Source of the DNA: an uncultured Chloroflexia bacterium
GTDB lineage: Bacteria; Chloroflexota; Limnocylindria; Limnocylindrales; CSP1-4
Assembly (NCBI GenBank): GCA_963734535.1
Contig: CAVTHS010000005.1
Span: 1-64,000 of the forward strand
Length of the DNA: 64,000 nucleotides
Direction of reading: 5' to 3'
Each line of letters opens with the position of its first letter. Within the stretch, counting starts at the first letter, position 1. The position numbers and the translations under genes are program-made. The notes under the pieces were generated by a model. The model saw only the letters and a program-made list of their open reading frames with translations, had not been told where the DNA came from and did not search any database. Below, piece after piece: positions 1-64,000 of the stretch.

Positions 1-885
1 GCGGCGGAACGCCCGCCCGCGGTCGCCGGGACGTTCTACCCGGCGGACCCCGTGCGGCTGTCCCGGATGACCGCCACGCTGCTCGAAGGGGCGGCCTCGG
101 CGGCGCCCCCTCGCGCGCCAGGGCCCTCGGGCGCGTCCCTCTCCCCGCTCGGCATCCTCGTGCCCCACGCGGGACTCGCCTACAGCGGCCTCGTGGCAGC
201 CGCGGCGTGGCAGCTCGTCGCCGACGGCGCCACCGTCGTGATGCTCGGCACGAACCACACCGCGGCCTGGCTCAACGGCGTGGGCGCCTGGGAGACCGGG
301 TCGTGGCGGACGCCGCTCGGCACCGTCTGCGTGGACGCGGAGCTGGCCTCCGGGATCCTGGCGCTCGGCCTGCCGTTCGGATCGGACCGCGCGGCGCACC
401 TCGACGAGCACTCGATCGAGGTCCAGCTGCCACTTCTCCGCACCGTCGCGCCCGGCGCCCGGATCGTGCCGCTCGCCGTCGGGGCCGGGACCGGCGATAG
501 CGCGATCGCCGCGGGTGAGCGCCTGGGCTCGCTGCTCGCCCGGCGGCGAGCCGCGGGAGCGCCCATCGTCCTGGCCATCAGCACGGACATGGCCCACTAT
601 CCGCCCGCCGACACGGCAATCCGCGTGACGCAGGATCTCCTGCCCGCGATCGAGGGATTGCTCCCCGAGGAGCTGGCACGAGCCGAGGCCGCGGAGCGCG
701 CCGGCAGCGCCGGCCCGGGCCTGGTCTGCGGGATGTGCGGCATCGAGCCGGCCGTCCTGGGCCTCGCAGCCCTCCGCGCGATGGGCGCAACGTCCGGCCT
801 CGCGCTCGCGTCCGCGACCTCCGCGGACGCCGGCGCCGACCCACATCGGGCCGTGGGGTACCTTAGTGCCGTGTTCTGGACGTGA
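1..885 (+). CDS. amrB: AmmeMemoRadiSam system protein B (MEMO1 family), 5' end outside window
   Basis: Frame 1 from base 1 reads RPPAVAGTFYP, followed by VPHAGLAYSG, GTNH, DEHSIEVQLP, STDMAHY and MCG, the MEMO1-family motifs. Confidence 0.88.
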   Translation, partial: AAERPPAVAGTFYPADPVRLSRMTATLLEGAASAAPPRAPGPSGASLSPLGILVPHAGLAYSGLVAAAAWQLVADGATVVMLGTNHTAAWLNGVGAWETGSWRTPLGTVCVDAELASGILALGLPFGSDRAAHLDEHSIEVQLPLLRTVAPGARIVPLAVGAGTGDSAIAAGERLGSLLARRRAAGAPIVLAISTDMAHYPPADTAIRVTQDLLPAIEGLLPEELARAEAAERAGSAGPGLVCGMCGIEPAVLGLAALRAMGATSGLALASATSADAGADPHRAVGYLSAVFWT

Positions 886-957
886 CCGCACGGAAGGTCC
901 ACGCAACGCGATCCTCGGCAGGGCCGGTGCCCACATCGTGAAGGACGAGCAACAGCC

Positions 958-3273
958 ATGACGACACAAGCACCGGTTCGGACACCCCGCTCGAAGCCCG
1001 CCACATCCGCGCCGGTGGTGGCGACCCCACCGGAGACGTCGCCGGCGCGGCGGATCCCCGACCCCGCCGCGGACCCGCGGTCGGTGCCCCGGGTGGATGC
1101 GGTTCCCAAGCTGCTCGGCGTCACCCGGTACACGGACGACTTCGTGGTCCCGGGGGCATGGCACGGCAGCACGGTTCGGGCAACCGAGCCGCACGCCCGG
1201 CTGCTCGGGATCGACCGCGACCCGGACTTCGACTGGAGCCGGGTGGTCGTGCTCACCGCCGCCGATGTGCCCGGCGAGAACGTCATCCACCTCATGAAGG
1301 ACGACCAGCCCGTCCTCGCCGCGGACGAGATCTGCCACATCGGCGAGCCGGTCGCCCTGGTCGCGGCCCCCACCCTTGCGCTGGCGCACGCCGCGCGCGA
1401 CCACATCCGGCTCCGCACGGAGCCGCTGCCGGCCGTCACCGAGATGCTCGCGTCCGACCACGTCTTCACCGACTACACGATCGCCCGGGGCGACCTGGAG
1501 GCGGGCTTCGCCGAGGCGGACCTGGTCGTCGAGGGAACCTACCGGGTCGGCCACCAGGAGCAGCTGTACATCGAGACCCAGGGCATGATCGCCGTACCCC
1601 GGCCGGACGGCGGCGTCACGGTGCATGGCTCGCTGCAGTGCCCGTACTACGTGCACGCCGCCATGAAGCGCGCGCTCGGCCTCGACGCCGAGCAGTGTGT
1701 GGTCGTCCAGGAGGACACCGGCGGCGCCTTCGGCGGCAAGGAGGAGTTCCCGTCGGGGCTCGCCATCCACGCCGCCATGCTGGCCCTGGCGGTCGGGCGC
1801 CCGGTCCGCCTGATCTACGACCGCCACGAGGACATCTCGGTCACCACCAAGCGCCATCCGGCGGTGGTCACCCACCGCACCGGCGTCACGCGTGATGGCC
1901 GGCTGGTCGCCCAGGACATCGACGTCACCTTCGACGCGGGCGCCTACGCGACGCTCTCGTCGGTCGTGCTCTCCCGCGGGACCCTGCATGCGGGCGGCCC
2001 GTATGCCTGCCCGAACGTGCGCATCCGCTCGCGCGCGGTACAGACGCACACGCCGCCCACCGGTGCCTTCCGCGGCTTCGGCGCACCCCAGACCGAGTTC
2101 GCGGCGGAGATGCAGGTCAACCGGATCGCGGAGGCGCTCGCGATCTCGCCGGCAGAGCTGCGGGCACGCTGGGCATACCAGGTCGGCGACCAGACGCCGA
2201 CCCAGCAGGTGCTGCACGAGAGCGTCTCGGCCCGCGAGACCCTCGCGGCGGCCCTCGAGGCCGGCGATTTCGAGGCGCGGCGGAGCGCGTTCGCCGCCGC
2301 CCGCACCGTTGACCGCCTGGCGGGCGGGACCCGAAGCGCACCCGGGATCGGCGTCGCCATGGGCTGGCACGGAGCCGGCTTCACGGGCGGCGGCGAGACG
2401 TACCTCGCCAGCATCGCCGCGGTGGAGCTGACGGCAGACGGTCGCGTCTGCGCCATCTCCGACCAGACGGAGATGGGCCAGGGGATGCGGACCGTGTTCG
2501 CCCAGATCGTGGCGGAGCGGCTCGGGATCCCGTTCGAGGACGTGGATGTCGTGCGCCAGGACACGTCGGTCGTCCCCAACAGCGGTCCGACCGTCGCCTC
2601 GCGCTCCACGATGGTCGTCGGGGGCCTCCTGGCGCTCGCGGCCGATCGGCTCCGCGCCACGGTCGAGGAACGGTCCCCCGGATCGTTCGCCGCGACGTAC
2701 GTCGACGACGCCCGGACCCACGGCGCCCTTCGCTTCGACGAGCAGTTCACCGGCTACCCGAACATCACGTGGGACGACGCGACGTACGTCGGCGACGCCT
2801 ACCCGGCGTTTTCCTGGGCTGCCGCCACGGTCGAGGTCGAGGTGGACCTCGACACCGGCGAGGTGGCAGTCCGGCATGTCGTCTCCGCGGACGACTGCGG
2901 CACGGTCATCAACCCCCTGATGGCCGCGGGCCAGGTGGAGGGCGGCTCGCTCCAGGCGGTCGGCTACGCCACCATCGAGGAGATGAAGCTGAAGGACGGC
3001 CGATACCTGAACAACCGGCTCTCCAAGTACCTGATTCCCACCTCGCTCGATGCGCCGAAGATCACTGCCGTCCTGGTCGAGAACCCGTTCTCGAGCGCGC
3101 CGCACGGCGCCAAGGGGATCGGCGAGCTGCCGATGGACGTGGTGGCACCGGCGGTGGTCGCCGCCATCCACGACGCCACCGGCGTCTGGATCCACGAGCT
3201 GCCTGCCACGCCGGAGCGGATCCTCGCGGCGCTCGACGCGGCCGACCGCGACGCTCAGGAGGTCCGGTCGTGA
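958..3273 (+). CDS. Xanthine dehydrogenase family molybdopterin-binding subunit
   Basis: QEQLYIE, GGAFGGKE, GAFRGFGAPQ, EMGQG, GPTVASR, GQVEGG and GAKGIGE motifs. Confidence 0.93.
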   Translation: MTTQAPVRTPRSKPATSAPVVATPPETSPARRIPDPAADPRSVPRVDAVPKLLGVTRYTDDFVVPGAWHGSTVRATEPHARLLGIDRDPDFDWSRVVVLTAADVPGENVIHLMKDDQPVLAADEICHIGEPVALVAAPTLALAHAARDHIRLRTEPLPAVTEMLASDHVFTDYTIARGDLEAGFAEADLVVEGTYRVGHQEQLYIETQGMIAVPRPDGGVTVHGSLQCPYYVHAAMKRALGLDAEQCVVVQEDTGGAFGGKEEFPSGLAIHAAMLALAVGRPVRLIYDRHEDISVTTKRHPAVVTHRTGVTRDGRLVAQDIDVTFDAGAYATLSSVVLSRGTLHAGGPYACPNVRIRSRAVQTHTPPTGAFRGFGAPQTEFAAEMQVNRIAEALAISPAELRARWAYQVGDQTPTQQVLHESVSARETLAAALEAGDFEARRSAFAAARTVDRLAGGTRSAPGIGVAMGWHGAGFTGGGETYLASIAAVELTADGRVCAISDQTEMGQGMRTVFAQIVAERLGIPFEDVDVVRQDTSVVPNSGPTVASRSTMVVGGLLALAADRLRATVEERSPGSFAATYVDDARTHGALRFDEQFTGYPNITWDDATYVGDAYPAFSWAAATVEVEVDLDTGEVAVRHVVSADDCGTVINPLMAAGQVEGGSLQAVGYATIEEMKLKDGRYLNNRLSKYLIPTSLDAPKITAVLVENPFSSAPHGAKGIGELPMDVVAPAVVAAIHDATGVWIHELPATPERILAALDAADRDAQEVRS

Positions 3274-4688
3274 CGATCACCGCGCCCAGCCGGGCGACGC
3301 GCTTCATGGTCAACGGGAATCCGGTCGAGGTCGGTGGGCCCGGCGGGCTGCGGCTGCTGGATGCGCTGCGCATCGATCTCGGCATGACCGGGACCAAGGA
3401 AGGCTGCGGCGAGGGGGAGTGCGGCGCCTGCACGGTCCTGGTCGACGGGATGCCCGTGGTCAGCTGCCTGGTCCCGGTGGGACAGGTGGAAGGTCGCGAC
3501 GTTCGCACCGTCGAAGGACTCGCCGAGGACGGGCGGCTGGACCCGATCCAGGCCGCCTTCGTGGACTCGGGCGGCGTGCAATGCGGCATCTGCACGCCCG
3601 GCATCCTGATGTCGGCGCGGGCATTCCTCGACTCCGGCGCCGAACCCACGGACGCCGCCATCCGCGAGGTCATCGCCGGCAACCTCTGCCGGTGCACCGG
3701 GTACATGAAGATCATCGACGCGATCGCGCTGGCGGCCACGACGGCGCCGCGCGAGGTGCGGGGCGGCCTGCCGCAGGTGCCGCGCGAGCTTGCCGGGCCG
3801 GCGACCCGGCCGAACGTCGAGCCGGGGTCGGATGTTCGCGTGGGGCCGGCCTTCGTGCGTCCGACCACGCTCGGGGAGGCGTATGCCCTCCTCGCCGAAG
3901 GCCCCTGGCGACCGATCGCGGGCGGCACGGACATCATGGTCCAGCTCGCCGACGACCCTGCCGCGGCCGGCGCGGCGCTCCTGGACCTGACCGGGATCGA
4001 GGAGCTGCGCGGGATCCGGGTCGACGGCGATCGACTCGTGATCGGCGCCACGGCGACCTACGGGGACCTGCGCCGGTCGGACCTCGTGGCCGCCCATCTC
4101 CCCGCGCTGGCGGAGATGTCGGAGGTGTTCGGGGCGACGCAGCTCCAGAACATGGCAACGCTGGGCGGCAACGTCGTGAACGCGTCACCGGCGGGCGACA
4201 GCCTGCCGCTGATCCTGGCGACGGAGGCCGTCCTCGTGGTCGGCGGGGCGGCCGGCGAGCGGGCGATCCCCGCGGCGGCGTTCTTCACCGGCTACCGGAC
4301 AACGGCGCTCCAGCCGGGCGAGCTGCTCCTGCGGATCGAGTTCCCGCTCGATTCGCGGCGACAGCTGCGCTACCGCAAGATCGGCACGCGGCGAGCGCTG
4401 GCGCTCGCCAAGGTCGCGCTGGCGGTCACGTGGCGGCAGGCGGATGGCTCGGCCGCCTGGCACGATGTCCGCGTCGCGGTCGGCACGGTCACCGACGTCC
4501 CGATCCGGGCGCCGAGCGCGGAGGCCGTCCTCGAGGGCGCGGTCGCGAGCCACGACGTGGCCGACCGGGCCGCTGCGGCCATCCTGCTGGACATCCACCC
4601 GCGCGATGGCCTGCGGTCCACGGCGGCCTATCGCCGTTCGGCCACGTCACGCGTGCTCCGGCGGATGATCCTCGACGCGATGGGGTAG
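3270..4688 (+). CDS. Fused 2x[2Fe-2S] + FAD-binding subunit of a molybdenum hydroxylase
   Basis: GTG start overlaps the upstream TGA. GTKEGCGEGECGACT, QCGICTPG and GNLCRCTGY are followed by the FAD motifs IAGGTD and ATLGGN...ASPAGD. Confidence 0.9.
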   Translation: MTITAPSRATRFMVNGNPVEVGGPGGLRLLDALRIDLGMTGTKEGCGEGECGACTVLVDGMPVVSCLVPVGQVEGRDVRTVEGLAEDGRLDPIQAAFVDSGGVQCGICTPGILMSARAFLDSGAEPTDAAIREVIAGNLCRCTGYMKIIDAIALAATTAPREVRGGLPQVPRELAGPATRPNVEPGSDVRVGPAFVRPTTLGEAYALLAEGPWRPIAGGTDIMVQLADDPAAAGAALLDLTGIEELRGIRVDGDRLVIGATATYGDLRRSDLVAAHLPALAEMSEVFGATQLQNMATLGGNVVNASPAGDSLPLILATEAVLVVGGAAGERAIPAAAFFTGYRTTALQPGELLLRIEFPLDSRRQLRYRKIGTRRALALAKVALAVTWRQADGSAAWHDVRVAVGTVTDVPIRAPSAEAVLEGAVASHDVADRAAAAILLDIHPRDGLRSTAAYRRSATSRVLRRMILDAMG

Positions 4689-4851
4689 GCGGCGAGGGTC
4701 CCTCCGTTCCGCTTCACTTTGGCCCTGAGGGATCCGCGCCGAGGTCTTCGTGCCAACGAGAGCTGCCTCGAGTCGGGCCCGACAGGGGCGTGGCGTCACG
4801 CGAGCCCCGCCCCTGACCTTCAGCTGACCCGGATGGTGTTGGGCTCCCTGC

Positions 4852-6264
4852 CTATGGCTTGCCGGGCCAGGTGCCGGAGAAGTCGCTGGCCCGGTAGTAG
4901 CCCGAGTCGATCAGGACAGCCTGGACGTTGTCCCGGGTGACCGTGACGTTCGGGGACGTCTGGGCCGGGACGTCGATGGTGCCGTTGTTGAAGCTGGTGG
5001 TCGCGACGGGCGTGCCGCCCTTGAGGAAGGCCAGGGCCCCCGCAACGGCGGCGTTGACCCGCAGGCGGGGGTCCTTGAAGACGGTCATCCCCTGCCTGCC
5101 GTCGATGATGGCCTGGATCGACGCCTTGTCGGCGTCCTGGCCCGTAACGTAGGCCTTCGTGACGGCGGGGTCTGCCGAGAATGTCGCCGAGATGGCGAGG
5201 GCGGTGACGTCGTTCGGAGCCAGGATGAAGACGGTGCCCTTGTCGGCCGCCGCGGCGGCCATCAGGTTGGACTGCGCCAGGTACCTGGCGGTATTGGCGT
5301 CCCAGCTGGTGGTGATCTGACCGATGATCCTGCCCTGCTGGTCGCGGGTCAGGCTGGGATTGCCCTGCAGGGCCACGGCCAGGCTCGAGTTTCGGATCAC
5401 GAACGTGCCGTCGGCGATCCGCGGCTGGAGCTTCTCCCAGGCGCCTTCGAGGAAGGCGAAGGAGCCGTTGTCGGCGGGATTGCCGGCGTAGAGGTACAGG
5501 TTGTTGCCCTTGGTCGCGCCGGCCTTCTCGATCAGGTACTGAGCCTGGGCCGCGCCGATCGCGGGGTTGTCGAAGGTCACGATGTAGTCGACCGCGACGG
5601 TGTCGAGGACCAGGCGGTCGTTGGCAATGACGCTGACGCCGGCGGCCCTGGCCTCATCGACGGCCACCGCGGCCGCTGCGCTGTCCTGCGCCGTGAGGAT
5701 CAGGACCTTGATGCCCCGTCCGATCAGCGCCCTGACATCCGCCGCTTCGGTGGCGGAGTCCTGGCTGAACAGGATCTGGGCGCCATAGCCCGACGCCTTG
5801 AGCGCGGCCTGGAACCGGGCCCCTTCCGGGAGCCAGCTCGACGGGACGACGATGCCGATCGGTGTCGAGGAGCCCGGCGAGGCGGTCGGCGCCACCGAGG
5901 GGCTCGGCGACGCGAGGATCGAGGGTGCTGGCGTTGCTGCAGCGGGAGAGGCGACGACGGCAGGTGGCGTGGCAGGCGCGACGCTCGGCGCGGGCGGGGC
6001 CGGCAGCAGGTGCAGGTCCCGCAGGGCGCCAGAGGCGATGAGGCCCATCCCCGCCACCGCGAGAAGGGCAGCGACGACGAGGATCCAGGCGACCCCGAGG
6101 CTCGGCAGTCTCCAGGCCGGCCGGGGAACAAGACGCCGCACACGCGGCACGCTCGTCGCCAGCGAGTCGGTCAGTCGAGCCGCGTTGATCTCGGTGGGGG
6201 CCGCTTCGACGTACCCACGGACGGCCGCCTCCAGGCGCTGCTCGAAGATCTCGCGGTCAGTCAT
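4852..6264 (-). CDS. Putative anti-sigma factor: short cytoplasmic N-terminus, TM helix, Pro/Ala/Ser linker, ChvE/XylF-like sugar-binding domain
   Basis: ATG overlaps the sigma stop (ATGACTGA). Reads MTDREIFEQRLEAAVR..., then TM LGVAWILVVAALLAVAGMGLIA, then periplasmic sugar-binding motifs (DRLV, TFDN, APND, VTGQDAD, QGMTVFKD, LIDSGYY). Confidence 0.75.
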   Translation of the reverse strand: MTDREIFEQRLEAAVRGYVEAAPTEINAARLTDSLATSVPRVRRLVPRPAWRLPSLGVAWILVVAALLAVAGMGLIASGALRDLHLLPAPPAPSVAPATPPAVVASPAAATPAPSILASPSPSVAPTASPGSSTPIGIVVPSSWLPEGARFQAALKASGYGAQILFSQDSATEAADVRALIGRGIKVLILTAQDSAAAAVAVDEARAAGVSVIANDRLVLDTVAVDYIVTFDNPAIGAAQAQYLIEKAGATKGNNLYLYAGNPADNGSFAFLEGAWEKLQPRIADGTFVIRNSSLAVALQGNPSLTRDQQGRIIGQITTSWDANTARYLAQSNLMAAAAADKGTVFILAPNDVTALAISATFSADPAVTKAYVTGQDADKASIQAIIDGRQGMTVFKDPRLRVNAAVAGALAFLKGGTPVATTSFNNGTIDVPAQTSPNVTVTRDNVQAVLIDSGYYRASDFSGTWPGKP

Positions 6265-6826
6265 GCTCGAGCTCCGCGCGGAGTCGGTCGAGGAGCCGAT
6301 CGAGGCGGCTTCGAACGCCGGACGCCGACATGCCCAGCACGGCGCCGATCTCGGCGGAATCGAGTCCGGCGGCATAGCGCAGGCCCACGAGGGTCCGTTC
6401 CTCAGGCTTGAGCCGCGCCAGCACGCTGGCCATGTCCAGCGCAGCCGGCGAGGTAAACGGGTCGGGAGCTGCCACGTGCTCTTCCGCGAACGCGAGGCGG
6501 ACGGCGCCCGAATGGCGCTGCTGCCGGAGGAGCTGGCGGGCCTCGTTGGCGGTCACCGAGAGCAGCCAGGCGCGGATGCGCTCCGGATCCCGCAGGGTCC
6601 CGAGACGGCTCCAGGCGATGGCCCAGGCGGACTGCACGGCATCGTCGGTGAGGTCGCGATTCCCGCCACAGACCACGAAGGCAAGGCGCGCCATGTCGGC
6701 GTGGAATGCCTCGACGAGGCGAGTGAAGGCCGCCCTGTCGCCGGCGGCGGCGCGCGGGACGAGGGCGACGATCGCCGCGTCGACCGGCTTCCGCGGCTCA
6801 CGGCTCGTGGCGGGACGGTCCGTCAC
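6257..6826 (-). CDS. ECF RNA polymerase sigma factor (start approximate)
   Basis: Region 2 AAAGDRAAF...DDAVQSAW...LRDPERIRAWLLSVTANEAR; region 4 LKPEERTLVGLRY...EIGAVLGMSASGVRSRLDR. Confidence 0.88.
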   Translation of the reverse strand: MTDRPATSREPRKPVDAAIVALVPRAAAGDRAAFTRLVEAFHADMARLAFVVCGGNRDLTDDAVQSAWAIAWSRLGTLRDPERIRAWLLSVTANEARQLLRQQRHSGAVRLAFAEEHVAAPDPFTSPAALDMASVLARLKPEERTLVGLRYAAGLDSAEIGAVLGMSASGVRSRLDRLLDRLRAELEHD

Positions 6827-7610
6827 CGCCACGGGGCGACCCACGGGCACAGGGACCGGGCGGGCGACGAACGGAGCAGGGCGTCCCACCGCCACGACGA
6901 GACCGCCGCCGAACGCGGCAGTCGGGCGCGGGCTCGCGAGGACCCACGCGCGGCAGGGCTGAGACACACGCGCTCGCTCCCTTCGGGCGGATCGTCGTGA
7001 GACTGTCGCCTGGGCGACAGAGGCGTTCGGCCCGTTCAGCGCCGTTGCGGGCAAGGTGGTCATCGGGCCCGTGGCTAGAGAGCTCACGCACGTCAGATGC
7101 AGGAGCACCTGGATCTGTCCCGCGTCCGTGGCCCTCCCGGGGGTTCGCGTCCGCACGAGGAAGTGCCGCTGTCCTTGACACAGCCCCGGCCGGATGCCGG
7201 ATGCCCGATGCCCTCGATGCCAGCGGCACTCGCGGCCGGCGACGGCGGTGTCGCCGGTCGGCGCCCCAGGGTGCCCTCATCCCTCGCGAACCTGCGACAT
7301 TGCACGTGATGTCAACACAACGGTCCGTCGAGGCACGTTCGTCGGTGGTGTCGCTGGCCCGCGTGCCTCCCGACACGAGCTGGGGTGGTCGGGAGCACTG
7401 AATTCGTGATCGGAACCGACGCCGCACCGGCATCCTGGTCGTCACTGCAGGGCGTGCGGCCGCGAGCAAGGCGTGTCAGGCCCCGATGGTGTTCACTTCA
7501 CGTGCGATTCCGCGCGGAACGCATCGCCGGGCCCCGCCGCGATCGTGCCGGGCAACGCCGCCACGCCCGGTGTCATGCTGAGCCGCCGATCGCGCGGCAC
7601 CCGCCCGACG

Positions 7611-11046
<3,436 letters not shown>

Positions 11047-11162
11047 GGTGATCCTCGCGCGTCAGGGTCGTGCGTGAATGGCGTCAGGCGGCCCGGCAGG
11101 TCGCATCGGCAAGCCGGGCCACATGCAGCGGGCGGCCACGTCCCGCGCGGCCACGCCGCGCG

Positions 11163-12185
11163 TCACAGGCGTGCGTGCAGGCGCACAGCCTGTTCCCGCG
11201 CCTTCGCGCGGATCTCGTCGGCGTCGACACGCGTCGGCCGGCCGTCGGCGAAGACAACTTCGCCGCCGATCTCCACGCGGAGCGGCCGGATCCCGGGAGT
11301 GAATGCGACCTGCCACGGGTCCATCGGGTCGTAGGACCAGGTGACGCGGTCGTCCTTCGCCTCCGGCACGAGGCTCCAGCCGGTCTCGAGCCACGACCAG
11401 GCCGTGCCCGGCCCGCACGTGACGTCGACCGACCGCTGGAGCGCGTACGCGATCCGGAACGTCTCGATCATGTCGGCGCCGATCCCGTCGGTGCCGAGCG
11501 CGACCGGGTTCGTGAAGCGAGCGGGGTTCGCGTAGCCGACCGCGTTGTTCAGGTTCGAGAACGGGTTGTGGAGGATCGTCCCCTTCAGGGCGTGGTCCGT
11601 TGGAAGGTGGACACAGTGCGCCAGGAGCCAGTCGTCGCGGGTGAGGCCGGCGAGCCGGGCCGGCGCCGCGGCGTCCTCCGGGCCCTCGCAGACATGGACG
11701 TGCACCCCGACGCCGAGGTCGCGGGCCAGCCCCGCCGCCGCCTCGAGGGTCGCGTCCGAGCACGTGAAGGCGGCGTGGATCCCGACCAGCCCGCGGCCCC
11801 CGCCGGCCAGGAAGCGACGGTTCTCCTCGATGCCGCGCGCCGCCCCGTCCGGGCCGTGGCGATCCGTCACCCCGTACGCACACACGACCCGAACGCCGAC
11901 CTCGGCGCATGCGTCGGCGATGACGGACAGTGACCCTTCGATCGCGTTCGGCGACTCGTGGTGATCGATGATGGCCGTCGTGCCGGACTCGAGCGCTTCG
12001 AGCGCGCCGAGCATCGCCGACCAGCGGATCATCTCCAGGTCGAGGGCCGCGTCCAGGCGCCACCACACCTGCTCCAGGATCTCCCCGAAGGTCGTCGCGA
12101 CCTTCGGGGGCGCGGGCATGCCCCGGGCGAGCGCCGAGTACAGGTGGTGGTGGGCGCACACGAGGCCGGGCGTGACCGCGGACAT
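11163..12185 (-). CDS. ssnA: SsnA-like amidohydrolase (short form)
   Basis: PGLVCAHHHLYSALARG, WWRLDAALD, GTTAIIDHHESP, HAAFT, HVHVCEG, LGTDG; start coupled to the upstream stop (TGATG). Confidence 0.82.
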   Translation of the reverse strand: MSAVTPGLVCAHHHLYSALARGMPAPPKVATTFGEILEQVWWRLDAALDLEMIRWSAMLGALEALESGTTAIIDHHESPNAIEGSLSVIADACAEVGVRVVCAYGVTDRHGPDGAARGIEENRRFLAGGGRGLVGIHAAFTCSDATLEAAAGLARDLGVGVHVHVCEGPEDAAAPARLAGLTRDDWLLAHCVHLPTDHALKGTILHNPFSNLNNAVGYANPARFTNPVALGTDGIGADMIETFRIAYALQRSVDVTCGPGTAWSWLETGWSLVPEAKDDRVTWSYDPMDPWQVAFTPGIRPLRVEIGGEVVFADGRPTRVDADEIRAKAREQAVRLHARL

Positions 12186-14947
12186 CACGGGGTCCCTGCC
12201 GGTTCTGCGACCGGCGCGATCTCGCGCGATCCGGCGTCGTCGACGCCAGGGGCGCGTCCACGAACGTCGACACCGATGGTGCCGGCGTTGGCAGGGTGCG
12301 GCAGGCGATCGACCCGGGGCAGCGCAGCCCGCGCGGCCGCGGAATCTCGCATCGGCAGGGCCGTCCGCCGAATCCCGTCGAACGCGAAGAGCGCTCCGGC
12401 CACGGCGGCCGGGGTCGGCACCAGGACCGCTTCACCGGCGCCCTTGGCCCCGAAGGGACCCTCCGGCTGGGCCTCCTCCACGATGATCACCTCGACCGGG
12501 GGCATCGCCGACGCCGGCAGGATCCCCAGCGACTTGAGGGTCGTGGTAAGCGGAACCGAACCCTCGGTGACGAACGCCTCGCTCAGCGCCAGCCCGAGGC
12601 CCATGTGGACGCCGCCCTCGACCTGTCCCTCGAGGAGGGTCGGGTTCATCGCCCGGCCGACGTCCTGGGCGGCCACGACGCGCGCCAGGCGCCCCTCGTC
12701 GTCGAGGATCACGACCTGCGTCGCCCAGCCGTAGGCGAGGTGCGTCACCGGATTCTCGATCCCGGCGCCGATCGGGGTGGTCCAGTCGCAGACGAACTCG
12801 CCGGCGAACTCGCGGCCGGCGAGCTCCTTCGGCAGGCTGCCGGGTCCCATGGCGTCCAGCGCCGCGCGCAGCCGCCGCGCCGCGTCGGCGACCGCCTGGC
12901 CGCCGAGTGTCGTCGCCCGGGACGCGGTCGTCTCGCCCGTGTCGAGCTCCTGCTCCGTGTCGACCAGCACGTGGACCGCGGCGGGGTCCACGCCCACCAC
13001 CTCGGCCACGATCTGGGCAAAGACCGTGTGCACGCCCTGGCCCATCTCGGTCCACGAGTGCCAGAGTGTCAGCGTGCCATCGTCCTCCGGGCGAAGGATC
13101 GCCCGGCCGCGCTCGACCAACCCGTTGCCGATCCCAACGTTCTTGGCGCCGCAGGCGATCCCCGCGAAGCGCGCGCCGCGGTAGGCGTCGCGGACCGCGA
13201 GGAGCGTCTTCTCGAGGCCCACGCCGGGGCCGAGCAGCTGGCCGGTCCCGAACCGGTCGCCGACCCGGAGGGCGTTGCGCCAGCGGATCTCCCACGCGTC
13301 GATGCCGACGCGCTCGGCAAGCCGGTCGAGGAGCCCGTCCATGGCGAAGGTCACCTGCGGGACACCGAAGCCGCGGAAGGCGCCCGCCGGCGGGTTGTTC
13401 GTGTAGACGGTCCGGGCCTCGACGTCCACGTTCGGGACCCGGTAGGCGCCGCACGCGTGACCGGCGGCGCGCTCGAGGACCTTGGCCCCGACGCTGGCGT
13501 AGGCGCCGGTGTCGCCCACGATCCGCGCCCGCACGGCGAGGAGCCGGCCCTCCGCGTCGCAGCCAACCTCGTAGTCCAGGGTCAGCGCGTGGCGCTTCGG
13601 GTGGAGGCGAAGGCTCTCGGGTCGCGAGAGCGCGGTGAGAACCGGGCTCCCCGTCACGCGCGCCAGCAGCGCCGTCTGCCCCTGGACGGAGAGATCCTCC
13701 TTGCCTCCGAAGGCGCCGCCGGTCGCCACCTGGGTGACCCGGACCGCGGTCTCCGGGAGGCCGAGGAGCGCCGCGACCTGGCGCCGGTCGTCCCAGGCGC
13801 CCTGGCCCTGCGAGAAGAGCCGGAGCGCGGGCTCGTCCTGCACCCGGTCGCCGGCCGCCGGCGTGTCAGCGTCCCGGGAACCGGCGCCGGGCACCGCCAG
13901 GCATGCCTCCGGCTCGAGGAACGCGTGCTCCACGGCGCTGGTCGAGAAGCGGTCGCGGACGACGTGGGCCGCGGTCGCGAGCGCAGCCCCGGCGTCGCCG
14001 CGCCTGACCACGGACGTCTCGAGGAGGTTGCCGCCCACGTGCAGGGGCGGCGCCTCCGGCTCGAGCGCCGCGAACGGGTCGCTCACCGGGCTGAGCACCT
14101 CGTACTCGACCTCGATCAGGGTGGCCGCCGCTCGCGCCTCGCGCCTGGTTCGGGCGGCGACCGCGGCGAGGACGTCGCCCACGAAGCGGGTCGTCTCGCC
14201 TTCGGCCACGAAGACCGGCCAGTCGTGGGCGATCAGCCCGACGATCCGCTCGCCGGGCACGTCCGCGGCGGTGACGACCGCCACGACCCCCGGTGCGGCC
14301 GCGGCCCTGGACGTGTCGATCCGGAGGACGACGGCTCGCGGGTGGTCGGAGAATCGAAGCGCCCCGTGGAGCATCCCGGGAACGCGAAGGTCGTTCACGA
14401 ACGGCTGGTCGCCGAGCGCAAGCTCCCGCGCCCCGTGGCGCGGGGTGCGCGATCCGACTCCGCCACCGGCGTCGGCGGCGGGAGGCTGGACGCCCCGGCG
14501 CACGGCGGCGGCCCGCTCGACCGCGTCGATGACCTTGACGTAGCCGGTGCAGCGGCAGAGGTTCCCGGCCAGCGCGCGGGCGATCTCCTCGCGGGACGGT
14601 GCGCCATCGCGGTCGAGCAGCGCGTGGGCCTTCATGACGATGCCGGGCGAGCAGTAGCCGCACTGGGCCGCGCCGGTCGCCGCGAACGAATCCGCCCAGA
14701 CCGTCCGGGCCTCCGGCGACAGCCCTTCGAGCGTGGTGACATTCCGGCCGGCGACGCGGGATGCCGGCTGGGCGCACGACACGACCGCACGGCCGTCGAC
14801 GATCACGGTGCACGCGCCGCACGAGCCCTCGGGCGCGCAGCCGTCCTTCATCGAGCGAAGCCCGAGCCGCTCGCGGAGCACTTCGAGGAGGCTCTCGCCG
14901 GGCGCGGCGTCGACCGAGACCGGCGTGCCGTTGAGGACCAGCTCCAT
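12185..14947 (-). CDS. xdh: Fused [2Fe-2S]-molybdopterin hydroxylase resembling selenium-dependent xanthine dehydrogenase
   Basis: KDGCAPEGSCGAC, QCGYC, NLCRCTGY, EHAFLEPE, GGAFGGKED, AFRGFG, ACGAKNVGIGNG, HLAYGWATQVVILD and GAKGAGE; lies directly upstream of ssnA-ygfK. Confidence 0.85.
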   Translation of the reverse strand: MELVLNGTPVSVDAAPGESLLEVLRERLGLRSMKDGCAPEGSCGACTVIVDGRAVVSCAQPASRVAGRNVTTLEGLSPEARTVWADSFAATGAAQCGYCSPGIVMKAHALLDRDGAPSREEIARALAGNLCRCTGYVKVIDAVERAAAVRRGVQPPAADAGGGVGSRTPRHGARELALGDQPFVNDLRVPGMLHGALRFSDHPRAVVLRIDTSRAAAAPGVVAVVTAADVPGERIVGLIAHDWPVFVAEGETTRFVGDVLAAVAARTRREARAAATLIEVEYEVLSPVSDPFAALEPEAPPLHVGGNLLETSVVRRGDAGAALATAAHVVRDRFSTSAVEHAFLEPEACLAVPGAGSRDADTPAAGDRVQDEPALRLFSQGQGAWDDRRQVAALLGLPETAVRVTQVATGGAFGGKEDLSVQGQTALLARVTGSPVLTALSRPESLRLHPKRHALTLDYEVGCDAEGRLLAVRARIVGDTGAYASVGAKVLERAAGHACGAYRVPNVDVEARTVYTNNPPAGAFRGFGVPQVTFAMDGLLDRLAERVGIDAWEIRWRNALRVGDRFGTGQLLGPGVGLEKTLLAVRDAYRGARFAGIACGAKNVGIGNGLVERGRAILRPEDDGTLTLWHSWTEMGQGVHTVFAQIVAEVVGVDPAAVHVLVDTEQELDTGETTASRATTLGGQAVADAARRLRAALDAMGPGSLPKELAGREFAGEFVCDWTTPIGAGIENPVTHLAYGWATQVVILDDEGRLARVVAAQDVGRAMNPTLLEGQVEGGVHMGLGLALSEAFVTEGSVPLTTTLKSLGILPASAMPPVEVIIVEEAQPEGPFGAKGAGEAVLVPTPAAVAGALFAFDGIRRTALPMRDSAAARAALPRVDRLPHPANAGTIGVDVRGRAPGVDDAGSREIAPVAEPAGTP

Positions 14948-14958
14948 CGGGCGTTCTC

Positions 14959-16338
14959 CTATGCCGGCAGGAGCCGGCCCCGAACCCAGGCGCCGCGGAC
15001 CATCTGCGGGTGGGTTCGGAATATCAGGCGGCTCACGATCTCAGCGGGCTCGTCGGCAGCCGCTGCCCCGGGAATCGGCTCCGTGAGCGACGCGTCGATC
15101 GCGATCATGTCCGCTTCCTTGCCCGGCTCGAGCGAGCCGATCGTATCCCCGAGGCCGAGCGCCACGGCACCGCCAAGCGTTCCCAGGCGCAACCACCCGA
15201 GTGGATCGAGGGCCGGCCGTGGATCGCCGGCGACCGCCTGGAGGGCGTGCTGAGCATACGCCCCGACGCGCATCACCTCGAAGATCGATGGGTCGGGCCC
15301 GCCGGAGACGTCGGAGCCGAGCCCGACCGGGATCCCCGCCTCCAGGTAGCGGGCGAGGGGCATGATCCCGCTCGGCAGGAAGAGGTTGGAGGCCGGGCAG
15401 TGGGCGACGCCGGCCCCGCTCTCGGCGAGCCGCCGGATCTCGCGCTCGGAGAGATGGATGGCGTGCGCCAGGAGCGCACGCGGCCCGCCCGGGCCGAGGG
15501 CGCCGGCCCGGTCGTAGACGTCCAGGTAGTCGCGCGCCTCCGGGAATGCCGCACGAACGGCGTCCAGCTCGCCCGGATCCTCCGAGAGGTGCGTCTGCCA
15601 GAGGGACCCGGACTCGGCGGCGAGGCGCGCGGACTCCCGAAGCATCTCGGACGAGCAGCTCGGCGCGAACCGTGGCGTGAATGCGTGGTGCAGCCGTCCA
15701 TCGTCCCGGCCATTCCAGCGAGCGGAGAGCGCGGCGGATGCCCGGATGCCTGCGTTGTCGTCCGGGCCCGACGCGGCGCCGCGGGCGACACCGACTGCCC
15801 GATCCATCAGGACGAGCCCGATCACGGCCCGGATGCCGTGGGTCTCCGCCGATTGGAGCAGCACATCGGTGGCGTCGGGGTCGTCGGACGCATAGGCGAC
15901 GACCGTCGTCGTGCCCGCGGCGGCGAACGCGCGCATCGCAAGCGGACCGAGGCGTCCGGCCGCGGCCGCGTCGAAACGGCGCTCGAGCGGGAACGTGTAT
16001 CGCTCGAGCCAGGTCAGCAGGTCCAGCCCCGCACCGAGCCCCGCGTTCGGCAGCTGGGGGATGTGCGTGTGGAGGTCGACAAGCCCCGGCATGACGAGCC
16101 ACGGCCGGACGTCATGGACGGGGATGCCCGCCATGGGGTTGGCGGCCTGCACGCCGGCGCCGGGCGCAGGCTCCCCATCTCCGGCGCCTGCCTCAGGCCA
16201 CGCTTCGACGCGGGAGATCCGGCCGCGCGCGTCGACGTCGACCGCGCCGTCGGCGAGGTATCGTGTTGCGCCGGTCGCAAGCGGGGTCAGGATCCGCGCG
16301 CGCAGCCGGAACGGCGGGGCGAACGGCAGCGACGTCAT
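14959..16338 (-). CDS. guaD: Guanine deaminase
   Basis: PGLVDLHTHIPQ, DLLTWLERYTFPLE, TPRFAPSCS, QTHLSE, HCPASNLFL, GLGSDVSGG. Confidence 0.88.
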   Translation of the reverse strand: MTSLPFAPPFRLRARILTPLATGATRYLADGAVDVDARGRISRVEAWPEAGAGDGEPAPGAGVQAANPMAGIPVHDVRPWLVMPGLVDLHTHIPQLPNAGLGAGLDLLTWLERYTFPLERRFDAAAAGRLGPLAMRAFAAAGTTTVVAYASDDPDATDVLLQSAETHGIRAVIGLVLMDRAVGVARGAASGPDDNAGIRASAALSARWNGRDDGRLHHAFTPRFAPSCSSEMLRESARLAAESGSLWQTHLSEDPGELDAVRAAFPEARDYLDVYDRAGALGPGGPRALLAHAIHLSEREIRRLAESGAGVAHCPASNLFLPSGIMPLARYLEAGIPVGLGSDVSGGPDPSIFEVMRVGAYAQHALQAVAGDPRPALDPLGWLRLGTLGGAVALGLGDTIGSLEPGKEADMIAIDASLTEPIPGAAAADEPAEIVSRLIFRTHPQMVRGAWVRGRLLPA

Positions 16339-16420
16339 CGCGACATCTATCCTCGTCGTGCGAGCGGATCCCGGTTACCGTCTCGAGAGACCACCAGCCC
16401 GCGGGCTGCTCCCTGTCCCG

Positions 16421-16468
16421 AATCTAGCGAGCGCTGCGAAGACCCTGCCCGTGCCCTTCGGCACGTTC
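16421..16468 (-). promoter_or_regulatory. Palindrome A (GTGCC-GAAG-GGCAC) plus -10 TAGATT, upstream of the guaD-xdh-ssnA-ygfK operon
   Basis: Minus strand AACGTGCCGAAGGGCAC differs at one base from the copy at 31218-31234. TAGATT starts 31.5 bp from the palindrome centre, the same spacing as in the other copies. Confidence 0.6.
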
Positions 16469-16547
16469 CTGCGCCGTCCCGGGTCCCGATCGGGGTTGGG
16501 ATCAAGATGCTCCCGACCGCCGACATCACTGAATCGAGGAACCTCAG

Positions 16548-17486
16548 TTGAGCAAGATCGCGGTCGTTGCCGTGGGCGGCAACTCACTGATCAAGGATGC
16601 GCACCACCAGGAGATCGCGGACCAGTACGCGGCCGCCGTCGAGTCGAGCAGGCACGTCGTGGGCATGATCGAGCAGGGCTGGGACGTGCTCCTGACCCAC
16701 GGGAACGGCCCGCAGGTCGGGTTCATCCTGCGCCGCTCCGAGCTGTCGCGGGCGGAGCTGCATCCCGTGCCGCTCGACTACTGCGGGGCGGACACGCAGG
16801 GCGCGATCGGGTACATGTTCCAGCGCGCGCTGGGCAACGAGTTCCGGCTGCGCGGCATGGACAAGCACGCCGCCACGATCATCACCCAGACGCTGGTCGA
16901 CAAGGATGACCCCGCCTTCACGCATCCGAGCAAGCCGATCGGCTCCTTCATGGATCAGCCCACGGCCCGCGCGCACCAGGAGGAGGACGGGTGGAGCGTC
17001 GTGGAGGACGCCGGGCGCGGCTGGCGGCGCGTCGTGCCGTCGCCCCTCCCCGTCAAGATCGTCGAGTTCGACGCGATCGTCGCCCTCATCCACGCCGGGT
17101 TCACCGTGGTCGCATCCGGCGGGGGCGGAATCCCCGTCATCGAGCAGGCCGGCGATCTCGTCGGCATCGAAGCGGTGATCGACAAGGACTACGCCGCCTC
17201 CACCCTCGCCAGGGACCTGAAGGCCGACCTCTTCGTGATCACGACCCAGGTCGACAAGGTGGCCCTGAACTTCGGCAAGCCGGACCAGCAGCTGCTGGAC
17301 ACGCTGACGCTCGCCGAAGCGAAGGAATACCACGCGCAGGGTCACTTCCTGGCGGGCTCGATGGGGCCCAAGATCCAGGCGATCATCTGGTACCTCGAGG
17401 GGGGCGGCAAGGAAGCGCTCATCACGAGCCCGGAGAACATCGAGCGCGGGCTGCGCGGCGAGACCGGGACCAGGTTCGTCCAGTAG
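16548..17486 (+). CDS. arcC: Carbamate kinase
   Basis: VAVGGNSL, THGNGPQVG, ADTQGAIGY, PSKPIG, EDAGRGWRRVVPSP, GGGGIPV, EAVIDKD, GSMGPK. Confidence 0.95.
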   Translation: MSKIAVVAVGGNSLIKDAHHQEIADQYAAAVESSRHVVGMIEQGWDVLLTHGNGPQVGFILRRSELSRAELHPVPLDYCGADTQGAIGYMFQRALGNEFRLRGMDKHAATIITQTLVDKDDPAFTHPSKPIGSFMDQPTARAHQEEDGWSVVEDAGRGWRRVVPSPLPVKIVEFDAIVALIHAGFTVVASGGGGIPVIEQAGDLVGIEAVIDKDYAASTLARDLKADLFVITTQVDKVALNFGKPDQQLLDTLTLAEAKEYHAQGHFLAGSMGPKIQAIIWYLEGGGKEALITSPENIERGLRGETGTRFVQ

Positions 17487-17569
17487 CCCGCGACCTGTGG
17501 TTGGTTGCGACGCAACGGGTCGCGTGCCCCGGCCAGCGGGCCGCTGACGGCGATGGAGGGCGCGAGCGC

Positions 17570-18943
17570 ATGAGCCGGCTCCTCGTCTCCGGCTGTGACG
17601 TCGTCGTCACGATGGACGACGCCGGGACCGAGCTGTCCGGGGGGTCGATCCTGGTCGAGGACGGCGTCATCCGCTGGGTCGGGGCGGGCGGCCCGCCGGC
17701 AGCGCTCGCGGCCGGCGCCGACGTCCTCGACGGCCGGGGGTGCGTGGCGATCCCCGGCCTGGTCAACGCCCACCACCACCTCTACCAGGTCCTGACCAGG
17801 GTTCGCGCCCAGCAGGCTGGCCTCTTCGGCTGGCTCACCGAGCTCTACCCGGTGTGGGCCGGCCTCGACGCCGAATGGGTTCGCGTGGCCGCTGCGGCCG
17901 GGCTCGCTGAGCTGGCCCGTTCGGGCTGCTCGACCTCGACCGACCACCCCTACATCTTCCCGGCGGGAGCGGGCGACCTCCTGGCGGCCGAGATCGAGGC
18001 CGCGAGGGAGATCGGCCTGCGCTTCCATCCCTGTCGCGGCTCGATGGACCTGGGAGCGTCGAGCGGCGGCCTCCCCCCGGACGCGGTGGTGGAGGACACC
18101 GAGTCCGCGCTTGAAGAGACCGAGCGAGCGGTCCGCCGGTTCCATGACCCCGCTGCCGGATCCATGCTCCGCGTGGCGATCGCGCCGTGCTCGCCGTTCT
18201 CGGCCAGCGAGCGGCTGATGAGAGAGTCGGCGCTGCTGGCCCGCCGGCTCGGGGTCCGACTGCACACCCACGTCGCCGAGACCGCGGACGAAGCGGCGTT
18301 CTGCCAGGAACGTTTCGGGTGCCGCCCGATCGAGCTCCTCGACCGCCTCGGCTTCCTCGGGGAGGACGTGTGGCTCGCTCACGGGGTGCACCTGTCGAGC
18401 GAGGACATCGGCCGGCTGCGTACGACGGGCACCGGCATCGCGCACTGTCCCACCTCGAACATGCGGCTGGGATCCGGCACGGCCCCGGTCCGGGAGCTCC
18501 TCGATGCCGGCGTGCGGGTCGGCCTTGGCGTCGACGGCTCCGCGTCCAACGACGGGGGCCACCTGCTCGGGGAGGTGCGGCAGGCTCTTCTCGTTGCGCG
18601 CGGCCGCGGCGGGCCCGGCGCGATGGGGGCGCGCGAGGCCCTGCGGCTCGGCACCCGCGGCGGCGCCGCGTGCCTGGGTCGCGATGACGTGGGCTCGATC
18701 GAGCCCGGGAAGCGGGGCGACGTGGCACTCTTCGACGTGACCGGCCTGGCAACGGCAGGGGTCGAGGCGGACCCCGTCGCGGGGGTCGTCCTCGCCTGGC
18801 CGCAGCCCGTGCGCCACCTCCTGGTGGAAGGCAGGTTCGTCGTGCGGGAGTGGACCCTAGCAACCGCGGACGAAGCGGCGCTCGCCGCGGAAGCCCACCG
18901 TGTTGCCCGACGGATCGCGGCGCGAACGGGCGGAGCACGGTGA
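17570..18943 (+). CDS. 8-oxoguanine deaminase family amidohydrolase
   Basis: PGLVNAHHHLYQVLTR, LFGWLTELYPVW, RGSMDLG...GGLPPD, IAPCSPFS, HTHVAET, GVDGSASND. Confidence 0.87.
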   Translation: MSRLLVSGCDVVVTMDDAGTELSGGSILVEDGVIRWVGAGGPPAALAAGADVLDGRGCVAIPGLVNAHHHLYQVLTRVRAQQAGLFGWLTELYPVWAGLDAEWVRVAAAAGLAELARSGCSTSTDHPYIFPAGAGDLLAAEIEAAREIGLRFHPCRGSMDLGASSGGLPPDAVVEDTESALEETERAVRRFHDPAAGSMLRVAIAPCSPFSASERLMRESALLARRLGVRLHTHVAETADEAAFCQERFGCRPIELLDRLGFLGEDVWLAHGVHLSSEDIGRLRTTGTGIAHCPTSNMRLGSGTAPVRELLDAGVRVGLGVDGSASNDGGHLLGEVRQALLVARGRGGPGAMGAREALRLGTRGGAACLGRDDVGSIEPGKRGDVALFDVTGLATAGVEADPVAGVVLAWPQPVRHLLVEGRFVVREWTLATADEAALAAEAHRVARRIAARTGGAR

Positions 18944-18983
18944 CGAACGGGATGACGACCGGGACCCGGCGCCGGCCAGGCCA

Positions 18984-19064
18984 CAACAGGCCGAATGGCA
19001 CTTCGGACGGTGCGTCGGCCTGTGGCACAGTCCAAACGCATGGATGTCAGACGACTAGCGTCTG
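18984..19064 (+). promoter_or_regulatory. Composite ~85-bp regulatory element, copy 1 (upstream of the aminotransferase-transketolase-PLP operon)
   Basis: CAACAGGCCGAATGGCAC...TGTGGCACAGT...GGATGTCAGACGACTAGCGTCTG aligns with 30809-30894(-) and 31217-31300(+). Confidence 0.8.
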
Positions 19065-19135
19065 AGCCGGGAGCGGACCGGAGCCGTGCCGCGCACGCGG
19101 TCCCGGCAAACCTGAACCCCCTGGAGGCGTCAGAG

Positions 19136-20311
19136 ATGCGACTCGCGAGTCGGATGGACCGGATCGGGACGGAGACCGCGTTCGAGGCGGCCGCCCGTGC
19201 CCGCGCCCTCGAGGCCACAGGCGTCGACGTCGTGCATCTCGAGGTCGGTGAGCCCGATTTCGACACGCCCGCCAACATCCGGGCGGCGGCCAAGCGTGCG
19301 CTCGATGAGGGCAAGACCCATTACGCGCCCTTTGCCGGAATCCCCGAGCTGCGTGCCGCGATCGCCGACGACGCGACCGCGCGCAAGGGGTTCCCGGTCT
19401 CGCCCGACCAGGTCTTCGTGACGGTCGGCGGCAAGGGCGTGATGCTCTACGCGATCGAGGCCCTCGTCGACGACGGCGACGAGGTCATCGTGCCCGATCC
19501 GGGCTACCCGATCTACGAATCCCTGGTGAGCTGGATCGGCGGCTCGGCGATCCCGATCCCGATCCGCCAGGCAAACGGCTTCCGTCTCGACTCCGACGAG
19601 CTGGCCTCGCTCGTCACGCCGCGCACCCGGATGATCGTCCTGAACTCCCCGGCGAACCCCTCCGGCGGCGTGCTCACGCGGGCGGACCTCGAATCGATCG
19701 CCGAGCTCGCGCTGGCCAATGACCTGATCGTCCTCGCGGACGAGATCTACGGCCGCATCCTCTACGAGGGCGAGCACGTCTCGATCGCGAGCCTGCCGGG
19801 CATGGCCGAGCGGACGGTGGTCCTCGACGGGTTCTCGAAGACCTACGCGATGACCGGCTGGCGCCTGGGCTACGCGATCGTGCCGGACTGGCTCTCCTTT
19901 GCGTTCGGGCGGCTGATCATCAACTCGGTCAGCAACGTCTGCTCGTTCGCGCAGCATGGCGCGGTCGAGGCGCTCCGCGGCCCGCAGGACGAGGTCGACA
20001 AGATGGTCGCCGAGTTCCACGCCCGGCGGGACCTGGTCGTGGACGGGCTCAACGCGATCCCGGGCATCAGCTGCCTGCGTCCCTCGGGCGCCTTCTACGT
20101 CCTCCCCCAGGTGTCCGGCACGGGCCTCACCGGGACCGAGCTGTCCACCCGGCTGCTCTACGAGGCCGGGGTCTCGACGCTGGCGGGGACGGCATTCGGC
20201 GGCGTGGCCACGGACCACATCCGGCTCAGCTATGCGACCTCGCAGGCGAACATCCGCACGGCGCTCGACCGGATCGGGCAGTTCGTCGGCACGCTGGCGG
20301 TGTCAGCGTAG
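19136..20311 (+). CDS. PLP-dependent class I/II aminotransferase
   Basis: GEPDFDTP, NSPANPSG, ADEIY, DGFSKTYAMTGWRLGY; GGAGG RBS upstream. Confidence 0.93.
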   Translation: MRLASRMDRIGTETAFEAAARARALEATGVDVVHLEVGEPDFDTPANIRAAAKRALDEGKTHYAPFAGIPELRAAIADDATARKGFPVSPDQVFVTVGGKGVMLYAIEALVDDGDEVIVPDPGYPIYESLVSWIGGSAIPIPIRQANGFRLDSDELASLVTPRTRMIVLNSPANPSGGVLTRADLESIAELALANDLIVLADEIYGRILYEGEHVSIASLPGMAERTVVLDGFSKTYAMTGWRLGYAIVPDWLSFAFGRLIINSVSNVCSFAQHGAVEALRGPQDEVDKMVAEFHARRDLVVDGLNAIPGISCLRPSGAFYVLPQVSGTGLTGTELSTRLLYEAGVSTLAGTAFGGVATDHIRLSYATSQANIRTALDRIGQFVGTLAVSA

Positions 20312-20340
20312 CGACCGGAAGCAACGAAGGCGGCAGAGGG

Positions 20341-22728
20341 ATGGCATCCGTGACCGACACTGGCGGGCTGACGCGGGTCGACGACCTGTATGCGGAGGCC
20401 GAGCGCCAATTCGCGGACTGGGAGGTCGTGACGGACCTGGTCGACGAGATGATCGACCTGACCCTGAACTACCGACAGTCGGGCCATCCCGGCGGCAGCC
20501 GCTCCAAGGTGCACGTCTTCCTGGCGCTGCTCCTGTCGGGCGCCATGCGCTGGGACATCCGCCGGCCATGGCTCCCCTTCGCCGACCGGTTCATCCTGTC
20601 GGCCGGGCATACCGTGCCGCTGGTCTATGCCACCCTGGCGATCCTCAATGAGACGCTCCGGGCGCGCCGCGAGTGGACCAGCGACTCCAGGTTCGGTTTC
20701 CCCGACGAGGGCCGGTGGGCGCTCACGTGGGAGGACCTGCCCCGCCTGCGGCACCGCGGCGGCTTGCCGGGGCACCCGGAGATGGAGGGCAAGACCCTCT
20801 TCCTCAAGTTCAACACCGGCCCGTCCGGCCACGGCATGCCGCCCGCCGCGGGCGAGGCACTGGCCCTCAAGCTCGCCGGCTGCGAGGACGTGCGCGTCTT
20901 TGCGCTCGAGGGCGAAGGCGGCCTGACGCCGGGCGCCAGCCACGAGACGCGCAACGCGGCGTGGGGCCTCGGGCTCTCGAACCTTGTCTTCCTCGTCGAC
21001 TGGAACGATTTCGGGATCGACGAGTTCCGCGCCTCCTCGGTGGTGCCGGGAACACCGGAGACCTGGTTCGCCGCGTACGACTGGCGGGTCAGCGGCACGC
21101 CCGACGGCATGGCCTGGGCGCCCGTGACGCGCGCGGTGCTCGAGGCAGCCCGAGGCGAGAACCCCGGCAAGCGCCCGTCGGTGGCCTGGTTCAAGACCCG
21201 CAAGGGCCGCGGCTACGGCAAGTACGACGCGAAGAGCCACGGCACGCCCCACCCGATGAACGCCCCGGAGTTCTGGGCCGTGCGCCACGCGTTCATGGCG
21301 AAGTACGGCGTCGAGTACGAGGGCGTGGACGAGCCGGCGCCCTCGGACGCGGGCGAGCTCGTCCGCCAGGCCGAGACCAACCTGGGCATCGTGGCGGCTG
21401 TCCTGCGCGACCGGCGCGATGTCGTCGAGTCCGTCTCGGACCGTCTCCTCGAGCTCGCGGGCCGGGTGCCCGAGCGCGTGCCCTCGTTCAACCTCGGCGG
21501 CGTCGGGAAGGGCCTTTTCGAGGACCGCCGCCTCTACGACTTCCGCGCGTATCCGCCGCAGATCTGGAAGCAGCCCGGCGAGAAGGCGCCCAACCGTGCC
21601 GCCCTCGGCGCCTGGGGCGCCTGGGTCAACTCGTTCGCCAAGGCCGAGTACGGGCGGCCCCTCTTCATCGCCGCGTCCGCCGACCTCGCCGAGTCCACCA
21701 ACCTCGCCGGGTTCGGCAAGGGCTTCGGCGACCTCGAGGGCTGGGGCTGGTACGAACGCGACACCAACCCGCGGGGCGCGCTCCTGCCGACCGAGATCAC
21801 CGAGTTCACCAACGCCGGCATGATGGTCGGCCTGGCCACGGTCAACTTCGCCGATGACCCGTTCGCCGCCTTCAACGGCTTCTGGGGCGCCTGCTCGACC
21901 TATGGCTCGTTCAGCTACCTCAAGTACGGACCCATGCGGCTGTTCAGCCAGCTGGCCCAGGACACCCAGCTCAAGGTGGGCAAGGTGCTCTGGGTGGCGG
22001 GCCACTCCGGCCCCGAGACCGCCGAGGACTCGCGCACCCATTTCGGGGTCTTCGAGACCGGCGTGACACAGCTCTTCCCCGAAGGCCACGTGATCGACCT
22101 CCACCCCTGGGAGTACAACGAGGTCCCGGTGGTGCTGGGCGCGGCGCTCGCCCAGGCGGCGCCCATCGTTGCGCTCCACCTGACGCGCCCGCCGATCGAG
22201 CTGCCCGACCGCGACGCGCTCGGCATCCCGTCCCATTTCGAGGCGGCCCGCGGCGCGTATGTCCTGCGCGACTTCCGGCCGGGACAGCCCGCCATGGGCA
22301 CCGTCTTCGTGCAGGGCACCACGAGCACCGCCAACATCGTGAAGCTCCTCCCCGACCTGGACCGGGAGCGCCTCAACGTCAAGGTCGTGGCCGCCATCAG
22401 CCCGCAGCTGTTCCGCCTGCAGCCGGCCGACTACCAGGCCCGGACGGTCACGCCGGCGGACCGGATCGACGGGATGTCGATCACCAACCGTGCCGCCCGC
22501 CTGATGCACGACTGGGCCGACGGCCCCCTGGCCCTCGAGTACTCGATGGGCTCGGACTGGGACGACCGCTGGCGGACCGGCGGCACGCTCGACGAGGTCA
22601 TGGACGAGGCGCACCTCACGCCCCCGTACCTGCTCGCAGGGATCGAGCGCTTCGTGCGGGAGCGCGAGTCGCGCCTGCGGCGCGTGCGCGAGGCGCTCGA
22701 GGCGGCGGAGTCACGCGGGCCGGGTTGA
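20341..22728 (+). CDS. Divergent transketolase-like ThDP enzyme
   Basis: [30 protein letters not shown], ThDP motif variant GEG...[12 protein letters not shown]...EDSRTH. Confidence 0.8.
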
Positions 22729-22790
22729 CCTCGGACCCGCTCATGGCCATTACCCACATCCAGCAGCCAGAACGTCCGGAGGAGCACCCC

Positions 22791-24290
22791 ATGCAGCCAC
22801 TCGAACTCGAACGGAACGTCACGGATGCGAGCGTCTACGACAACACGATCGCGCGGTTTCGCGAGGCTCGGATCGGGCTCCCAACGTTCGCGCAGCTCGC
22901 CGACCCCTCCCTGATCCCGGCGAAGATCCGTGCGTCGCTCGCCGAGGTGGGACCCGACGAGGCGCACCCCCTGAACCTGTTCCGGGTCAACTGGTTCAAC
23001 GACGACGCACGCCGCGGCCTCGCGCCGGTGCCCGGCCACGTCGTCCTCCCCAAGGCGCTCACCGGGGTGGACGCGCGCATCGTCGTCGCCTTCGGCGACC
23101 GGTTCCCGATGATCGGAGCCCACAAGGTGCTGGCCGCGTATGGGTGCCTGGTGCCGCGCGTCATCACGGGCCAGTTCGACCCGACGCGTCACCGCGCGAT
23201 CTGGCCGTCGACCGGCAACTACTGCCGCGGCGGGGTCGCGATCTCGCGGATCATGGATTGCCGGGGCGTGGCCGTGCTGCCGGAGGGCATGAGCCGGGAG
23301 CGCTTCGCCTGGCTCGAGGACTGGGTCGTCGATCCGTCCGACATCATCCGGACGCCCGGCACGGAGAGCAACGTCAAGGAGATCTACGACCGCTGCAAGG
23401 AGCTCGCCGCCGACCCGGAGAACGTGATCTTCAACCAGTTCTCGGAGTTCGGCAACTACATCGCCCACTACCTGGCCACCGGGTCTGCGCTGCTGAACGT
23501 GTTCGACGCCCTCCACGACGAGGAGCCGGAGCTTCGCCTGCGGGCCTTCGTCTCGGCGACCGGTTCGGCCGGGACCATCGCCGCGGGCGACTTCCTCAAG
23601 GAGCATGCCGGCTCGCTCACCGTGGCGGTCGAGGCGCTGGAATGCGCGACGATGCTCCGCAACGGGTTCGGCGAGCACAACATCCAGGGGATCGGCGACA
23701 AGCACATCCCGTTCATCCACAACGTCATGGCGACGGACGTGGTGGTCGCGGTCTCCGACCGGGCGACCGACCGCCTGGGCGTCCTCTTCAACACGGAGAC
23801 CGGCCGCGCGTACCTCGGCGGGCGGCGGGACGTGCCGAGCGAGGGCATGGACGCCCTTCCGTCCCTGGGCCTCTCGAGCATCGCCAACATCCTCGGCGCG
23901 ATCAAGACCGCGAAGTACTACGACATGGGCCCCGACGACGTGATCGTCACCGTGGCGACCGACGGTGCGGCCATGTACGGGAGCGAGCGGGACCTGGCCC
24001 TGGGCAAGTACTTTGCGGGTGACTTCGACGAGGTGGCCGCCGGGGAGGTCTTCGGTGAGCACCTGCTCGGCGCCACGACCGACCACCTGCTGGAGCTCTC
24101 GCGGGAGGACCGCGAGCGGATCTTCAACCTGGGCTACTTCACGTGGGTCGAGCAGCAGGGGATGTCGATCGAGGAGTTCCGGATCCGCAAGGATCCCGGC
24201 TTCTGGAAGGACCTTCCCACCATCGTGACCGACTGGGACCGGATGATCGAAGAGTTCAACGCCCGGACGGGAGCCCTGGAGGCGGGATGA
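22791..24290 (+). CDS. Fold-type II PLP enzyme (cysteine synthase/Trp synthase beta-like)
   Basis: GAHKV (PLP lysine), [19 protein letters not shown]; GGAGGAG RBS. Confidence 0.8.
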
Positions 24291-25681
24291 CAATCCGACC
24301 GGGCGCCATGGCAACCAGCCCCGGGCGCGCCCTCGCCAGCGCCCTGGTCTGCGCCGGGTGCGGCGCCTCGCCGGCGCCCGCCGATCCCTATCCGTTCCGC
24401 TGCCCGAATGCCGGCACCGGCGACGACACCGATCACGTCCTGCGCCGCCTGCTGGACGTCCGCGCCGTCGAGTTCCCGGGCGCCGGCGGCGGCGATGCCA
24501 CTGCCAATCCCTATCTACGCTATCGGCACCTGTTCCATGCCTGGCACGTGGCGCGGGCGGGCGGGATGGACGACGACGTGTACTGCGCGCTGGTCGCCCG
24601 CCTGGACGGCGAGGTCGCGAAGGTCGACGGCCGGGGGTTCGTCCCCACGCCGTTCTCCCGCGCGGGCGCGCTCAGCGACCAGCTCGGGTTCGCCCCGGAC
24701 GGCGGGGTGTGGGTCAAGGACGAGACGGGCAATGTGTCCGGCTCGCACAAGGCCCGCCATCTCTTCGGACTGCTCGTCTACCTGGAAGTGTTGGAGCGAC
24801 TCGGCCGCGCCGACCCTGCCGCCCGGCCCCACCTCGCGATCGCGAGCTGCGGCAACGCCGCGATGGCCGCGGCCGTCGTCGCGGCGGCGGGCCGTCGCGT
24901 GCTGGATGTCTTCGTGCCGGTCGACGCCGATCCCCTCGTCGTGGCCCGGCTGCGGGAGCTCGACGCGCGGGTCAGCGTCTGCCCGCGCGAGCCCGGCGTC
25001 GCCGGCGACCCGACCTATCACCGGCTCCGCGCGGTGCTCGCCGAGGGCGCCCTCCCCTTCACCTGCCAGGGCAACGAGAACGGGCTCGCGGTCGAAGGCG
25101 GGTTCACGCTCGGGTACGAGATGGCAACCGCCCTCGCGAACGGCCCGGAACTGGATCGGCTCGTGGTCCAGGTGGGCGGCGGCGCGCTCGCGAGCGCCTG
25201 CATCGAATCCATCGACGACGCGGTCGCCCTGGGGGCGCTCTCGCGAGCGCCCCGCTTCAACGCGGTGCAGACGGAGGGTGCCTGGCCGCTGCGCCGGGCG
25301 TTCGACCGGCTCGCCGCGCGTCTGCCGGCCGGCGCGACGCCCGACGACCTCCGCGAGGCGCTCGCGTACGCCGCGACACACCGGTCCGCCTTCATGTGGC
25401 CGTGGGAGGAGGAGCCCCGGAGCGTCGCGCACGGGATCCTCGACGACGAGACCTACGACTGGCTCGCGGTGGTCGAGGGGATGCTGCGCACAGGGGGGAG
25501 TCCCGTCGTGGTGGGCGAGGAGGTGCTCGTGCACGCCAACGAGCTCGCCGTGAGCACCACGGGCATCGATGTCGACCCGACCGGCTCATCAGGGCTTGCC
25601 GGGCTGCTCGCCCTCCGCGACCGGGGAGACGTCGGCGACCACGAACGAGTCGGCGTCCTCTTCAGCGGCGTCCGGCGCTAG
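24287..25681 (+). CDS. Threonine synthase-like fold-type II PLP enzyme
   Basis: N-terminal CAGC...[30 protein letters not shown]; ATGA overlap with the upstream gene. Confidence 0.8.
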
Positions 25682-27263
25682 CGTCCGATTCGTCGGCCGG
25701 GGCGGGGGCGTCTGGGCGCACCCCGGCCATCATCATGCCGATCTCCTCGCGAGTGGCCGTCCGCGGGTCCGCCGAGCCGATGATCGTCCCCTCGTACATC
25801 ACGAGGATGCGGTCCGAGATGGTCATGACCTCGTCGAGATCCTCGGAGATGATCACCGTCGCGGTACCACTGTCGCGTTGCGCGACGAGGCGCTGGTGGA
25901 TGTACAGCGAAGCGGACACGTCGATTCCCCGCGTCGGTTGGGCGACCAGGAGGACGTCGGGCTGGCTCGAGAGCTCCCGGGCCATGATCAGCTTCTGGAT
26001 GTTGCCGCCGGACAGGCTCCGCACCGGCGTCTCCAGGTTCGGCGTCTTCACGTTGAACGCGGCAACCAGCTCGTCGCAGTGCCGGCGGATGGCCCGGGTT
26101 CGCAGGAATCCGAAGCGGCAGAACGCGCGGCTGCCGTAGTCCACCAGCAGGAGGTTCTCGCCGACGCTGAAGTCGGCGACGACGCCGTCCCGCATGCGCT
26201 CCTCCGGCACATACCCGAGTCCCGCCGACCGGATCGCGGCAGGGCCGTGTCCCGCCAGCTCGGCCCCGTTCAGCATGATCGAGCCGCTCGTAGGGGGCCG
26301 GAGCCCGGCGATCGCCTCGGCGAGCTCCCGTTGGCCGTTGCCCGCGACCCCGGCGATCCCCACGAGCTCGCCCGAGCGGACCTCGAAGCTGACGCCGCCG
26401 ACGGCCTCGGTTCCCCGATCGGCCTCGACGCGGAGATCAGTCACGACGAGCCGGCTGGCGCCGGCGACACCCCTCGGCGGAGGCTCCTCGGCAGCCACGT
26501 GGTGCCCGACCATCATCTCCACGAGCCGCTCGCGGGTCGCCTCGGCGGCGGGCAGCGTGCCGACCACCCGGCCGTTGCGAAGCACGGTGATGCGGTCCGA
26601 CAGGTCCAGCACCTCGTGGACCTTGTGCGAGATGAAGACGAGGCCGCGCCCGCTCCTGGTCATCTGGCGCAGGACGGCAAAGAGGTCCTTCACCTCCCGC
26701 GGTGTCAGGACAGCCGTCGGCTCGTCGAGCACCAGCAGCTCCACGTCGCGATAGAGCGCCTTGATGATCTCCACGCGCTGCCGCTCGCCGACGGAAAGCT
26801 GCCAGACGAGGGCCCGCGGGTCAACCCGGAGACCGTACGTCTCCGAGAGCTCGTTGATGCGCGCGGAGACCGTCTCGAGGCCGGTCAGCGGCCCGCGCGT
26901 GGACCGGCTGCCGAGCGCGACGTTCTCGGCGACGGTGAGCGTGTCCACCAGCATGAAGTGCTGGTGGATCATCCCGATCCCATGTCGGATCGCGCTCGAG
27001 GGCGAGCCGATCGCGACCCGGTGACCGTTGATCCTGATCTCGCCCTCGTCCGGCCGGTAGAGCCCGTAGAGCACGCGCATGAGCGTGCTCTTCCCGGCGC
27101 CGTTCTCGCCAAAAAGCGTGTGGACCTCTCCGGCCCGGACGTCGAAGTCGACCGCGGCGTTGGCGACCACCCCGGGAAAGCGCTTGGTGATCCCGCGCAT
27201 CTCCAGGATCGGGACCCCGGCAACGCCGGTCGCGTCCCCCGGGGTGGTCGCCGCCACGGTCAT
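25662..27263 (-). CDS. Nucleoside/sugar (CUT2) ABC transporter ATP-binding protein
   Basis: [39 protein letters not shown]; two ATPase domains. Confidence 0.93.
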
Positions 27264-27284
27264 CGTTCCTGACTTACCCGTGGA

Positions 27285-28379
27285 TCACTGCGGAACCGTG
27301 ACGGACCCGTCGGTGATCCCCTTGATCAGCGAGTCGGCCTTTGCCTTCACCTCGGCGGGCAGGTTGAACCCGGGATTGAAGTCGATCTTCGCTCCACCGT
27401 TGGCGAGGGTCGCCGTGAAGGTCGTGCCGCCGAGCTTGCCGCCCTGGATGTCGGTGAGGATCTCCCCGACGATCGGGGACCAGTCGTAGACCTGGCTGGA
27501 GACGACGTTGGACTGGGCGAGGGACACCTGCGTCCACTGCGTCCCGAACCACGGAAGATTGTTCGTCTTGGCGACGCCGATCGCCCCGACGACGGCCTGC
27601 GCCGTGCCCGTCAGCACGTCGGCCTTGTTGGCGACGAACGTCGTCGCGGCCGCGGACATCAGGCTGACGTCGCTGAAGGAACCAGTGTAGACGGGGATGC
27701 AGCTGATCGAGGACGCCACGGACTTGGCGCCCGCACAGAACCCATCGACGTAGAGCTTGGCATCACCGACGGCGATCGGGCCGATGACCCCCAGCACCTT
27801 CGACTTGCTGAGCATCGCCGCCATCGCGCCCTGGACGTAGCCGCCTTCGTTCGAGTTCACCTGGTAGGCAAACACGTTCGGGAGATCGTAGGTGGATCCC
27901 GCGGTGCCCCAGGCGAACGAGACGTTCGGGAACTTGGGCGCCAGCTGCTGGATCGTCGATCCGTACTGGGACCCGTGGGCGACGATCAGGTTGAAGCCCT
28001 GCGTGGCGTAGGTCTGGATCACGTTCGCGGCGGTTGCCACCACGAACTGGTTGTCGGAGACGGCGATCTCCAGGTTGTACTTCCCCTTGAGCGAGTTGAG
28101 CGCCTCGACCATCGACTGGGTGAAGGCAAGGTCATTGACCGCGCTCGGCGCGATCAGGGCCACCTTGAGCGTGGTAGCGGCGGCGCTCGGGCTGGGCGCG
28201 GTCGACGGGGCTGCGGCGGCGCTCGGGCTGGGCGCGGTCGACGGGGCTGCGGCGGCGCTCGGGCTGGGCGCGGTCGAGGCGGGCGCGGGGGTGCTGCTGC
28301 TGCCACAGGAGGCGGCGACCAGCGCCACCAGCACGGCGGGCAGGATGAGCGAGAGCCTGTGGTCTGGGTGTCTATGCAT
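27285..28379 (-). CDS. BMP-family ABC substrate-binding lipoprotein (purine nucleoside type)
   Basis: Lipobox VAASC; NDLAFTQS, LIVAHGSQY, EGGYVQGAMAA, YTGSFSD. Confidence 0.88.
   Translation of the reverse strand: MHRHPDHRLSLILPAVLVALVAASCGSSSTPAPASTAPSPSAAAAPSTAPSPSAAAAPSTAPSPSAAATTLKVALIAPSAVNDLAFTQSMVEALNSLKGKYNLEIAVSDNQFVVATAANVIQTYATQGFNLIVAHGSQYGSTIQQLAPKFPNVSFAWGTAGSTYDLPNVFAYQVNSNEGGYVQGAMAAMLSKSKVLGVIGPIAVGDAKLYVDGFCAGAKSVASSISCIPVYTGSFSDVSLMSAAATTFVANKADVLTGTAQAVVGAIGVAKTNNLPWFGTQWTQVSLAQSNVVSSQVYDWSPIVGEILTDIQGGKLGGTTFTATLANGGAKIDFNPGFNLPAEVKAKADSLIKGITDGSVTVPQ
28177..28277 (+). repeat. 36-bp tandem repeat (~2.8 copies) encoding the linker APSTAPSPSAAA
   Basis: GCGGCGGCGCTCGGGCTGGGCGCGGTCGACGGGGCT repeated in frame within the BMP gene. 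Confidence 0.9.
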
Positions 28380-28459
28380 CGTGATCTCCTTCGGAGGGAT
28401 CCTGGGTCGGGTTCGCGCTTCCGAGCGCTGGGGCAGTGGGGACGGGCACTCGATTCGCG

Positions 28460-29392
28460 TCAACCCTCCCTCTCGTATGGTCTGCCAAGAGCGGCCGGCT
28501 GCCGGAACCGACGGGCGAGGAAGAGCAGCGCCAGGACCGTGATGACCGCGGGCGCGGTCGCAGCGAGGTCGGATGCGTTGAGGGGAATGATCCCGAGCGA
28601 CTTCCAGGTGAGGATGACCACCCCGACGAGCCCGTACAGCAGCGCCCCGCCCATGACCCCCACCGGTCGCCACGCGCCGAAATAGACGAGCGCAACGGCA
28701 ATGAACCCCTCGGCCTGGGTCAGGTTCACCTGGAAGATTCCGCCGTACATGAGGAGGCTCGCGCCGGCGAGTCCCGAAAAGGTGGACCCGATGATCAGGG
28801 TGGACCAGCGAATCCGGGCGACGCTGACGCCAAGGCTGTCCGCAGCGGCCGGGTTCTCCCCCACCGCCCGGATCTTCAGCCCGTAGGTCGTGCGGTTGAG
28901 GACGAAGGAGACGACGGGGACCAGCAGGAAGGCCAGGTAGACGAGCAGGCTCTGCCGGAAGAACATCCCGCCGATCACAGGGACGCCCTCGAGGAGCGGG
29001 ATCCCGACCGGCGGCAGCGTGGCGATCGGCAGCGGCGTGCCGACGAGCTTCTGGAAGAGCAGCGCGCTGAAGCCGAGGCCGAAGAGGTAGACCCCGATGC
29101 CGCTGATGCCCTGTTCCGCCTTGAGCGTCACGCTCACGAGGGCCGTGACCACGCCCATCACCGTGCCCGTGGCCGCGCCCGCAAGGACGGCCAGGATGAG
29201 GTTGCCCGTCTTCAGCGCCGTGTAATACGTGGCGAAGGCGGCCAGGAGCATGATCCCGTCGACGCCGAGGTTGATGACCCCGCTTCGCTGGCCGATGGTC
29301 TCGCCGAGCGCGGCAAGCAGGAACGGCGTCGCGAGCGCGATCCCGGATGCGACGGTGACCGTGAGGACGTCGACCGTGAAGAACTGGTTCAT
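28460..29392 (-). CDS. Nucleoside ABC transporter permease
   Basis: LAALGETIGQRSGVINLGVDG, RAVGENPAAADSLG, GFIAVALVYFGAWRP. Confidence 0.9.
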   Translation of the reverse strand: MNQFFTVDVLTVTVASGIALATPFLLAALGETIGQRSGVINLGVDGIMLLAAFATYYTALKTGNLILAVLAGAATGTVMGVVTALVSVTLKAEQGISGIGVYLFGLGFSALLFQKLVGTPLPIATLPPVGIPLLEGVPVIGGMFFRQSLLVYLAFLLVPVVSFVLNRTTYGLKIRAVGENPAAADSLGVSVARIRWSTLIIGSTFSGLAGASLLMYGGIFQVNLTQAEGFIAVALVYFGAWRPVGVMGGALLYGLVGVVILTWKSLGIIPLNASDLAATAPAVITVLALLFLARRFRQPAALGRPYEREG

Positions 29393-30594
29393 TCGCCGCC
29401 TCGTCCATCGGCGATCGGAAGCGACGTGCTGTCGGGCGGGCGCGGCGGGCGGGCGGCTCGAGGGCCCGCGAGCGTGATCGTCCGGGCGCGCGCGCGCCGG
29501 CGCAGGTACTCGAGCGAGACGACAAGGACGACGACGATCCCGCTGAGGGCGGTGACGAGGTCGGAGGGCACGCCGGTGGCGACCTGGAGCGCCGAGCCAC
29601 CCACGATGAGACCACCGAAGAAGAACGCCGAGAAGATGGTCCAGAGCGGATTGAGGCCGCCGAAAAGCGCGACAACGATGCCGTTGAAGCCGGCGGACCC
29701 CGTGAACCCGGTCAGGCTCCCATCCGTCACCATCCGGTGCGAGATGCTGCCGAAGACCAGGATCGCGCCGGCGATCCCGCACATCGCCCCGCTCAGGGTC
29801 ATCGCCATCGTGATCGTCCGTTTCACGGGCATGCCGGCATACGCCGAGGCACTCCGCGAGAGGCCGACGCTCCGGATCTGGAACCCGAAGCTGGTGCGCC
29901 ATAGCAGGACGTACACGCAGACCGCCACGAGCACCGCGATCGGCACGCCCAGGTGCAGCTGCGTGCCCGGGACCAGGATGGGCAGCTGCGAATTCGGCGA
30001 CAGGATCTTCGTCTCGGGGATGAGACCGCCGACCGAATCCGGCGACTGGTCGACCATTGGCCCGGCCAGCAGGAAGTTCATGACCTGGACGGCGACGAGG
30101 TTGAGCATGATCGTGCTGAGGATCTCGTTGACGTTGTAGTTTGCCTTGAAGATGCCCGGTATGGCGCCCCAGATGGCGCCGCCCGCGGCACCGGCAAGGA
30201 GCACGAGCGGGATCAGGACGACGCTCGGCAGATCGGGGAGCGCGAGGGCGGTCGCCGCCCCAGCCAATCCGCCCATCGCGATCTGGCCCTCGCCGCCGAT
30301 GTTGAAGACGTTGGCCCGGAACGCGATGCAGATCCCGACCCCGACGAGGAGCAGGGGAACCGCCTGGATCGCGGTGCTGCTCAGCGCGTAGCTTCCGCCG
30401 AACGCCCCTTTCAGGAGCGCGACATAGCCGGTGACCGGGTTTGCGCCGAGGACCAGCATCATCACGGCGCCGAGCAGCAGGGCGACGACGAGCGCCGATG
30501 GGATCGCGAACCAACTGAGCAAGAACCGACCCAGATTCGCGCGGCGGTCGGCGACGGTCACGCCCATCAGCCGGTCGGCTTCACGTTCGCTCAT
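29389..30594 (-). CDS. Nucleoside ABC transporter permease
   Basis: FRANVFNIGGEGQ, NEILSTIMLN, GFNGIVVALFGGLNP. Confidence 0.9.
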   Translation of the reverse strand: MSEREADRLMGVTVADRRANLGRFLLSWFAIPSALVVALLLGAVMMLVLGANPVTGYVALLKGAFGGSYALSSTAIQAVPLLLVGVGICIAFRANVFNIGGEGQIAMGGLAGAATALALPDLPSVVLIPLVLLAGAAGGAIWGAIPGIFKANYNVNEILSTIMLNLVAVQVMNFLLAGPMVDQSPDSVGGLIPETKILSPNSQLPILVPGTQLHLGVPIAVLVAVCVYVLLWRTSFGFQIRSVGLSRSASAYAGMPVKRTITMAMTLSGAMCGIAGAILVFGSISHRMVTDGSLTGFTGSAGFNGIVVALFGGLNPLWTIFSAFFFGGLIVGGSALQVATGVPSDLVTALSGIVVVLVVSLEYLRRRARARTITLAGPRAARPPRPPDSTSLPIADGRGGE

Positions 30595-30808
30595 GCCCGC
30601 CCCTGGTGTGACCGGAGAGCAGCTCGCCCCCTCGTCCACAGCTTCCGCGAAGGCGCTGGAAGAACGAGTCCTCGCGGCGACCTCGCGAACAGGGCACGGC
30701 GCGGGTCGCGGATGCGGATGGGTCTCGGATGGCTCGGGCAGCCGAATCTGGGACACGAGATTGGTGCTGGCGAGAAGCGTCGCATCACCGAATTTCTCAC
30801 CCCAGGCG

Positions 30809-30894
30809 CCAGACGCTAGTCATCTGACATCCCCTCCGAGCCTGCATTGTGGCATGGGGCGGCAAGCGGCTCCCCAGTGCCATTCGGCCCGTTG
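30809..30894 (-). promoter_or_regulatory. Composite regulatory element, copy 2 (upstream of the nucleoside ABC operon)
   Basis: Minus strand CAACGGGCCGAATGGCACTGGGGA...TGCCACAATGC...GGATGTCAGATGACTAGCGTCTGG. Confidence 0.8.
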
Positions 30895-31216
30895 TCTCGG
30901 TCGTCGGCGCCGGCGGACGGTCGTCCGAACGGGCAGACCGGCACCGACGGACGCCCGGGTCGAGGCAGGTCCGTGCCCGGCTCGATCGACTGGCCGGGCA
31001 GTCTCGACTGGGGCAGACTCGCCCCGGCCAGCCCCGGCGAGGGCGCGCGCCGTCGCCCACCGGACGCGACGAGACCGTCTCAGGGTCGCGGCTCCTCCCC
31101 GGCGTCCCATTGCGCAGCCGCCGGACCTCCGCGGCGTCATCGGGCGCGAGCACGCGCCCGGCACCGGGCCGTGGTGCCATGGGGTCTCGGCGGCACGGCC
31201 TGGGCGCCATCGGGCG

Positions 31217-31300
31217 CAACGTGCCGAATGGCACTGGGGACGGCGTCGGTGGGCTGTGGCACAATGCGAACAGGGTGGATGTCAGATGACTAGCGTCTGG
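31217..31300 (+). promoter_or_regulatory. Composite regulatory element, copy 3 (upstream of gntR and the carbamoyltransferases)
   Basis: CAACGTGCCGAATGGCACTGGGGA...TGTGGCACAATGC...GGATGTCAGATGACTAGCGTCTGG. Confidence 0.8.
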
Positions 31301-31433
31301 CACCGGGAGTTGCGGATCGTGATGCGACGGCTCTCATCAAGACCAGCATCGTGCGCCGGATCCGGCCGCCCTTCGTGGCCCGCGATGCTGCCACGCGACC
31401 CTGCGGCCGACGACACGGAGACGAGGCGGGTGC

Positions 31434-32252
31434 ATGGTTCGCCGTAACCTGACCCTGGCCCGGCAGGCGGCCCAGGAGGTCATGGAAGGGATCCACTCCG
31501 GGGCACTGGCCGGCGACGACGGCCTGCTGCCGTCGGAAGCCGCGCTCAGCCAGCGGATCGGCGTGAGTCGTGCCACCCTTCGAGAGGCGCTCTCGCAGCT
31601 GGAGCAGGGCGGCTTCATCGTCCGCCGTCATGGGATCGGAACCTTCGTCAGTCCCCGCCACCCCCTCGTGGTGGCCGGGCTCGAGGAGCTCCAGAGCATC
31701 GAAACCCTCGCGCAGCGGACCGGGGTGGAGATCCACATGGGCACGTGCGAGATCCGGGAGCGAGCCGCCGACCCGGGCGAGGCCGAGGCCCTGGAGATCG
31801 CCGCGGGGACGCCGGTTCTCGCCGTCGAACGCGTGATGCTGTCGGGCGATCGTCCGATCGCCTTCCTCATCGACGTGGTCCCGACCGATATCCTGGACGC
31901 CGTGGACCTGGGGGACGCATTCGACGGGTCGGTGCTGGACCTCCTCCTGCGACGCGGCGATCCCCCGCTGAAGCACTCCCACACGGAGCTGGTCGCCGAG
32001 GCGGCGGACAGCGGCCTGGCGAAACGCCTGCGCCTGCGGGTCGGCGACCCGCTTCTCACGTTCACGGCGCGGCTCGTCGCCACGAGTGGGCGGGTCGTGG
32101 ACTACTCGGTCAGCTACTTCAGCCCAGGTCACTTCCGCTTCCATGTCATTCGTCGCGTCAACCAGCTCTCGCCGCAGGTTCCGGAGGTTCCCGGGGCGCG
32201 CGGGCAAGCGGCTGACCTTGTCGTGGCGGCGCCGCTCGAGGCACGCGTATGA
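31434..32252 (+). CDS. GntR family (HutC/UTRA) transcriptional regulator
   Basis: LPSEAALSQRIGVSRATLREAL...RRHGIGTFV winged HTH followed by a UTRA domain. Confidence 0.92.
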   Translation: MVRRNLTLARQAAQEVMEGIHSGALAGDDGLLPSEAALSQRIGVSRATLREALSQLEQGGFIVRRHGIGTFVSPRHPLVVAGLEELQSIETLAQRTGVEIHMGTCEIRERAADPGEAEALEIAAGTPVLAVERVMLSGDRPIAFLIDVVPTDILDAVDLGDAFDGSVLDLLLRRGDPPLKHSHTELVAEAADSGLAKRLRLRVGDPLLTFTARLVATSGRVVDYSVSYFSPGHFRFHVIRRVNQLSPQVPEVPGARGQAADLVVAAPLEARV

Positions 32253-32339
32253 GGCGCGCCGGCGCAGGTGTTCGAGGCCAGAGAAGGGTCGGAAGAATGG
32301 TTCTTTCGGCGATTCCGTTGAACCCATAGAAAGGGGCAC

Positions 32340-33296
32340 ATGATGCGTAGCTTTGCCGGCCGCGACATCCTCTCGCTGAAGGACTTCAGCCGGGACGAGT
32401 ACTTCCGCGTCTTCCAGGTCGCCGACGACCTGCGGCCGTTCGCGCGCGATCGCCGCAACACGGACCTGCTCAAGCACAAGACGCTCCTGACCGCGTTCTA
32501 CCAGCCGAGCACCCGGACGCGGCTCTCCCACGAAGCCGCCATGCATCGCCTCGGCGGCCACGTCCTGGGCTTCTCCGACTCGAAGATGACCCGGGCCGGC
32601 GACTTCTACCAGGAGTCGATCAAGGACACCTTCCACATGCTGGAGTACTACGCCGACGTCATCGCGATCCGGCACTTCCAGCAGGGCGCCCCGGCGGAGG
32701 CGGCGAAGTGGTCGTCCGTGCCGGTCATCAACTGCGGCGACGGCTGGGGCGAGCATCCCACCCAGGTGCTGACCGATCTCTACACGGTCCTCCGCGAGAA
32801 GGGGACGCTCGACGGGCTGACCTACCTGCTGGTCGGCGACATGCGGATGCGGACGATGCACTCGATCCTGTACGCGCTGAGCCAGTTCGACGCCAAGGCG
32901 ATCGTCGTGGGCCCGCCTGACATGAGCCTGCTGCCGGAGTTCAAGGCGGAGATCGACGAGCTCAACGTCGACTACGTCGAGGCGGGCGACGTCCGCGACG
33001 TCATCGGCGAGGCGGACGTGATCTACATGGAGCCCGTCGTCCAGGCCGACTACACGTCATCGCGCGTGGAGCGCGGCGACAAGGTTGGTCTGACCCCGCC
33101 CGAGTACTGCGTCACGCGCGAGCTGCTGCGCGACAAGGGCAAGCGCAGCTCGATCATCCTCCACTCCCTGCCGCGCATGGACGAGCTGCTGCCCGACGTC
33201 GACGCGACGCGCCACCAGCGCTACTGGGCAGAGGCCTTCAACGGCGTCGCGCTCAAGATGTCGCTCCTCAGCCTGATCCTCGGCGCGGCGGAGTAG
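32340..33296 (+). CDS. Aspartate carbamoyltransferase-like protein
   Basis: FYQPSTRTRLS, ESIKDT, IRH, NCGDGWGEHPTQVLTD, VGD, HSLPR. Confidence 0.82.
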   Translation: MMRSFAGRDILSLKDFSRDEYFRVFQVADDLRPFARDRRNTDLLKHKTLLTAFYQPSTRTRLSHEAAMHRLGGHVLGFSDSKMTRAGDFYQESIKDTFHMLEYYADVIAIRHFQQGAPAEAAKWSSVPVINCGDGWGEHPTQVLTDLYTVLREKGTLDGLTYLLVGDMRMRTMHSILYALSQFDAKAIVVGPPDMSLLPEFKAEIDELNVDYVEAGDVRDVIGEADVIYMEPVVQADYTSSRVERGDKVGLTPPEYCVTRELLRDKGKRSSIILHSLPRMDELLPDVDATRHQRYWAEAFNGVALKMSLLSLILGAAE

Positions 33297-33302
33297 GCGG
33301 CC

Positions 33303-34280
33303 ATGCAGACGGACCTTCGCGGCCGCGACCTCATCAGCCTCCAGGAATGGACGAAGGAGGAGATCGACACCGTCCTCGAGGTCGCCCTCCAGCTGAAGCG
33401 CGAGCGGGCGCTCGGGATCCCGCACCCGCTCCTGCGGGATCGCGTCCTGGCCATGCTCTTCTTCTTCTCCTCCACCCGAACGCGCGCCTCGTTCGAGGCG
33501 GGCATGGCCCAGCTGGGCGGCCATGCCCAGTTCATCGAGAGCCGCACCACCCAGATCTCGCATGGCGACACGCCGAAGGAGATCGGCGAGATCCTGGGCC
33601 GCTACAACGACGGGATCGCCATCCGGAACGTCGACTGGGGCGTCGGGAACCAGTACATCCGGGACGTGGCTGCGGCCAGCCGCGTGCCCGTCCTCAACAT
33701 GCAGTGCGACCTGTTCCACCCGCACCAGTCGCTCGCCGACCTGCTCACCATCCACGAGAAGAAGGGCAATCCCCGGGGACGCACGATCGCGATCAGCTGG
33801 GCCTACGCAGCCAGCTACCAGAAGCCGATCAGCGTGCCCGTGGACCTCTCGCTCCTCACGACCCGCTACGGGATGCACGTCCGGCTGGTCCATCCGCCGG
33901 AGTTCAAGCTCCCTGCCGACATCGTCGCGCAGGCGGCGGAGAATGCACGGCGGTCGGGCGGCAGCTTCGAGCTGATGGACGACTTCGACGCCGGCATGGC
34001 GGGCGCGGACGTCGTGTACGCGAAGAGCTGGGGCGCCATGCTCACGGCCAAGGACGAGACCGAGGGCGCCGAGATCGCCAGGAAGTACACGGACTGGATC
34101 ACCGACGAGCGGCGGATCGGCCTCGCGGCCGAGGACGCGATCTACATGCATCCGCTTCCCGCCGACCGCGGCGTCGAGGTGGCCGACGCGGTGATCGATG
34201 GGCCCCACTCGGTGGTCTACGACGAGGCCGAGAACCGGCTCCACGCCCAGAAGGCGGTCATGGCCCTCACGATGCGGTAG
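33303..34280 (+). CDS. YgeW-like carbamoyltransferase (ornithine/aspartate carbamoyltransferase family)
   Basis: SSTRTRASF, QISHGDT, NMQCDLFHPHQ, SWAYAASYQKPISVP (recalls YgeW WAYSPSYGKPLSVP), YAKSW, MHPLPAD. Confidence 0.82.
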   Translation: MQTDLRGRDLISLQEWTKEEIDTVLEVALQLKRERALGIPHPLLRDRVLAMLFFFSSTRTRASFEAGMAQLGGHAQFIESRTTQISHGDTPKEIGEILGRYNDGIAIRNVDWGVGNQYIRDVAAASRVPVLNMQCDLFHPHQSLADLLTIHEKKGNPRGRTIAISWAYAASYQKPISVPVDLSLLTTRYGMHVRLVHPPEFKLPADIVAQAAENARRSGGSFELMDDFDAGMAGADVVYAKSWGAMLTAKDETEGAEIARKYTDWITDERRIGLAAEDAIYMHPLPADRGVEVADAVIDGPHSVVYDEAENRLHAQKAVMALTMR

Positions 34281-34302
34281 CGCATCGGCATCGCCACGGG
34301 TC

Positions 34303-35109
34303 TCAGCGCGCGGCACTTGGCCGAACACGGCCCGGGCGCGCGGCCCTGAGCTGCGCGCCCCCTGCATCTGTCCAGACCAGCCCCGGAACGCGGGGCATCG
34401 CACACGTCGGGTCGTCGAGCGCGCGCAGCCACTCGCTTCCCGCGGCCGGGAAGCGAGCCCGGAAGAGCGGCGCCAGCTCGAGGACGAGCGCCCGGTTTCG
34501 GCGGGTACCCCGGATGACCCACGCTCCGGCGACCGTCCAACCTGGCAGCCTGCGTCTCACCGCCGCCACCTTCTCGTCGAAGGATCGCATGGCCTGGCCG
34601 ACGTCGAGCAGGAGATCCCAGATCTCGAACACCGCGGCTTCCCGGGATCCGGTGCGAGTGGTGAGCACATCGATGACGCGACCGGTCGATCCCACGACGA
34701 CCGGCATCTCCGGCGCGACGGCCCACGATCCGGCGGAAGCCCGCTCCACGATGGCGCTCTGGCGCCGCAGGTGCTCGATGTCGCGGGGCGGATCAGCTCC
34801 GGGCGCCCGGTCGAGGAATCCGACGAGCTCCTGGCCAACGGTGGCAGCGGCAATCGCCCACGTCGCGAGCGGTGCGCTGGCACCGAGCCCGCGCTCGAGG
34901 TTGCTCCATCGGGCCTGGCTCAGGCGCGCGCTCGCCGCGCAATCCCGCTGGGTCCTGCCGGTGTGCGCGCGGGCATCCCTGAGCGCGACGCCCAACCGAG
35001 CCGCAACGTGGTTTGCACGACGCCGTCCGGCGAGCACCTCCCGGGTGGCCCGTCGCTTCGGTCCCGGGGGGCTGGTCGCACGCGGGCCCTCGTCAAGGTC
35101 AGTCGCCAT
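34303..35109 (-). CDS. XRE-type helix-turn-helix protein with a C-terminal PD-(D/E)XK-like domain
   Basis: LRDARAHTGRTQRDCAASARLSQARWSNLERG HTH; C-terminal E...IDVL...AVFEIW pattern. Confidence 0.65.
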   Translation of the reverse strand: MATDLDEGPRATSPPGPKRRATREVLAGRRRANHVAARLGVALRDARAHTGRTQRDCAASARLSQARWSNLERGLGASAPLATWAIAAATVGQELVGFLDRAPGADPPRDIEHLRRQSAIVERASAGSWAVAPEMPVVVGSTGRVIDVLTTRTGSREAAVFEIWDLLLDVGQAMRSFDEKVAAVRRRLPGWTVAGAWVIRGTRRNRALVLELAPLFRARFPAAGSEWLRALDDPTCAMPRVPGLVWTDAGGAQLRAARPGRVRPSAAR

Positions 35110-35456
35110 ATCAACGCCATGATTACCGGACGGGCTTTGCCCCGGCTTATCCGGGTTCCGCCGACGGCCGGGCCCTTCGGCACCGCCCGAACCCGGGTCG
35201 GCCGAGCGTCGCGTGCCTGGATGTCGGCGCCCTCAGCGGCCTCGGGCCAGCGTGCAACCGGGCCGCGGCTCTGTCGGCGCGCGTCTCGCCCGGATTCCTG
35301 TCGGCGAGTGACGGGGTTGATACGTCGATAGGTTCGTTCGACCAGGGCCCACGCGACGAGCGTCGCCCGCGGCCTCCCTCGCAGTGACGCCGCCTGAAGG
35401 CGTCCCGCCGGCGGCCCGCAGAGGGGCCCCACCGGTCCCATGCCGCCAGCGGTCCT

Positions 35457-36809
35457 TCAGAAGGCCTCGAGGTAGCGGTCCAGCTCCCACTGGGTGACCT
35501 GGGCGCGGTATTCGTCCCATTCGGCCTGCTTGGCATCGAGGTAGTGCTCGAGCACGTGCTCCCCGAGCGCGTCGCAGATGACCGGGTCGGACTTGAGCTC
35601 CTCGAGCGCGTCGCCCAGCGTTCCCGGAAGCTCCTTGATCCCGCGCTCGGTGACGCGCGCGGCATCCATCTCGAAGAGCGACTCCTCGACCGGGTCGGCG
35701 AGCGTGAGACCGTTCTCGACGCCGTCGAGACCCGCCGCGATCATCACGGCGAACGCGAGGTAGGCGTTCGAGGACGGGTCCGGGCAGCGCACCTCGGCGC
35801 GGGTGCCCTCGATGGACTTGCCCGGCGAGATCATGGGGACGCGGATGAGCGCCGAGCGGTTCGTGCGGCCCCACGTGATGTAGGTCGGCGCCTCGTACCC
35901 CGGCACCAGGCGCTTGTACGAGTTCACCGTGGGCGCGAGGATCGCGACCATCGAGCGCGCATGGGCCAGGATCCCGGCCATGTACGAGCGGGCCAGGTCC
36001 GAGAGCCCGTACTTGTTGGCGGGATCGGCGAACGCGTTCCGCTTGTCGGCGATCGAGTACAGGCTCTGGTGCGTGTGCATGCCTGAGCCGTTGATCCCGA
36101 AGATGGGCTTGGGCATGAACGTGGCGTAGAGGCCGTGCTGCTGGGCGATCGCCTTGAGCGCAAACTTGAAGGTCACGGCGTTGTCGGCCGTGCGAAGCGC
36201 GTCCGAGTACTCGAAGTCGATCTCGTGCTGACCCGCGGCGACCTCGTGATGGGCGGCCTCCACCCTGATCCCGAAGGCCTCGAGCGCATCCACCATGTCC
36301 TGGCGGACCTCCTGCGCGAGGTCGGTCGAGAAGTCGAAGTAGCCCGCCAGGTCGTGCGGGAGCGGCGCGACCTTGCCGTTCGCGTCGCGGTTGAAGAGGA
36401 AGAACTCCAGCTCCGGCCCCATGTTGACGATGAAGCCGAGCTTCCTGGCGCGCTCGACCTGTCGGCGCAGGACGAAGCGCGGGTCGCCCACGAACGGCTC
36501 ACCGCGCGGCGTGAAGACGTCGCAGATGATGCGGGCGGTGCCCCGGGGACCGCTCGCCGGCTGCCACGGGATCTCCGCATACGTGCTCATGTCCGGCATC
36601 AGGTACTGGTCCGACTCGGCGATCCGGGTGAATCCCTCGATCGAGGACCCGTCGAACCACGTCCCGTGCTTGACCGAGCTCTCCAGCTGGTGGATCGGGA
36701 TCGTGACTGCCTTGACGATCCCCAGGACGTCGGTGAACTGGAGCTGGATGAACCGGATCCCGTCCGCCTGGGCCTTCTTGATGATCGCGAGCGCGGCGGA
36801 CTCGGCCAC
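35457..36809 (-). CDS. glnA: Glutamine synthetase type I
   Basis: LQFTDVLG, FDGSSIEGF, GPELEFF, HHEVAAGQHEI, TFMPKP...NGSGMH, NSYKRLVPGYEAP, EVRCPD; GGAGG RBS before GTG. Confidence 0.95.
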   Translation of the reverse strand: MAESAALAIIKKAQADGIRFIQLQFTDVLGIVKAVTIPIHQLESSVKHGTWFDGSSIEGFTRIAESDQYLMPDMSTYAEIPWQPASGPRGTARIICDVFTPRGEPFVGDPRFVLRRQVERARKLGFIVNMGPELEFFLFNRDANGKVAPLPHDLAGYFDFSTDLAQEVRQDMVDALEAFGIRVEAAHHEVAAGQHEIDFEYSDALRTADNAVTFKFALKAIAQQHGLYATFMPKPIFGINGSGMHTHQSLYSIADKRNAFADPANKYGLSDLARSYMAGILAHARSMVAILAPTVNSYKRLVPGYEAPTYITWGRTNRSALIRVPMISPGKSIEGTRAEVRCPDPSSNAYLAFAVMIAAGLDGVENGLTLADPVEESLFEMDAARVTERGIKELPGTLGDALEELKSDPVICDALGEHVLEHYLDAKQAEWDEYRAQVTQWELDRYLEAF

Positions 36810-36904
36810 CTTAACCTCCTCGAGCAGGGACGGGCATGCGGGGCCCGCCGCTCACGTGTGTCGTTCGAACGTCACCAGCGACGATCGACCGTCGGGCGGC
36901 CCCG

Positions 36905-36913
36905 AGGATAGCA
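36905..36913 (-). promoter_or_regulatory. Candidate extended -10 (TGCTATCCT) for glnA
   Basis: TG-n-TAnnnT about 95 bp upstream of the start; no clear -35. Confidence 0.35.
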
Positions 36914-37048
36914 GCGGATACCCACGGGAACCACGCGCGATCGCTCCCCCCGCCGCGAACGTCGGACGCGCTCGAGACGTTCGGAGCCCCTCCGGCCGAG
37001 GCTCGAAGAGGCTCCGGGAACGGATGCGCGCGGACCGAGCCCGCCGGC

Positions 37049-39196
37049 TCAGTACTGGAACAGCAGCTCGCGATACTTGGGAAGCGGCCAGAGGTCATCG
37101 GACACGAGCGCCTCGAGCTCGTCGGCCACGGCGCGCACGTCGTTCTGGGCGGGGATGACCTTGACGCAGAACGCCGTCGCCTCGGCCTGCACCGAGCTGG
37201 CGCCGTGGGCGGCATGCTGTGCCGCCTCGAGCACGTGGATCGCGTCCACGAGCCCGTCCGCGAGGGCTGCCACCCTGTCCGCGACGGCAGCCACGCCCTT
37301 CGATCGCCCGGACGCAGCCGCGAGCTCGCCAAGGTACCGGGCGGCCGCGGGCAGGATCATGGTGGTTGCCATGTCCAGGGTGCAGTTGGCTTCGATGTTC
37401 TGCACCTTGACGTAGCGCTCCCAGTTGATCTCGACGCGTGCGGCGAGCTCCCGCTCGGAGAGCACGCCGAACTTCGAGAACAGCGCCTTGGCCTTCGGCG
37501 TCGTCAGGGCGGGGAGCGCGTCGACGGTCGACTTGTTGTTGGGCAGCCCACGCTTGGCAGCCTCCGCGTGCCACTCGTCGGCGTAGTTGTTACCTTCGAA
37601 CAGGACCTGCTTGTTCTTCCCGACGATCCCGGACAGGATCGTGGTCAGCCCCTCGAAGTCGCCGTGCTCGAGCTTCTCGAGCTCGTCGGCAAGCTTGGCC
37701 AGCGAGTCGGCCACCGCGGTGTTGAGGACGGTCTGGGGCCAGTAGATCGGGGCCGACGAGCCGACCGCGCGGAACTCGAACTTGTTGCCCGTGAACGCGA
37801 ACGGCGACGTCCGGTTGCGGTCGGTGGCGTCCTTCGGCAGGACCGGCAGCGACGTGACGCCGAGCTCCAGGGACCCGCCCTTCTTGGAGGCGGACGCGGC
37901 GCCCTTCTCCAGCTGCTCGATGACATCCTCGAGCTGCGAGCCGAGGAAGATCGAGACGATGGCCGGAGGCGCCTCGTTCGCGCCCAGCCGGTGGTCGTTG
38001 CCGGCGTCGGCGATGCTCGCGCGCAGGAGGTCCGCGTGGACGTTGACGCCGCGGATGACCGCGACCAGGAAGGCGAGGAACTGCGCGTTCGCGTGCGGGT
38101 CGTGGCCTGGATCGAGGAGGTTCTCGCCTTCGTCCGTGGCCATCGACCAGTTGTTGTGCTTGCCCGAGCCGTTGATCCCGGCGAACGGCTTCTCGTGGAC
38201 CAGGAACATCAGGTCGTGCTGGCGCGCGAGGCGCCGCATCATGCTCAGGACGACCATGTTGTGGTCGGATCCGACCGACGTCGGCTCGTAGACCGGGGCC
38301 ATCTCGAACTGGGCGGGCGCCACCTCGTTGTGGCGCGTCTTGGACGGGATGCCCATCCGCCAGAGCTCGCGATCGAGGTCCATCATGAACGCGAGCATCC
38401 GCTCGCGGATGGTGCCGAAGTACTGGTCCTCCAGCTCCTGGCCCTTGGGCGACGGGGCGCCGAAGAGCGTGCGGCCGGTCAGGACGAGGTCGGGGCGCTG
38501 CTCCGCCAGGCGTCGGTCGACCAGGAAATACTCCTGCTCCGGACCGATGTTGGTGAACACGCGGCTCGCGGTCGTGTTGTCGAACCAGCGGAGCACGCGC
38601 AGGGCCTGCGTGCCGAGCGCCTCCTGTGAGCGCAGCATCGGGATCTTGTGGTCCAGCGCCTCGCCGGTGTACGAGACGAACGCCGTCGGGATCGTCAGCG
38701 TCACGCCGTTCGGCTCGACCTGCAGGAAGATCGGGCTGGTGAGGTCCCAGGCGGTGTAGCCACGGGCCTCGAAGGTGGACCGGATGCCGCCGGACGGGAA
38801 CGAGCTCGCATCGGGCTCGCCCTGGAGGAGGTTCCTGCCGGAGAACTCGGCAACCGTCCGGCCGTCGCCGGTCGGGTTGAGGAACGAGTCGTGCTTCTCG
38901 GCCGTGGAGCCGGTCATCGGCACGAACCAGTGGGTGTAGTGGGTCGCCCCGTGGGAGAGCGCCCATTCCTTGACGCCGTGCGCGACCGCGTCGGCGATCA
39001 CGGAGTCGAAGGGCTCGAGGCCGTCGATCGTGCGGCGCAGCCGCCGCAGGATCGGCCTGGGCAGGTACTGCCGCTGGGCGACCTCGTCGAACACGTAGCT
39101 GCCGTAGATCTCCTCGCCGGCGTGCTCGAGATAGTCCTGGGTGGAGGCGACGCGGTGGTTGGAGATCGCCTCGATGGCCGTGGTTCGAGCGGTCAT
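37049..39196 (-). CDS. Glutamine synthetase type III
   Basis: GATHYTHWF...TAEKHDSF, EPDASSFPSGG, ARGYTAWD, GPEQEYF, NGSGKHNNWS, DRNRTSPFAFTGNKFEFR, WPLPKY. Confidence 0.95.
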   Translation of the reverse strand: MTARTTAIEAISNHRVASTQDYLEHAGEEIYGSYVFDEVAQRQYLPRPILRRLRRTIDGLEPFDSVIADAVAHGVKEWALSHGATHYTHWFVPMTGSTAEKHDSFLNPTGDGRTVAEFSGRNLLQGEPDASSFPSGGIRSTFEARGYTAWDLTSPIFLQVEPNGVTLTIPTAFVSYTGEALDHKIPMLRSQEALGTQALRVLRWFDNTTASRVFTNIGPEQEYFLVDRRLAEQRPDLVLTGRTLFGAPSPKGQELEDQYFGTIRERMLAFMMDLDRELWRMGIPSKTRHNEVAPAQFEMAPVYEPTSVGSDHNMVVLSMMRRLARQHDLMFLVHEKPFAGINGSGKHNNWSMATDEGENLLDPGHDPHANAQFLAFLVAVIRGVNVHADLLRASIADAGNDHRLGANEAPPAIVSIFLGSQLEDVIEQLEKGAASASKKGGSLELGVTSLPVLPKDATDRNRTSPFAFTGNKFEFRAVGSSAPIYWPQTVLNTAVADSLAKLADELEKLEHGDFEGLTTILSGIVGKNKQVLFEGNNYADEWHAEAAKRGLPNNKSTVDALPALTTPKAKALFSKFGVLSERELAARVEINWERYVKVQNIEANCTLDMATTMILPAAARYLGELAAASGRSKGVAAVADRVAALADGLVDAIHVLEAAQHAAHGASSVQAEATAFCVKVIPAQNDVRAVADELEALVSDDLWPLPKYRELLFQY

Positions 39197-39260
39197 GTGA
39201 CTCCTACCTGGTTGATGGGCGCGTGCTCCGCCTGCCTGGGACCGGATCGGCGCGGCGCGG

Positions 39261-39332
39261 CGCGTGAGCGCCGCCCTCGGGCGACGCGTGAGCGACGCCC
39301 CCGGGCGACGCGTGAGCGCCGCCCTCGGGCTA
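39261..39332 (+). repeat. Three tandem 24-bp repeats in the GSIII leader
   Basis: CGCGTGAGCG(C/A)CGCCC(T/C)CGGGC(G/T)A x3; each unit contains a CGCC...GGC(G) inverted repeat. Confidence 0.9.
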
Positions 39333-39376
39333 CGCATGATCGGAACGCGAGGGACGCATCCGGGATCGAGGGGAAG

Positions 39377-39405
39377 AAACTACCCCACCGCGGTGAGCAG
39401 TCCAA
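39377..39405 (-). promoter_or_regulatory. Candidate sigma70 promoter of GSIII
   Basis: TTGGAC-N17-TAGTTT; the spacer contains GCTCACCGCGGT. Confidence 0.5.
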
Positions 39406-39486
39406 GGCCCCGGGTCGCGGAATCTCCGAAATGTCCCGCAAATGAAACGTATCCGCGGCTGTACCTACACGCTGGACCGTCGCGGG

Positions 39487-40944
39487 TCAGCCGGCGGGAC
39501 GCCGCCGCGCGACGAGGTCCGTGAGAAGCGCCCCGAACTCGCGTCGCAGGTCCACGTAACGGTCCGCGTGCGCCGCCAGGCGAACCTCGCCCGCCGGCGC
39601 GATGCGTGCCCAGACGCGCCGGCGCGGGAAGTAGAACGTGATCGCCAGCCCCAGGATCAGGAGCAGGAAGCTGAACCACACGATCGGCGCGCCGGGATCG
39701 CGCCGGACGACGATCCCCGAGTAGGCAGAGATGGCGTCGACGGTGACGGTGAAGTCGACGTTCTGCGGCGCGGCAGAGTCGCCAGGACCCGCGAGCCCCT
39801 GGAACAGGGTCTGGTACGCGGTGGGGTTGCCGGCGGCGTCGGTGGCGGTGGGCCGCACCGCCACCACGAAGAGCGGCGTCGGGGTGCCGGCCTTCGCCAT
39901 CACCAGCTGGACGACCGCGTCGCGGCCGGGCACGACGAGCTGCCCGGTCGGAAGCCCACCGGCAGAGGAATCGAGCGGGACCGGTCCCGACCACAGGAGG
40001 CCGCCGCCGCGCGCCCGGATCGTCAGGTCGATGGCCGGCCCGAAGAAGTTCTGGTGGAACGTGTACCCGCCCGCGCTCAGCGGATCGTTGACCCGGATGG
40101 TCTTCCGCGCGATCTCGCGCCCGTCCTGGTAGACGGCGAGGTCGGTCGCGAAGTCCATGAACCGGCCGCTGGCGTCCTGCGGTGCCTGGAAGGCGAGGTT
40201 CTTGACGCTCACCAGGCCGGATGTCCCGATGCTCTCGATGGGGATCGCCTGCCCGATCGGGAGGAGGAGCCCGGACTCGAAGCCGAACCGGCTCGTCACG
40301 GCGGCGGCAAGCAGGAACCCCACCAGCCCCGCGTGGCTGATGAGCGTCGCCATCTTCACGTACTGGTGGCGATCGCCGTAGACGTAGCGCGTTCCGTCGG
40401 CGGCCGATTCCTCCCGGATCCGGAACCGGGCGCGCCGCAACGCAGCCCGGACGTCGTCGGCCGCGAGGCCCTCCGCGATCACGGCTCGGTCGGGCACGCC
40501 CGGGTCATAGAAGGCGTCCGGCTGGCGGACCCTGACGTGGCGCGACTGGCGCCACAGGCGCGGCGTCCGGTCCAGCGTGCAGACGACGATGGAGACGACG
40601 AGGAGGGCCAGCAGGAGCGTGAACCACCACGCGCTGAAGACGCGGAAGAGCTGGAGCCGTTCGAGGAACGAGACCGCACCGGCCCCGAGCGACGGCTCGA
40701 GGCGGGCCCGGACCTTGTCCATCTGCTCGACGTAGTCGGCCGCGCTGCGGGCGGCGATCGAGGGGAGCTGGGGCAGGATGATCCCGACCACGCCTGCGAG
40801 CGCGATCGCCACGATCTGGACGACCGCGAAGCGCACCGAGGTGAGGAGCCGGTAGACGCCACGCCCCAGGCTCGCGACCGGGTTCGTCGGCCGGCGCGCG
40901 AGGATCGCCGGGCCGCCGTCCGGCAGGGCGCGCGTCGTGGCCAC
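39487..40944 (-). CDS. resB: Cytochrome c biogenesis protein ResB/Ccs1
   Basis: LLTSVRFAVV...ILPQ, FSAWWF...CTLDR, HAGLV, IRVNDPL...HQ, RDPGAPIVW...FPRRRVW. Confidence 0.88.
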   Translation of the reverse strand: MATTRALPDGGPAILARRPTNPVASLGRGVYRLLTSVRFAVVQIVAIALAGVVGIILPQLPSIAARSAADYVEQMDKVRARLEPSLGAGAVSFLERLQLFRVFSAWWFTLLLALLVVSIVVCTLDRTPRLWRQSRHVRVRQPDAFYDPGVPDRAVIAEGLAADDVRAALRRARFRIREESAADGTRYVYGDRHQYVKMATLISHAGLVGFLLAAAVTSRFGFESGLLLPIGQAIPIESIGTSGLVSVKNLAFQAPQDASGRFMDFATDLAVYQDGREIARKTIRVNDPLSAGGYTFHQNFFGPAIDLTIRARGGGLLWSGPVPLDSSAGGLPTGQLVVPGRDAVVQLVMAKAGTPTPLFVVAVRPTATDAAGNPTAYQTLFQGLAGPGDSAAPQNVDFTVTVDAISAYSGIVVRRDPGAPIVWFSFLLLILGLAITFYFPRRRVWARIAPAGEVRLAAHADRYVDLRREFGALLTDLVARRRPAG

Positions 40945-40947
40945 GGG

Positions 40948-41106
40948 TCAGGCGGTCGCGGGTGTCGGTGCGGCGACGCCGAATGCCACCGCGGACGTGG
41001 CGCGGGCGGCATCGGTCTGGCAGACCGGGACCGACGAAGGCGGCTGATCCACGCGCGGAACCGATGTCGCCGCCCGGATCGCGCGCGTCGTGAACCCGTC
41101 ATCCAT
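40948..41106 (-). pseudogene. Possible remnant of a Cys/Met-metabolism PLP enzyme (cystathionine gamma-synthase/lyase family)
   Basis: 52-aa ORF MDDGFTTRAIRAA...PSSVPVCQT resembles the family N-terminus (GFxTRAIH...PIYQT) and then ends abruptly. Confidence 0.5.
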
Positions 41107-41173
41107 CGCCGGATCGTACACCGACGCCCGACGGCGCCCGTCCGGCACGCCCGCGGAACCCGCGGACCCGGCC

Positions 41174-42481
41174 TCAGCCCGCCCGGTCCATCTCCCGGCC
41201 GACGGGGACCGGCGTGCGACGCCCGGCGGCCGGCGATGCCGGGACCATGACGGGCGTCATCTCGCCCGGTGCGGCGTACGGCCCGCCGATCCGGTTCTTG
41301 CCGCGCTGCTTCGCCGCATACATGGCCTCGTCGACCGCATCGATCAGCTGGTCGAGGGTTCCCCCGTCGTCGGGCCATGCCACCAGCCCGATCGAGACGC
41401 TCACCGGGACCGGCCCATCCCGTTCGATCGTGCGCATCGCGGCGACGCCCTGGCGGATCTTCTCGGCCACCACGAACGCGCCGGTGGGGTCCGTCTCGGG
41501 AAGGAGCACCACGTACTCGTCGCCCCCGAGGCGCGCGGAGGTGTCGATCCGGCGAACGCCGTCGCGGATGACGTCGGCAACGCCGGCGAGGACATGGTCC
41601 CCGGCGCGGTGCCCGTACGAGTCGTTGACCTCCTTGAGGTTGTCGAGATCGGCCATCAGGAGGCAGAAGCCGCGCCCGTACCGCGTCCCTCGCTCGATCT
41701 CGCGCTCGATCGCGGCGATGATGTAGGCCCGGTTCGCGAGCCCGGTCAGCGCGTCCGTCGTCGACATGCGGACCGCGGCCAGTCGCGTGCGTCGCTGCTC
41801 GCGCGCAACGACCATCGCAACATAGGCGAGCAGGATGAGCGAGACGAGGTTGACGCCGACGACCGCGATCAGCCCCACGTCGGGACCGCCCGGCGCAAGC
41901 TCGACCGCGATGGCGGCGAGGTAGCTCGCCGCGGCAAGCACCACCAGGATCACGGTCGCGGCCGGCGGCACGACCAGGGCCGCGCCGACGACGATCAGCA
42001 CGAAGGCGAAGAAGAACGGGCTCGCGCCCCCGCCCGTCAGCAGCACGATGAGCGTCACGAAGACGATCGAGACGCCGCCCTCCACCAGGTACTTCGCGCG
42101 GCCAAGGGCCCCGGCGGGCAGGAGGTCATGGGCGACCAGGACGAACAGGCCGGCAATGCCGAGGATCGCGTAGATCGCCCCCTGCCGGTCCGGCCACAGG
42201 CCGCTCGTGGACACGAGGATCGCCGTGGAGAGGATCCAGGCCCAGCCGGCGATCCGCACCACGCGGTCGTAGGCGCCGATCGGGACGCCGTCGCCGACGC
42301 CCGCGCCCCCGTCGAGCGAGGTAAGGGTCCGGAAGTCGATCGGGGCGAGCGACGCGACCCCGGCCGGGTTTCGTGCGTTCCAGCGCCGACGCTGGAGGAG
42401 CAGCGTCGCAAATGCGGCGACCAACGCACCGTCCACGACGCCGACCGCGATCAGGCCCAGCACAAGGCCGGCGTTGGACAC
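41174..42481 (-). CDS. Membrane-bound diguanylate cyclase (GGDEF domain)
   Basis: Several TM helices, DALTGLANR, DLDNLKEVNDSYGHRAGD, RxxD I-site followed by RLGGDEY. Confidence 0.9.
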   Translation of the reverse strand: MSNAGLVLGLIAVGVVDGALVAAFATLLLQRRRWNARNPAGVASLAPIDFRTLTSLDGGAGVGDGVPIGAYDRVVRIAGWAWILSTAILVSTSGLWPDRQGAIYAILGIAGLFVLVAHDLLPAGALGRAKYLVEGGVSIVFVTLIVLLTGGGASPFFFAFVLIVVGAALVVPPAATVILVVLAAASYLAAIAVELAPGGPDVGLIAVVGVNLVSLILLAYVAMVVAREQRRTRLAAVRMSTTDALTGLANRAYIIAAIEREIERGTRYGRGFCLLMADLDNLKEVNDSYGHRAGDHVLAGVADVIRDGVRRIDTSARLGGDEYVVLLPETDPTGAFVVAEKIRQGVAAMRTIERDGPVPVSVSIGLVAWPDDGGTLDQLIDAVDEAMYAAKQRGKNRIGGPYAAPGEMTPVMVPASPAAGRRTPVPVGREMDRAG

Positions 42482-42644
42482 GCTGCTCCTCTGTCGGGCG
42501 CTCGTCCCGGACGCGGTGGTGACGGAACGCCCTGCCCAAGCATTCTATCCGCGGGCGGCCGGTTGCGATCGACGGCGTCGCATTCGCGCAACGCTGATTC
42601 GTCGCGGGCGGGCGTCTCAGCCGACGGGAATCCCGGCTCCGAGG

Positions 42645-42674
42645 ATTGCGGCGCCGGGCGACGGTCTGCTAGCG
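42645..42674 (+). promoter_or_regulatory. Candidate promoter of the Lrp/AsnC gene
   Basis: TTGCGG-N18-TAGCGT with an extended TG. Confidence 0.4.
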
Positions 42675-42730
42675 TCCGTGGCGAGGGGGCGGCGCGCGCC
42701 CCACGCCCATGCCCCGGAGGTTGCCCGCCG

Positions 42731-43234
42731 ATGTCGCAGCAGGCACAGCCGCGGGTGCGCACGGGCGAGGTGCGGAGCCCGGCGTTGGAGATCTCGGAGC
42801 TCGACAAGCGGATCATCGAGCACCTCCAGCAGGACGGTCGGCGCCCCTTCACGCAGATCGCGACGGCCCTCGGCGTCTCGGAAGCAACGGTGCGTGCGCG
42901 CACCAATCGCCTCGTCGAGCGCGACATCCTCCAGATCGTCGGGGTCACGGACCCGCTGAAGCTCGGCTTCCAGCAGCAGGCGATGATCGGCGTGCGCTGC
43001 GAGGCCTCCGAGCTCCTCGAGGCCGCCGACGTGATCAACGCGTTCCCCGAGGTCGACTACCTCGTCGTCACCGCGGGGTCCTACGACCTGCTCGTCGAGG
43101 TCGTCTGCGAGGACAACGAGGCGCTCCTCACGTTCCTGACCGAGAAGCTGCGCCGCGTGCCCGGCGTCCGCGAGACGGAGACGTTCGTCTACCTGCGGAT
43201 GCTCAAGCAGGTCTACTCCTGGGGGACGCGCTAG
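42731..43234 (+). CDS. Lrp/AsnC family transcriptional regulator
   Basis: LDKRIIEHLQQDGRRPFTQIATALGVSEATVRAR; TAGSYDLLVEV. Confidence 0.92.
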   Translation: MSQQAQPRVRTGEVRSPALEISELDKRIIEHLQQDGRRPFTQIATALGVSEATVRARTNRLVERDILQIVGVTDPLKLGFQQQAMIGVRCEASELLEAADVINAFPEVDYLVVTAGSYDLLVEVVCEDNEALLTFLTEKLRRVPGVRETETFVYLRMLKQVYSWGTR

Positions 43235-44292
43235 CCCGTCGCGGGCGCCCGGCCCAGGACCGGCAGCGGGCGGCCTCCCTCGGCCAGCCAGCATGCGGCC
43301 GCGTGGCCGTTGCCCATGTCGAAGAGGGGCGGCTCCGCGACGCGGCACTTCTCCAGGATCCCGGCGCGTTCCGCCCACGGGCAGCGCGGGTGGAATCGGC
43401 AGCCCGTCGGAATCGCGGCGGCGCTCGGCGTCTCGCCGGCCAGGATGTGGCGCTTTGCCCGCTTGCCCGATTCCGGCGGCTCCGGGCTGGGCATGACCGA
43501 GACGAGCGCCTGCGTGTACGGGTTGCCCGGCTGTCGGATGACCTGCTCGGCCGTCCCGATCTCCACGATGCGACCGAGGTACATGACCGCGATCCGGTCC
43601 GCGATGACCCAGGCCACGGAGAGGTCGTGGGTGATGAACAGGTAGGTCAGCCCGTGCTCGGTCCGGAGATCGAGCATCAGCTTGAGGATCTCGGTCCGGA
43701 TCGAGACGTCGAGCATGGAGACCGGCTCGTCGGCCACCACGAGCTCCGGTCCGAGCACGAGGGCCCCCGCGATCACGACCCGCTGGCGCTGCCCACCCGA
43801 CAGCTCGTGCGGGTAGCGGAACGCGAAGTCGGACGCCGGCCGCAGACCCGCCGACTCCAGCGCCTCGAGGACCCGCCGCTCGCGCTCGTCCGCCCGCGGC
43901 GCCATCCGCTGGACTTCCAGCGGTTCGGCCACGAAGTCGTGGATGGTCTGCTTGGGGTTCAGCGTCTCGTACGGGTCCTGGAAGATGAGCTGCACGCGGC
44001 GCCGGAAGTCGCGGAGCGCCGGGCCGCCCCAGACGTCGGTCACGTCCTGGCCGTCGAGGAGGACGCGCCCGGCGGTCGGGCGGGTCAGCTTGACGATCAC
44101 CCGCCCGGTCGTGGTCTTGCCCGAGCCCGATTCGCCGACAAGCCCCAGGACCTCGCCGCGCCGGATGGCGAGGTCGATGCCGTCGACCGCACGCACGGCG
44201 CCGAAGCGGCGTCGGAGCATCGCGTCGGCGAAGCCGCCCCGGATGGGGAAATGGACCTCGAGGCCCTCGAGGCGGAGGATGTCGTCCGTCAC
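43231..44292 (-). CDS. Peptide ABC transporter ATP-binding protein (OppF/DppF-like)
   Basis: [45 protein letters not shown]. Confidence 0.92.
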   Translation of the reverse strand: MTDDILRLEGLEVHFPIRGGFADAMLRRRFGAVRAVDGIDLAIRRGEVLGLVGESGSGKTTTGRVIVKLTRPTAGRVLLDGQDVTDVWGGPALRDFRRRVQLIFQDPYETLNPKQTIHDFVAEPLEVQRMAPRADERERRVLEALESAGLRPASDFAFRYPHELSGGQRQRVVIAGALVLGPELVVADEPVSMLDVSIRTEILKLMLDLRTEHGLTYLFITHDLSVAWVIADRIAVMYLGRIVEIGTAEQVIRQPGNPYTQALVSVMPSPEPPESGKRAKRHILAGETPSAAAIPTGCRFHPRCPWAERAGILEKCRVAEPPLFDMGNGHAAACWLAEGGRPLPVLGRAPATG

Positions 44293-45466
44293 CGTTCGAG
44301 CTCCGCGGGGGGCGCCGCCTCCGGGCCCGGCGCGTCCGCGCCAGCGACTTCCGGGAGCGGGATCGGCCGCCGCGCACCGTCGCCGCCGGGCGGGTACAGG
44401 TGGCAGGCAACGCGGACGCCATCCGCGTAGCGCACCTCGTCCGGGACGACCTCGCGGCACACGTCCATCACGAGCGGGCAGCGCGGGTGGAACCGACAGC
44501 CGGGCGGTGGGGTCCGGAGGTCCGGCGGCGCTCCAGGGATGGTCCCCAGGAGGCGGCGGTCCGAGTCGAGGTTCGGGATCGCGGCCAGGAGCATCTGCGT
44601 GTAGGGATGGCGTGGCTCGCGGAAGACCGTCCGGACGGGTCCCTCCTCGGCCACCCGGCCGGCATACATCACGAGGACCCGGTCGCACGTCTCGGCGATC
44701 ACCGAGAGATCGTGCGTGATGAGGATGAGGGAGAGCCCCAGCTGCTCGCGGAGCCGCTCCAGCAGCTCGAGGATCTGCGCCTGGACCATGACGTCGAGGG
44801 CCGTCGTCGGTTCGTCGCCGATCACGATGGCCGGATCGCAGGCAAGCGCCATCGCGATCATCGCCCGCTGCCGCATCCCCCCCGAGAGCTGGTGCGGGTA
44901 GGCCGCAGCCCGGTCGCGCGCGATGCCGACCAGCTCCAGGAGCTCCACCGCCCGACGGTTCGCCTCGGCCCGCGGGAGCCCGAGCCGTTCGACGATCGGC
45001 TCCGCGATCTGGTCGCCGACGCGGCGGACGGGGTTCAGGGCGTTCATCGCACCCTGGAAGATCACCGAGATCTCACGCCACCGGTAGCGCCGGAGCGCGT
45101 TCTCGCTCTTCGTCGCCAGGTCGATGCCGATAGAGCCGGACGGACCCGCCGACGACCTTCGCGTTCGCCGGGAGCAGCCTCAGCAAGCGAGAGCGCGGTG
45201 GTGGTCTTCCCGCACCCCGACTCCCCGGCGATTCCCAGCGCCTCCCCGTCGTGGAGCTCGAAGCTGACGCCGTCGACGGCCCTGACCGTGCCGGACGACA
45301 GCGTGAAGTAGGTCCGGAGGTTCTCGACCACGAGGAGCGGCGCGCCGGGGTCGGCCTGCTTCGGCAGGGGCCACTGGCGGCGACGGCGCCCCGCGACCGG
45401 GGAATCGGACGGCGCCAGCGGAGCGCCCGGGTCCTGCGGGCCGATGGTCATCGGATCTCCCGTCAC
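44289..45466 (-). CDS. Peptide ABC transporter ATP-binding protein (OppD/DppD-like), two +1 frameshifts near 45185 and 45130
   Basis: GESGCGKTT lies in one frame; [23 protein letters not shown] and DEPTTALD lie in another. Confidence 0.85.
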
Positions 45467-46411
45467 CGGGTCGCCGACTTCGGGTTCAGGACGTCGTCCA
45501 GCGCATTTCCGACGAGCGTGAAGGCCAGGATGACCACGACGACGCAGACGGCCGGCGGGACGATGTACCACCAGGCGCCCAGCCCGGGCGCGCCCGACTG
45601 CTGGGCGGCGTTGAGGAGCTGGCCCCAGGACGGCGCGAACGGATCGCCCAGGCCGATGAACGAGAGCGTCGTCTCGGTGAAGATGGCGCCGGCGAACGTC
45701 AGGACGGTGTTCGCCACGATCAGGTTGACGACGTTCGGAAGGATGTGGCGCCGCATGATGTGCGCCCGGCTTCCACCGATGACGCGCGCCCGGTCGACGA
45801 ACATCCGCTCCTTCACGGAAAGCGTCTGGGAGCGAATGATCCGGGCCGTCGAGGCCCAGCTCGTCAGGCCGATCACGACGATGATCACCAGGAGCGTTGC
45901 CCGGATCCCGAAGAGCTCGGCGTCCGTCCCCACGATGTCCAGGATGATCGGCGCCAGGACGATGGCGAGGACGAAGGTCGGGAGGACCAGGAAGAAGTCC
46001 GTCAGGCGCATGAGGACCTGGTCGGACCGCCCGCCGAGGAACCCCGACACGATCCCGATGACCGCCCCGAGCAGGATCGTGATGAGGGTCGCCATGAGCC
46101 CGATCACCATCGAGACGCGAGCCCCGTGGACGGTCAGGTTCAGGATGTCGCGCCCGATCTCGTCGGTGCCCAGGAGGTGCGCTGCCGGACGGCGGTTCGA
46201 GCGGCCCGCCGGTCGCGGTGGTGACCGTCTGGAGCGCCCCCACGAAGAGCTGCGGCGCGAGCGCGAGCAGCGCGAAGAAGACGAGGATCGCGGCCCCCAC
46301 GACGCCGTCCCTGCGCGACGCGTACCGCCGCGCGAACTGGCGCGCGTTGCGCAGGCGGAGGCGCCAGCGGGCTCCTCGAACGTCGACGGGCGCGACCGGG
46401 ACGGCGCTCAT
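45463..46411 (-). CDS. Peptide ABC transporter permease (OppC-like), +1 frameshift near 46187
   Basis: MSAVPVAP...GPLEPPS, then after the shift [11 protein letters not shown]...RHILPNV...[10 protein letters not shown]. Confidence 0.85.
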
Positions 46412-47383
46412 TGGCGCACCCGCGGGTCCAGGTAGCCGTAGACGATGTCGGCCACGAAGTTGGCGAGGACCACCGAGACGCCGAGGAGCAGGAAGATCCC
46501 CTGGAGCACCGGGTAGTCGCGCGAGTCGAGGGCATCCACGGTCAGCGTCCCGAGGCCCGGCCAGTTGAACACGATCTCCGCGGTGATCGCGCCGCCCACC
46601 ACGTAGCCCAGGTTGATGGCGATCAGGGTCACGGCAGGCAGCAGCGCGTTGGGGAACGCGTGCGAGCGCAGGATCCTGCCGTCGGTGAGGCCCTTTGCCC
46701 GGGCGGTCGCGATGTAGTCCTCGGCGCGCGTCTCGGTGATCGACGAGCGCATGAGGATCGAGTAGCCGCCGATCAGGCCCAGGCTGATCGTGGCGAGCGG
46801 GAGCGCGAGGTGTGACAGCGAGGTCGATCAGGAACTCCACCGGCCCCGCATATGACGCCCCGGCAGTCAGCATCCCCGAGGTCGGGAACCAGCCCAGCCC
46901 GGCCGCAAAGATGATGATGAGCGGCATGCCGATCACGAAATACGGCATCGAGTACAGGATCAGGCTGAGCCCGTTGCCGATCCGGTCGGCGAGCCCGCCT
47001 CTCCGCCAGCCGGTATAGGCACCCAGGGCAAGGCCGAGGATGATCGCGATCAGCTCTGCGAGCCCGATCAGCAGGATCGTCGGCCCGAACCGGTCGCCGA
47101 TCACCTCCGTGACCGGCTGGCCCTGGAACTTGATGGAGTAGCCCAGGTCGCCCTGCAGCGTGGAGCCGACGAACGCGACGAGCTGGTCGGGGACCAGCGG
47201 CTTGTCGAGGCCCCAGCGCGCCCTGGCGGCATCCCGCTGCTCGACGGTCACGTTCGGGTTGCGCGGGTTCACCCGGTCCGGCGAGCCGGGCATCATGCGG
47301 AAAAGGAGGAAGTTGAGCAGGACGATCATCAGGATCGTGAAGATCGCCTGCGCCGACTGCCGGGCAAGGTAGCGCGCGCTCAC
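46408..47383 (-). CDS. Peptide ABC transporter permease (OppB-like), +1 frameshift near 46820
   Basis: RMMPGSP...GLDKP...GDLGYS, then after the shift HLALP...[11 protein letters not shown]...FNWPGLG...RDYPVLQG...LDPRV. Confidence 0.85.
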
Positions 47384-47515
47384 CGGCGCGGCTCCGCGCC
47401 CGTAGCGTCAGCCGGGGGCACGCTCGGGCGCGCGCCCCCGGCATTGCCGCGGAGGGTCGCCGTGCGACCCTCCGCCGTGGCGGTCATGCGGTCGTGGCCG
47501 CAGTCGCCGCGATGG

Positions 47516-49448
47516 CTACTCTTCGTCGCCCGGTGTCGCCCGTCGGCGGCGCATGACGACCATGAGGATGCCCCCGGCGACCACGAGGACCGCGACCAGG
47601 ATCACGACGTAGAGGACGGTGTTGTCACCCGTCCCGCCGGCCGGAGCGGTGCGTCCCGCCGGTTGCCGATGGCGCGGCCGAGGTGACCGGGGTCGGTGAC
47701 GCCCCGGGCGCGGTCGTGATGACCGGCGTGGGCGACGGCACGGCCGTGGCGTCCGTGAGCAGGGTGTACTGGAGGGTGCCGTACGTGAACAGCGGCGTCC
47801 CGTTCGCCAGCGGCTGGTTCTGCCAGCCAGCGAAGTGGTCAGTGCGATACGCCGCCAGGTTCGCGTCGTAGTACAGGATGTCGTAGACCGCCTGGTCGTA
47901 GATGAGGTTCTGCATCTGGGCCAGGATCGTCTTGCGCGCGTCCGCAGTGGCCGCCGCGTTCTGCGAGTCGTACATCTTGTCGAACGCCGGGTTGCAGTAC
48001 TGGCTGTCCGACGACGAGCCGATCGCATCGCAGCGGAAGATCTGGAGCAGCGCGTTCGGGTCCGGGTTGCCCCCCCAGCCCCACAGCTCGATGTCGTAGT
48101 TGGCCTTGAAGTCCTTGCCCGCCTCGGGCGGGAGGACGATGTTGCCCAGCGTCGCCGAGTCGTACTGCTGGGCGGTCACCTTGATCCCGAGCTGGCTGTA
48201 CCAGTCCTTCACGAACTGGGCGGCCTTCGCATAGGTGTCCTTGGTGTTCGGGTAGTCCAGCCGGAGGCTGATGGGCTTGCCTTCCTTGTCCAGCCGTTGC
48301 CCCTGGCTGTCCAGCTTGTACCCGGCCGCGTCCAGCTTCTGCTTGGCGAGCTCGATGTCGAAGGTCCGCGGATGGTCGGGCTCGACGTGCCACGCCCCGA
48401 GGACCGGCGGCACGATCGTCGTGCCGACGTCGCCGTAGCCGCCCAGGACGCGATCGACCAGGGTCTTCTTGTCGACGGCGTAGCCCAGCGCGTCGCGGAA
48501 CGCGGGATCCCAGAGCGCCTTCGTGGATGGCCCGATCCCGGGCGTCAGGGTGCCCTTCGAGGCGCCGTACTCGTTGAAGGCAAGCTGGCTCCAGCCGTTC
48601 GAGCTGCCGACGACCGTCTTGACGTTCGGCTGGTTCTCGAGCGCTTTGAGCTGCTCGGGCGTCGCGTCGCGGACGTAGTCGACCTCGCCAGCTTTGAACG
48701 CCTGGACCATCGTGTCGGCGCCCTTGAAGAACTGGATCACGACCTCGTCGGCGGCGCCCTGCTTGCCCCAGTAGTCCGGGTTCCGGACGAAGCGGACGAA
48801 CTGGCTCGTCTTCCATTCCGCGGCCGTATACGGGCCGGATCCGACCAGCGGCGCCACGAACTTGGCGTCGCCGATCGTCTTGTACGTCTCCTTGCCCCAG
48901 ACATGCTTCGGGATGATCGGCAGGTAGACCTGGAGGACGCGGTCGGACGCATCCGCCGTGGTTGCGATCATCGTCTGGTCGTCCGGGCAGCTGACTGCGG
49001 TGACTCCCGCGTCCTTGAGGCTCGGGTCGAGGTAGCCGGCCCCGATGTTCGCCTCATCCTTGATCGCGGCGACGCCGAGGCCCCACGAGAAGCACGCGTC
49101 GGCGGAGGTCGCAGGCTGGCCGTCGGACCACTTCATGCCCGTCCGGATGTGGAAGGTCCAGGACTTGCCGTCGGCCGCGCGGGTCCACGAATCCGCGAAG
49201 CCGGGGACCGGCTCGAGGTTCGGCCCGAAGTCCACGAGCAGGTTGTAGGTGAGCTGGAAGGTCTCGTACCCGGTGACCAGGAGCGTCTGGTACGGGTTCA
49301 GCGCATCGAGATCCTGTGTTGTCCCCACGCGGAGGACGAGGGGATTGGCAGCCCGCGCAGGCAGCGCGGACGCCGGCACCAGGAGCGCGGCGGCGAGCGC
49401 CAGGGCAGACCCCAGGCGGATCGCTCGGTGAACGGCGGACGGTCGCAT
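47516..49448 (-). CDS. Family 5 peptide ABC substrate-binding protein with a C-terminal membrane anchor, +1 frameshift near 47652
   Basis: Signal peptide, DLDALNP, MKWSDGQP, VGSGPY, RNPDYWG; TM plus RRRR tail (VLYVVILVAVLVVAGGILMVVMRRRR) in the shifted frame. Confidence 0.85.
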
Positions 49449-49525
49449 GCTGGCTCCTTCCTTGGGAGCCGCCGCTTGACGCGGTGGCACCCCTCCCGGT
49501 TCCGGCCCTCCTCCGGCGATGGCCC

Positions 49526-49555
49526 ACTCTAGGCAGACCGCGGTGAGCCGGTCAA
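49526..49555 (-). promoter_or_regulatory. Candidate sigma70 promoter of the peptide ABC operon
   Basis: TTGACC-N18-TAGAGT; the spacer contains GCTCACCGCGGT. Confidence 0.55.
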
Positions 49556-49639
49556 CGGGACGGCCCGTTCTGCGGCCCGGCACAAGGCGCGGGGTAACCG
49601 TTGGGGCCGCCGTCGTGCTGCGGCCGCCCGGGGTCGTGC

Positions 49640-50581
49640 TCACCGGTCCAACGCCTCGAGGACCGGTGCCAGCGCATCGAGGGACGCGAGCGTGATCGGG
49701 TCGACCACGAGCTGGACGTGCGAGATGCCCTGGGCCGCGAAGGCACGCAGGACGCCGGCAATCTCGTCCGGGGTGCCCGCGACGGGCGGGATCGGCGGTC
49801 GGCCCGCCTCGCCCATGAGCCGCCCCGACCCGCCGGGAAGGCGGACCTGGACCGCGAGGGTCCGGGCGACGGTGGCCGGATCGCGGCCCGCGTCGCGGCA
49901 CGCCGCGTCGACTCGATCGCGGAGCGCCGGCACGCCGGCCGGGCGATTGCCGAAGGCATCGAACCAGGCGTTCCAGGCGTCGACGTGCGGGATCGTGATC
50001 GCGAGCATCCGCTCCCCGGTGGAGCCGACCAGGAGGGGCGGCCCGCCCGGACGCGGCCGCGGCGCAAGCTCGCAGTCGCGGGCCGTGAAGTAGGTGCCCG
50101 AGAAGTCGATCGCCCCGTCGCGGAGGAGCGTCCGCACGATCGTGAACGCCTCTTCGAACCGACTGATCCGGTGGTCGAACGGGAAGCCGAAGGCGCGGAA
50201 CTCCGTCTCGTTCCAGCCCGCCCCGATGCCCACCACCAGGCGGCCGCCGCTGATCTCGTCGACGGTCGCGGCCTTCTTGGCCAGCATCGCCGGGTTGTGG
50301 AACGCCGTGGCCGCGACGAGGGGTCCGATCAGGACGCGTGACGTCACCGCGGCGAGGCCGGCGAGGATCGTCCATGCCTCCCATGGCCCCCGCGCTCGGT
50401 CGTCGCCCGGCCGCCGGTAGAGGAGGTGGTCGCCGTACCAGACCGAGTCGAAGCCCAGCTCCTCGGCCCGCAGGGCAAGCGCGCGGAGGTCGGGCCAGCG
50501 CGCCTCCCACTCGATCTCGGGAAGCTGGATCCCGACCGCGAGCGGCCGGCGGCCGGACAGGGGACCCCGGAGGGCAGTCAT
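49640..50581 (-). CDS. LLM class flavin-dependent oxidoreductase
   Basis: AEELGFDSVWYGDHL, EAWTILAGLAAVT, HNPAMLAKKAATVDEISGGR, GIGAGWN. Confidence 0.9.
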   Translation of the reverse strand: MTALRGPLSGRRPLAVGIQLPEIEWEARWPDLRALALRAEELGFDSVWYGDHLLYRRPGDDRARGPWEAWTILAGLAAVTSRVLIGPLVAATAFHNPAMLAKKAATVDEISGGRLVVGIGAGWNETEFRAFGFPFDHRISRFEEAFTIVRTLLRDGAIDFSGTYFTARDCELAPRPRPGGPPLLVGSTGERMLAITIPHVDAWNAWFDAFGNRPAGVPALRDRVDAACRDAGRDPATVARTLAVQVRLPGGSGRLMGEAGRPPIPPVAGTPDEIAGVLRAFAAQGISHVQLVVDPITLASLDALAPVLEALDR

Positions 50582-51687
50582 GGCACGATCCCCGGTCCCC
50601 ACCAGACGGACGCGGCGATGATCAGGTAGAGCCCGATCAGGGCCAGCCCCTCGAGCCAGTTCGACTCGCCGTCGAAGACGATCACGGCGGCGAGGATGGC
50701 CGAGATCGCCACCGTGCCCGCCAGGAGCGGCGTCACGGCAAGGGTCAGCGGCGCGACGCCCATCAGCATCGAGATGATCACCAGCGCGGGCGTCAGGGCG
50801 ATCGCGACCTGGAGCGACGAGTTGAGGATCAGGCTGACGGCGAGCTCGGCCTGGTTGCGCGCGGCGGCCTGGATGCCGACGACGTTCTCCACGGCGTTGC
50901 CGGCGATCGCGACCACGACGAGCCCGGCAAACGCCTCCGACATTCCAAGGGTTGCCATCGCCGGTCGCAGCGCTCCCACGAACCACTCCGAGACGAAGGC
51001 CGCGGCCACGGCTGCCCCGGCGAGGACGACAAGGGCGAGCCACTGCGGCCAGAGATGGCCGAAGCCCTCCGCGTCGATCACGGCAGCCGCGGTGGTCGCG
51101 GGCGCGGGCCGCCGGTCGCCCCGGATCGAGAAGACGAGCGAGCCGGCGAAGACCACCAGGAGGACGATCGAGACGACGACCGACAGCTCCGCGGCGTGCC
51201 CCGCGTCGGGCGCGCCCGGCTCGGTCGCAAGCGTCGGGATCACGAGGGCCCCGACGGCGAGGAGAAGGAGCGTCGCGATCGAACGGCTCGCCCGCGCCCC
51301 GAACGTCTGCGTGCCGAACCTGAGTCCGCCCACGAGGAACGCCGCTCCGAGCACCAGCAGGCTGTTGGCGAGGATCGACCCGATGAGCGCGGACTGGACC
51401 ACGACCACGAGCCCGGCCTGGAGGCTGAAGAGCGCGATGAACAGCTCGGGCAGGTTGCCGAGGGCCGACTGCAGGATCCCCGTGACGGCGGGGCCCTGCC
51501 GCGCGCTCAGCTGCTCGGTGCCCTCCCCGACCAGCGAGGCGAGCATCGCGAGCGCGACGGCCGTCACCCCGAACGTCGCGACCGGTGCCGCGGCGGTCAC
51601 GACGAGCACGGCCGACGCAACCGTGGCGACGATCGCCAGGCCCAGGAGGACGCGGGTCTTCCGCTCGAAGTAGTCGAGGATCGTCAA
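50578..51687 (-). CDS. Ca2+/H+ antiporter (CAX/ChaA family)
   Basis: Repeated motifs GNLPE and GNAVE, GSILANSLLVLG, DGESNWLEG. Confidence 0.9.
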   Translation of the reverse strand: MTILDYFERKTRVLLGLAIVATVASAVLVVTAAAPVATFGVTAVALAMLASLVGEGTEQLSARQGPAVTGILQSALGNLPELFIALFSLQAGLVVVVQSALIGSILANSLLVLGAAFLVGGLRFGTQTFGARASRSIATLLLLAVGALVIPTLATEPGAPDAGHAAELSVVVSIVLLVVFAGSLVFSIRGDRRPAPATTAAAVIDAEGFGHLWPQWLALVVLAGAAVAAAFVSEWFVGALRPAMATLGMSEAFAGLVVVAIAGNAVENVVGIQAAARNQAELAVSLILNSSLQVAIALTPALVIISMLMGVAPLTLAVTPLLAGTVAISAILAAVIVFDGESNWLEGLALIGLYLIIAASVWWGPGIVP

Positions 51688-51867
51688 CCCGGTCGCGCTC
51701 CTCTGCGCTGCGGCACCGCGGGCACCGTCCGACGCGGGAAGCGTGCCACGTCGACGAGGCCCGCGTGCGGCCTTTTCGTGGCCGCCACCTGGTCCACCGG
51801 GCCCCCGCGGACGGCACCGCGCGACGCGACGCGGCGCGGGCCGGTCGACCCTGCGTCCCGGGCCCGG

Positions 51868-52812
51868 TCAGCCGGCCGCTTCGTCCGGGAGGAGCGGGGT
51901 CACGTAGAGCGTGAATTCGGCGCCGCCCGACGTGAACGGCGTGATCTGCGTGGCGGCCGCCAGGATCGGGCCGAGCATCGCTGCGTCCGCGGCGCTCACG
52001 ACCCCGACCCGCAGGCCGCTGATCCCGCGATCGGGAACCGCGGGCCTGCCGAACGAGGCCAGTGGGGTCGAGAGCGGCCAGGCGATGGGCCGCTGGCTTG
52101 TCGCGGGGTCCGAGGCGGCCGGGGCGCCCGGCGCCACGAACACGCGGTACCCCGTCGGGACATACGGGGTGCCGGCGGCGGCAGGTCCGCCCCAGGTGTC
52201 GGTGGAATCCGTCAGGCGCGTCAGCAGCGCAAGTGCCGCCTCGCGCTGCGGGTCGGGCGAGCCGCCCGGCCCGCCTCCGGGCTGACCCGGGCCGTGGCCG
52301 CCGGCGCCGAGGGCGGGAAAGCGCGTCGTGACGAGCGTGTCGTCCGCCTGCACCGCGAAGACCGTGTCTGCGGCGTCTGCCCCGATCCCGGGGTTGGTCC
52401 CACCTCCGGCGTCCAGCCGGGCAGCCGCGATGGCAGCGCGGATCGCGGCGACCCCCGACGCGCCGACCGTGCGCACGGATTCGACCGGGAGGAGCGGACC
52501 GGGGTAGATCGCGTTGACGGGCGCCGGCGTGAGGATCCGCCCGTCCGCGTAGACCACGACCACCGGAAGCTGGGCGAGGTGCGCCGCCGGGCCGATGAAC
52601 CCGCCCTCGGTGGTGATCCGCAGCACGAGCTCCGCGGCGACGGAGGGACTCACGCTGGGAGGCGCCGACGGCGAGGCGGCCGGGGTGTGGAGCGGTGGCG
52701 TCGGCGTGGGCGACGAGCCGGGAGAGGTTGCGGGCGCAGCGGAGCATGCTGCAAGCAGGCCGCCGATGATGATGAGGGCCGCCATCGCGATGGCCGGGCT
52801 TCGGGTGGACAC
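51868..52812 (-). CDS. Hypothetical lipoprotein
   Basis: GGAGG RBS, lipobox LAAC, Pro/Ser linker, LVLRI...EGGF...VYADGR...PLLPDE. Confidence 0.7.
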   Translation of the reverse strand: MSTRSPAIAMAALIIIGGLLAACSAAPATSPGSSPTPTPPLHTPAASPSAPPSVSPSVAAELVLRITTEGGFIGPAAHLAQLPVVVVYADGRILTPAPVNAIYPGPLLPVESVRTVGASGVAAIRAAIAAARLDAGGGTNPGIGADAADTVFAVQADDTLVTTRFPALGAGGHGPGQPGGGPGGSPDPQREAALALLTRLTDSTDTWGGPAAAGTPYVPTGYRVFVAPGAPAASDPATSQRPIAWPLSTPLASFGRPAVPDRGISGLRVGVVSAADAAMLGPILAAATQITPFTSGGAEFTLYVTPLLPDEAAG

Positions 52813-52869
52813 GGGACCTCCGTCGAGAGCTTTGTCCGGCGCGGGGATCGCGGCGCCGGTGGCTGCATC

Positions 52870-52895
52870 GACGCACGGTTGGGACGCCGGGTTCC
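52870..52895 (-). promoter_or_regulatory. Candidate ECF-sigma promoter of the lipoprotein gene
   Basis: GGAACC-N16-CGTC about 60 bp upstream of the start. Confidence 0.45.
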
Positions 52896-52975
52896 CACCG
52901 TTTCGCGGGCCGCGCAACGTGCCATCCCCACGGGTGCCGAGGCGCGCCCGCGCGACGCCACCACGTCTGGCGCGG

Positions 52976-53242
52976 CTACGCGCCTCCCGAGACGGCCGGG
53001 ATGACGTGAACGGTGGAGCCCGGCTGGACGGGGGTATCGAGGCCGGCCAGGTCGCCGTCGACGAACACGTTGATGTGCTCGCGGATGGACGGGCCGGCGC
53101 GGATGAGGCGGTCGGCGATGCCGGGCGCGGCACGATCGAGTTCCGCGATGACCTCGCGCACCGACGTCGCCTCGACCGCGACGGGCCGGGGCACGCCCGG
53201 GAACAGCGCGAGGAGGGCGCGGCTCAGCAGGACGTCCGCCAT
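52976..53242 (-). CDS. MoaD/ThiS family ubiquitin-like protein
   Basis: HINVFVDG...VHVIPAVSGGA*. Confidence 0.88.
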   Translation of the reverse strand: MADVLLSRALLALFPGVPRPVAVEATSVREVIAELDRAAPGIADRLIRAGPSIREHINVFVDGDLAGLDTPVQPGSTVHVIPAVSGGA

Positions 53243-53256
53243 CGCGCGTGACCCGC

Positions 53257-54333
53257 TCAGCGCTCGACGATCGCCACGTCCACCGAGGCGATCGGCGGCA
53301 GGTTCGCGGCGATCGTCGTCCACGTCTCGCCCTCGTCGGCTGAGCCGTAGATCTGGCCCGTGGAGGTCCCGATGTACACCCCTGCCGGCTCGAGGTCGTC
53401 GACCGCCATCGCCTCGCGCAGCACCGAGATGTAGGCGTCTCGCGGTGGCAGGCCGCGATCCAGGCGCACCCAGCTCGCTCCACGATCTCGCGTCCGCCAG
53501 ACGGCCGGCCTCGCGTCCGGAGCGAAGCGCCCCTTGTCGGCTCCGTTGAGCGGCATCACCCAGGCGGTCCCGGGATCGCGGGGGTGGACGCCGATCGGGA
53601 AGCCGAAATCCGAGGGAAGCCCCGCGGTGATCTCCGTCCACGTGCTCCCGGCGTCGTCCGAGCGGTAGACGCCACAGTGGTTCTGCTGGTAGAGGGTCGC
53701 CGGCTCGCCCGCCGCCTTCGCGAGCTTGTGGACACACTGGCCGAACTCGGGCGCCGGCCCCGGCACGAAGTCGGCGCGGACACCCGTGTTGCGGGTGTTC
53801 CAGGTCGCCCCGCCGTCGCGCGTCTCGAACACCCCCACGGCGCTGATGCCGACCCAGAGGTGCGCCGGGTCGGCTGGATCCGCGACGATCGTGTGGCAGA
53901 TCAGGCCGCCGTTTCCCGGCTGCCAGTCGGGCCGGCTCGGATGCGCGCGCAAGCCCTCGAGCTGGGTCCACGTCCGCCCGCCGTCATCGCTCCGGAACAG
54001 GCCGGCCGGCTCGACGCCGGCATAGAGCGCGCCGGCGGCCGCGGTCACGTTCCAGACGCGGGTGAGGTCGGGCCCCGCATCACCGTAGGTGAGGCCTGCC
54101 GACGAATGCGTCCACGTCGCGCCCAGGTCCCCGCTGCGCCATACCGCCGGCCCGAACCAGGGCGAGCCGCCGCCTGCGAGGATCGCCCCGTCCGACGGAT
54201 CGAGGCTGACGTCGTGGATCGAGAAGCCCTCGCAGAACGGCCCGCGGATCGACCAGCTCCGACGCGCCGCGTCGCCGTCGACGATGAAGGCGCCCTTTCG
54301 GGTTCCGACCAGGAGAACCGCTCCACGCGACAT
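53257..54333 (-). CDS. BNR/Asp-box beta-propeller protein (sialidase-like fold)
   Basis: VGTRKG plus repeated S/T-x-D-x-G-x-T/S-W boxes (SGDLGATW, SDDGGRTW, TRDGGATW, SDDAGSTW, TRDRGASW, SADEGETW). Confidence 0.85.
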   Translation of the reverse strand: MSRGAVLLVGTRKGAFIVDGDAARRSWSIRGPFCEGFSIHDVSLDPSDGAILAGGGSPWFGPAVWRSGDLGATWTHSSAGLTYGDAGPDLTRVWNVTAAAGALYAGVEPAGLFRSDDGGRTWTQLEGLRAHPSRPDWQPGNGGLICHTIVADPADPAHLWVGISAVGVFETRDGGATWNTRNTGVRADFVPGPAPEFGQCVHKLAKAAGEPATLYQQNHCGVYRSDDAGSTWTEITAGLPSDFGFPIGVHPRDPGTAWVMPLNGADKGRFAPDARPAVWRTRDRGASWVRLDRGLPPRDAYISVLREAMAVDDLEPAGVYIGTSTGQIYGSADEGETWTTIAANLPPIASVDVAIVER

Positions 54334-54440
54334 CGCTCTACCCCCCGTTGGCCTGTGTCGGCGTCTAGGGTAGCCTTGCATGCGCGGGACGGCACGCGCC
54401 AGCGCGTCCCACGCGTCGGCGAATTGGCAAGGAGGGGGCC

Positions 54441-54794
54441 ATGAACCTGAACAGCATCCTGATCGGGTCTGACAATCCGCAGCGCCTGGCCGCGTACTAC
54501 ACGGGGCTCTTCGGCAAGCCGGAGTGGGAGGACGGCCCGTATACGGGGTGGCGGATCGGCACCGGCGGGATGCTCGTCGGGCCGCACGACGCGGTCAAGG
54601 GCGCCAACCTGCAGCCGGGCCGCATCATCTGGAACATCGAGAGCGACGACGTCGCCGGCGACTTCGAGCGCCTCAAGTCTGCCGGTGCCCTGGTCGTCAA
54701 GGAGCCGTACAAGCCGAGCGAGACCTCGCCTGCGCTGATCGGGACCTTCTCGGATCCGGACGGCAACTACTTCCAGCTCGTCAGCCCGATGTAG
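54441..54794 (+). CDS. VOC/glyoxalase family protein
   Basis: LAAYYTGLFG, WNIESDDV, TFSDPDGNYFQL; AGGAGG RBS. Confidence 0.85.
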   Translation: MNLNSILIGSDNPQRLAAYYTGLFGKPEWEDGPYTGWRIGTGGMLVGPHDAVKGANLQPGRIIWNIESDDVAGDFERLKSAGALVVKEPYKPSETSPALIGTFSDPDGNYFQLVSPM

Positions 54795-54842
54795 TCACCG
54801 CGGGCATCGCGGCGAGCCGGTCTGACCAGGCCGCCCGCCTGG

Positions 54843-56294
54843 TCAGACCGGGAGCTCGGGCAGGCTGGCTGCCGCCACCGCCTGGCCGTGCCGTTTCTCC
54901 CGTTCGGAGACGGTGTGGAAGGTCAGGGCGGCAGCGGCCCCGGGGTCCTCGGCCTGCAATGCCTCGCGAGCGCGGCGGGTGATGATGTCGCCGCCGGCGC
55001 CGGTCATCACCCGCCCGAGCAGGAGGAGATGGTCGAAGTCGTAGAAGTCGCGGTACTCCAGGAGCGCATAGCCGAGGTACGTCCCGATCGTCTCGTAGAC
55101 GCGCACAGCGCGCGCATCGCCCCGGGACATCAGCTCCTGCAGGCGCACCAGGCGCTCGGGCAGGGAGACGCCGGGCTCGATCTCGATCCCGGCCGGGGCC
55201 AGCAGGCGCCCGGCAGCCTGCTGCGAGAGGTACTGGACGCCGCAGCCCCGGTCCCCGGACCACTCGTCGACGGGGGCGGTGGGCGCGTAGTCGATCGGCA
55301 CGAATGCCAGCTCGTCGAGACGTGACGTGAGGGCGCCTGCGGGCGTCACATACCCGGCCGCCTCGCTCGAGCCCATGGCCACGCCGAGCATCCCTCCGAC
55401 GCCGGTGAGCATCGCGCCGGCGAGTGCCGTCACCTCGCCGTCGTTGACGACCACGAACGGGATCCCGTTCCAGGCCCGCTGGAGCTCGCCGAAGAGCCCC
55501 CGGACACGCCGGTCGAAGAGGTCGCGAGGGACGGACCGGAAGAGCGACGCGACGCGGATCTCGCTATCGACGTAGACGCCCGCAGCGCTCCCGCCGATCG
55601 CGTCGACCCGCGGAAGGTGGGCCGCCGCGCGCCGGATCGAATCGTCGATCTGGTCGAGGTGCCATCCGGGATCGACGTGCGTGGCGGGATCCCAGGCGAT
55701 CTCCTCGCTGAACACGACGGTGCCATCGATCACCGCGGCGGCCTTCCGGTCGCTGGCCCCGAGGTCGAAGCCGATCCGGCAGCCGTCGAGGTGCCGGCCG
55801 AGGAGCGAGGCGGCCCCGGCGAAGGAAGGGAAGTCGCGGCGATCCGCGGCCACCACCTCGAGCTGGCTCAGGTAGACCTCGCCGCCCAGGATGCGCGCAT
55901 CGAACTGGCCGGTTGGGTCGGCCCGGTAGTGGCGGCGCAGGTGCGCAACGAGCGCGGAGGGCCCGTCGACCCAGATGCGACTGCCGCCATGCGACCAGAG
56001 CATCGACTTGAGCAAGCGCTCACAGAACGCGTAGCTCGCGGCGGCAGCCGGGTGACCGTCCTCGAAGACGAGCGCCTCGCGAGTGAGGACCGCGCCGGCC
56101 GGCTGCTCGACCGCGAGGGCGACCGACCTGCCGCCCGGGGTCCGGCGGACCGCGGCGTCGAGCGCACGCCGTGCCAGCACGGCGGGCCGGAATGCAGGGT
56201 CGAGCGGCGGTACCGCCCCCGGCGGAACGAGGTACGGGGTGGCCGCGCCGCCGCCAGCGCCGCCGCCACGGGCGCCGGTCTCCTCGAAAGCCAT
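54843..56294 (-). CDS. ROK family protein with an N-terminal extension
   Basis: IGFDLGASDRK, GGSAAG, VVNDGEVTAL, AMGSSEAAG. Confidence 0.8.
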   Translation of the reverse strand: MAFEETGARGGGAGGGAATPYLVPPGAVPPLDPAFRPAVLARRALDAAVRRTPGGRSVALAVEQPAGAVLTREALVFEDGHPAAAASYAFCERLLKSMLWSHGGSRIWVDGPSALVAHLRRHYRADPTGQFDARILGGEVYLSQLEVVAADRRDFPSFAGAASLLGRHLDGCRIGFDLGASDRKAAAVIDGTVVFSEEIAWDPATHVDPGWHLDQIDDSIRRAAAHLPRVDAIGGSAAGVYVDSEIRVASLFRSVPRDLFDRRVRGLFGELQRAWNGIPFVVVNDGEVTALAGAMLTGVGGMLGVAMGSSEAAGYVTPAGALTSRLDELAFVPIDYAPTAPVDEWSGDRGCGVQYLSQQAAGRLLAPAGIEIEPGVSLPERLVRLQELMSRGDARAVRVYETIGTYLGYALLEYRDFYDFDHLLLLGRVMTGAGGDIITRRAREALQAEDPGAAAALTFHTVSEREKRHGQAVAAASLPELPV

Positions 56295-56481
56295 GGCCGA
56301 TCGATCCTCCTCTGCGGTTCCCGGCAGTGTGACCGACCAGATGCCCCGTCGCCGCACCGGGGGACGCGGAGCAGGCCGCCCCGATGCTGCGTCCCGGCAC
56401 GGTTCCCGTGCTGCCGGGCCTGGCAGCTCCCCGCTCGACGGCCGCTGGCCGACGGGAATCGCGTGGGATCGGGCCGGGCGC

Positions 56482-57525
56482 CTACGTATCCGGCAGCCCG
56501 AGCCGGGTTCGCACGGCTCCAACCGTCACGGGTTCGTCGTAACGCCATTCGACGAGCCTGATGCCGGCGCGCACGCAGGCGTCGCGCTTGCGCTCATCGA
56601 GCTCCCGGCGGCCCGCCAGCCCGGCCTCGCCGTCCCAGTGCTCGAGCGCCACGTAGTGCTGCTCCCCCTGGTACTCGATCGCGACCTCAAGCGAGGGGAT
56701 CAGGATGTCGAGGGACTGGCCGGCGCCGAGCCAGGGCGGGCGGGCCTGGCGGACGATCTCGACATGGGGCAGCGCCGCCTCGACGCAGCGGACGAGGTGA
56801 ATTTCGCTGACCCAGCCCTCGCCGCGCGCCGGGAGGCCCGTCTCCGCGCGATAGCGCGCCTCCATCTCGGCGAAGAACTCGGCCTGGTCACGCTCGTCGA
56901 ACCATTCCTCGGCGTCCCGGCCCCGGGCAATCTGGCCGCTTGCGGCCGACAGCGGATCATCCAGCCACCAGCCGTCGGGCGGTTCGGAGCCGAACCGGAC
57001 GACAAACCGCTCATGCCACCAGCCGCGCCCGTCGCGCGCACAGAGGGTCGCGATCCCGTCCCGGTGGCGGTCGAAGAAGGTCTGGCTCTGCGCCCGCGGA
57101 CCACCCCGGGCGCGCTCACGCCGCGCAAGGTCGGCCGCCGGCCGGCTCAGCTCCGCCCCGGCTGCCTCCTGCGCGCGGCGCAGGCTCGAGGCGATCGGGT
57201 CCAGCGCCGCCCGGCGCGCATTGGGAAAGGCTTCGTCCTCCTCGAGGCGCTCCGCCAGTGCGGCGTGCGCTTCCAGGGCCGCGGCGCGCCATCGGTCGGC
57301 GGCTGCAGAGCGTTCCCCGTCCTGCTCCATCGCCCGGCAGAGGTGTTCGAGCGCCTGCAGGTGGGCCAGGCTGGCAAGGATCACGTCGCCGGCCGACCGC
57401 GGATCGGCGGCCGCCAGAAGCGCGACGGCGCGTTCCAGCTCCGTCCCGTGATCGCCGGCATCGCACGCGTCGCGCCGGGCCCGGTCGAGCCGATCGAACG
57501 CCCGCCGTCGAGGATCGGCCGCCAT
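56482..57525 (-). CDS. Hypothetical protein with a C-terminal Vsr/DUF559-like PD-(D/E)XK nuclease domain
   Basis: WVSE...RPPWLG...LDILIPSLEVAIEYQGEQHY...DERKR...GIRLVEWRY. Confidence 0.7.
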   Translation of the reverse strand: MAADPRRRAFDRLDRARRDACDAGDHGTELERAVALLAAADPRSAGDVILASLAHLQALEHLCRAMEQDGERSAAADRWRAAALEAHAALAERLEEDEAFPNARRAALDPIASSLRRAQEAAGAELSRPAADLARRERARGGPRAQSQTFFDRHRDGIATLCARDGRGWWHERFVVRFGSEPPDGWWLDDPLSAASGQIARGRDAEEWFDERDQAEFFAEMEARYRAETGLPARGEGWVSEIHLVRCVEAALPHVEIVRQARPPWLGAGQSLDILIPSLEVAIEYQGEQHYVALEHWDGEAGLAGRRELDERKRDACVRAGIRLVEWRYDEPVTVGAVRTRLGLPDT

Positions 57526-57554
57526 CGCCGGAGGATAGGGCCCTAACAAGGGGA

Positions 57555-57629
57555 TGGTCGGGGCGGTGGGATTCGAACCCACGACCTCGTGCTCCCAAAG
57601 CACGTGCGCTGCCGCTGCGCTACACCCCG
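57555..57629 (-). tRNA. tRNA-Pro(UGG)
   Basis: Full cloverleaf CGGGGTG...CGTGC-TTTGGGA-GCACG...GTGGG-TTCGAAT-CCCAC CGCCCCG A CCA. Confidence 0.96.
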
Positions 57630-57746
57630 ACGGATTCGGTGACCAGGAACCGCCGACCGCCCCTCGAGCACCGCCCAAACGATAGCCTACAGCGCTCCAA
57701 CCGCACGACGATGCCTTGTTCAGCCTCCGATGGGCGGCGACCACGG

Positions 57747-58820
57747 CTACTCGTCGAGCGCCTCGAGCAGGAGCGGGAGGGAGCGATGGAGGTCGCGCTG
57801 CCAGTAGGGCCAGGTGTGGGTACCCGCACCGTAGGCGTCAACGGTCACCGGGACGCCCAGGGCGGCGAGTTCATGGACGAAGGTCTCGCTCATCGGGGCG
57901 ATCCACTCCTCCACCTGGTCCGCAGATGTGCCGCCCGTGTCGAGTGGTCCCGGCTGCCCGTTGCCGTACGCCACGTAGAGCGCGGTTCCATTGAGGGCCG
58001 CCGCGTTAGCGGTCGGGTTGTGGACCTTCCACACGTCTGCCTGCGCCACGGGGTCTCCCCACAGGTCCCCGGGCCACGTCAAGCCGACAGACCCGACCGC
58101 CATGTCGATGTGCCCGCCCACCGGGTCGAGGACCCCGCTGAACGAGGCGGCCGCCGCGAACATCCCCGGCTGGCGCTCGGCGTACTCGATGGCCCCGTAG
58201 CCGCCCATCGAGAACCCTGCGATCACGCGCTTATCGCCCGCGTGCCAGTTCCGCTCCAGCAGCTGGCGCAGTTCGGTCAGGTGAAACGTCTCCCACTTCG
58301 GCGGCCCATCCGCACCCCGGTTCCACCAGTCCGAGTAATACCCCATGGAGCCCGCATCGGGCATGGCCACGAGCAGGTCGGTGGCGGCAGTCAGCGCCTC
58401 GACGTCGGTGCTGACCGTCCAGTCCAGGTGCGACCCGGTGGCACCGTGAAGCAGGTACAGCACGGGCCAGCGGGTGGAGGGCTTGGCGTCGAACCCGCTC
58501 GGGATCAGGAGTCGGACCATCACCGTGCCAACGGCCGGCAAATCGATGCGGAGATCCCGAATCCGGGAGTCGAGCGTGGTGACCGCTGTGATCCTTGCGC
58601 CATCATCGGCCGGTGCGCCGAAGGCCGGGATGAGGGTCGCCGCGCCGGTCGAAAGGAGTGTCGGCGAGGCGGTCACGATCGGTGTGGCGACTGCCGCAGA
58701 AGGGACGCCGGCCGTCGGGGTCGGCGATGGCGCCGAGGTGGCGGCTGGGGCGCATCCGGCCAGCAGGCCGACGACACTGAGAACGACGAAGAGCCGTCTC
58801 GTTGGGGTGCGCTCACACAT
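57747..58820 (-). CDS. Secreted alpha/beta-hydrolase lipoprotein (esterase family, antigen-85-like)
   Basis: Lipobox LAGC, WPVLYLLHG, nucleophile motif GFSMGG, GTHTWPYW. Confidence 0.87.
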   Translation of the reverse strand: MCERTPTRRLFVVLSVVGLLAGCAPAATSAPSPTPTAGVPSAAVATPIVTASPTLLSTGAATLIPAFGAPADDGARITAVTTLDSRIRDLRIDLPAVGTVMVRLLIPSGFDAKPSTRWPVLYLLHGATGSHLDWTVSTDVEALTAATDLLVAMPDAGSMGYYSDWWNRGADGPPKWETFHLTELRQLLERNWHAGDKRVIAGFSMGGYGAIEYAERQPGMFAAAASFSGVLDPVGGHIDMAVGSVGLTWPGDLWGDPVAQADVWKVHNPTANAAALNGTALYVAYGNGQPGPLDTGGTSADQVEEWIAPMSETFVHELAALGVPVTVDAYGAGTHTWPYWQRDLHRSLPLLLEALDE

Positions 58821-58970
58821 GCTCGGGCCTCCTCGGACGCGATCATCGCGAGTCGGTCTCGCCAGTGGCTCGACGTGGTCCCGGCTTCGGGCCAGCGCGA
58901 TGGCTCAGCCTTGTGACGCCAGTATGCCCGCTCGTTTTCGGCCCGCGGATCGTTCGCGGCGCAGGGCTCG

Positions 58971-60128
58971 TCAGGCAGGAACCACCGGCGCGATCGGGTA
59001 CGGCACGAGGATCTCGCCGCCGGCGGGCGTCACGCGGTAGACATCCTCGTGGCGCACGCCTCCGAAGCCCGGGATCGCGAGGATCGTGTGGCCGATGGTC
59101 AGGGTCATGCCATCCCGCAGCGGGATGTTGCGGTGGGGCGGGATGATCGTCGAGGCGGGCGTCTCCTCGAATCGGAGGCCGATGCCGTGCCCGATCCCGT
59201 TGACCTGGTACTCGGCCAGGCCGCGCTCGCGGAGCACCGCTCCCGCGCACGCATCGAGCTGGGCCACGGTCGCTCCCGGGCGCATGGCGTCTCGCACGAC
59301 CGGGATCAGCTCCTCGTACCCCTCCAGCAGGGAGCGCTGTCGCGCATCCGGCTCGCCCAGCACGAACGTCCGGGCGAGGTTCGCGCAGTAGCCGTCGACG
59401 ACGGGCGTCAGGTCGATGACGACGAGATCGCCGGCGCGCATCGGTCGCGGGCTGTGCCAGCCGTGGAGCATGCAGGTCTCGCGGCCGACGTTGACATAGA
59501 TCGGCGTGCTGGTCCGTTCGGCGCCTGCCCGCATCATCGCGTACATCGCCTCGGTGGCGATGTCATGGCCGGTCGCGCCCTCGCGCAGCAGGCTCCGTGC
59601 GCGATCCATTCCGACGCCGGCGATCCGTTGTGCCACGGTCATCGTCGCGATCTCCGCGGGCTCCTTCACCCCACGCAGCGGATCCATGATCGGATCCGAG
59701 GAGACCAGATCCACTCCGGGGTTCACCTTCCGGAACATCTCCACCAGGAAGGCGGGCGTCTCGAACCACTGCTGCATAGCGACGCGAAGATGAGTCCCGG
59801 GCGCCCGGGAGCCACCCTCGGTCGCGGCCGCGATCTCCCGCAGGCGGGTCACGACGTCGTTGATCTGACCGCCCACCGATCCCCAGATCAGGATCGGGCC
59901 GTCACCCATGATCGCCCGGAGCTCGTCCTCCTCGGCGGCGAATGCGACCAGGGCGGGTGCCCCGGTTGCCGGGATGATCGCGCGCGGCTGCGCCCGGTCG
60001 ATGCCGAAGAACCAGCGGTAGTCGTCGTGGTTCATCACCACGATCGCGGCCACGCCCTGCTCGCGCATCAGCGCCTGGGCCCGCTCGATGCGGTCGAAGC
60101 GGACGGTGGATGTCTTCTCAATCGTCAT
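58971..60128 (-). CDS. M24 (Xaa-Pro peptidase/creatinase fold) protein
   Basis: LRGVKEPAEI, LHG, IDLT...GYCANLART, GHGIGL, GGVRHED. Confidence 0.85.
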   Translation of the reverse strand: MTIEKTSTVRFDRIERAQALMREQGVAAIVVMNHDDYRWFFGIDRAQPRAIIPATGAPALVAFAAEEDELRAIMGDGPILIWGSVGGQINDVVTRLREIAAATEGGSRAPGTHLRVAMQQWFETPAFLVEMFRKVNPGVDLVSSDPIMDPLRGVKEPAEIATMTVAQRIAGVGMDRARSLLREGATGHDIATEAMYAMMRAGAERTSTPIYVNVGRETCMLHGWHSPRPMRAGDLVVIDLTPVVDGYCANLARTFVLGEPDARQRSLLEGYEELIPVVRDAMRPGATVAQLDACAGAVLRERGLAEYQVNGIGHGIGLRFEETPASTIIPPHRNIPLRDGMTLTIGHTILAIPGFGGVRHEDVYRVTPAGGEILVPYPIAPVVPA

Positions 60129-60512
60129 GCAGGCATCCTGCCACGGGAGCATGGCCGGTGCCGCGGTCCTCCCGTTGACCGCCGCGCTTGTCCTGTCCCG
60201 GCGGCCGGCCCAGCGACCTCGACCCGAGTCCCGGGAGAGCACGCCACCCCCCGCATGGAGAACGAATCGGTACTCCGCCCCAACCGCCACGCCGGGCACG
60301 TCCGCGGACCGGGTGGCGCCGGCTGCGCCATCGTCGCGCTCGAGCGTGCGTCGGGTCACGGTTGCGTCCTCATCACAAGCGCCGTCGGGATGGCATTGAC
60401 ATGAACCCGCAACGTTGTCGGTGGGCCGGCCATAGGTGTCCGTCTTCTCCGACGCGGAAGACTGAACGCGCGCCGACGGATGGAAGAGTGCACCCGCGCC
60501 ACGGAGGTCCAA

Positions 60513-61745
60513 GTGATATCGACCGATACCGCGACACCAACCGCGATCAGCTCGAGCGACCGGCTACGCATCGCGCTGCTTTCGCCGCCGATGCTCCCCG
60601 TCCCGCCCGAGAAGTACGCCGGGACCGAGCGCATCGTGGCGGCCCTGGCCGATGGCCTTCATCGTCGAGGGCACCACGTCACGCTCTTCGCACCGGGAGA
60701 CTCACAGGTCGACTGCGCCCTCGTGCCAACGGTCCCGCGCAGCCTGTGGTCCCTCGGCTACCGGGATGATCCTTCGGCGTACATCACGATCACGCTGGCC
60801 AAGGCATCGGCGATGGCCGACCAGTTCGACGTGATCCACTCGCACCTCGAGGCCCTCGGACTGCCGTTCGCGCGCTCGTGTCCCACCCCGACGGTGTCGA
60901 CCCTCCACGGTCGACTCGACACCGCGGGCATGCCCGCGCTGCTCCACGAGTTCCGGGAGGTACCGCTCGTCGCGATCAGCGACAGCCAGCGGCGCTGGTC
61001 ACCCGAAGCCAACTGGAGGCGAACGATCCATCACGGTCTCGACTTCGGCGCGACTCCGTTCAAAGGGCTGCCCGGCGACTATCTCGTCTTCGTCGGCCGC
61101 ATCGCGCCCGAGAAGGGCGTCGCCGAGGCGATCGAGCTGGCGCGCACAACCGGGCTGGTGCTGCGCATGGCCGCCAAGGTGTACGCGGACGCGGAGCGCG
61201 AGCTGTTCGATCGCGTGGTGGCGCCCGCGATTGCCGACGGTGTCGTCGACTTCGTCGGTGAGGTCGGGCCAGGGGAGCGCGATGCGCTGGTCGCGGGCGC
61301 ACTGGCAAGCGTCATGCTCGGAGCCTGGCCGGAACCGTTCGGCCTCGTCGCGATCGAATCCATGGCGACGGGCACGCCGGTGATCGCCCGGCGCGCCGGC
61401 GCCCTGCCCGAGATCATCGAGCACCATCGGACGGGATTCCTCGTGGACGACATCGACGAGGCGCGCCTGGCGGTCGATCGCGCGGCGTCGCTCGACCGGC
61501 GGGTCATTCGCGACCGTACGCGCCGACGCTACTCCGCTGAGCGGATGGTCGACGCATACGAGCAGGTCTATCGCGGCCTTGTCGGCCAGCGTGTCGCGCG
61601 GCCGGGCGCATCCGCGCCGGGATCCGGCCAGGTCGCCATTCGCCGCGACGGAGTCACCCGGATCCTCGCGACGGCAGACGGGCGCGGCGGACGTACGGCG
61701 GCGATCGGCAGGTCCGCGCGATCGGCGGCGACGCAGCGAGGATGA
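60513..61745 (+). CDS. Glycosyltransferase family 4
   Basis: PVPPEKYAGTER, GHHVTLFA, TLHG, GRIAPEKG, WPEPFGLVAIESMATGTPVI. Confidence 0.92.
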   Translation: MISTDTATPTAISSSDRLRIALLSPPMLPVPPEKYAGTERIVAALADGLHRRGHHVTLFAPGDSQVDCALVPTVPRSLWSLGYRDDPSAYITITLAKASAMADQFDVIHSHLEALGLPFARSCPTPTVSTLHGRLDTAGMPALLHEFREVPLVAISDSQRRWSPEANWRRTIHHGLDFGATPFKGLPGDYLVFVGRIAPEKGVAEAIELARTTGLVLRMAAKVYADAERELFDRVVAPAIADGVVDFVGEVGPGERDALVAGALASVMLGAWPEPFGLVAIESMATGTPVIARRAGALPEIIEHHRTGFLVDDIDEARLAVDRAASLDRRVIRDRTRRRYSAERMVDAYEQVYRGLVGQRVARPGASAPGSGQVAIRRDGVTRILATADGRGGRTAAIGRSARSAATQRG

Positions 61746-61754
61746 AGCCGGGGT

Positions 61755-61811
61755 CGAGCCGGCACCGGGCCGAGCCGGCACCGGGCCGAGCCGGCACCGG
61801 GCCGAGCCGGC
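61755..61811 (+). repeat. 16-bp tandem repeat (~3.5 copies), intergenic
   Basis: CGAGCCGGCACCGGGC x3 plus CGAGCCGGC. Confidence 0.9.
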
Positions 61812-61889
61812 CGAGACGGCCATTGATCGGCCCCGACACGCGCATGCATGCCGCGACGGACGCGGCCGATTCGGACGTGGAGGTGCGAT

Positions 61890-62069
61890 ATGCCACGGGG
61901 CGCCTGGTCGCCGAAGCGCGAGCGACAGTACGAGCACATCAAGGAGAGCGAGATCGACGCGGGTCGATCGGAGCAGACGGCCGAGAAGATCGCTGCCCGC
62001 ACGGTCAACAAGCAACGCGCGAAGGCCGGGGAGGCACGCGGCGGCGACCCGGACCGCCGCGCGCGCTGA
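61890..62069 (+). CDS. Small basic protein (ChaB-like family often annotated 'plasmid stabilization protein')
   Basis: MPRGAWSPKRERQYEHIKES...AEKIAARTVNKQRA; GGAGG RBS. Confidence 0.75.
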   Translation: MPRGAWSPKRERQYEHIKESEIDAGRSEQTAEKIAARTVNKQRAKAGEARGGDPDRRAR

Positions 62070-62140
62070 TCGGTCGCCCGCCGTCGGCGCGCATGCATAC
62101 GCCGGCCGCTCGCCCCGAAGGTGTCGCGTAGACTCCGGCG

Positions 62141-64000
62141 ATGGCACCCCGCGTCGAGCCGGAGAGCAGCCCGGCTCGCACATTTCCCGCCCGGCCGAGG
62201 GCGATCGTCAAGGCGACGGATCTCGGGTCTGCGCAAGTCCTCAAGCACCTGGACCTCTTCCTCGTGTCCGACGAGTTCGGCGACATCCATCCCGATGCGC
62301 GCGGCATGGGCCTGTACGAGGGCGACACCCGCATCCTTTCGTGCAGCGTCCTTCGCATCGCTGGCGAGCGCCCCGTCATGCTCTCTTCCGATCCCGGCGG
62401 GAGCTGGCGCGGGGTCGTGCATGCGACGAACCCCGAGTTCCGCAAGGATCCGGGCGACAAGATGGCCGGCGACGAGCGGGTCCTGCGCCAGACGGTCTCG
62501 ATCGCGCGCGAGCGGACTCTCGCGGAGGCCTACCGCGAGCGCCTTGCCATCGAGAACCACGGCCCGATCACGTTCGAGTGCGATGTGGAGCTCGAGCTCG
62601 ACGCGGACTTCGCCGACATCTTCGAGGTTCGTGGACGCACCCGGCCGGCTCGCGGCAGCCTTCTGCCCATCGAGGTGACGAGCGAGGGGGGACTCGTCTT
62701 CGGATACACCGGGCTCGATGGCGTCACGGTGCGGACACACCTCGCGTTCGACCCTGTCCCGACGCTGCGTCCCGGCGGCGAGCGGCAGGACGGCTCCGTC
62801 GTGGCCCGCTGGACCGGTCCGCTGTCCCCCGGTGAGCGGCGCCAGATCGCATGGTCCGTCGGCGTCTCGCACGACCCCGCCCAGAAGGCTCCGGGGCTCG
62901 ATCCTGACGCGCTCGATCCGGCCCGCGCCCACGCCCGCTGGCTCAGCGACACCTCCGTCATCGAGACCGACCACGAGCTGGTCAACGAGGTCATCCGCCG
63001 CTCGCTCGACGACCTCTGCCTGCTCGCGTCGACCGACCCGCTCGGCGATCGCTTCATCGCCGCGGGGGTGCCCTGGTTCGCGACCCTCTTCGGGCGCGAC
63101 TCGCTGATCACCTCGCTGCAGACGGTCTCGTTCGCGCCGCAGCTGGCGATCGAATCCCTCGAGATCCTCGCCAGTCGGCAGGCATCGGCCGTCGACGCAT
63201 GGCGCGACGCGGAACCGGGCAAGATCCTCCACGAGTTCCGGACGGGCGAGATGAGCCGGACCGGCGAGCTCCCGTTCACGCCCTACTTCGGGTCGATCGA
63301 TTCGACGCCGCTCTGGCTGATCCTGCTCGGCGAGACGCACGACTGGACCGGAGATGACGGCCTCGTCGATCGGCTCTGGCCGAACGCCCTCGCGGCGCTC
63401 GAATGGATCGATCGATGGGGCGACCGGGATGGCGACGGGTTCGTGGAATACGAGCGACGGGCGGAGACCGGCCTTCGAAACCAGGGCTGGAAGGACTCGA
63501 GCGACGCGATCCGCTGGCTCGACGGCACCCTGGCCGAGACGCCCATCGCCCTCGCCGAGGTCCAGGGCTACGTCTTCGATGCGAAGAGGCGGATCGCCCG
63601 GCTCGCCCGGCGGCGCGGCGAGGCCTCTCTCGCCGACAGGCTCGAGGAGCAGGCGTCGGTGCTCCAGCGCCGGTTCGCCGAGCAGTTCCGGCTCCCCGAC
63701 GGGTCAATCTCGATGGCCCTCGACGGGGCCAAGCGAGCGGTCGATGCCATCGGCTCCAACGCTGGGCACGCCCTGTGGAGCGGGATCATCAGGGCCGAGG
63801 ACGCGCCGGCCGCCGCCGCGGCGCTCGGTTCGAGCGCGATGGTCTCCGGGTGGGGGCTGCGCACCTTCGCGGCGGACCAGCCGGGATACAACCCCATCGG
63901 CTACCACACGGGGAGCGTCTGGCCGCACGACACCGCGATCGCGGCCGCGGGGCTGCGGCGCTACGGCCTCGACGACGCGGCGGATGCCCTGGCCAGCGGC
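62141..64000 (+). CDS. Amylo-alpha-1,6-glucosidase / glycogen-debranching-like hydrolase, 3' end outside window
   Basis: Frame translated by hand: GLYEGDTRILS, ADFADIFEVRG, AAGVPWFATLFGRDSLI, EPGKILHE, YFGSIDSTPLW, NQGWKDS, GYHTGSVWPHD. Confidence 0.9.
   Translation, partial: MAPRVEPESSPARTFPARPRAIVKATDLGSAQVLKHLDLFLVSDEFGDIHPDARGMGLYEGDTRILSCSVLRIAGERPVMLSSDPGGSWRGVVHATNPEFRKDPGDKMAGDERVLRQTVSIARERTLAEAYRERLAIENHGPITFECDVELELDADFADIFEVRGRTRPARGSLLPIEVTSEGGLVFGYTGLDGVTVRTHLAFDPVPTLRPGGERQDGSVVARWTGPLSPGERRQIAWSVGVSHDPAQKAPGLDPDALDPARAHARWLSDTSVIETDHELVNEVIRRSLDDLCLLASTDPLGDRFIAAGVPWFATLFGRDSLITSLQTVSFAPQLAIESLEILASRQASAVDAWRDAEPGKILHEFRTGEMSRTGELPFTPYFGSIDSTPLWLILLGETHDWTGDDGLVDRLWPNALAALEWIDRWGDRDGDGFVEYERRAETGLRNQGWKDSSDAIRWLDGTLAETPIALAEVQGYVFDAKRRIARLARRRGEASLADRLEEQASVLQRRFAEQFRLPDGSISMALDGAKRAVDAIGSNAGHALWSGIIRAEDAPAAAAALGSSAMVSGWGLRTFAADQPGYNPIGYHTGSVWPHDTAIAAAGLRRYGLDDAADALASG

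Follow-up and report, generated by a model that had tools for sequence, protein, structure and literature searches.

We found that positions 958-34280 of the window, by which we mean the whole 64,000-nucleotide stretch of DNA analyzed, form a purine-catabolic island (Table 1) that encodes the upper half of a recently discovered oxygen-independent route, the reductive (2,8-dioxopurine) pathway of urate breakdown (Li et al. 2025, PMC12507026; Liu et al. 2025, bioRxiv 10.1101/2025.04.24.650524). Judging from gene content, there is about an even chance that the island encodes this pathway with a different, conserved lower half; if so, the pathway ends with other enzymes, themselves widely conserved, and its energy yield may be higher. 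No description of such a lower half was found in the literature searched. An initial annotation of the window had proposed an undescribed pathway variant, a proposal that is supported in part: what is conserved is a pair of PLP enzymes together with carbamoyltransferases, whose functions here are predicted.

Pfam and NCBIfam profile searches recovered the gene content listed in the initial annotation. The island lies in a MAG of 71% GC that is related to Ca. Limnocylindrales, the name its relatives carry, and the public runs that hold the sequence are labeled soil, permafrost or peat metagenome, in agreement with the high-GC, probably non-gut lineage anticipated earlier. The genome encodes both COX1 and a urate oxidase, suggesting that the organism is not an obvious anaerobe.

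Table 1. Features of the purine-catabolic island, with coordinates in the window.
Feature	Position	Strand	Family evidence
XDH molybdopterin-binding large subunit	958..3273	+	Pfam MoCoBD_1/2, Ald_Xan_dh_C
XDH small subunit, 2Fe-2S + FAD fusion	3270..4688	+	Fer2, Fer2_2, FAD_binding_5, CO_deh_flav_C
Membrane protein, anti-sigma-like layout	4852..6264	-	Peripla_BP_4
ECF-type sigma factor, true start uncertain	6257..7156	-	Sigma70_r2/r4
YgfK-type Fe-S flavoenzyme, read in two frames	7611..11046	-	TIGR03315
Short SsnA-type amidohydrolase, 341 aa	11163..12188	-	NF005540
Fused 2Fe-2S + molybdopterin enzyme (Mo enzyme), XdhD/DOPDH kind	12185..14947	-	TIGR03311
Guanine-deaminase-like amidohydrolase	14959..16338	-	TIGR02967 321 bits, under 375 cut-off
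Carbamate kinase	16548..17486	+	TIGR00746 362 bits vs cut-off 358
8-oxoguanine deaminase (ATG at 17570)	17570..18943	+	NF006055 633 bits vs cut-off 532
Class I/II aminotransferase, accessory	18995..20311	+	Aminotran_1_2
Long transketolase-like ThDP protein, 795 aa, accessory	20341..22728	+	Transketolase_N 72 bits
PALP1, CysK/CBS-like fold-type-II PLP enzyme, 499 aa	22791..24290	+	PALP 33 bits, under 35 cut-off
PALP2, threonine-synthase/dehydratase-like fold-type-II PLP enzyme, 464 aa	24287..25681	+	PALP 112 bits
ABC transporter ATPase, two cassettes	25662..27263	-	ABC_tran x2
BMP/PnrA-type lipoprotein substrate-binding protein	27285..28379	-	Pfam Bmp 125 bits
ABC permease 1	28460..29392	-	BPD_transp_2
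ABC permease 2	29389..30756	-	BPD_transp_2
GntR/HutC-type regulator with UTRA domain	31434..32252	+	GntR, UTRA
ATCase-derived carbamoyltransferase (ATC-like)	32340..33296	+	TIGR00670 248 bits vs cut-off 237
Short YgeW-like carbamoyltransferase	33303..34280	+	E. coli YgeW, 35% identical over 348 aa

Family matches and comparison with E. coli K-12 confirmed the upper half of the pathway. The genes for the Mo enzyme, SsnA and YgfK share one strand with overlaps or short gaps, as the initial annotation had described for a Se-type XDH, ssnA and ygfK. The Mo enzyme scores 948 bits against TIGR03311 ('selenium-dependent XDH'; cut-off 830), is 27% identical to E. coli XdhD over its full length, and is the predicted urate-to-2,8-dioxopurine reductase. 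Its gene adjoins ssnA in relatives and in 46 of the 80 best loci with a PALP2 relative (of at least 572 such loci found), which come from related genomes and are not independent samples. SsnA, 33% identical to residues 54-438 of its E. coli namesake, matches NF005540 over profile positions 57-340 (258 bits, under the cut-off of 444); it lacks the canonical N-terminal ~55 residues and starts just ahead of the HxH motif. YgfK, the predicted isoxanthine reductase, matches TIGR03315 in two pieces, positions 1-289 (322 bits) and, in a different frame, 408-989 (487 bits), its N and C parts being colinear with E. coli YgfK at 43% and 32% identity.

The split ygfK and shortened SsnA, which also falls under its cut-offs, could mean that the cluster is decaying and that urate is instead processed oxidatively by a urate oxidase on contig C11 (287 bits; cut-off 168), which adjoins a hydantoinase/allantoinase-like gene and a malate synthase gene. 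We regard this as very improbable. The frameshift results from one additional base near position 10193 relative to five relatives, and that base is missing from the contigs of all four public runs holding the region, including the near-identical X1, so the frameshift is very probably an assembly error. The short SsnA is maintained throughout the genus, at 81-97% identity across the 23 full-length matches listed from genus genomes, and third-position GC remains 0.93-0.94 in the ssnA and ygfK frames.

Several flanking genes could supply this upper half with substrate. The XDH large subunit (pucD model 495 bits, under the cut-off of 784) is probably a conventional enzyme converting hypoxanthine and xanthine to urate; the small subunit (xanthine_xdhA model 316 bits, under 467) has a GTG start that overlaps the large-subunit stop, and all 10 genus relatives have the two, with the large subunit near the cluster. 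The guanine-deaminase-like protein is 34% identical to E. coli GuaD, and the 8-oxoguanine deaminase would feed urate into the pathway. The genes of a BMP-type ABC transporter lie together on the minus strand (25662-30756), and its substrate-binding protein, which begins with an ATG at 28379 and then shows a lipobox-like signal, is likely a nucleoside or purine receptor.

The GntR regulator gene lies directly upstream of both carbamoyltransferase genes, and a GntR gene also precedes the ATC-like gene in loci L068-L072. The ECF sigma factor (TIGR02937 58 bits; cut-off 42.9) neighbors a membrane protein with a cytoplasmic N-terminal part, one transmembrane helix, a Pro/Ala/Ser linker and a sugar-type periplasmic binding domain, possibly a sensor; the same sigma/binding-protein pair occurs between ygfK and xdh in genome G007. 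Shared promoter elements, proposed earlier, were not substantiated: the single palindrome identified occurs at chance frequency (6 hits, 6.17 expected), and close relatives do not conserve the 11-mer that two upstream regions have in common. Nor did the aminotransferase and the odd transketolase hold up as members of the conserved set. Present in only 7 and 6 of the 80 loci, respectively, they are an accessory, lineage-restricted add-on; every NCBIfam transketolase model scores the latter far under its cut-off, and its Atlas neighbors are uncharacterized 'transketolase family' clusters of 750-850 aa.

The canonical lower half is missing. E. coli HyuA, YgeY and YgeX queries had no homologues in the window (E<=1e-5), as the initial annotation had stated, and genome-wide the best scores for YgeY (87 bits; cut-off 321.5) and YgeX/DpaL (29 bits; cut-off 532) fell far short. 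Neither enzyme exceeded its cut-off in five other carrier genomes, among them two complete chromosomes and the isolate Nocardioides taihuensis CGMCC 4.7318. For HyuA the genome-wide search gave a different answer: two D-hydantoinases over the family cut-off are encoded elsewhere in the genome, outside the window, which means that opening of the hydantoin could proceed without rewiring. Each of the five other carriers likewise has a D-hydantoinase over the cut-off. Since ssnA has no hydantoinase within 20 kb in any of the 10 genus relatives, and one is nearby in only 13 of the 80 PALP2 loci, ring opening would depend on genes in trans or occur in some other way.

Two carbamoyltransferases with intact carbamoyl-phosphate motifs are encoded in the island. 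The ATC-like protein aligns end to end with solved ATCases and, like PyrB, retains STRTR and HPTQ; unlike PyrB, it has 'EPVVQAD' in place of the 'TRIQKER' of a solved ATCase (the TRxQxER stretch) and HSLP in place of HPLP, and its gene is part of a catabolic cluster that includes carbamate kinase. These altered motifs are near-invariant in 55 orthologues. The Arg and Gln of 'TRIQKER' are, we take it, contacts to the aspartate β-carboxylate, and their loss plus the gained Glu would fit a β-amino substrate. Cluster-type ATC-like proteins occur in 17 of 18 genus genomes (240-255 bits) and a separate pyrB in 16 of 18 (291-308 bits); in 15 of 18 the former is a second copy alongside the better-scoring pyrB. 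By these comparisons the protein is a PyrB paralogue with a putatively altered second-substrate site, not the housekeeping enzyme. The second transferase is the genome's best match to E. coli YgeW, bearing the YgeW motifs 'SWAY..SY.KP.SVP', 'KSW' and 'LQCD..HP.Q' that the genome's ArgF lacks, and scores 161-175 bits against YgeW models, under their cut-offs of 453-500. The true OTC (368 bits) and a second carbamate kinase are located on another contig.

The two PLP enzymes, PALP1 and PALP2, are encoded by overlapping genes (the PALP2 start overlaps the PALP1 stop). PALP1 bears N- and C-terminal extensions and scores 74 bits against the cysK model (under 351), while PALP2, with a Cys-rich N-terminus, scores 68 bits against the threonine synthase model (under 303). 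Predicted structures (pLDDT 94 and 79, respectively) model both as fold-type II enzymes. The best Foldseek matches of PALP1 are CBS and O-acetylserine sulfhydrylases (E about 1e-13), and those of PALP2 are threonine synthases, threonine deaminases and serine racemases. Both retain the PLP lysine and the Ser/Thr-Gly-Asn loop; the Lys of 'GAHK' in PALP1 (alignment A3) and 'GSHKAR' in PALP2 (alignment A2) are invariant.

Co-occurrence of the PLP enzymes and both transferases with SsnA and the Mo enzyme extends far outside this genome. Eight of 10 genus relatives share the gene order YgeW-like, ATC-like, PALP2, PALP1, with the Mo enzyme gene, ssnA and ygfK running divergently. PALP1 is present in 68 of the 80 PALP2 loci, there adjoining PALP2, while ssnA or the Mo enzyme gene is found in 52 and carbamate kinase in 26. 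Among the 45 fully flanked loci, each with at least 8 kb on either side, 30 combine PALP1, ATC-like and ssnA or the Mo enzyme gene. Carriers of PALP1-PALP2-ATC-like beside SsnA or the Mo enzyme belong to Chloroflexota, Actinomycetota and a few other groups, including a Binatia MAG.

These genes might nevertheless be a separate module, placed beside the purine genes through shared regulation or a shared precursor, that is biosynthetic (making, for example, a product derived from diaminopropionate or a ureido amino acid) or degradative, acting on a different nitrogen-rich compound. Enzymes of the CysK-like and ThrC-like kinds are typically biosynthetic, and the ATC-like protein still passes the ATCase equivalog cut-off, which also counts against our preferred reading. 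Furthermore, PALP1 is absent from 12 of the 80 loci, at least 8 of which (Acidimicrobiales/Acidimicrobiaceae records) carry none of the remaining cluster genes; the PALP2 family is therefore not confined to the pathway. We consider a separate module improbable given its tight, often same-strand placement beside the Mo enzyme and SsnA genes across Chloroflexota, Actinomycetota and the Binatia MAG (in L068-L072, GntR, ATC-like, YgeW-like, arcC, Mo enzyme, PALP1 and PALP2 share one strand), the frequent inclusion of carbamate kinase, and the fact that these genomes are without the YgeX and YgeY that the upper half would otherwise depend on.

Under the reductive pathway with a different lower half, the BMP transporter would bring in purines, which guanine deaminase, 8-oxoguanine deaminase and the conventional XDH would convert to urate. 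The Mo enzyme, YgfK and short SsnA, which constitute the recognized upper half, would then take urate through 2,8-dioxopurine and its dihydro form to ureidomethyl-hydantoin or 5-ureido-dihydrouracil, whose hydantoin or dihydrouracil ring one of the two D-hydantoinases could open in trans to yield 2,3-diureidopropionate. The YgeW-like transferase would phosphorolyse one ureido group, probably the 3-ureido, and the ATC-like enzyme, replacing the hydrolase YgeY, the α-N-carbamoyl group of 3-amino-2-ureidopropionate. Both carbamoyl phosphates would pass to carbamate kinase, which would raise the maximum yield per urate from 1 ATP to 2. Finally, the PALP1/PALP2 pair would replace YgeX in turning 2,3-diaminopropionate into pyruvate and ammonia. 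It counts against this last assignment that neither PALP resembles YgeX specifically: the E. coli YgeX query matched neither, and diaminopropionate ammonia-lyase was not among the Foldseek matches listed for either (to rank 50).

The same pathway could end in other chemistry, which we judge possible but unlikely. A single PLP enzyme, such as the CysK-like PALP1, might remove the 3-substituent of albizziin or a related β-substituted alanine by β-elimination or β-replacement, releasing urea or carbamate or making another amino acid; just one transferase would then be catabolic, with the second transferase or PLP enzyme serving stereo-inversion, salvage or a side branch. PALP1 models closest to the β-replacement/β-elimination enzymes CysK, CBS and β-cyanoalanine synthase, racemases and dehydratases are among the structural neighbors of PALP2, and ureido cleavage order and stereochemistry are open even in E. 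coli (PMC12990295). Two transferases are also not universal (ATC-like in 56 of the 80 loci, YgeW/OTC-like in 38). Conversely, both occur in 28 of the 45 fully flanked loci, with carbamate kinase as well in 19, and both keep the carbamoyl-phosphate motifs noted above.

Compared with the E. coli cluster (ygeW-ygeX-ygeY-hyuA-yqeA ... ygfK-ssnA-ygfM-xdhD), the window has homologues of YgfK, SsnA, XdhD, YqeA (46% identical to the island's carbamate kinase), YgeW and GuaD, and adjacent ygfK, ssnA and Mo enzyme genes. It differs in lacking YgeX, YgeY, YgfM and a cluster HyuA, in adding an ATCase-derived transferase and two unrelated PLP enzymes, in its N-terminally shorter SsnA, in a YgeW homologue without the YgeW insertions, in a Mo enzyme of the TIGR03311 type (TIGR03313 only 232 bits; cut-off 1102), and in a high-GC soil host with COX1 and uricase.

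Clostridioides difficile, with UacX (PydA-like) and UacY (D-aminoacylase-like), provides a precedent for swapping the reductase and ureido-cleaving steps between lineages (Li et al. 2025, PMC12507026). There, hydrolysis replaces phosphorolysis and no carbamoyl phosphate is formed; the window appears to do the opposite, a second transferase putatively replacing the hydrolase YgeY. SsnA clusters in Chloroflexota and Actinomycetota were noted in the same study at the Pfam level only, with PF00185 scored as 'YgeW' and PF00291 as 'YgeX', and those of Chloroflexota with a putative F420-dependent luciferase-like reductase (SSN figure, discussion); the sections available say nothing of paired transferases, paired PLP enzymes or a missing YgeY. 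The same luciferase-like gene follows ssnA in Gaiellaceae, Nocardioides and another MAG, whereas the window's genus, from the same phyla, uses YgfK instead. Lastly, the proposed route resembles the arginine deiminase pathway (catabolic OTC plus carbamate kinase), to which Liu et al. (bioRxiv 10.1101/2025.04.24.650524) likened YgeW and YqeA: ureido phosphorolysis would yield carbamoyl phosphate and substrate-level ATP, the substrates here being, unlike in that pathway, ureido derivatives of diaminopropionate.

The purine/urate island at positions 958-34280 appears to encode a variant of the known reductive urate pathway; its core is well supported by conservation across genomes, and the chemistry of its lower half is hypothetical. 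The source metagenome-assembled genome (MAG), in which the window is contig C5:1-64000, comprises 3.2 Mb in 14 contigs and is 89.9% complete with 7.1% contamination. GC content across the window is 67-75%, at which long ORFs are mostly spurious, so genes were called by third-position GC and named by Pfam and NCBIfam profile searches. These searches bore out the gene list that the initial annotation had given for the island.

Features of the urate cluster, its flanks and related loci of the same MAG (bit scores are followed by the family cut-off where one applies)
Feature	Position	Strand	Match or remark
AmmeMemoRadiSam system protein B / Memo-like gene	52-885	+	
XDH, conventional, Mo subunit	958-3273	+	Pfam/NCBIfam
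XDH 2Fe-2S/FAD subunit	3270-4688	+	Pfam/NCBIfam
ECF sigma factor with anti-sigma-like membrane protein bearing a sugar-type binding domain	4852-7156	-	Pfam/NCBIfam
YgfK	7611-11046	-	NCBIfam
Short SsnA	11163-12188	-	NCBIfam
Fused 2Fe-2S/Mo enzyme	12185-14947	-	TIGR03311 'selenium-dependent XDH', 948 vs 830 bits
Low-complexity C-terminal tail of Mo enzyme	12185-12340	-	
Guanine-deaminase-like gene			After Mo enzyme in cluster order; Pfam/NCBIfam
Carbamate kinase		+	Plus-strand series with short gaps
8-oxoguanine deaminase		+	Same series; 633 vs 532 bits
Class I aminotransferase		+	Same series
Transketolase-like protein		+	Same series; 795 aa
PALP1 (CysK-like, PALP fold)	22791-24290	+	Same series
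PALP2 (ThrC-like, PALP fold)	24287-25681	+	Same series
BMP-type ABC transporter		-	
Spacer between ABC permease 2 and GntR genes	30757-31433		677 bp
GntR/UTRA regulator			Cluster end, before the carbamoyltransferases
ATCase-derived carbamoyltransferase (ATC-like)	32340-33296		Cluster end
YgeW-like carbamoyltransferase	33303-34280		Cluster end
Type I and type III glutamine synthetases	35457-39337	-	Type I, 529 bits
argF and second carbamate kinase	contig C1:46225-48083		argF, 368 bits
CN-hydrolase, luciferase-like oxidoreductase, dihydropyrimidinase	contig C8:247406-250668 (locus L058 7406-10669)		Oxidoreductase TIGR03842, 440 bits
Hydantoinase/allantoinase-like gene, urate oxidase, malate synthase A	contig C11:116410-120383 (locus L059 6410-10383)		Urate oxidase, 287 vs 168 bits

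Several neighbors of the purine genes were noted in passing. The Memo-like gene immediately 5' of the XDH genes is probably unconnected with the cluster. In the window, an ECF sigma gene and a gene for a single-pass membrane protein, the start of which it overlaps, form a pair that separates xdh from ygfK, as such a pair also does in relative G007. The window's membrane protein has an anti-sigma-like layout, with a cytoplasmic N-terminal part, a Pro/Ala/Ser linker and a sugar-type periplasmic binding domain, and the pair may sense a ligand and regulate the cluster. Shortly past the downstream end of the cluster, genes for a type I and a type III glutamine synthetase are adjacent; relative G005 has them after the cluster too.

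The window has the three enzymes that, when encoded together, define the upper half of a reductive urate cluster: SsnA, a Mo enzyme of the XdhD/DOPDH type and a dearomatising reductase, for which YgfK, UacX or LLM would qualify. Here the reductase is YgfK, and the three genes lie together on one strand (7611-14947) and are kept in all ten genus relatives.

Two of these genes have unusual structures. YgfK matched TIGR03315 (cut-off 835 bits) in two colinear pieces of 322 and 487 bits, with profile positions 1-289 in one frame and 408-989 in the other, and the reading frames switch near position 10190. The apparent split comes down to one base: aligned with five genus relatives, the window's ygfK contains one extra base, and the Logan contigs of all four public sequencing runs aligned to positions 9800-10600 lack one base at 10193 or 10194. 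In one of these runs, a contig otherwise nearly identical to the window carries the gap at full depth (15.4 of 15.4). Because the extra base is missing from both the relatives and all four runs, we read the frameshift as a probable error in the MAG consensus; on the same alignments, the readings of ygfK as two subunits or as a pseudogene were rejected.

SsnA is a 341-residue protein that starts nine residues before its HxH motif and whose alignment with E. coli SsnA begins at residue 54 of the latter; it is thus not the full-length enzyme with an N-terminal β-sandwich. It scored 237 and 258 bits against TIGR03314 and NF005540, below their cut-offs of 455 and 444, covering profile positions 56-340. 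SsnA is nonetheless by far the best-scoring family for this gene, which occupies the SsnA position. The short form is conserved across the genus (23 full-length matches at 81-97% identity among those listed; present in 29 of 36 genus genomes and, in the small-genome sister family, in none of 24) and is therefore a feature of the lineage rather than a break. The protein encoded by the overlapping Mo enzyme gene extends some 50 residues past the point where the TIGR03311 profile ends. The idea that this tail represents the missing N-terminus of SsnA was rejected, as the tail is of low complexity and the sequence upstream in the SsnA frame is Arg/Pro-rich junk.

In E. coli, according to the available text of Li et al. 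(2025, PMC12507026), XdhD-YgfM converts urate reductively to 2,8-dioxopurine, YgfK and SsnA jointly yield ureidomethyl-hydantoin plus some 5-ureido-dihydrouracil, and HyuA opens the ring to give 2,3-diureidopropionate. One ureido group is then phosphorolysed by YgeW and the other hydrolysed by YgeY, and YgeX converts diaminopropionate to pyruvate. The same scheme appears in the portions available of Liu et al. (2025, bioRxiv 10.1101/2025.04.24.650524), who place the action of YgeW on the 3-ureido group, obtain ATP from YgeW together with YqeA, and find SelD to be needed.

The lack of HyuA, YgeY and YgeX in the window, already noted from the sequence, was reproduced: no HyuA-type hydantoinase was found there by Pfam, NCBIfam or the E. 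coli query, and E. coli YgeX and YgeY (from the K-12 record) matched nothing in the window and, in the rest of the genome, no more than weak paralogues. Genome-wide, the lack was reproduced for YgeY and YgeX. The best profile matches in this 90%-complete genome reached 87 bits for the M20 hydrolase YgeY (cut-off 321.5) and 29 bits for YgeX/DpaL (cut-off 532), and neither family exceeded its cut-off in any of five other PALP-carrying genomes, among them two complete chromosomes as well as the isolate Nocardioides taihuensis CGMCC 4.7318. As for hydantoinases, two D-hydantoinases encoded elsewhere in the genome, on contigs C8 (560 bits) and C11 (441 bits), exceed the TIGR02033 cut-off, as do D-hydantoinases in all five other carriers. 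The C8 enzyme is 43% identical to E. coli HyuA. Its gene is consecutive with those for a CN-hydrolase and an F420-type luciferase-like oxidoreductase, with a class III aminotransferase gene divergent, a set that looks like one for F420-dependent reductive pyrimidine degradation. The C11 hydantoinase/allantoinase-like gene adjoins those for urate oxidase and malate synthase A.

At its far end, the cluster encodes two carbamoyltransferases. At 35% identity over 348 residues, the YgeW-like protein matches E. coli YgeW better than any other protein of the genome does; it scored 161 and 175 bits against TIGR03316 and NF005538 (cut-offs 500 and 453). In an alignment that included the genome's ArgF, it shares 'SWAYAASYQKPISVP', 'YAKSWG' and 'MQCD..HPHQ' with E. 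coli YgeW. The YgeW stretches 'SWAY..SY.KP.SVP', 'KSW' and 'LQCD..HP.Q' are present where ArgF has 'VGDGNNVAHS' and 'DVWASM', so its second-substrate motifs are those of YgeW and not the 'DGNN' and 'DxxxSMG' of OTC. These motifs are conserved in 28 orthologues. As the protein lacks YgeW's three insertions, we read it as a putative short YgeW.

The ATC-like protein scored 248 bits against the PyrB equivalog model TIGR00670 (cut-off 237), and automated annotation would accordingly name it aspartate carbamoyltransferase. It is not the pyrimidine-biosynthetic copy: of 18 genus genomes searched, 16 have a separate pyrB scoring 291-308 bits, 17 have the cluster type at 240-255 bits, and 15 have both, a better-scoring pyrB not being found in the window's (incomplete) genome or in G030. 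Compared with a solved ATCase, the protein keeps STRTR and HPTQ and does not retain the aspartate-binding 'TRxQxER' residues; 'EPVVQAD' replaces 'TRIQKER' and HSLP replaces HPLP, both changes being near-invariant in 55 orthologues from several phyla. The Arg and Gln of the 'TRxQxER' stretch are presumably those that bind the β-carboxylate of aspartate, and their loss, together with the gain of a Glu, would suit a β-ammonium group. Because the changed second-substrate residues fit such a group, they suggest that the enzyme acts on 3-amino-2-ureidopropionate, which is an N-carbamoyl α-amino acid like the ancestral product. The ATC-like enzyme would phosphorolyse this compound, taking the place of the hydrolase YgeY.

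The two PLP enzymes are divergent from named families. PALP1 (499 aa in relatives; model pLDDT 94) is nearest to cystathionine β-synthase and O-acetylserine sulfhydrylases, and PALP2 (464 aa; model pLDDT 79), whose start overlaps the PALP1 stop, is nearest to threonine synthases, threonine deaminases and serine racemases. Both retain the PLP lysine and the carboxylate-binding loop. Neither reached the cut-off of a curated NCBIfam family: PALP1 scored 74 bits against the cysK model (cut-off 351) and PALP2 68 bits against the threonine synthase model (cut-off 303), and each shares with CysK or ThrC only the fold and the PLP-binding motifs. Neither bears a specific resemblance to YgeX. A search of a representative library with PALP1 returned 2290 proteins at E≤1e-3 and 389 at E≤1e-30, all as unnamed entries. 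In genomes that possess the upper half of the pathway and lack YgeX, PALP1 and PALP2 are the evident candidates to carry out the diaminopropionate step. The pair could possibly act as a racemase and a lyase or as a heteromer; prediction of a PALP1-PALP2 complex, run without controls, gave scores of 0.00, 0.35 and 0.00.

Conservation of the set was examined at two scales. In 40 kb regions around ssnA from ten genus relatives, eight have the order YgeW-like, ATC-like, PALP2, PALP1, divergent from the Mo enzyme, ssnA and ygfK; carbamate kinase adjoins the YgeW-like gene in three of these eight. An adenosine deaminase gene lies beside the module in two relatives annotated with Pfam. None of the ten regions contains a hydantoinase, and G010 alone shares the window's longer layout with aminotransferase, transketolase-like protein, deaminases and transporter. 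More widely, a pattern scan based on the PALP2 alignment, run on one genome per species, returned at least 594 stretches, at least 572 of them confirmed relatives. The best 80 loci came from Ca. Limnocylindrales and 'Chloroflexia' MAGs, Gaiellales, Thermoleophilia, Acidimicrobiales, Dermatophilaceae, Nocardioides and Streptosporangiaceae, plus one Binatia, one Gemmatimonadales and one Pseudomonadota MAG.

Among these best 80 of at least 572 loci, tblastn with the window's proteins placed PALP1 next to PALP2 in 68, the ATC-like gene in 56, ssnA or the Mo enzyme in 52, a YgeW/OTC-like gene in 38, carbamate kinase in 26, a hydantoinase in 13 and YgfK in 9. Of the 45 loci flanked by 8 kb or more on each side, 30 contain PALP1, the ATC-like gene and ssnA or the Mo enzyme together, which ties both PLP enzymes and the ATC-like gene to the upper half beyond the genus. 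Because these genomes are interrelated, the counts reflect a conserved layout rather than independent trials. At least eight loci, from Acidimicrobiales/Acidimicrobiaceae records, carry PALP2 without any other cluster gene, and in loci L068-L072 a single strand carries the genes for GntR, the ATC-like and YgeW-like proteins, arcC, the Mo enzyme, PALP1 and PALP2. The aminotransferase and transketolase-like genes, originally counted as part of the set, fall outside the conserved core (7 and 6 of the best 80 loci); they recur by PALP1 in a few Chloroflexota and one Acidimicrobiales locus (L100), and an Atlas search with the transketolase-like protein found only uncharacterised 'transketolase family' clusters.

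The shared promoter elements also proposed at the outset were not confirmed. The palindrome GTGCC-N4-GGCAC occurs at 7363, 16451, 30877, 31221, 35170 and 27604, five of the six sites being intergenic beside cluster operons; six hits against 6.17 expected are a chance number, and the palindrome was rejected as a shared operator. The 11-mer TGCTCCCGACC, found upstream of arcC and the sigma gene, was likewise discarded, being unconserved upstream of arcC in three related loci (L062, L064 and L065). The spacer between the ABC permease 2 and GntR genes contains three collinear, nested inverted-repeat blocks, with arms at about 30762-30894 and 31217-31345 that are 78-96% complementary. These repeats could be what is left of an inserted element, or they could be operator/promoter regions mirrored for the two divergent operons.

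The Mo enzyme exceeds the cut-off of the selenium-dependent family. Profile searches for the selenium genes SelD, YqeB and YqeC, which the initial annotation had singled out, found none of them in the window's genome; across 18 genus genomes, SelD exceeds its cut-off in 15 and YqeB in 3. SelD lies 7-15 kb from argF in seven relatives compared by coordinates, and contig C1 ends (at 51024) 2.9 kb past argF, before the position that SelD has in the relatives, so its absence is probably an assembly gap. The selenium-cofactor trait, which in the available text of Liu et al. (2025, 10.1101/2025.04.24.650524) accompanies the pathway in all gut strains, appears not to be general in this genus. The organism is not an obvious anaerobe: COX1 is encoded on contig C7 and urate oxidase on C11, and from its gene content it may run both the oxidative and the reductive route of urate breakdown. 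Public runs containing the ygfK stretch are, where labelled, soil, permafrost and peat metagenomes, in agreement, as is the GC content, with the earlier suggestion of a high-GC, probably non-gut lineage.

Together, these observations are compatible with a tentative model, to which we give somewhat less than even weight, in which soil Chloroflexota and Actinomycetota, many with aerobic equipment, would operate a fully phosphorolytic urate pathway. A short YgeW and a re-targeted ATCase would convert both ureido groups of 2,3-diureidopropionate to carbamoyl phosphate, yielding 2 ATP per urate, and a two-gene PLP system would take diaminopropionate to pyruvate. With a second phosphorolysis, the substrate-level ATP yield would be twice as high. 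The cluster draws attention to PALP1, PALP2 and the ATCase-derived transferase as three enzyme families that are uncharacterised and whose candidate substrates can be tested, and a cultured carrier, N. taihuensis, is at hand.

The reductive urate pathway was elucidated only in 2025, in gut bacteria (Li et al.; Liu et al.). In the searched literature, to which the supplements of both papers might add more, no lower half with two carbamoyltransferases and two non-DpaL PLP enzymes and without YgeY and YgeX is described; the available text of Li et al. (PMC12507026) gives Chloroflexota and Actinomycetota SsnA neighborhoods only by Pfam family. That text also mentions an F420 variant, to which the luciferase-like gene that follows ssnA in place of YgfK in two annotated actinomycete loci and one unclassified MAG corresponds. 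The cluster bears on questions that a commentary (PMC12990295), in the part available, lists as open: in which order the ureido groups are cleaved, with what stereochemistry, and whether the pathway is of ancient origin or arose as an adaptation to the gut. If the model is true, a preference of the ATC-like enzyme for an α-N-carbamoyl substrate would also reveal the ureido group on which YgeW acts. Among Chloroflexota and Actinomycetota of soil, permafrost and peat, the upper half is common, with at least 572 PALP2-encoding stretches in a one-genome-per-species collection, and a different lower half, itself conserved, accompanies it in these lineages. Under the model, such a wide environmental spread would favor the view that the gut pathway originated long ago in soil rather than as an adaptation to the gut.

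Follow-up and report, generated by a model that had tools for sequence, protein, structure and literature searches.

The window analysed here, a stretch of 64,000 nucleotides, comes from a metagenome-assembled genome (MAG; G000) that is 90% complete with 7% contamination. On its forward strand two transcarbamylase genes lie in tandem: TC1 (32340..33296; 318 aa) ends with a TAG stop at 33296, and TC2 (33303..34280; 325 aa) begins with ATG at 33303; the gap is 6 bp, and a GGAG is located inside the 3′ end of TC1, ahead of the TC2 start. A gene for a GntR/UTRA (HutC-type) transcription regulator (31434..32252, forward strand; PF00392 and PF07702) is located 87 bp upstream of TC1, and a homologue directly precedes TC1 in many orthologous loci. 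This confirmed the arrangement reported in the initial annotation, that is, two different transcarbamylases behind a GntR gene, and the two stretches singled out there in the ATCase-like protein, YMEPVVQ (residues 229–235) and MRMRTMHS (residues 168–175), are both present in TC1. The two proteins each match PF02729 and PF00185, are 33% identical over 228 aa, and are encoded by ORFs with a GC3 of 0.95–0.96. Scanning positions 30700–35500 for promoters and terminators yielded no site of either kind, an Rfam search of positions 30000–36000 gave no match, and neither the ORF at 34303–35109 (reverse strand) nor the 1.2 kb after TC2 matched a family. As the initial annotation had stated, pyrC, carA/B and arg genes were not found among the ∼50 window ORFs scanned.

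Upstream of the pair, forward-strand genes encode a carbamate kinase of the ArcC/YqeA type (16548..17486; TIGR00746, 362 bits versus a cut-off of 358.25; NF009007, 391 bits), an amidohydrolase of the 8-oxoguanine deaminase family (17498..18943; NF006055, 634.8 bits versus 532), a class I/II aminotransferase (18995..20311) that is co-clustered with the pair in the congener G005 and in Actinomycetota loci, and a transketolase-like protein of 795 aa (20341..22728; PF00456, and synteny in relatives). Two PLP enzymes follow: the CysK-like PALP1 (22725..24290; 521 aa), whose gene immediately precedes the pair in the majority of congeners, and the threonine-synthase/dehydratase-like PALP2 (24143..25681; PF00291, 111.9 bits, and synteny), for which the coordinates are those of the longest ORF and the true start probably lies further downstream. 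The reverse strand carries a BMP/PnrA-type (nucleoside-type) ABC transporter, recognized by profiles and synteny, with an ATPase, a binding protein and two permeases (25662..30756). It also encodes a guanine-deaminase-like amidohydrolase (14959..16338; TIGR02967, 321 bits, below 375), a selenium-dependent xanthine dehydrogenase family protein (12185..14947; TIGR03311, 948 bits versus a cut-off of 830), and a short SsnA-like amidohydrolase of 341 aa (11163..12188; NF005540, 257.8 bits, below 444, at SsnA model positions 57–340), a form that is also present in other genomes. A YgfK-like Fe-S flavoprotein (7611..10133, reverse strand; TIGR03315, 486.7 bits, below 835) matches only the C-terminal 60% of YgfK (model positions 408–989). 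Finally, a profile search identified a pucD-like, xanthine-dehydrogenase-type molybdopterin subunit at 958..3273 on the forward strand.

TC1 has the fold of an aspartate transcarbamylase (ATCase) with altered 80s and 240s loops. Its structural model (pLDDT 91.7) is best matched in the PDB by the Pyrococcus abyssi ATCase, 1ml4, and its best profile is that of ATCase (TIGR00670, 248.2 bits, above the cut-off of 236.95); on NF002032, however, it reached 213.7 bits, below the cut-off of 263, as compared with 371–376 bits for the true PyrB of congeners. The carbamoyl-phosphate motifs are complete, with STRTR at residue 57, the β-4 arginine R111 and HPTQ at residue 139. Across 28 TC1 and 24 TC2 orthologues, STRTR, the β-4 Arg, HPxQ and HxLP show no variation, and the carbamoyl-phosphate motifs were likewise invariant in alignments of 40 rows (TC1) and 23 rows (TC2). 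ATCase itself is characterized by K84 of the 80s loop and by R229 and Q231 of the RxQxER motif, the latter two binding the β-carboxylate (Shi et al., 2015, PMC4581275); RxQxER is also named as an ATCase-defining motif by Barba et al. (2013, PMC4016543). Aligned with 1ml4, TC1 has F-Y for K83-K84, inside an invariant TRAGDFYQES loop that replaces the PyrB SSxxKGE, and P for R229, in a 240s loop reading YMEPVVQADY instead of the PyrB Y-x-T-R-x-Q-x-E-R, so that RxQxER is lost. P266 is changed to S, giving HSLP rather than HPLP (HP[LG]P in PyrB), while R167, the α-carboxylate binder, is retained. Loss of the cationic aspartate binders together with retention of R167 fits an N-α-carbamoyl amino acid that has no β-carboxylate.

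These features link TC1 to subgroup 2 of the pseudo-ATCases, which includes a protein of Nocardioides sp. JS614 (Barba et al., 2013, PMC4016543). Both are ATCase paralogues with H[ST]LP and no RxQ, TC1 having kept STRT and HPTQ, and both adjoin a ygeW homologue in the company of xdh and hyuA. This very layout is seen in the locus of a Nocardioides MAG (L054; 73% identical), with the order PALP1-PALP2-SsnA-TC1-TC2-XdhD-HyuA-XDH. At E. coli positions 230–232, our alignments read PVV for TC1, where the published description has GX[SC]. In their account of the subgroup, Barba et al. noted the pairing by gene context and gave no function for it there.

TC2 is a compact transcarbamylase of the YgeW type (knotted-clade-like), as judged by profiles, alignments and a structural model of the OTCase/AOTCase fold (pLDDT 85; best PDB matches 1a1s and 3kzm). 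Its best profiles are those of OTCase and AOTCase, yet it remained below every NCBIfam cut-off, with 254.6 bits versus 306 and 250 bits versus 280.85 on OTCase profiles, 241 bits versus 288 on the AOTCase profile NF003384, and 161.3 versus 500 and 174.6 versus 453 on the YgeW profiles TIGR03316 and NF005538. TC2 orthologues score 151–206 bits on the YgeW profile, in contrast to 597–760 bits for true YgeW. The protein carries DVVYAKSWG and HPLP and lacks the DxxxSMG and HCLP motifs of OTCase; the true OTCase of this genome is encoded on contig C1 (401 bits). DVVYAKSWGA and a W-x-Y...KP segment are common to TC2 and the AOTCase 3kzc. Compared with YgeW, TC2 is shorter (325 versus 396 aa), without the extra N- and C-terminal helices and the two-helix insertion of the 240s loop, and has HPLP, not H[AVC]LP, where YgeW has HCLP. 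However, of the six residues proposed to bind the second substrate of YgeW (Q160, K270, D124, S200, K203 and L331; Shi et al., 2015, Table 1), five are retained (Q134, K241, S171, K174 and L285), D124 being replaced by N109, and Q98 of YgeW is likewise kept.

The distribution of TC2 points in the same direction as its residues. Among 401 Chloroflexota genomes surveyed, true YgeW was found in one and TC2, at 55% identity or more, in 69; in genomes without TC1, TC2 adjoins YgeY, and its neighbours also include carbamate kinase, SsnA and HyuA. The two TC1 genomes that lack TC2 (G040 and G056) have a true YgeW instead, at 597 and 606 bits. A phylogeny had been suggested as a check on both proteins: in a quick tree of 50 rows, with YgeW on a long branch and with AOTCase, SOTCase, PTCase and other orthologues left out, TC2 clustered with E. 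coli YgeW, apart from the OTCases (SH-aLRT 96), and TC1 fell into the pseudo-ATCase clade. On the basis of residues, tree grouping, distribution and YgeY adjacency, TC2 is probably the local equivalent of YgeW. The earlier label ‘YgeW-like’ thus holds for the active site and for the place beside YgeY across Chloroflexota, while by score TC2 lies outside the YgeW equivalog family.

The neighbours of the pair belong to the reductive (2,8-dioxopurine) purine pathway, and the purine-catabolic context assumed in the initial annotation proved real in the window, in congeners and in more distant relatives. In five of six congeners examined, genes for YgfK-like, SsnA-like and selenium-dependent xanthine dehydrogenase proteins are followed, divergently, by PALP1(-PALP2), TC1 and TC2, with ArcC directly after TC2 in three of the six. 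We further inspected 30 orthologous TC1 loci (64–96% identity) from five phyla, represented by Chloroflexota, Actinomycetota, Eisenbacteria, Verrucomicrobiia and Phycisphaerae. TC2 was present in 23, ArcC in 21, PALP1 in 14, an XDH-type gene in nine and HyuA in seven; an SsnA-like gene occurs in 29 of the 30 genomes. Since the TC1–TC2 pairing recurs in 23 of these loci and in several phyla, it is not a matter of chance. The E. coli and Clostridium sporogenes module of YgeW, YqeA and YgeY has the same neighbours, namely SsnA, XDH-type, YgfK-type, HyuA and carbamate kinase. Unlike that module, the present one has an additional transcarbamylase, and YgeY and YgeX were not found in the genus. Specifically, YgeY was not detected in G000 and scored above cut-off in none of 42 genomes of the source genus, and YgeX was missing from G000 (best match 28.6 bits versus 532) and above cut-off in none of the 30 TC1 genomes; the two PLP enzymes PALP1 and PALP2 are found in the cluster that lacks it.

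If TC1 replaced YgeY, as had been proposed, the two genes might be expected to exclude each other across genomes. No such plain anticorrelation was observed. Of the 27 TC1-bearing Chloroflexota, 12 keep YgeY, a higher fraction than among the remaining genomes (48/374), because both genes track the pathway; YgeY is directly upstream of TC1 in ten of these 12 and between TC1 and TC2 in one. The informative comparison is therefore conditional on the presence of TC2. Here, YgeY was found in 42 of 43 TC2-positive Chloroflexota without TC1, the exception being a 58%-complete MAG (41/42 when the unpublished genome G226 is omitted), in contrast to 11 of 26 with TC1, 15 lacking it (Fisher p = 2e-7, uncorrected for phylogeny and based on MAGs, among which related genomes are not independent). 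The TC1 genomes without YgeY span at least five lineages, and five of them outside Limnocylindria are 95–99% complete. Across phyla, YgeY scored above cut-off in eight of the 30 TC1 genomes, with partial matches in two more. Thus, it is only in the presence of TC1 that YgeY seems dispensable, and the idea that a second phosphorolytic step replaces it is supported in part: its loss is nearly confined to TC1 genomes, yet many of these retain it.

We consider it somewhat better than an even bet (a probability of roughly 0.55) that TC1 and TC2 are catabolic transcarbamylases of the reductive purine pathway that phosphorolyse both ureido groups, with ATP gained through carbamate kinase. From the folds, altered residues, gene context and co-occurrence described above, we infer the substrates, the assignment of the ureido groups and the ATP yield as follows. 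TC2 would release one ureido group of 2,3-diureidopropanoate as carbamoyl phosphate, and TC1, with the aspartate side-chain pocket of its ATCase ancestor rebuilt, would phosphorolyse the remaining one, most likely the N-α (2-ureido) group of 3-amino-2-ureidopropanoate. This second step would be the one that E. coli performs hydrolytically with YgeY, which Liu et al. (2025; bioRxiv 10.1101/2025.04.24.650524) place on the 2-ureido group in a study that also shows YgeW and YqeA making ATP. Carbamate kinase could then convert each carbamoyl phosphate into ATP, giving up to two ATP per purine instead of one; in both modules carbamoyl phosphate presumably reaches ATP by this route. The arginine and agmatine deiminase pathways, with OTCase or PTCase plus carbamate kinase, gain ATP alike by ureido phosphorolysis, but with one transcarbamylase per substrate, whereas here two are proposed to act in series on one molecule. 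A swap of hydrolase for transcarbamylase, trading irreversibility for ATP, has been described for UacY and YgeW (Li et al., 2025; PMC12507026); the swap proposed here would concern the other step, YgeY versus TC1, and the two enzymes often coexist.

Stated in its full form, the proposal is more tentative, and we would give it a little less than even odds. It holds that TC1 may be an undescribed N-α-carbamoyl-2,3-diaminopropionate (3-amino-2-ureidopropanoate) carbamoyltransferase, which evolved from ATCase by exchange of the cationic β-carboxylate binders and which, in combination with carbamate kinase and with TC2 as a minimal YgeW, would make ureido cleavage fully phosphorolytic and yield two ATP per purine. 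Once TC1 had been gained beside ygeY, repeated losses of ygeY would have become possible in soil Chloroflexota and Actinomycetota.

Several observations count against the main reading. The carbamate kinase that the initial annotation had placed in the same cluster does lie in the window, but 14.9 kb upstream with the transporter in between, so that ‘cluster’ applies loosely here; it is in relatives that ArcC directly follows TC2. Likewise, the ABC transporter and other genes separate the pair from the SsnA block. YgeX, as noted above, is not found in G000 or above cut-off in the TC1 genomes, and a different hydrolase might act on the ureido groups: G000 has 13 Amidohydro_3 (PF07969) matches, none of which can be either named UacY-like or dismissed as such, and the four that were scanned matched either nothing in NCBIfam or a profile below its cut-off. 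As for the substrate, ATCase acts on L-aspartate. The intermediates of the pathway, by contrast, have been proposed to be (R), i.e. D-configured (Liu et al., 2025).

A less probable, though still serious, alternative is that TC1 serves the purine pathway on a different carbamoylated substrate, and so works alongside YgeY instead of taking its place. Such a substrate might be ureidomethyl-hydantoin, 5-ureido-dihydrouracil, the opposite enantiomer of the ureido intermediate, or N-carbamoyl-β-alanine or N-carbamoyl-aspartate derived from pyrimidines. Operons of the type YgeY-TC1-TC2(-ArcC), which are seen in 11 of the 12 Chloroflexota with both TC1 and YgeY and in five of the 30 cross-phylum loci, favour such a division of labour, since three decarbamoylating enzymes in one operon would be odd if TC1 and YgeY shared a step; moreover, the order and stereochemistry of ureido cleavage are still debated in the literature. 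However, this alternative leaves unexplained why YgeY is missing so often with TC1 and almost never without it, and the pathway as published offers just two ureido groups for removal (Li et al., 2025, PMC12507026; Liu et al., 2025).

It is unlikely that TC1 and TC2 form a single hetero-oligomer for the YgeW step alone, with TC1 as a structural or regulatory subunit. The 6-bp spacing with GGAG within the TC1 end and the co-directional adjacency of the genes in 17 of the 30 loci would suit such a complex, as would the fact that transcarbamylase active sites borrow a loop of the neighbouring chain (Shi et al., 2015, PMC4581275). Against this, 43 of the 69 TC2-positive Chloroflexota do without TC1, G040 and G056 combine TC1 with a true YgeW, the two genes are divergent and not co-transcribed in four loci, and the catalytic residues of TC1 are all invariant.

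We regard as very improbable that allantoate from oxidative urate breakdown is cleaved by TC1, either by itself or jointly with TC2, in the manner of the ureidoglycine carbamoyltransferase of Rubrobacter xylanophilus (Rxyl_2847; subgroup 1). Like TC1 on our reading, that enzyme type is ATCase-derived, catabolic, engaged in purine breakdown and paired with carbamate kinase, and it removes one of two ureido groups; by alignment and tree TC1 belongs to the same pseudo-ATCase clade (Barba et al., 2013, PMC4016543). Allantoate resembles diureidopropanoate, and contig C11 of G000 encodes a urate oxidase as well as an allantoinase-like protein. However, Rxyl_2847-type enzymes show HPLA and have uricase and allantoinase neighbours; TC1 has HSLP, and its conserved neighbours are SsnA, YgfK, HyuA and YgeY, with no uricase or allantoinase gene close to TC1 and TC2 in the loci inspected (congeners and the 30 loci). 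The urate oxidase of G000 is itself not near the pair, and none was found in five other TC1/TC2 genomes tested, including the congener G007; we therefore set this possibility aside.

The least probable reading is that TC1 is the organism's PyrB, as its annotation as aspartate carbamoyltransferase in public sources, its TIGR00670 score, its standing as the sole ATCase-like gene of the G000 assembly and the presence of carB, pyrD and pyrF there might suggest: it lacks K84 and R229, falls short on NF002032, and has catabolic neighbours with no pyr gene close by. The congeners G005 and G007 carry a separate pyrR-pyrB-pyrC operon besides the TC1–TC2 pair, so that TC1 is not the housekeeping PyrB and the circumstance named in the initial annotation as refuting its proposal does not apply; transcarbamylase N-domain matches number exactly four in 21 of the 30 TC1 genomes and five in three more. 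PyrR, PyrB and PyrC are absent together from the G000 assembly, and a gene that in G005 flanks the pyr operon has its G000 orthologue on contig C8, 1.2 kb short of the contig end; the operon was lost at this contig end.

It was not until 2025 that the reductive purine pathway was solved, in gut bacteria, and in its published form it yields one ATP per purine. The two enzymes of this soil Chloroflexota genome probably remove both urea-like groups with a gain of ATP, which would amount to a variant of that pathway. If this is correct, a second, ATCase-derived transcarbamylase would double the ATP yield and represent a new transcarbamylase specificity. Strains engineered to degrade urate might be given this module as an alternative that conserves more energy. 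The enzyme pair also offers a handle on the order of ureido cleavage: should the fold logic hold, with the ATCase-like enzyme acting on the 2-ureido and the OTCase/AOTCase-like enzyme on the 3-ureido group, it would bear on the dispute over which group YgeW attacks. Finally, pseudo-ATCases that databases still call aspartate carbamoyltransferase would acquire a function, and the pathway would extend to abundant soil Chloroflexota and Actinomycetota.

The two transcarbamylase genes lie in a stretch of 71% G+C on contig C5 of a 3.2-Mb MAG (G000; completeness 90%, contamination 7%), and the nearest database proteins carry the labels Candidatus Limnocylindrales or Limnocylindria. TC1 (ATCase-like; 32340-33296, plus strand, 318 aa) and TC2 (YgeW-like; 33303-34280, plus strand, 325 aa) are 6 bp apart, preceded by a GntR/UTRA regulator gene (31434-32252), and each shows strong third-position GC and both transcarbamylase domains. 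The initial annotation's observation of two transcarbamylases was confirmed as a whole, and the motifs it quoted for the ATCase-like protein were found in TC1. The only other transcarbamylase gene of G000 encodes a true OTCase on contig C1; a second carbamate kinase adjoins it in an arc-type arrangement (locus L002, G000:C1:46170-49583).

TC1 scored best as an ATCase, narrowly passing the TIGR00670 cut-off and failing NF002032. Alignment with the ATCase of P. abyssi (1ml4) and with 86 representatives from a library of 1.8 billion proteins revealed that STRTR, the beta-4 Arg, HPTQ and R167 are retained, and that relative to 1ml4 the K83-K84 loop is changed to TRAGDFYQES, R229 to Pro and HPLP to HSLP. 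K84, R229 and Q231 are described as binding aspartate in ATCase (Shi et al. 2015, PMC4581275). The TRAGDFYQES-type loop marks a large, diverse clade that was monophyletic in a quick tree (SH-aLRT 98). Judged by these residues, TC1 is a pseudo-ATCase, a class defined by Barba et al. 2013 (PMC4016543), and not PyrB. Among 18 congeners, the TC1-TC2 pair was intact and adjacent in 12, cut by a contig end in one and frame-fragmented in three, and 14 of the 18 gave a further N-domain match of PyrB type; the two checked (G005 and G007) were both pyrB within pyrR-pyrB-pyrC. These two genomes thus have a PyrB separate from TC1. PyrR, PyrB and PyrC were found nowhere in the G000 assembly, but the operon is missing there through an assembly gap, because on contig C8 the orthologue of a gene that flanks the pyr operon in G005 is 1.2 kb away from the contig end, and carB, pyrD and pyrF are present. 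The case named by the initial annotation as refuting its idea, in which TC1 would be the only PyrB, therefore does not apply. Either pseudogene formation or indel errors in long-read assemblies could account for the frame-fragmented pairs (G002:C12, G006:C1 and G012:C6; the assemblies comprise 3, 8 and about 10 contigs).

TC2 scored about evenly for OTCase and N-acetylornithine transcarbamylase; it reached none of the curated cut-offs and fell far short of those of YgeW. Aligned with E. coli YgeW, it conserves Q98, Q160, S200, K203, K270 and L331, among them five of the six YgeW residues proposed for second-substrate binding; unlike YgeW, it lacks the terminal helices and the 240s insertion and has HPLP instead of HCLP. 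A quick tree, with a long YgeW branch and with AOTCase and SOTCase left out, grouped TC2 with YgeW and apart from the OTCases (SH-aLRT 96). Of 401 evenly sampled Chloroflexota genomes, one had true YgeW and 69 had TC2 (≥ 55% identity), and TC2 adjoins YgeY in the eight TC1-less genomes compared by coordinates. Among 30 cross-phylum TC1 genomes, 26 carry TC2 at ≥ 64% identity, one has a 52% relative, and G040 and G056 have true YgeW instead (597 and 606 bits); the one genome with neither has TC1 at a contig end. These data suggest that TC2 stands in for YgeW, and since TC1 is constantly accompanied by a YgeW-type enzyme, TC1 must have another role. A different kind of doubled transcarbamylase was seen in other Chloroflexota families, as tandem TC2-like paralogues 38-48% identical to TC2 (G108:C98:1032-3105, G127:C27:87522-89656 and G132:C319:9492-11565).

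The window further encodes a selenium-dependent xanthine dehydrogenase, a YgfK-like flavoprotein (7611-10133, minus strand; matching only the C-terminal 60% of YgfK), two deaminase-type amidohydrolases, the carbamate kinase ArcC (16548-17486), an aminotransferase, a transketolase-like protein, two PLP enzymes of PALP fold (PALP1, 22725-24290; PALP2, 24143-25681) and a BMP-type ABC transporter. The SsnA-like amidohydrolase is a short form (11163-12188, minus strand, 341 aa; SsnA model positions 57-340), also seen in six or more other genomes. Five of six congeners share the order YgfK-like, SsnA-like, SeXDH and then, divergently, PALP1(-PALP2)-TC1-TC2. The claim that carbamate kinase shares the cluster holds only loosely for the window, where the gene lies 15 kb from the pair; in three of the six congeners ArcC is directly 3′ of TC2. 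In relatives, carbamate kinase occupies the place of the window's 34281-35456, the 1.2 kb 3′ of TC2, where we found only a weak ORF (34303-35109, minus strand) that matched no family.

Scanning a single genome from each species yielded 30 TC1 orthologues (64-96% identity) in Chloroflexota (Limnocylindria, Anaerolineae), Actinomycetota and MAGs labelled Eisenbacteria, Verrucomicrobiia and Phycisphaerae. TC2 was near TC1 in 23 of the 30 loci (directly downstream in 17, ~2 kb downstream in two, divergent across GntR in four), and three of the other seven end right behind TC1. Within 10 kb of TC1 we counted ArcC in 21 loci, PALP1 in 14, XDH-type genes in nine, HyuA in seven, SsnA in six and a YgeY homologue in five; genome-wide, 29 of the 30 have an SsnA-like gene, 14 of these passing the family cut-off. 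The purine-catabolic setting was borne out by the SsnA-like, XDH-type, YgfK-like, HyuA and ArcC genes around the pair in congeners and orthologous loci: these neighbours are those of the reductive urate pathway, described in Li et al. 2025 (PMC12507026), Liu et al. 2025 (10.1101/2025.04.24.650524) and Percudani 2025. The diaminopropionate ammonia-lyase YgeX was not found in G000 and passed its cut-off in none of the 30 TC1 genomes. PALP1/PALP2 (22725-25681), directly upstream of TC1-TC2 in most congeners, may carry out the final step in place of YgeX or send diaminopropionate elsewhere. The aminotransferase and the 795-aa transketolase-like protein (18995-22728) are found alongside TC1-TC2 in G005 and in loci of Actinomycetota (L059, L067, L074, L107). 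Glutamine synthetases of type I (529 bits) and type III lie back to back and convergent with TC1-TC2 (35457-39337, minus strand); next to a nitrogen-releasing pathway, ammonia capture is plausible.

Two further loci were noted in G000. Found together at L130 (G000:C8:245754-253521) are a class-III aminotransferase, an LLM oxidoreductase that depends on F420 (TIGR03842, 440 bits), a dihydropyrimidinase/D-hydantoinase (560 bits) and an Amidohydro_3 gene, the last with its match divided between two frames. The gene set resembles a reductive pyrimidine or hydantoin cluster of F420 type and may be the Chloroflexota F420 reductase cluster mentioned by Li et al. 2025 (PMC12507026). At L131 (G000:C11:114317-120385), a factor-independent urate oxidase (287 bits vs 168) adjoins an amidohydrolase and a hydantoinase/allantoinase-like gene; urate oxidase was not found in the five other TC1/TC2 genomes searched, one a congener, and given the 7% contamination of G000, contig C11 may be foreign.

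The initial annotation had proposed that a second phosphorolytic step could replace the hydrolase YgeY, a reading that the data support in part. No YgeY was detected in G000 (top score 87 bits vs a cut-off of 321.5), and across 42 genomes of this genus no match exceeded the cut-off (highest, 104 bits). In the 401-genome sample, TC1 occurred in 27 genomes and YgeY in 60. Given TC2, YgeY was absent from 15 of 26 genomes with TC1 (11 have it) vs one of 43 without, a 58%-complete MAG (Fisher p = 2e-7, relatedness ignored); the 42 YgeY-positive, TC1-less genomes include the unpublished G226. Ten of the 15 YgeY-less TC1 genomes are Limnocylindria, and the rest, 95-99% complete, belong to four other lineages (G256 and G307; G455; G315; G439). 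Of the 30 cross-phylum TC1 genomes, eight have YgeY above cut-off and two more a partial match; among the nine labelled Actinomycetota, only a partial match was seen, in G033. Such a distribution would be expected were TC1 to make YgeY dispensable. No simple anticorrelation holds, however: 12 of the 27 TC1-bearing Chloroflexota retain YgeY, directly upstream of TC1 in ten and between TC1 and TC2 in one, which argues against a plain replacement. Such retention, in 11 of 12 cases beside TC1, makes it possible that TC1 has a distinct role complementing YgeY; the YgeY losses among TC2 genomes favour replacement.

ATCase carbamoylates an alpha-amino group, and OTCase-/AOTCase-type enzymes act on a side-chain nitrogen. 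Assignment by fold suggests that TC1 would act at the alpha-nitrogen ureido of 3-amino-2-ureidopropanoate or 2,3-diureidopropanoate, which fits a site that keeps the alpha-carboxylate binder and has lost two cationic side-chain binders; TC2, by analogy to the OTCase-/AOTCase-type enzymes, would act on the 3-ureido group. The predicted structures are confident (pLDDT 91.7 for TC1, 85 for TC2), the TC1 model matching ATCase and the TC2 model OTCase/AOTCase structures. Because the carbamoyl-phosphate residues are invariant in 28 TC1 and 24 TC2 orthologues, both proteins are probably catalytic. That the intermediates are proposed to be (R)-configured poses a difficulty for a TC1 site derived from ATCase. 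Liu et al. 2025 (10.1101/2025.04.24.650524) assign the 3-ureido group to YgeW and the 2-ureido group to YgeY, Li et al. 2025 (PMC12507026) the reverse, and the order of cleavage is an acknowledged open question (Percudani 2025).

Subgroup 2 of the pseudo-ATCases, from Nocardioides sp. JS614, was described beside a ygeW homologue, xdhABC and hyuA, with no function assigned (Barba et al. 2013, PMC4016543); a Nocardioides MAG locus matches this layout, and its TC1 is 73% identical to that of the window. In the literature available to us we found no proposal of a second phosphorolytic step in the reductive purine pathway, and the text of Li et al. 2025 (PMC12507026) available to us mentions Chloroflexota clusters only for the F420-type reductase. 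What is new is thus the role proposed for TC1; the TC1-TC2 pairing and the pathway were known already. We put the probability that both enzymes are carbamoyl-phosphate-forming members of the reductive purine pathway at about 0.85; that TC1 performs the YgeY step has slightly better than even odds. In its likely history, TC1 would have been inserted into a YgeY-TC2-ArcC operon, from which YgeY was then lost repeatedly.
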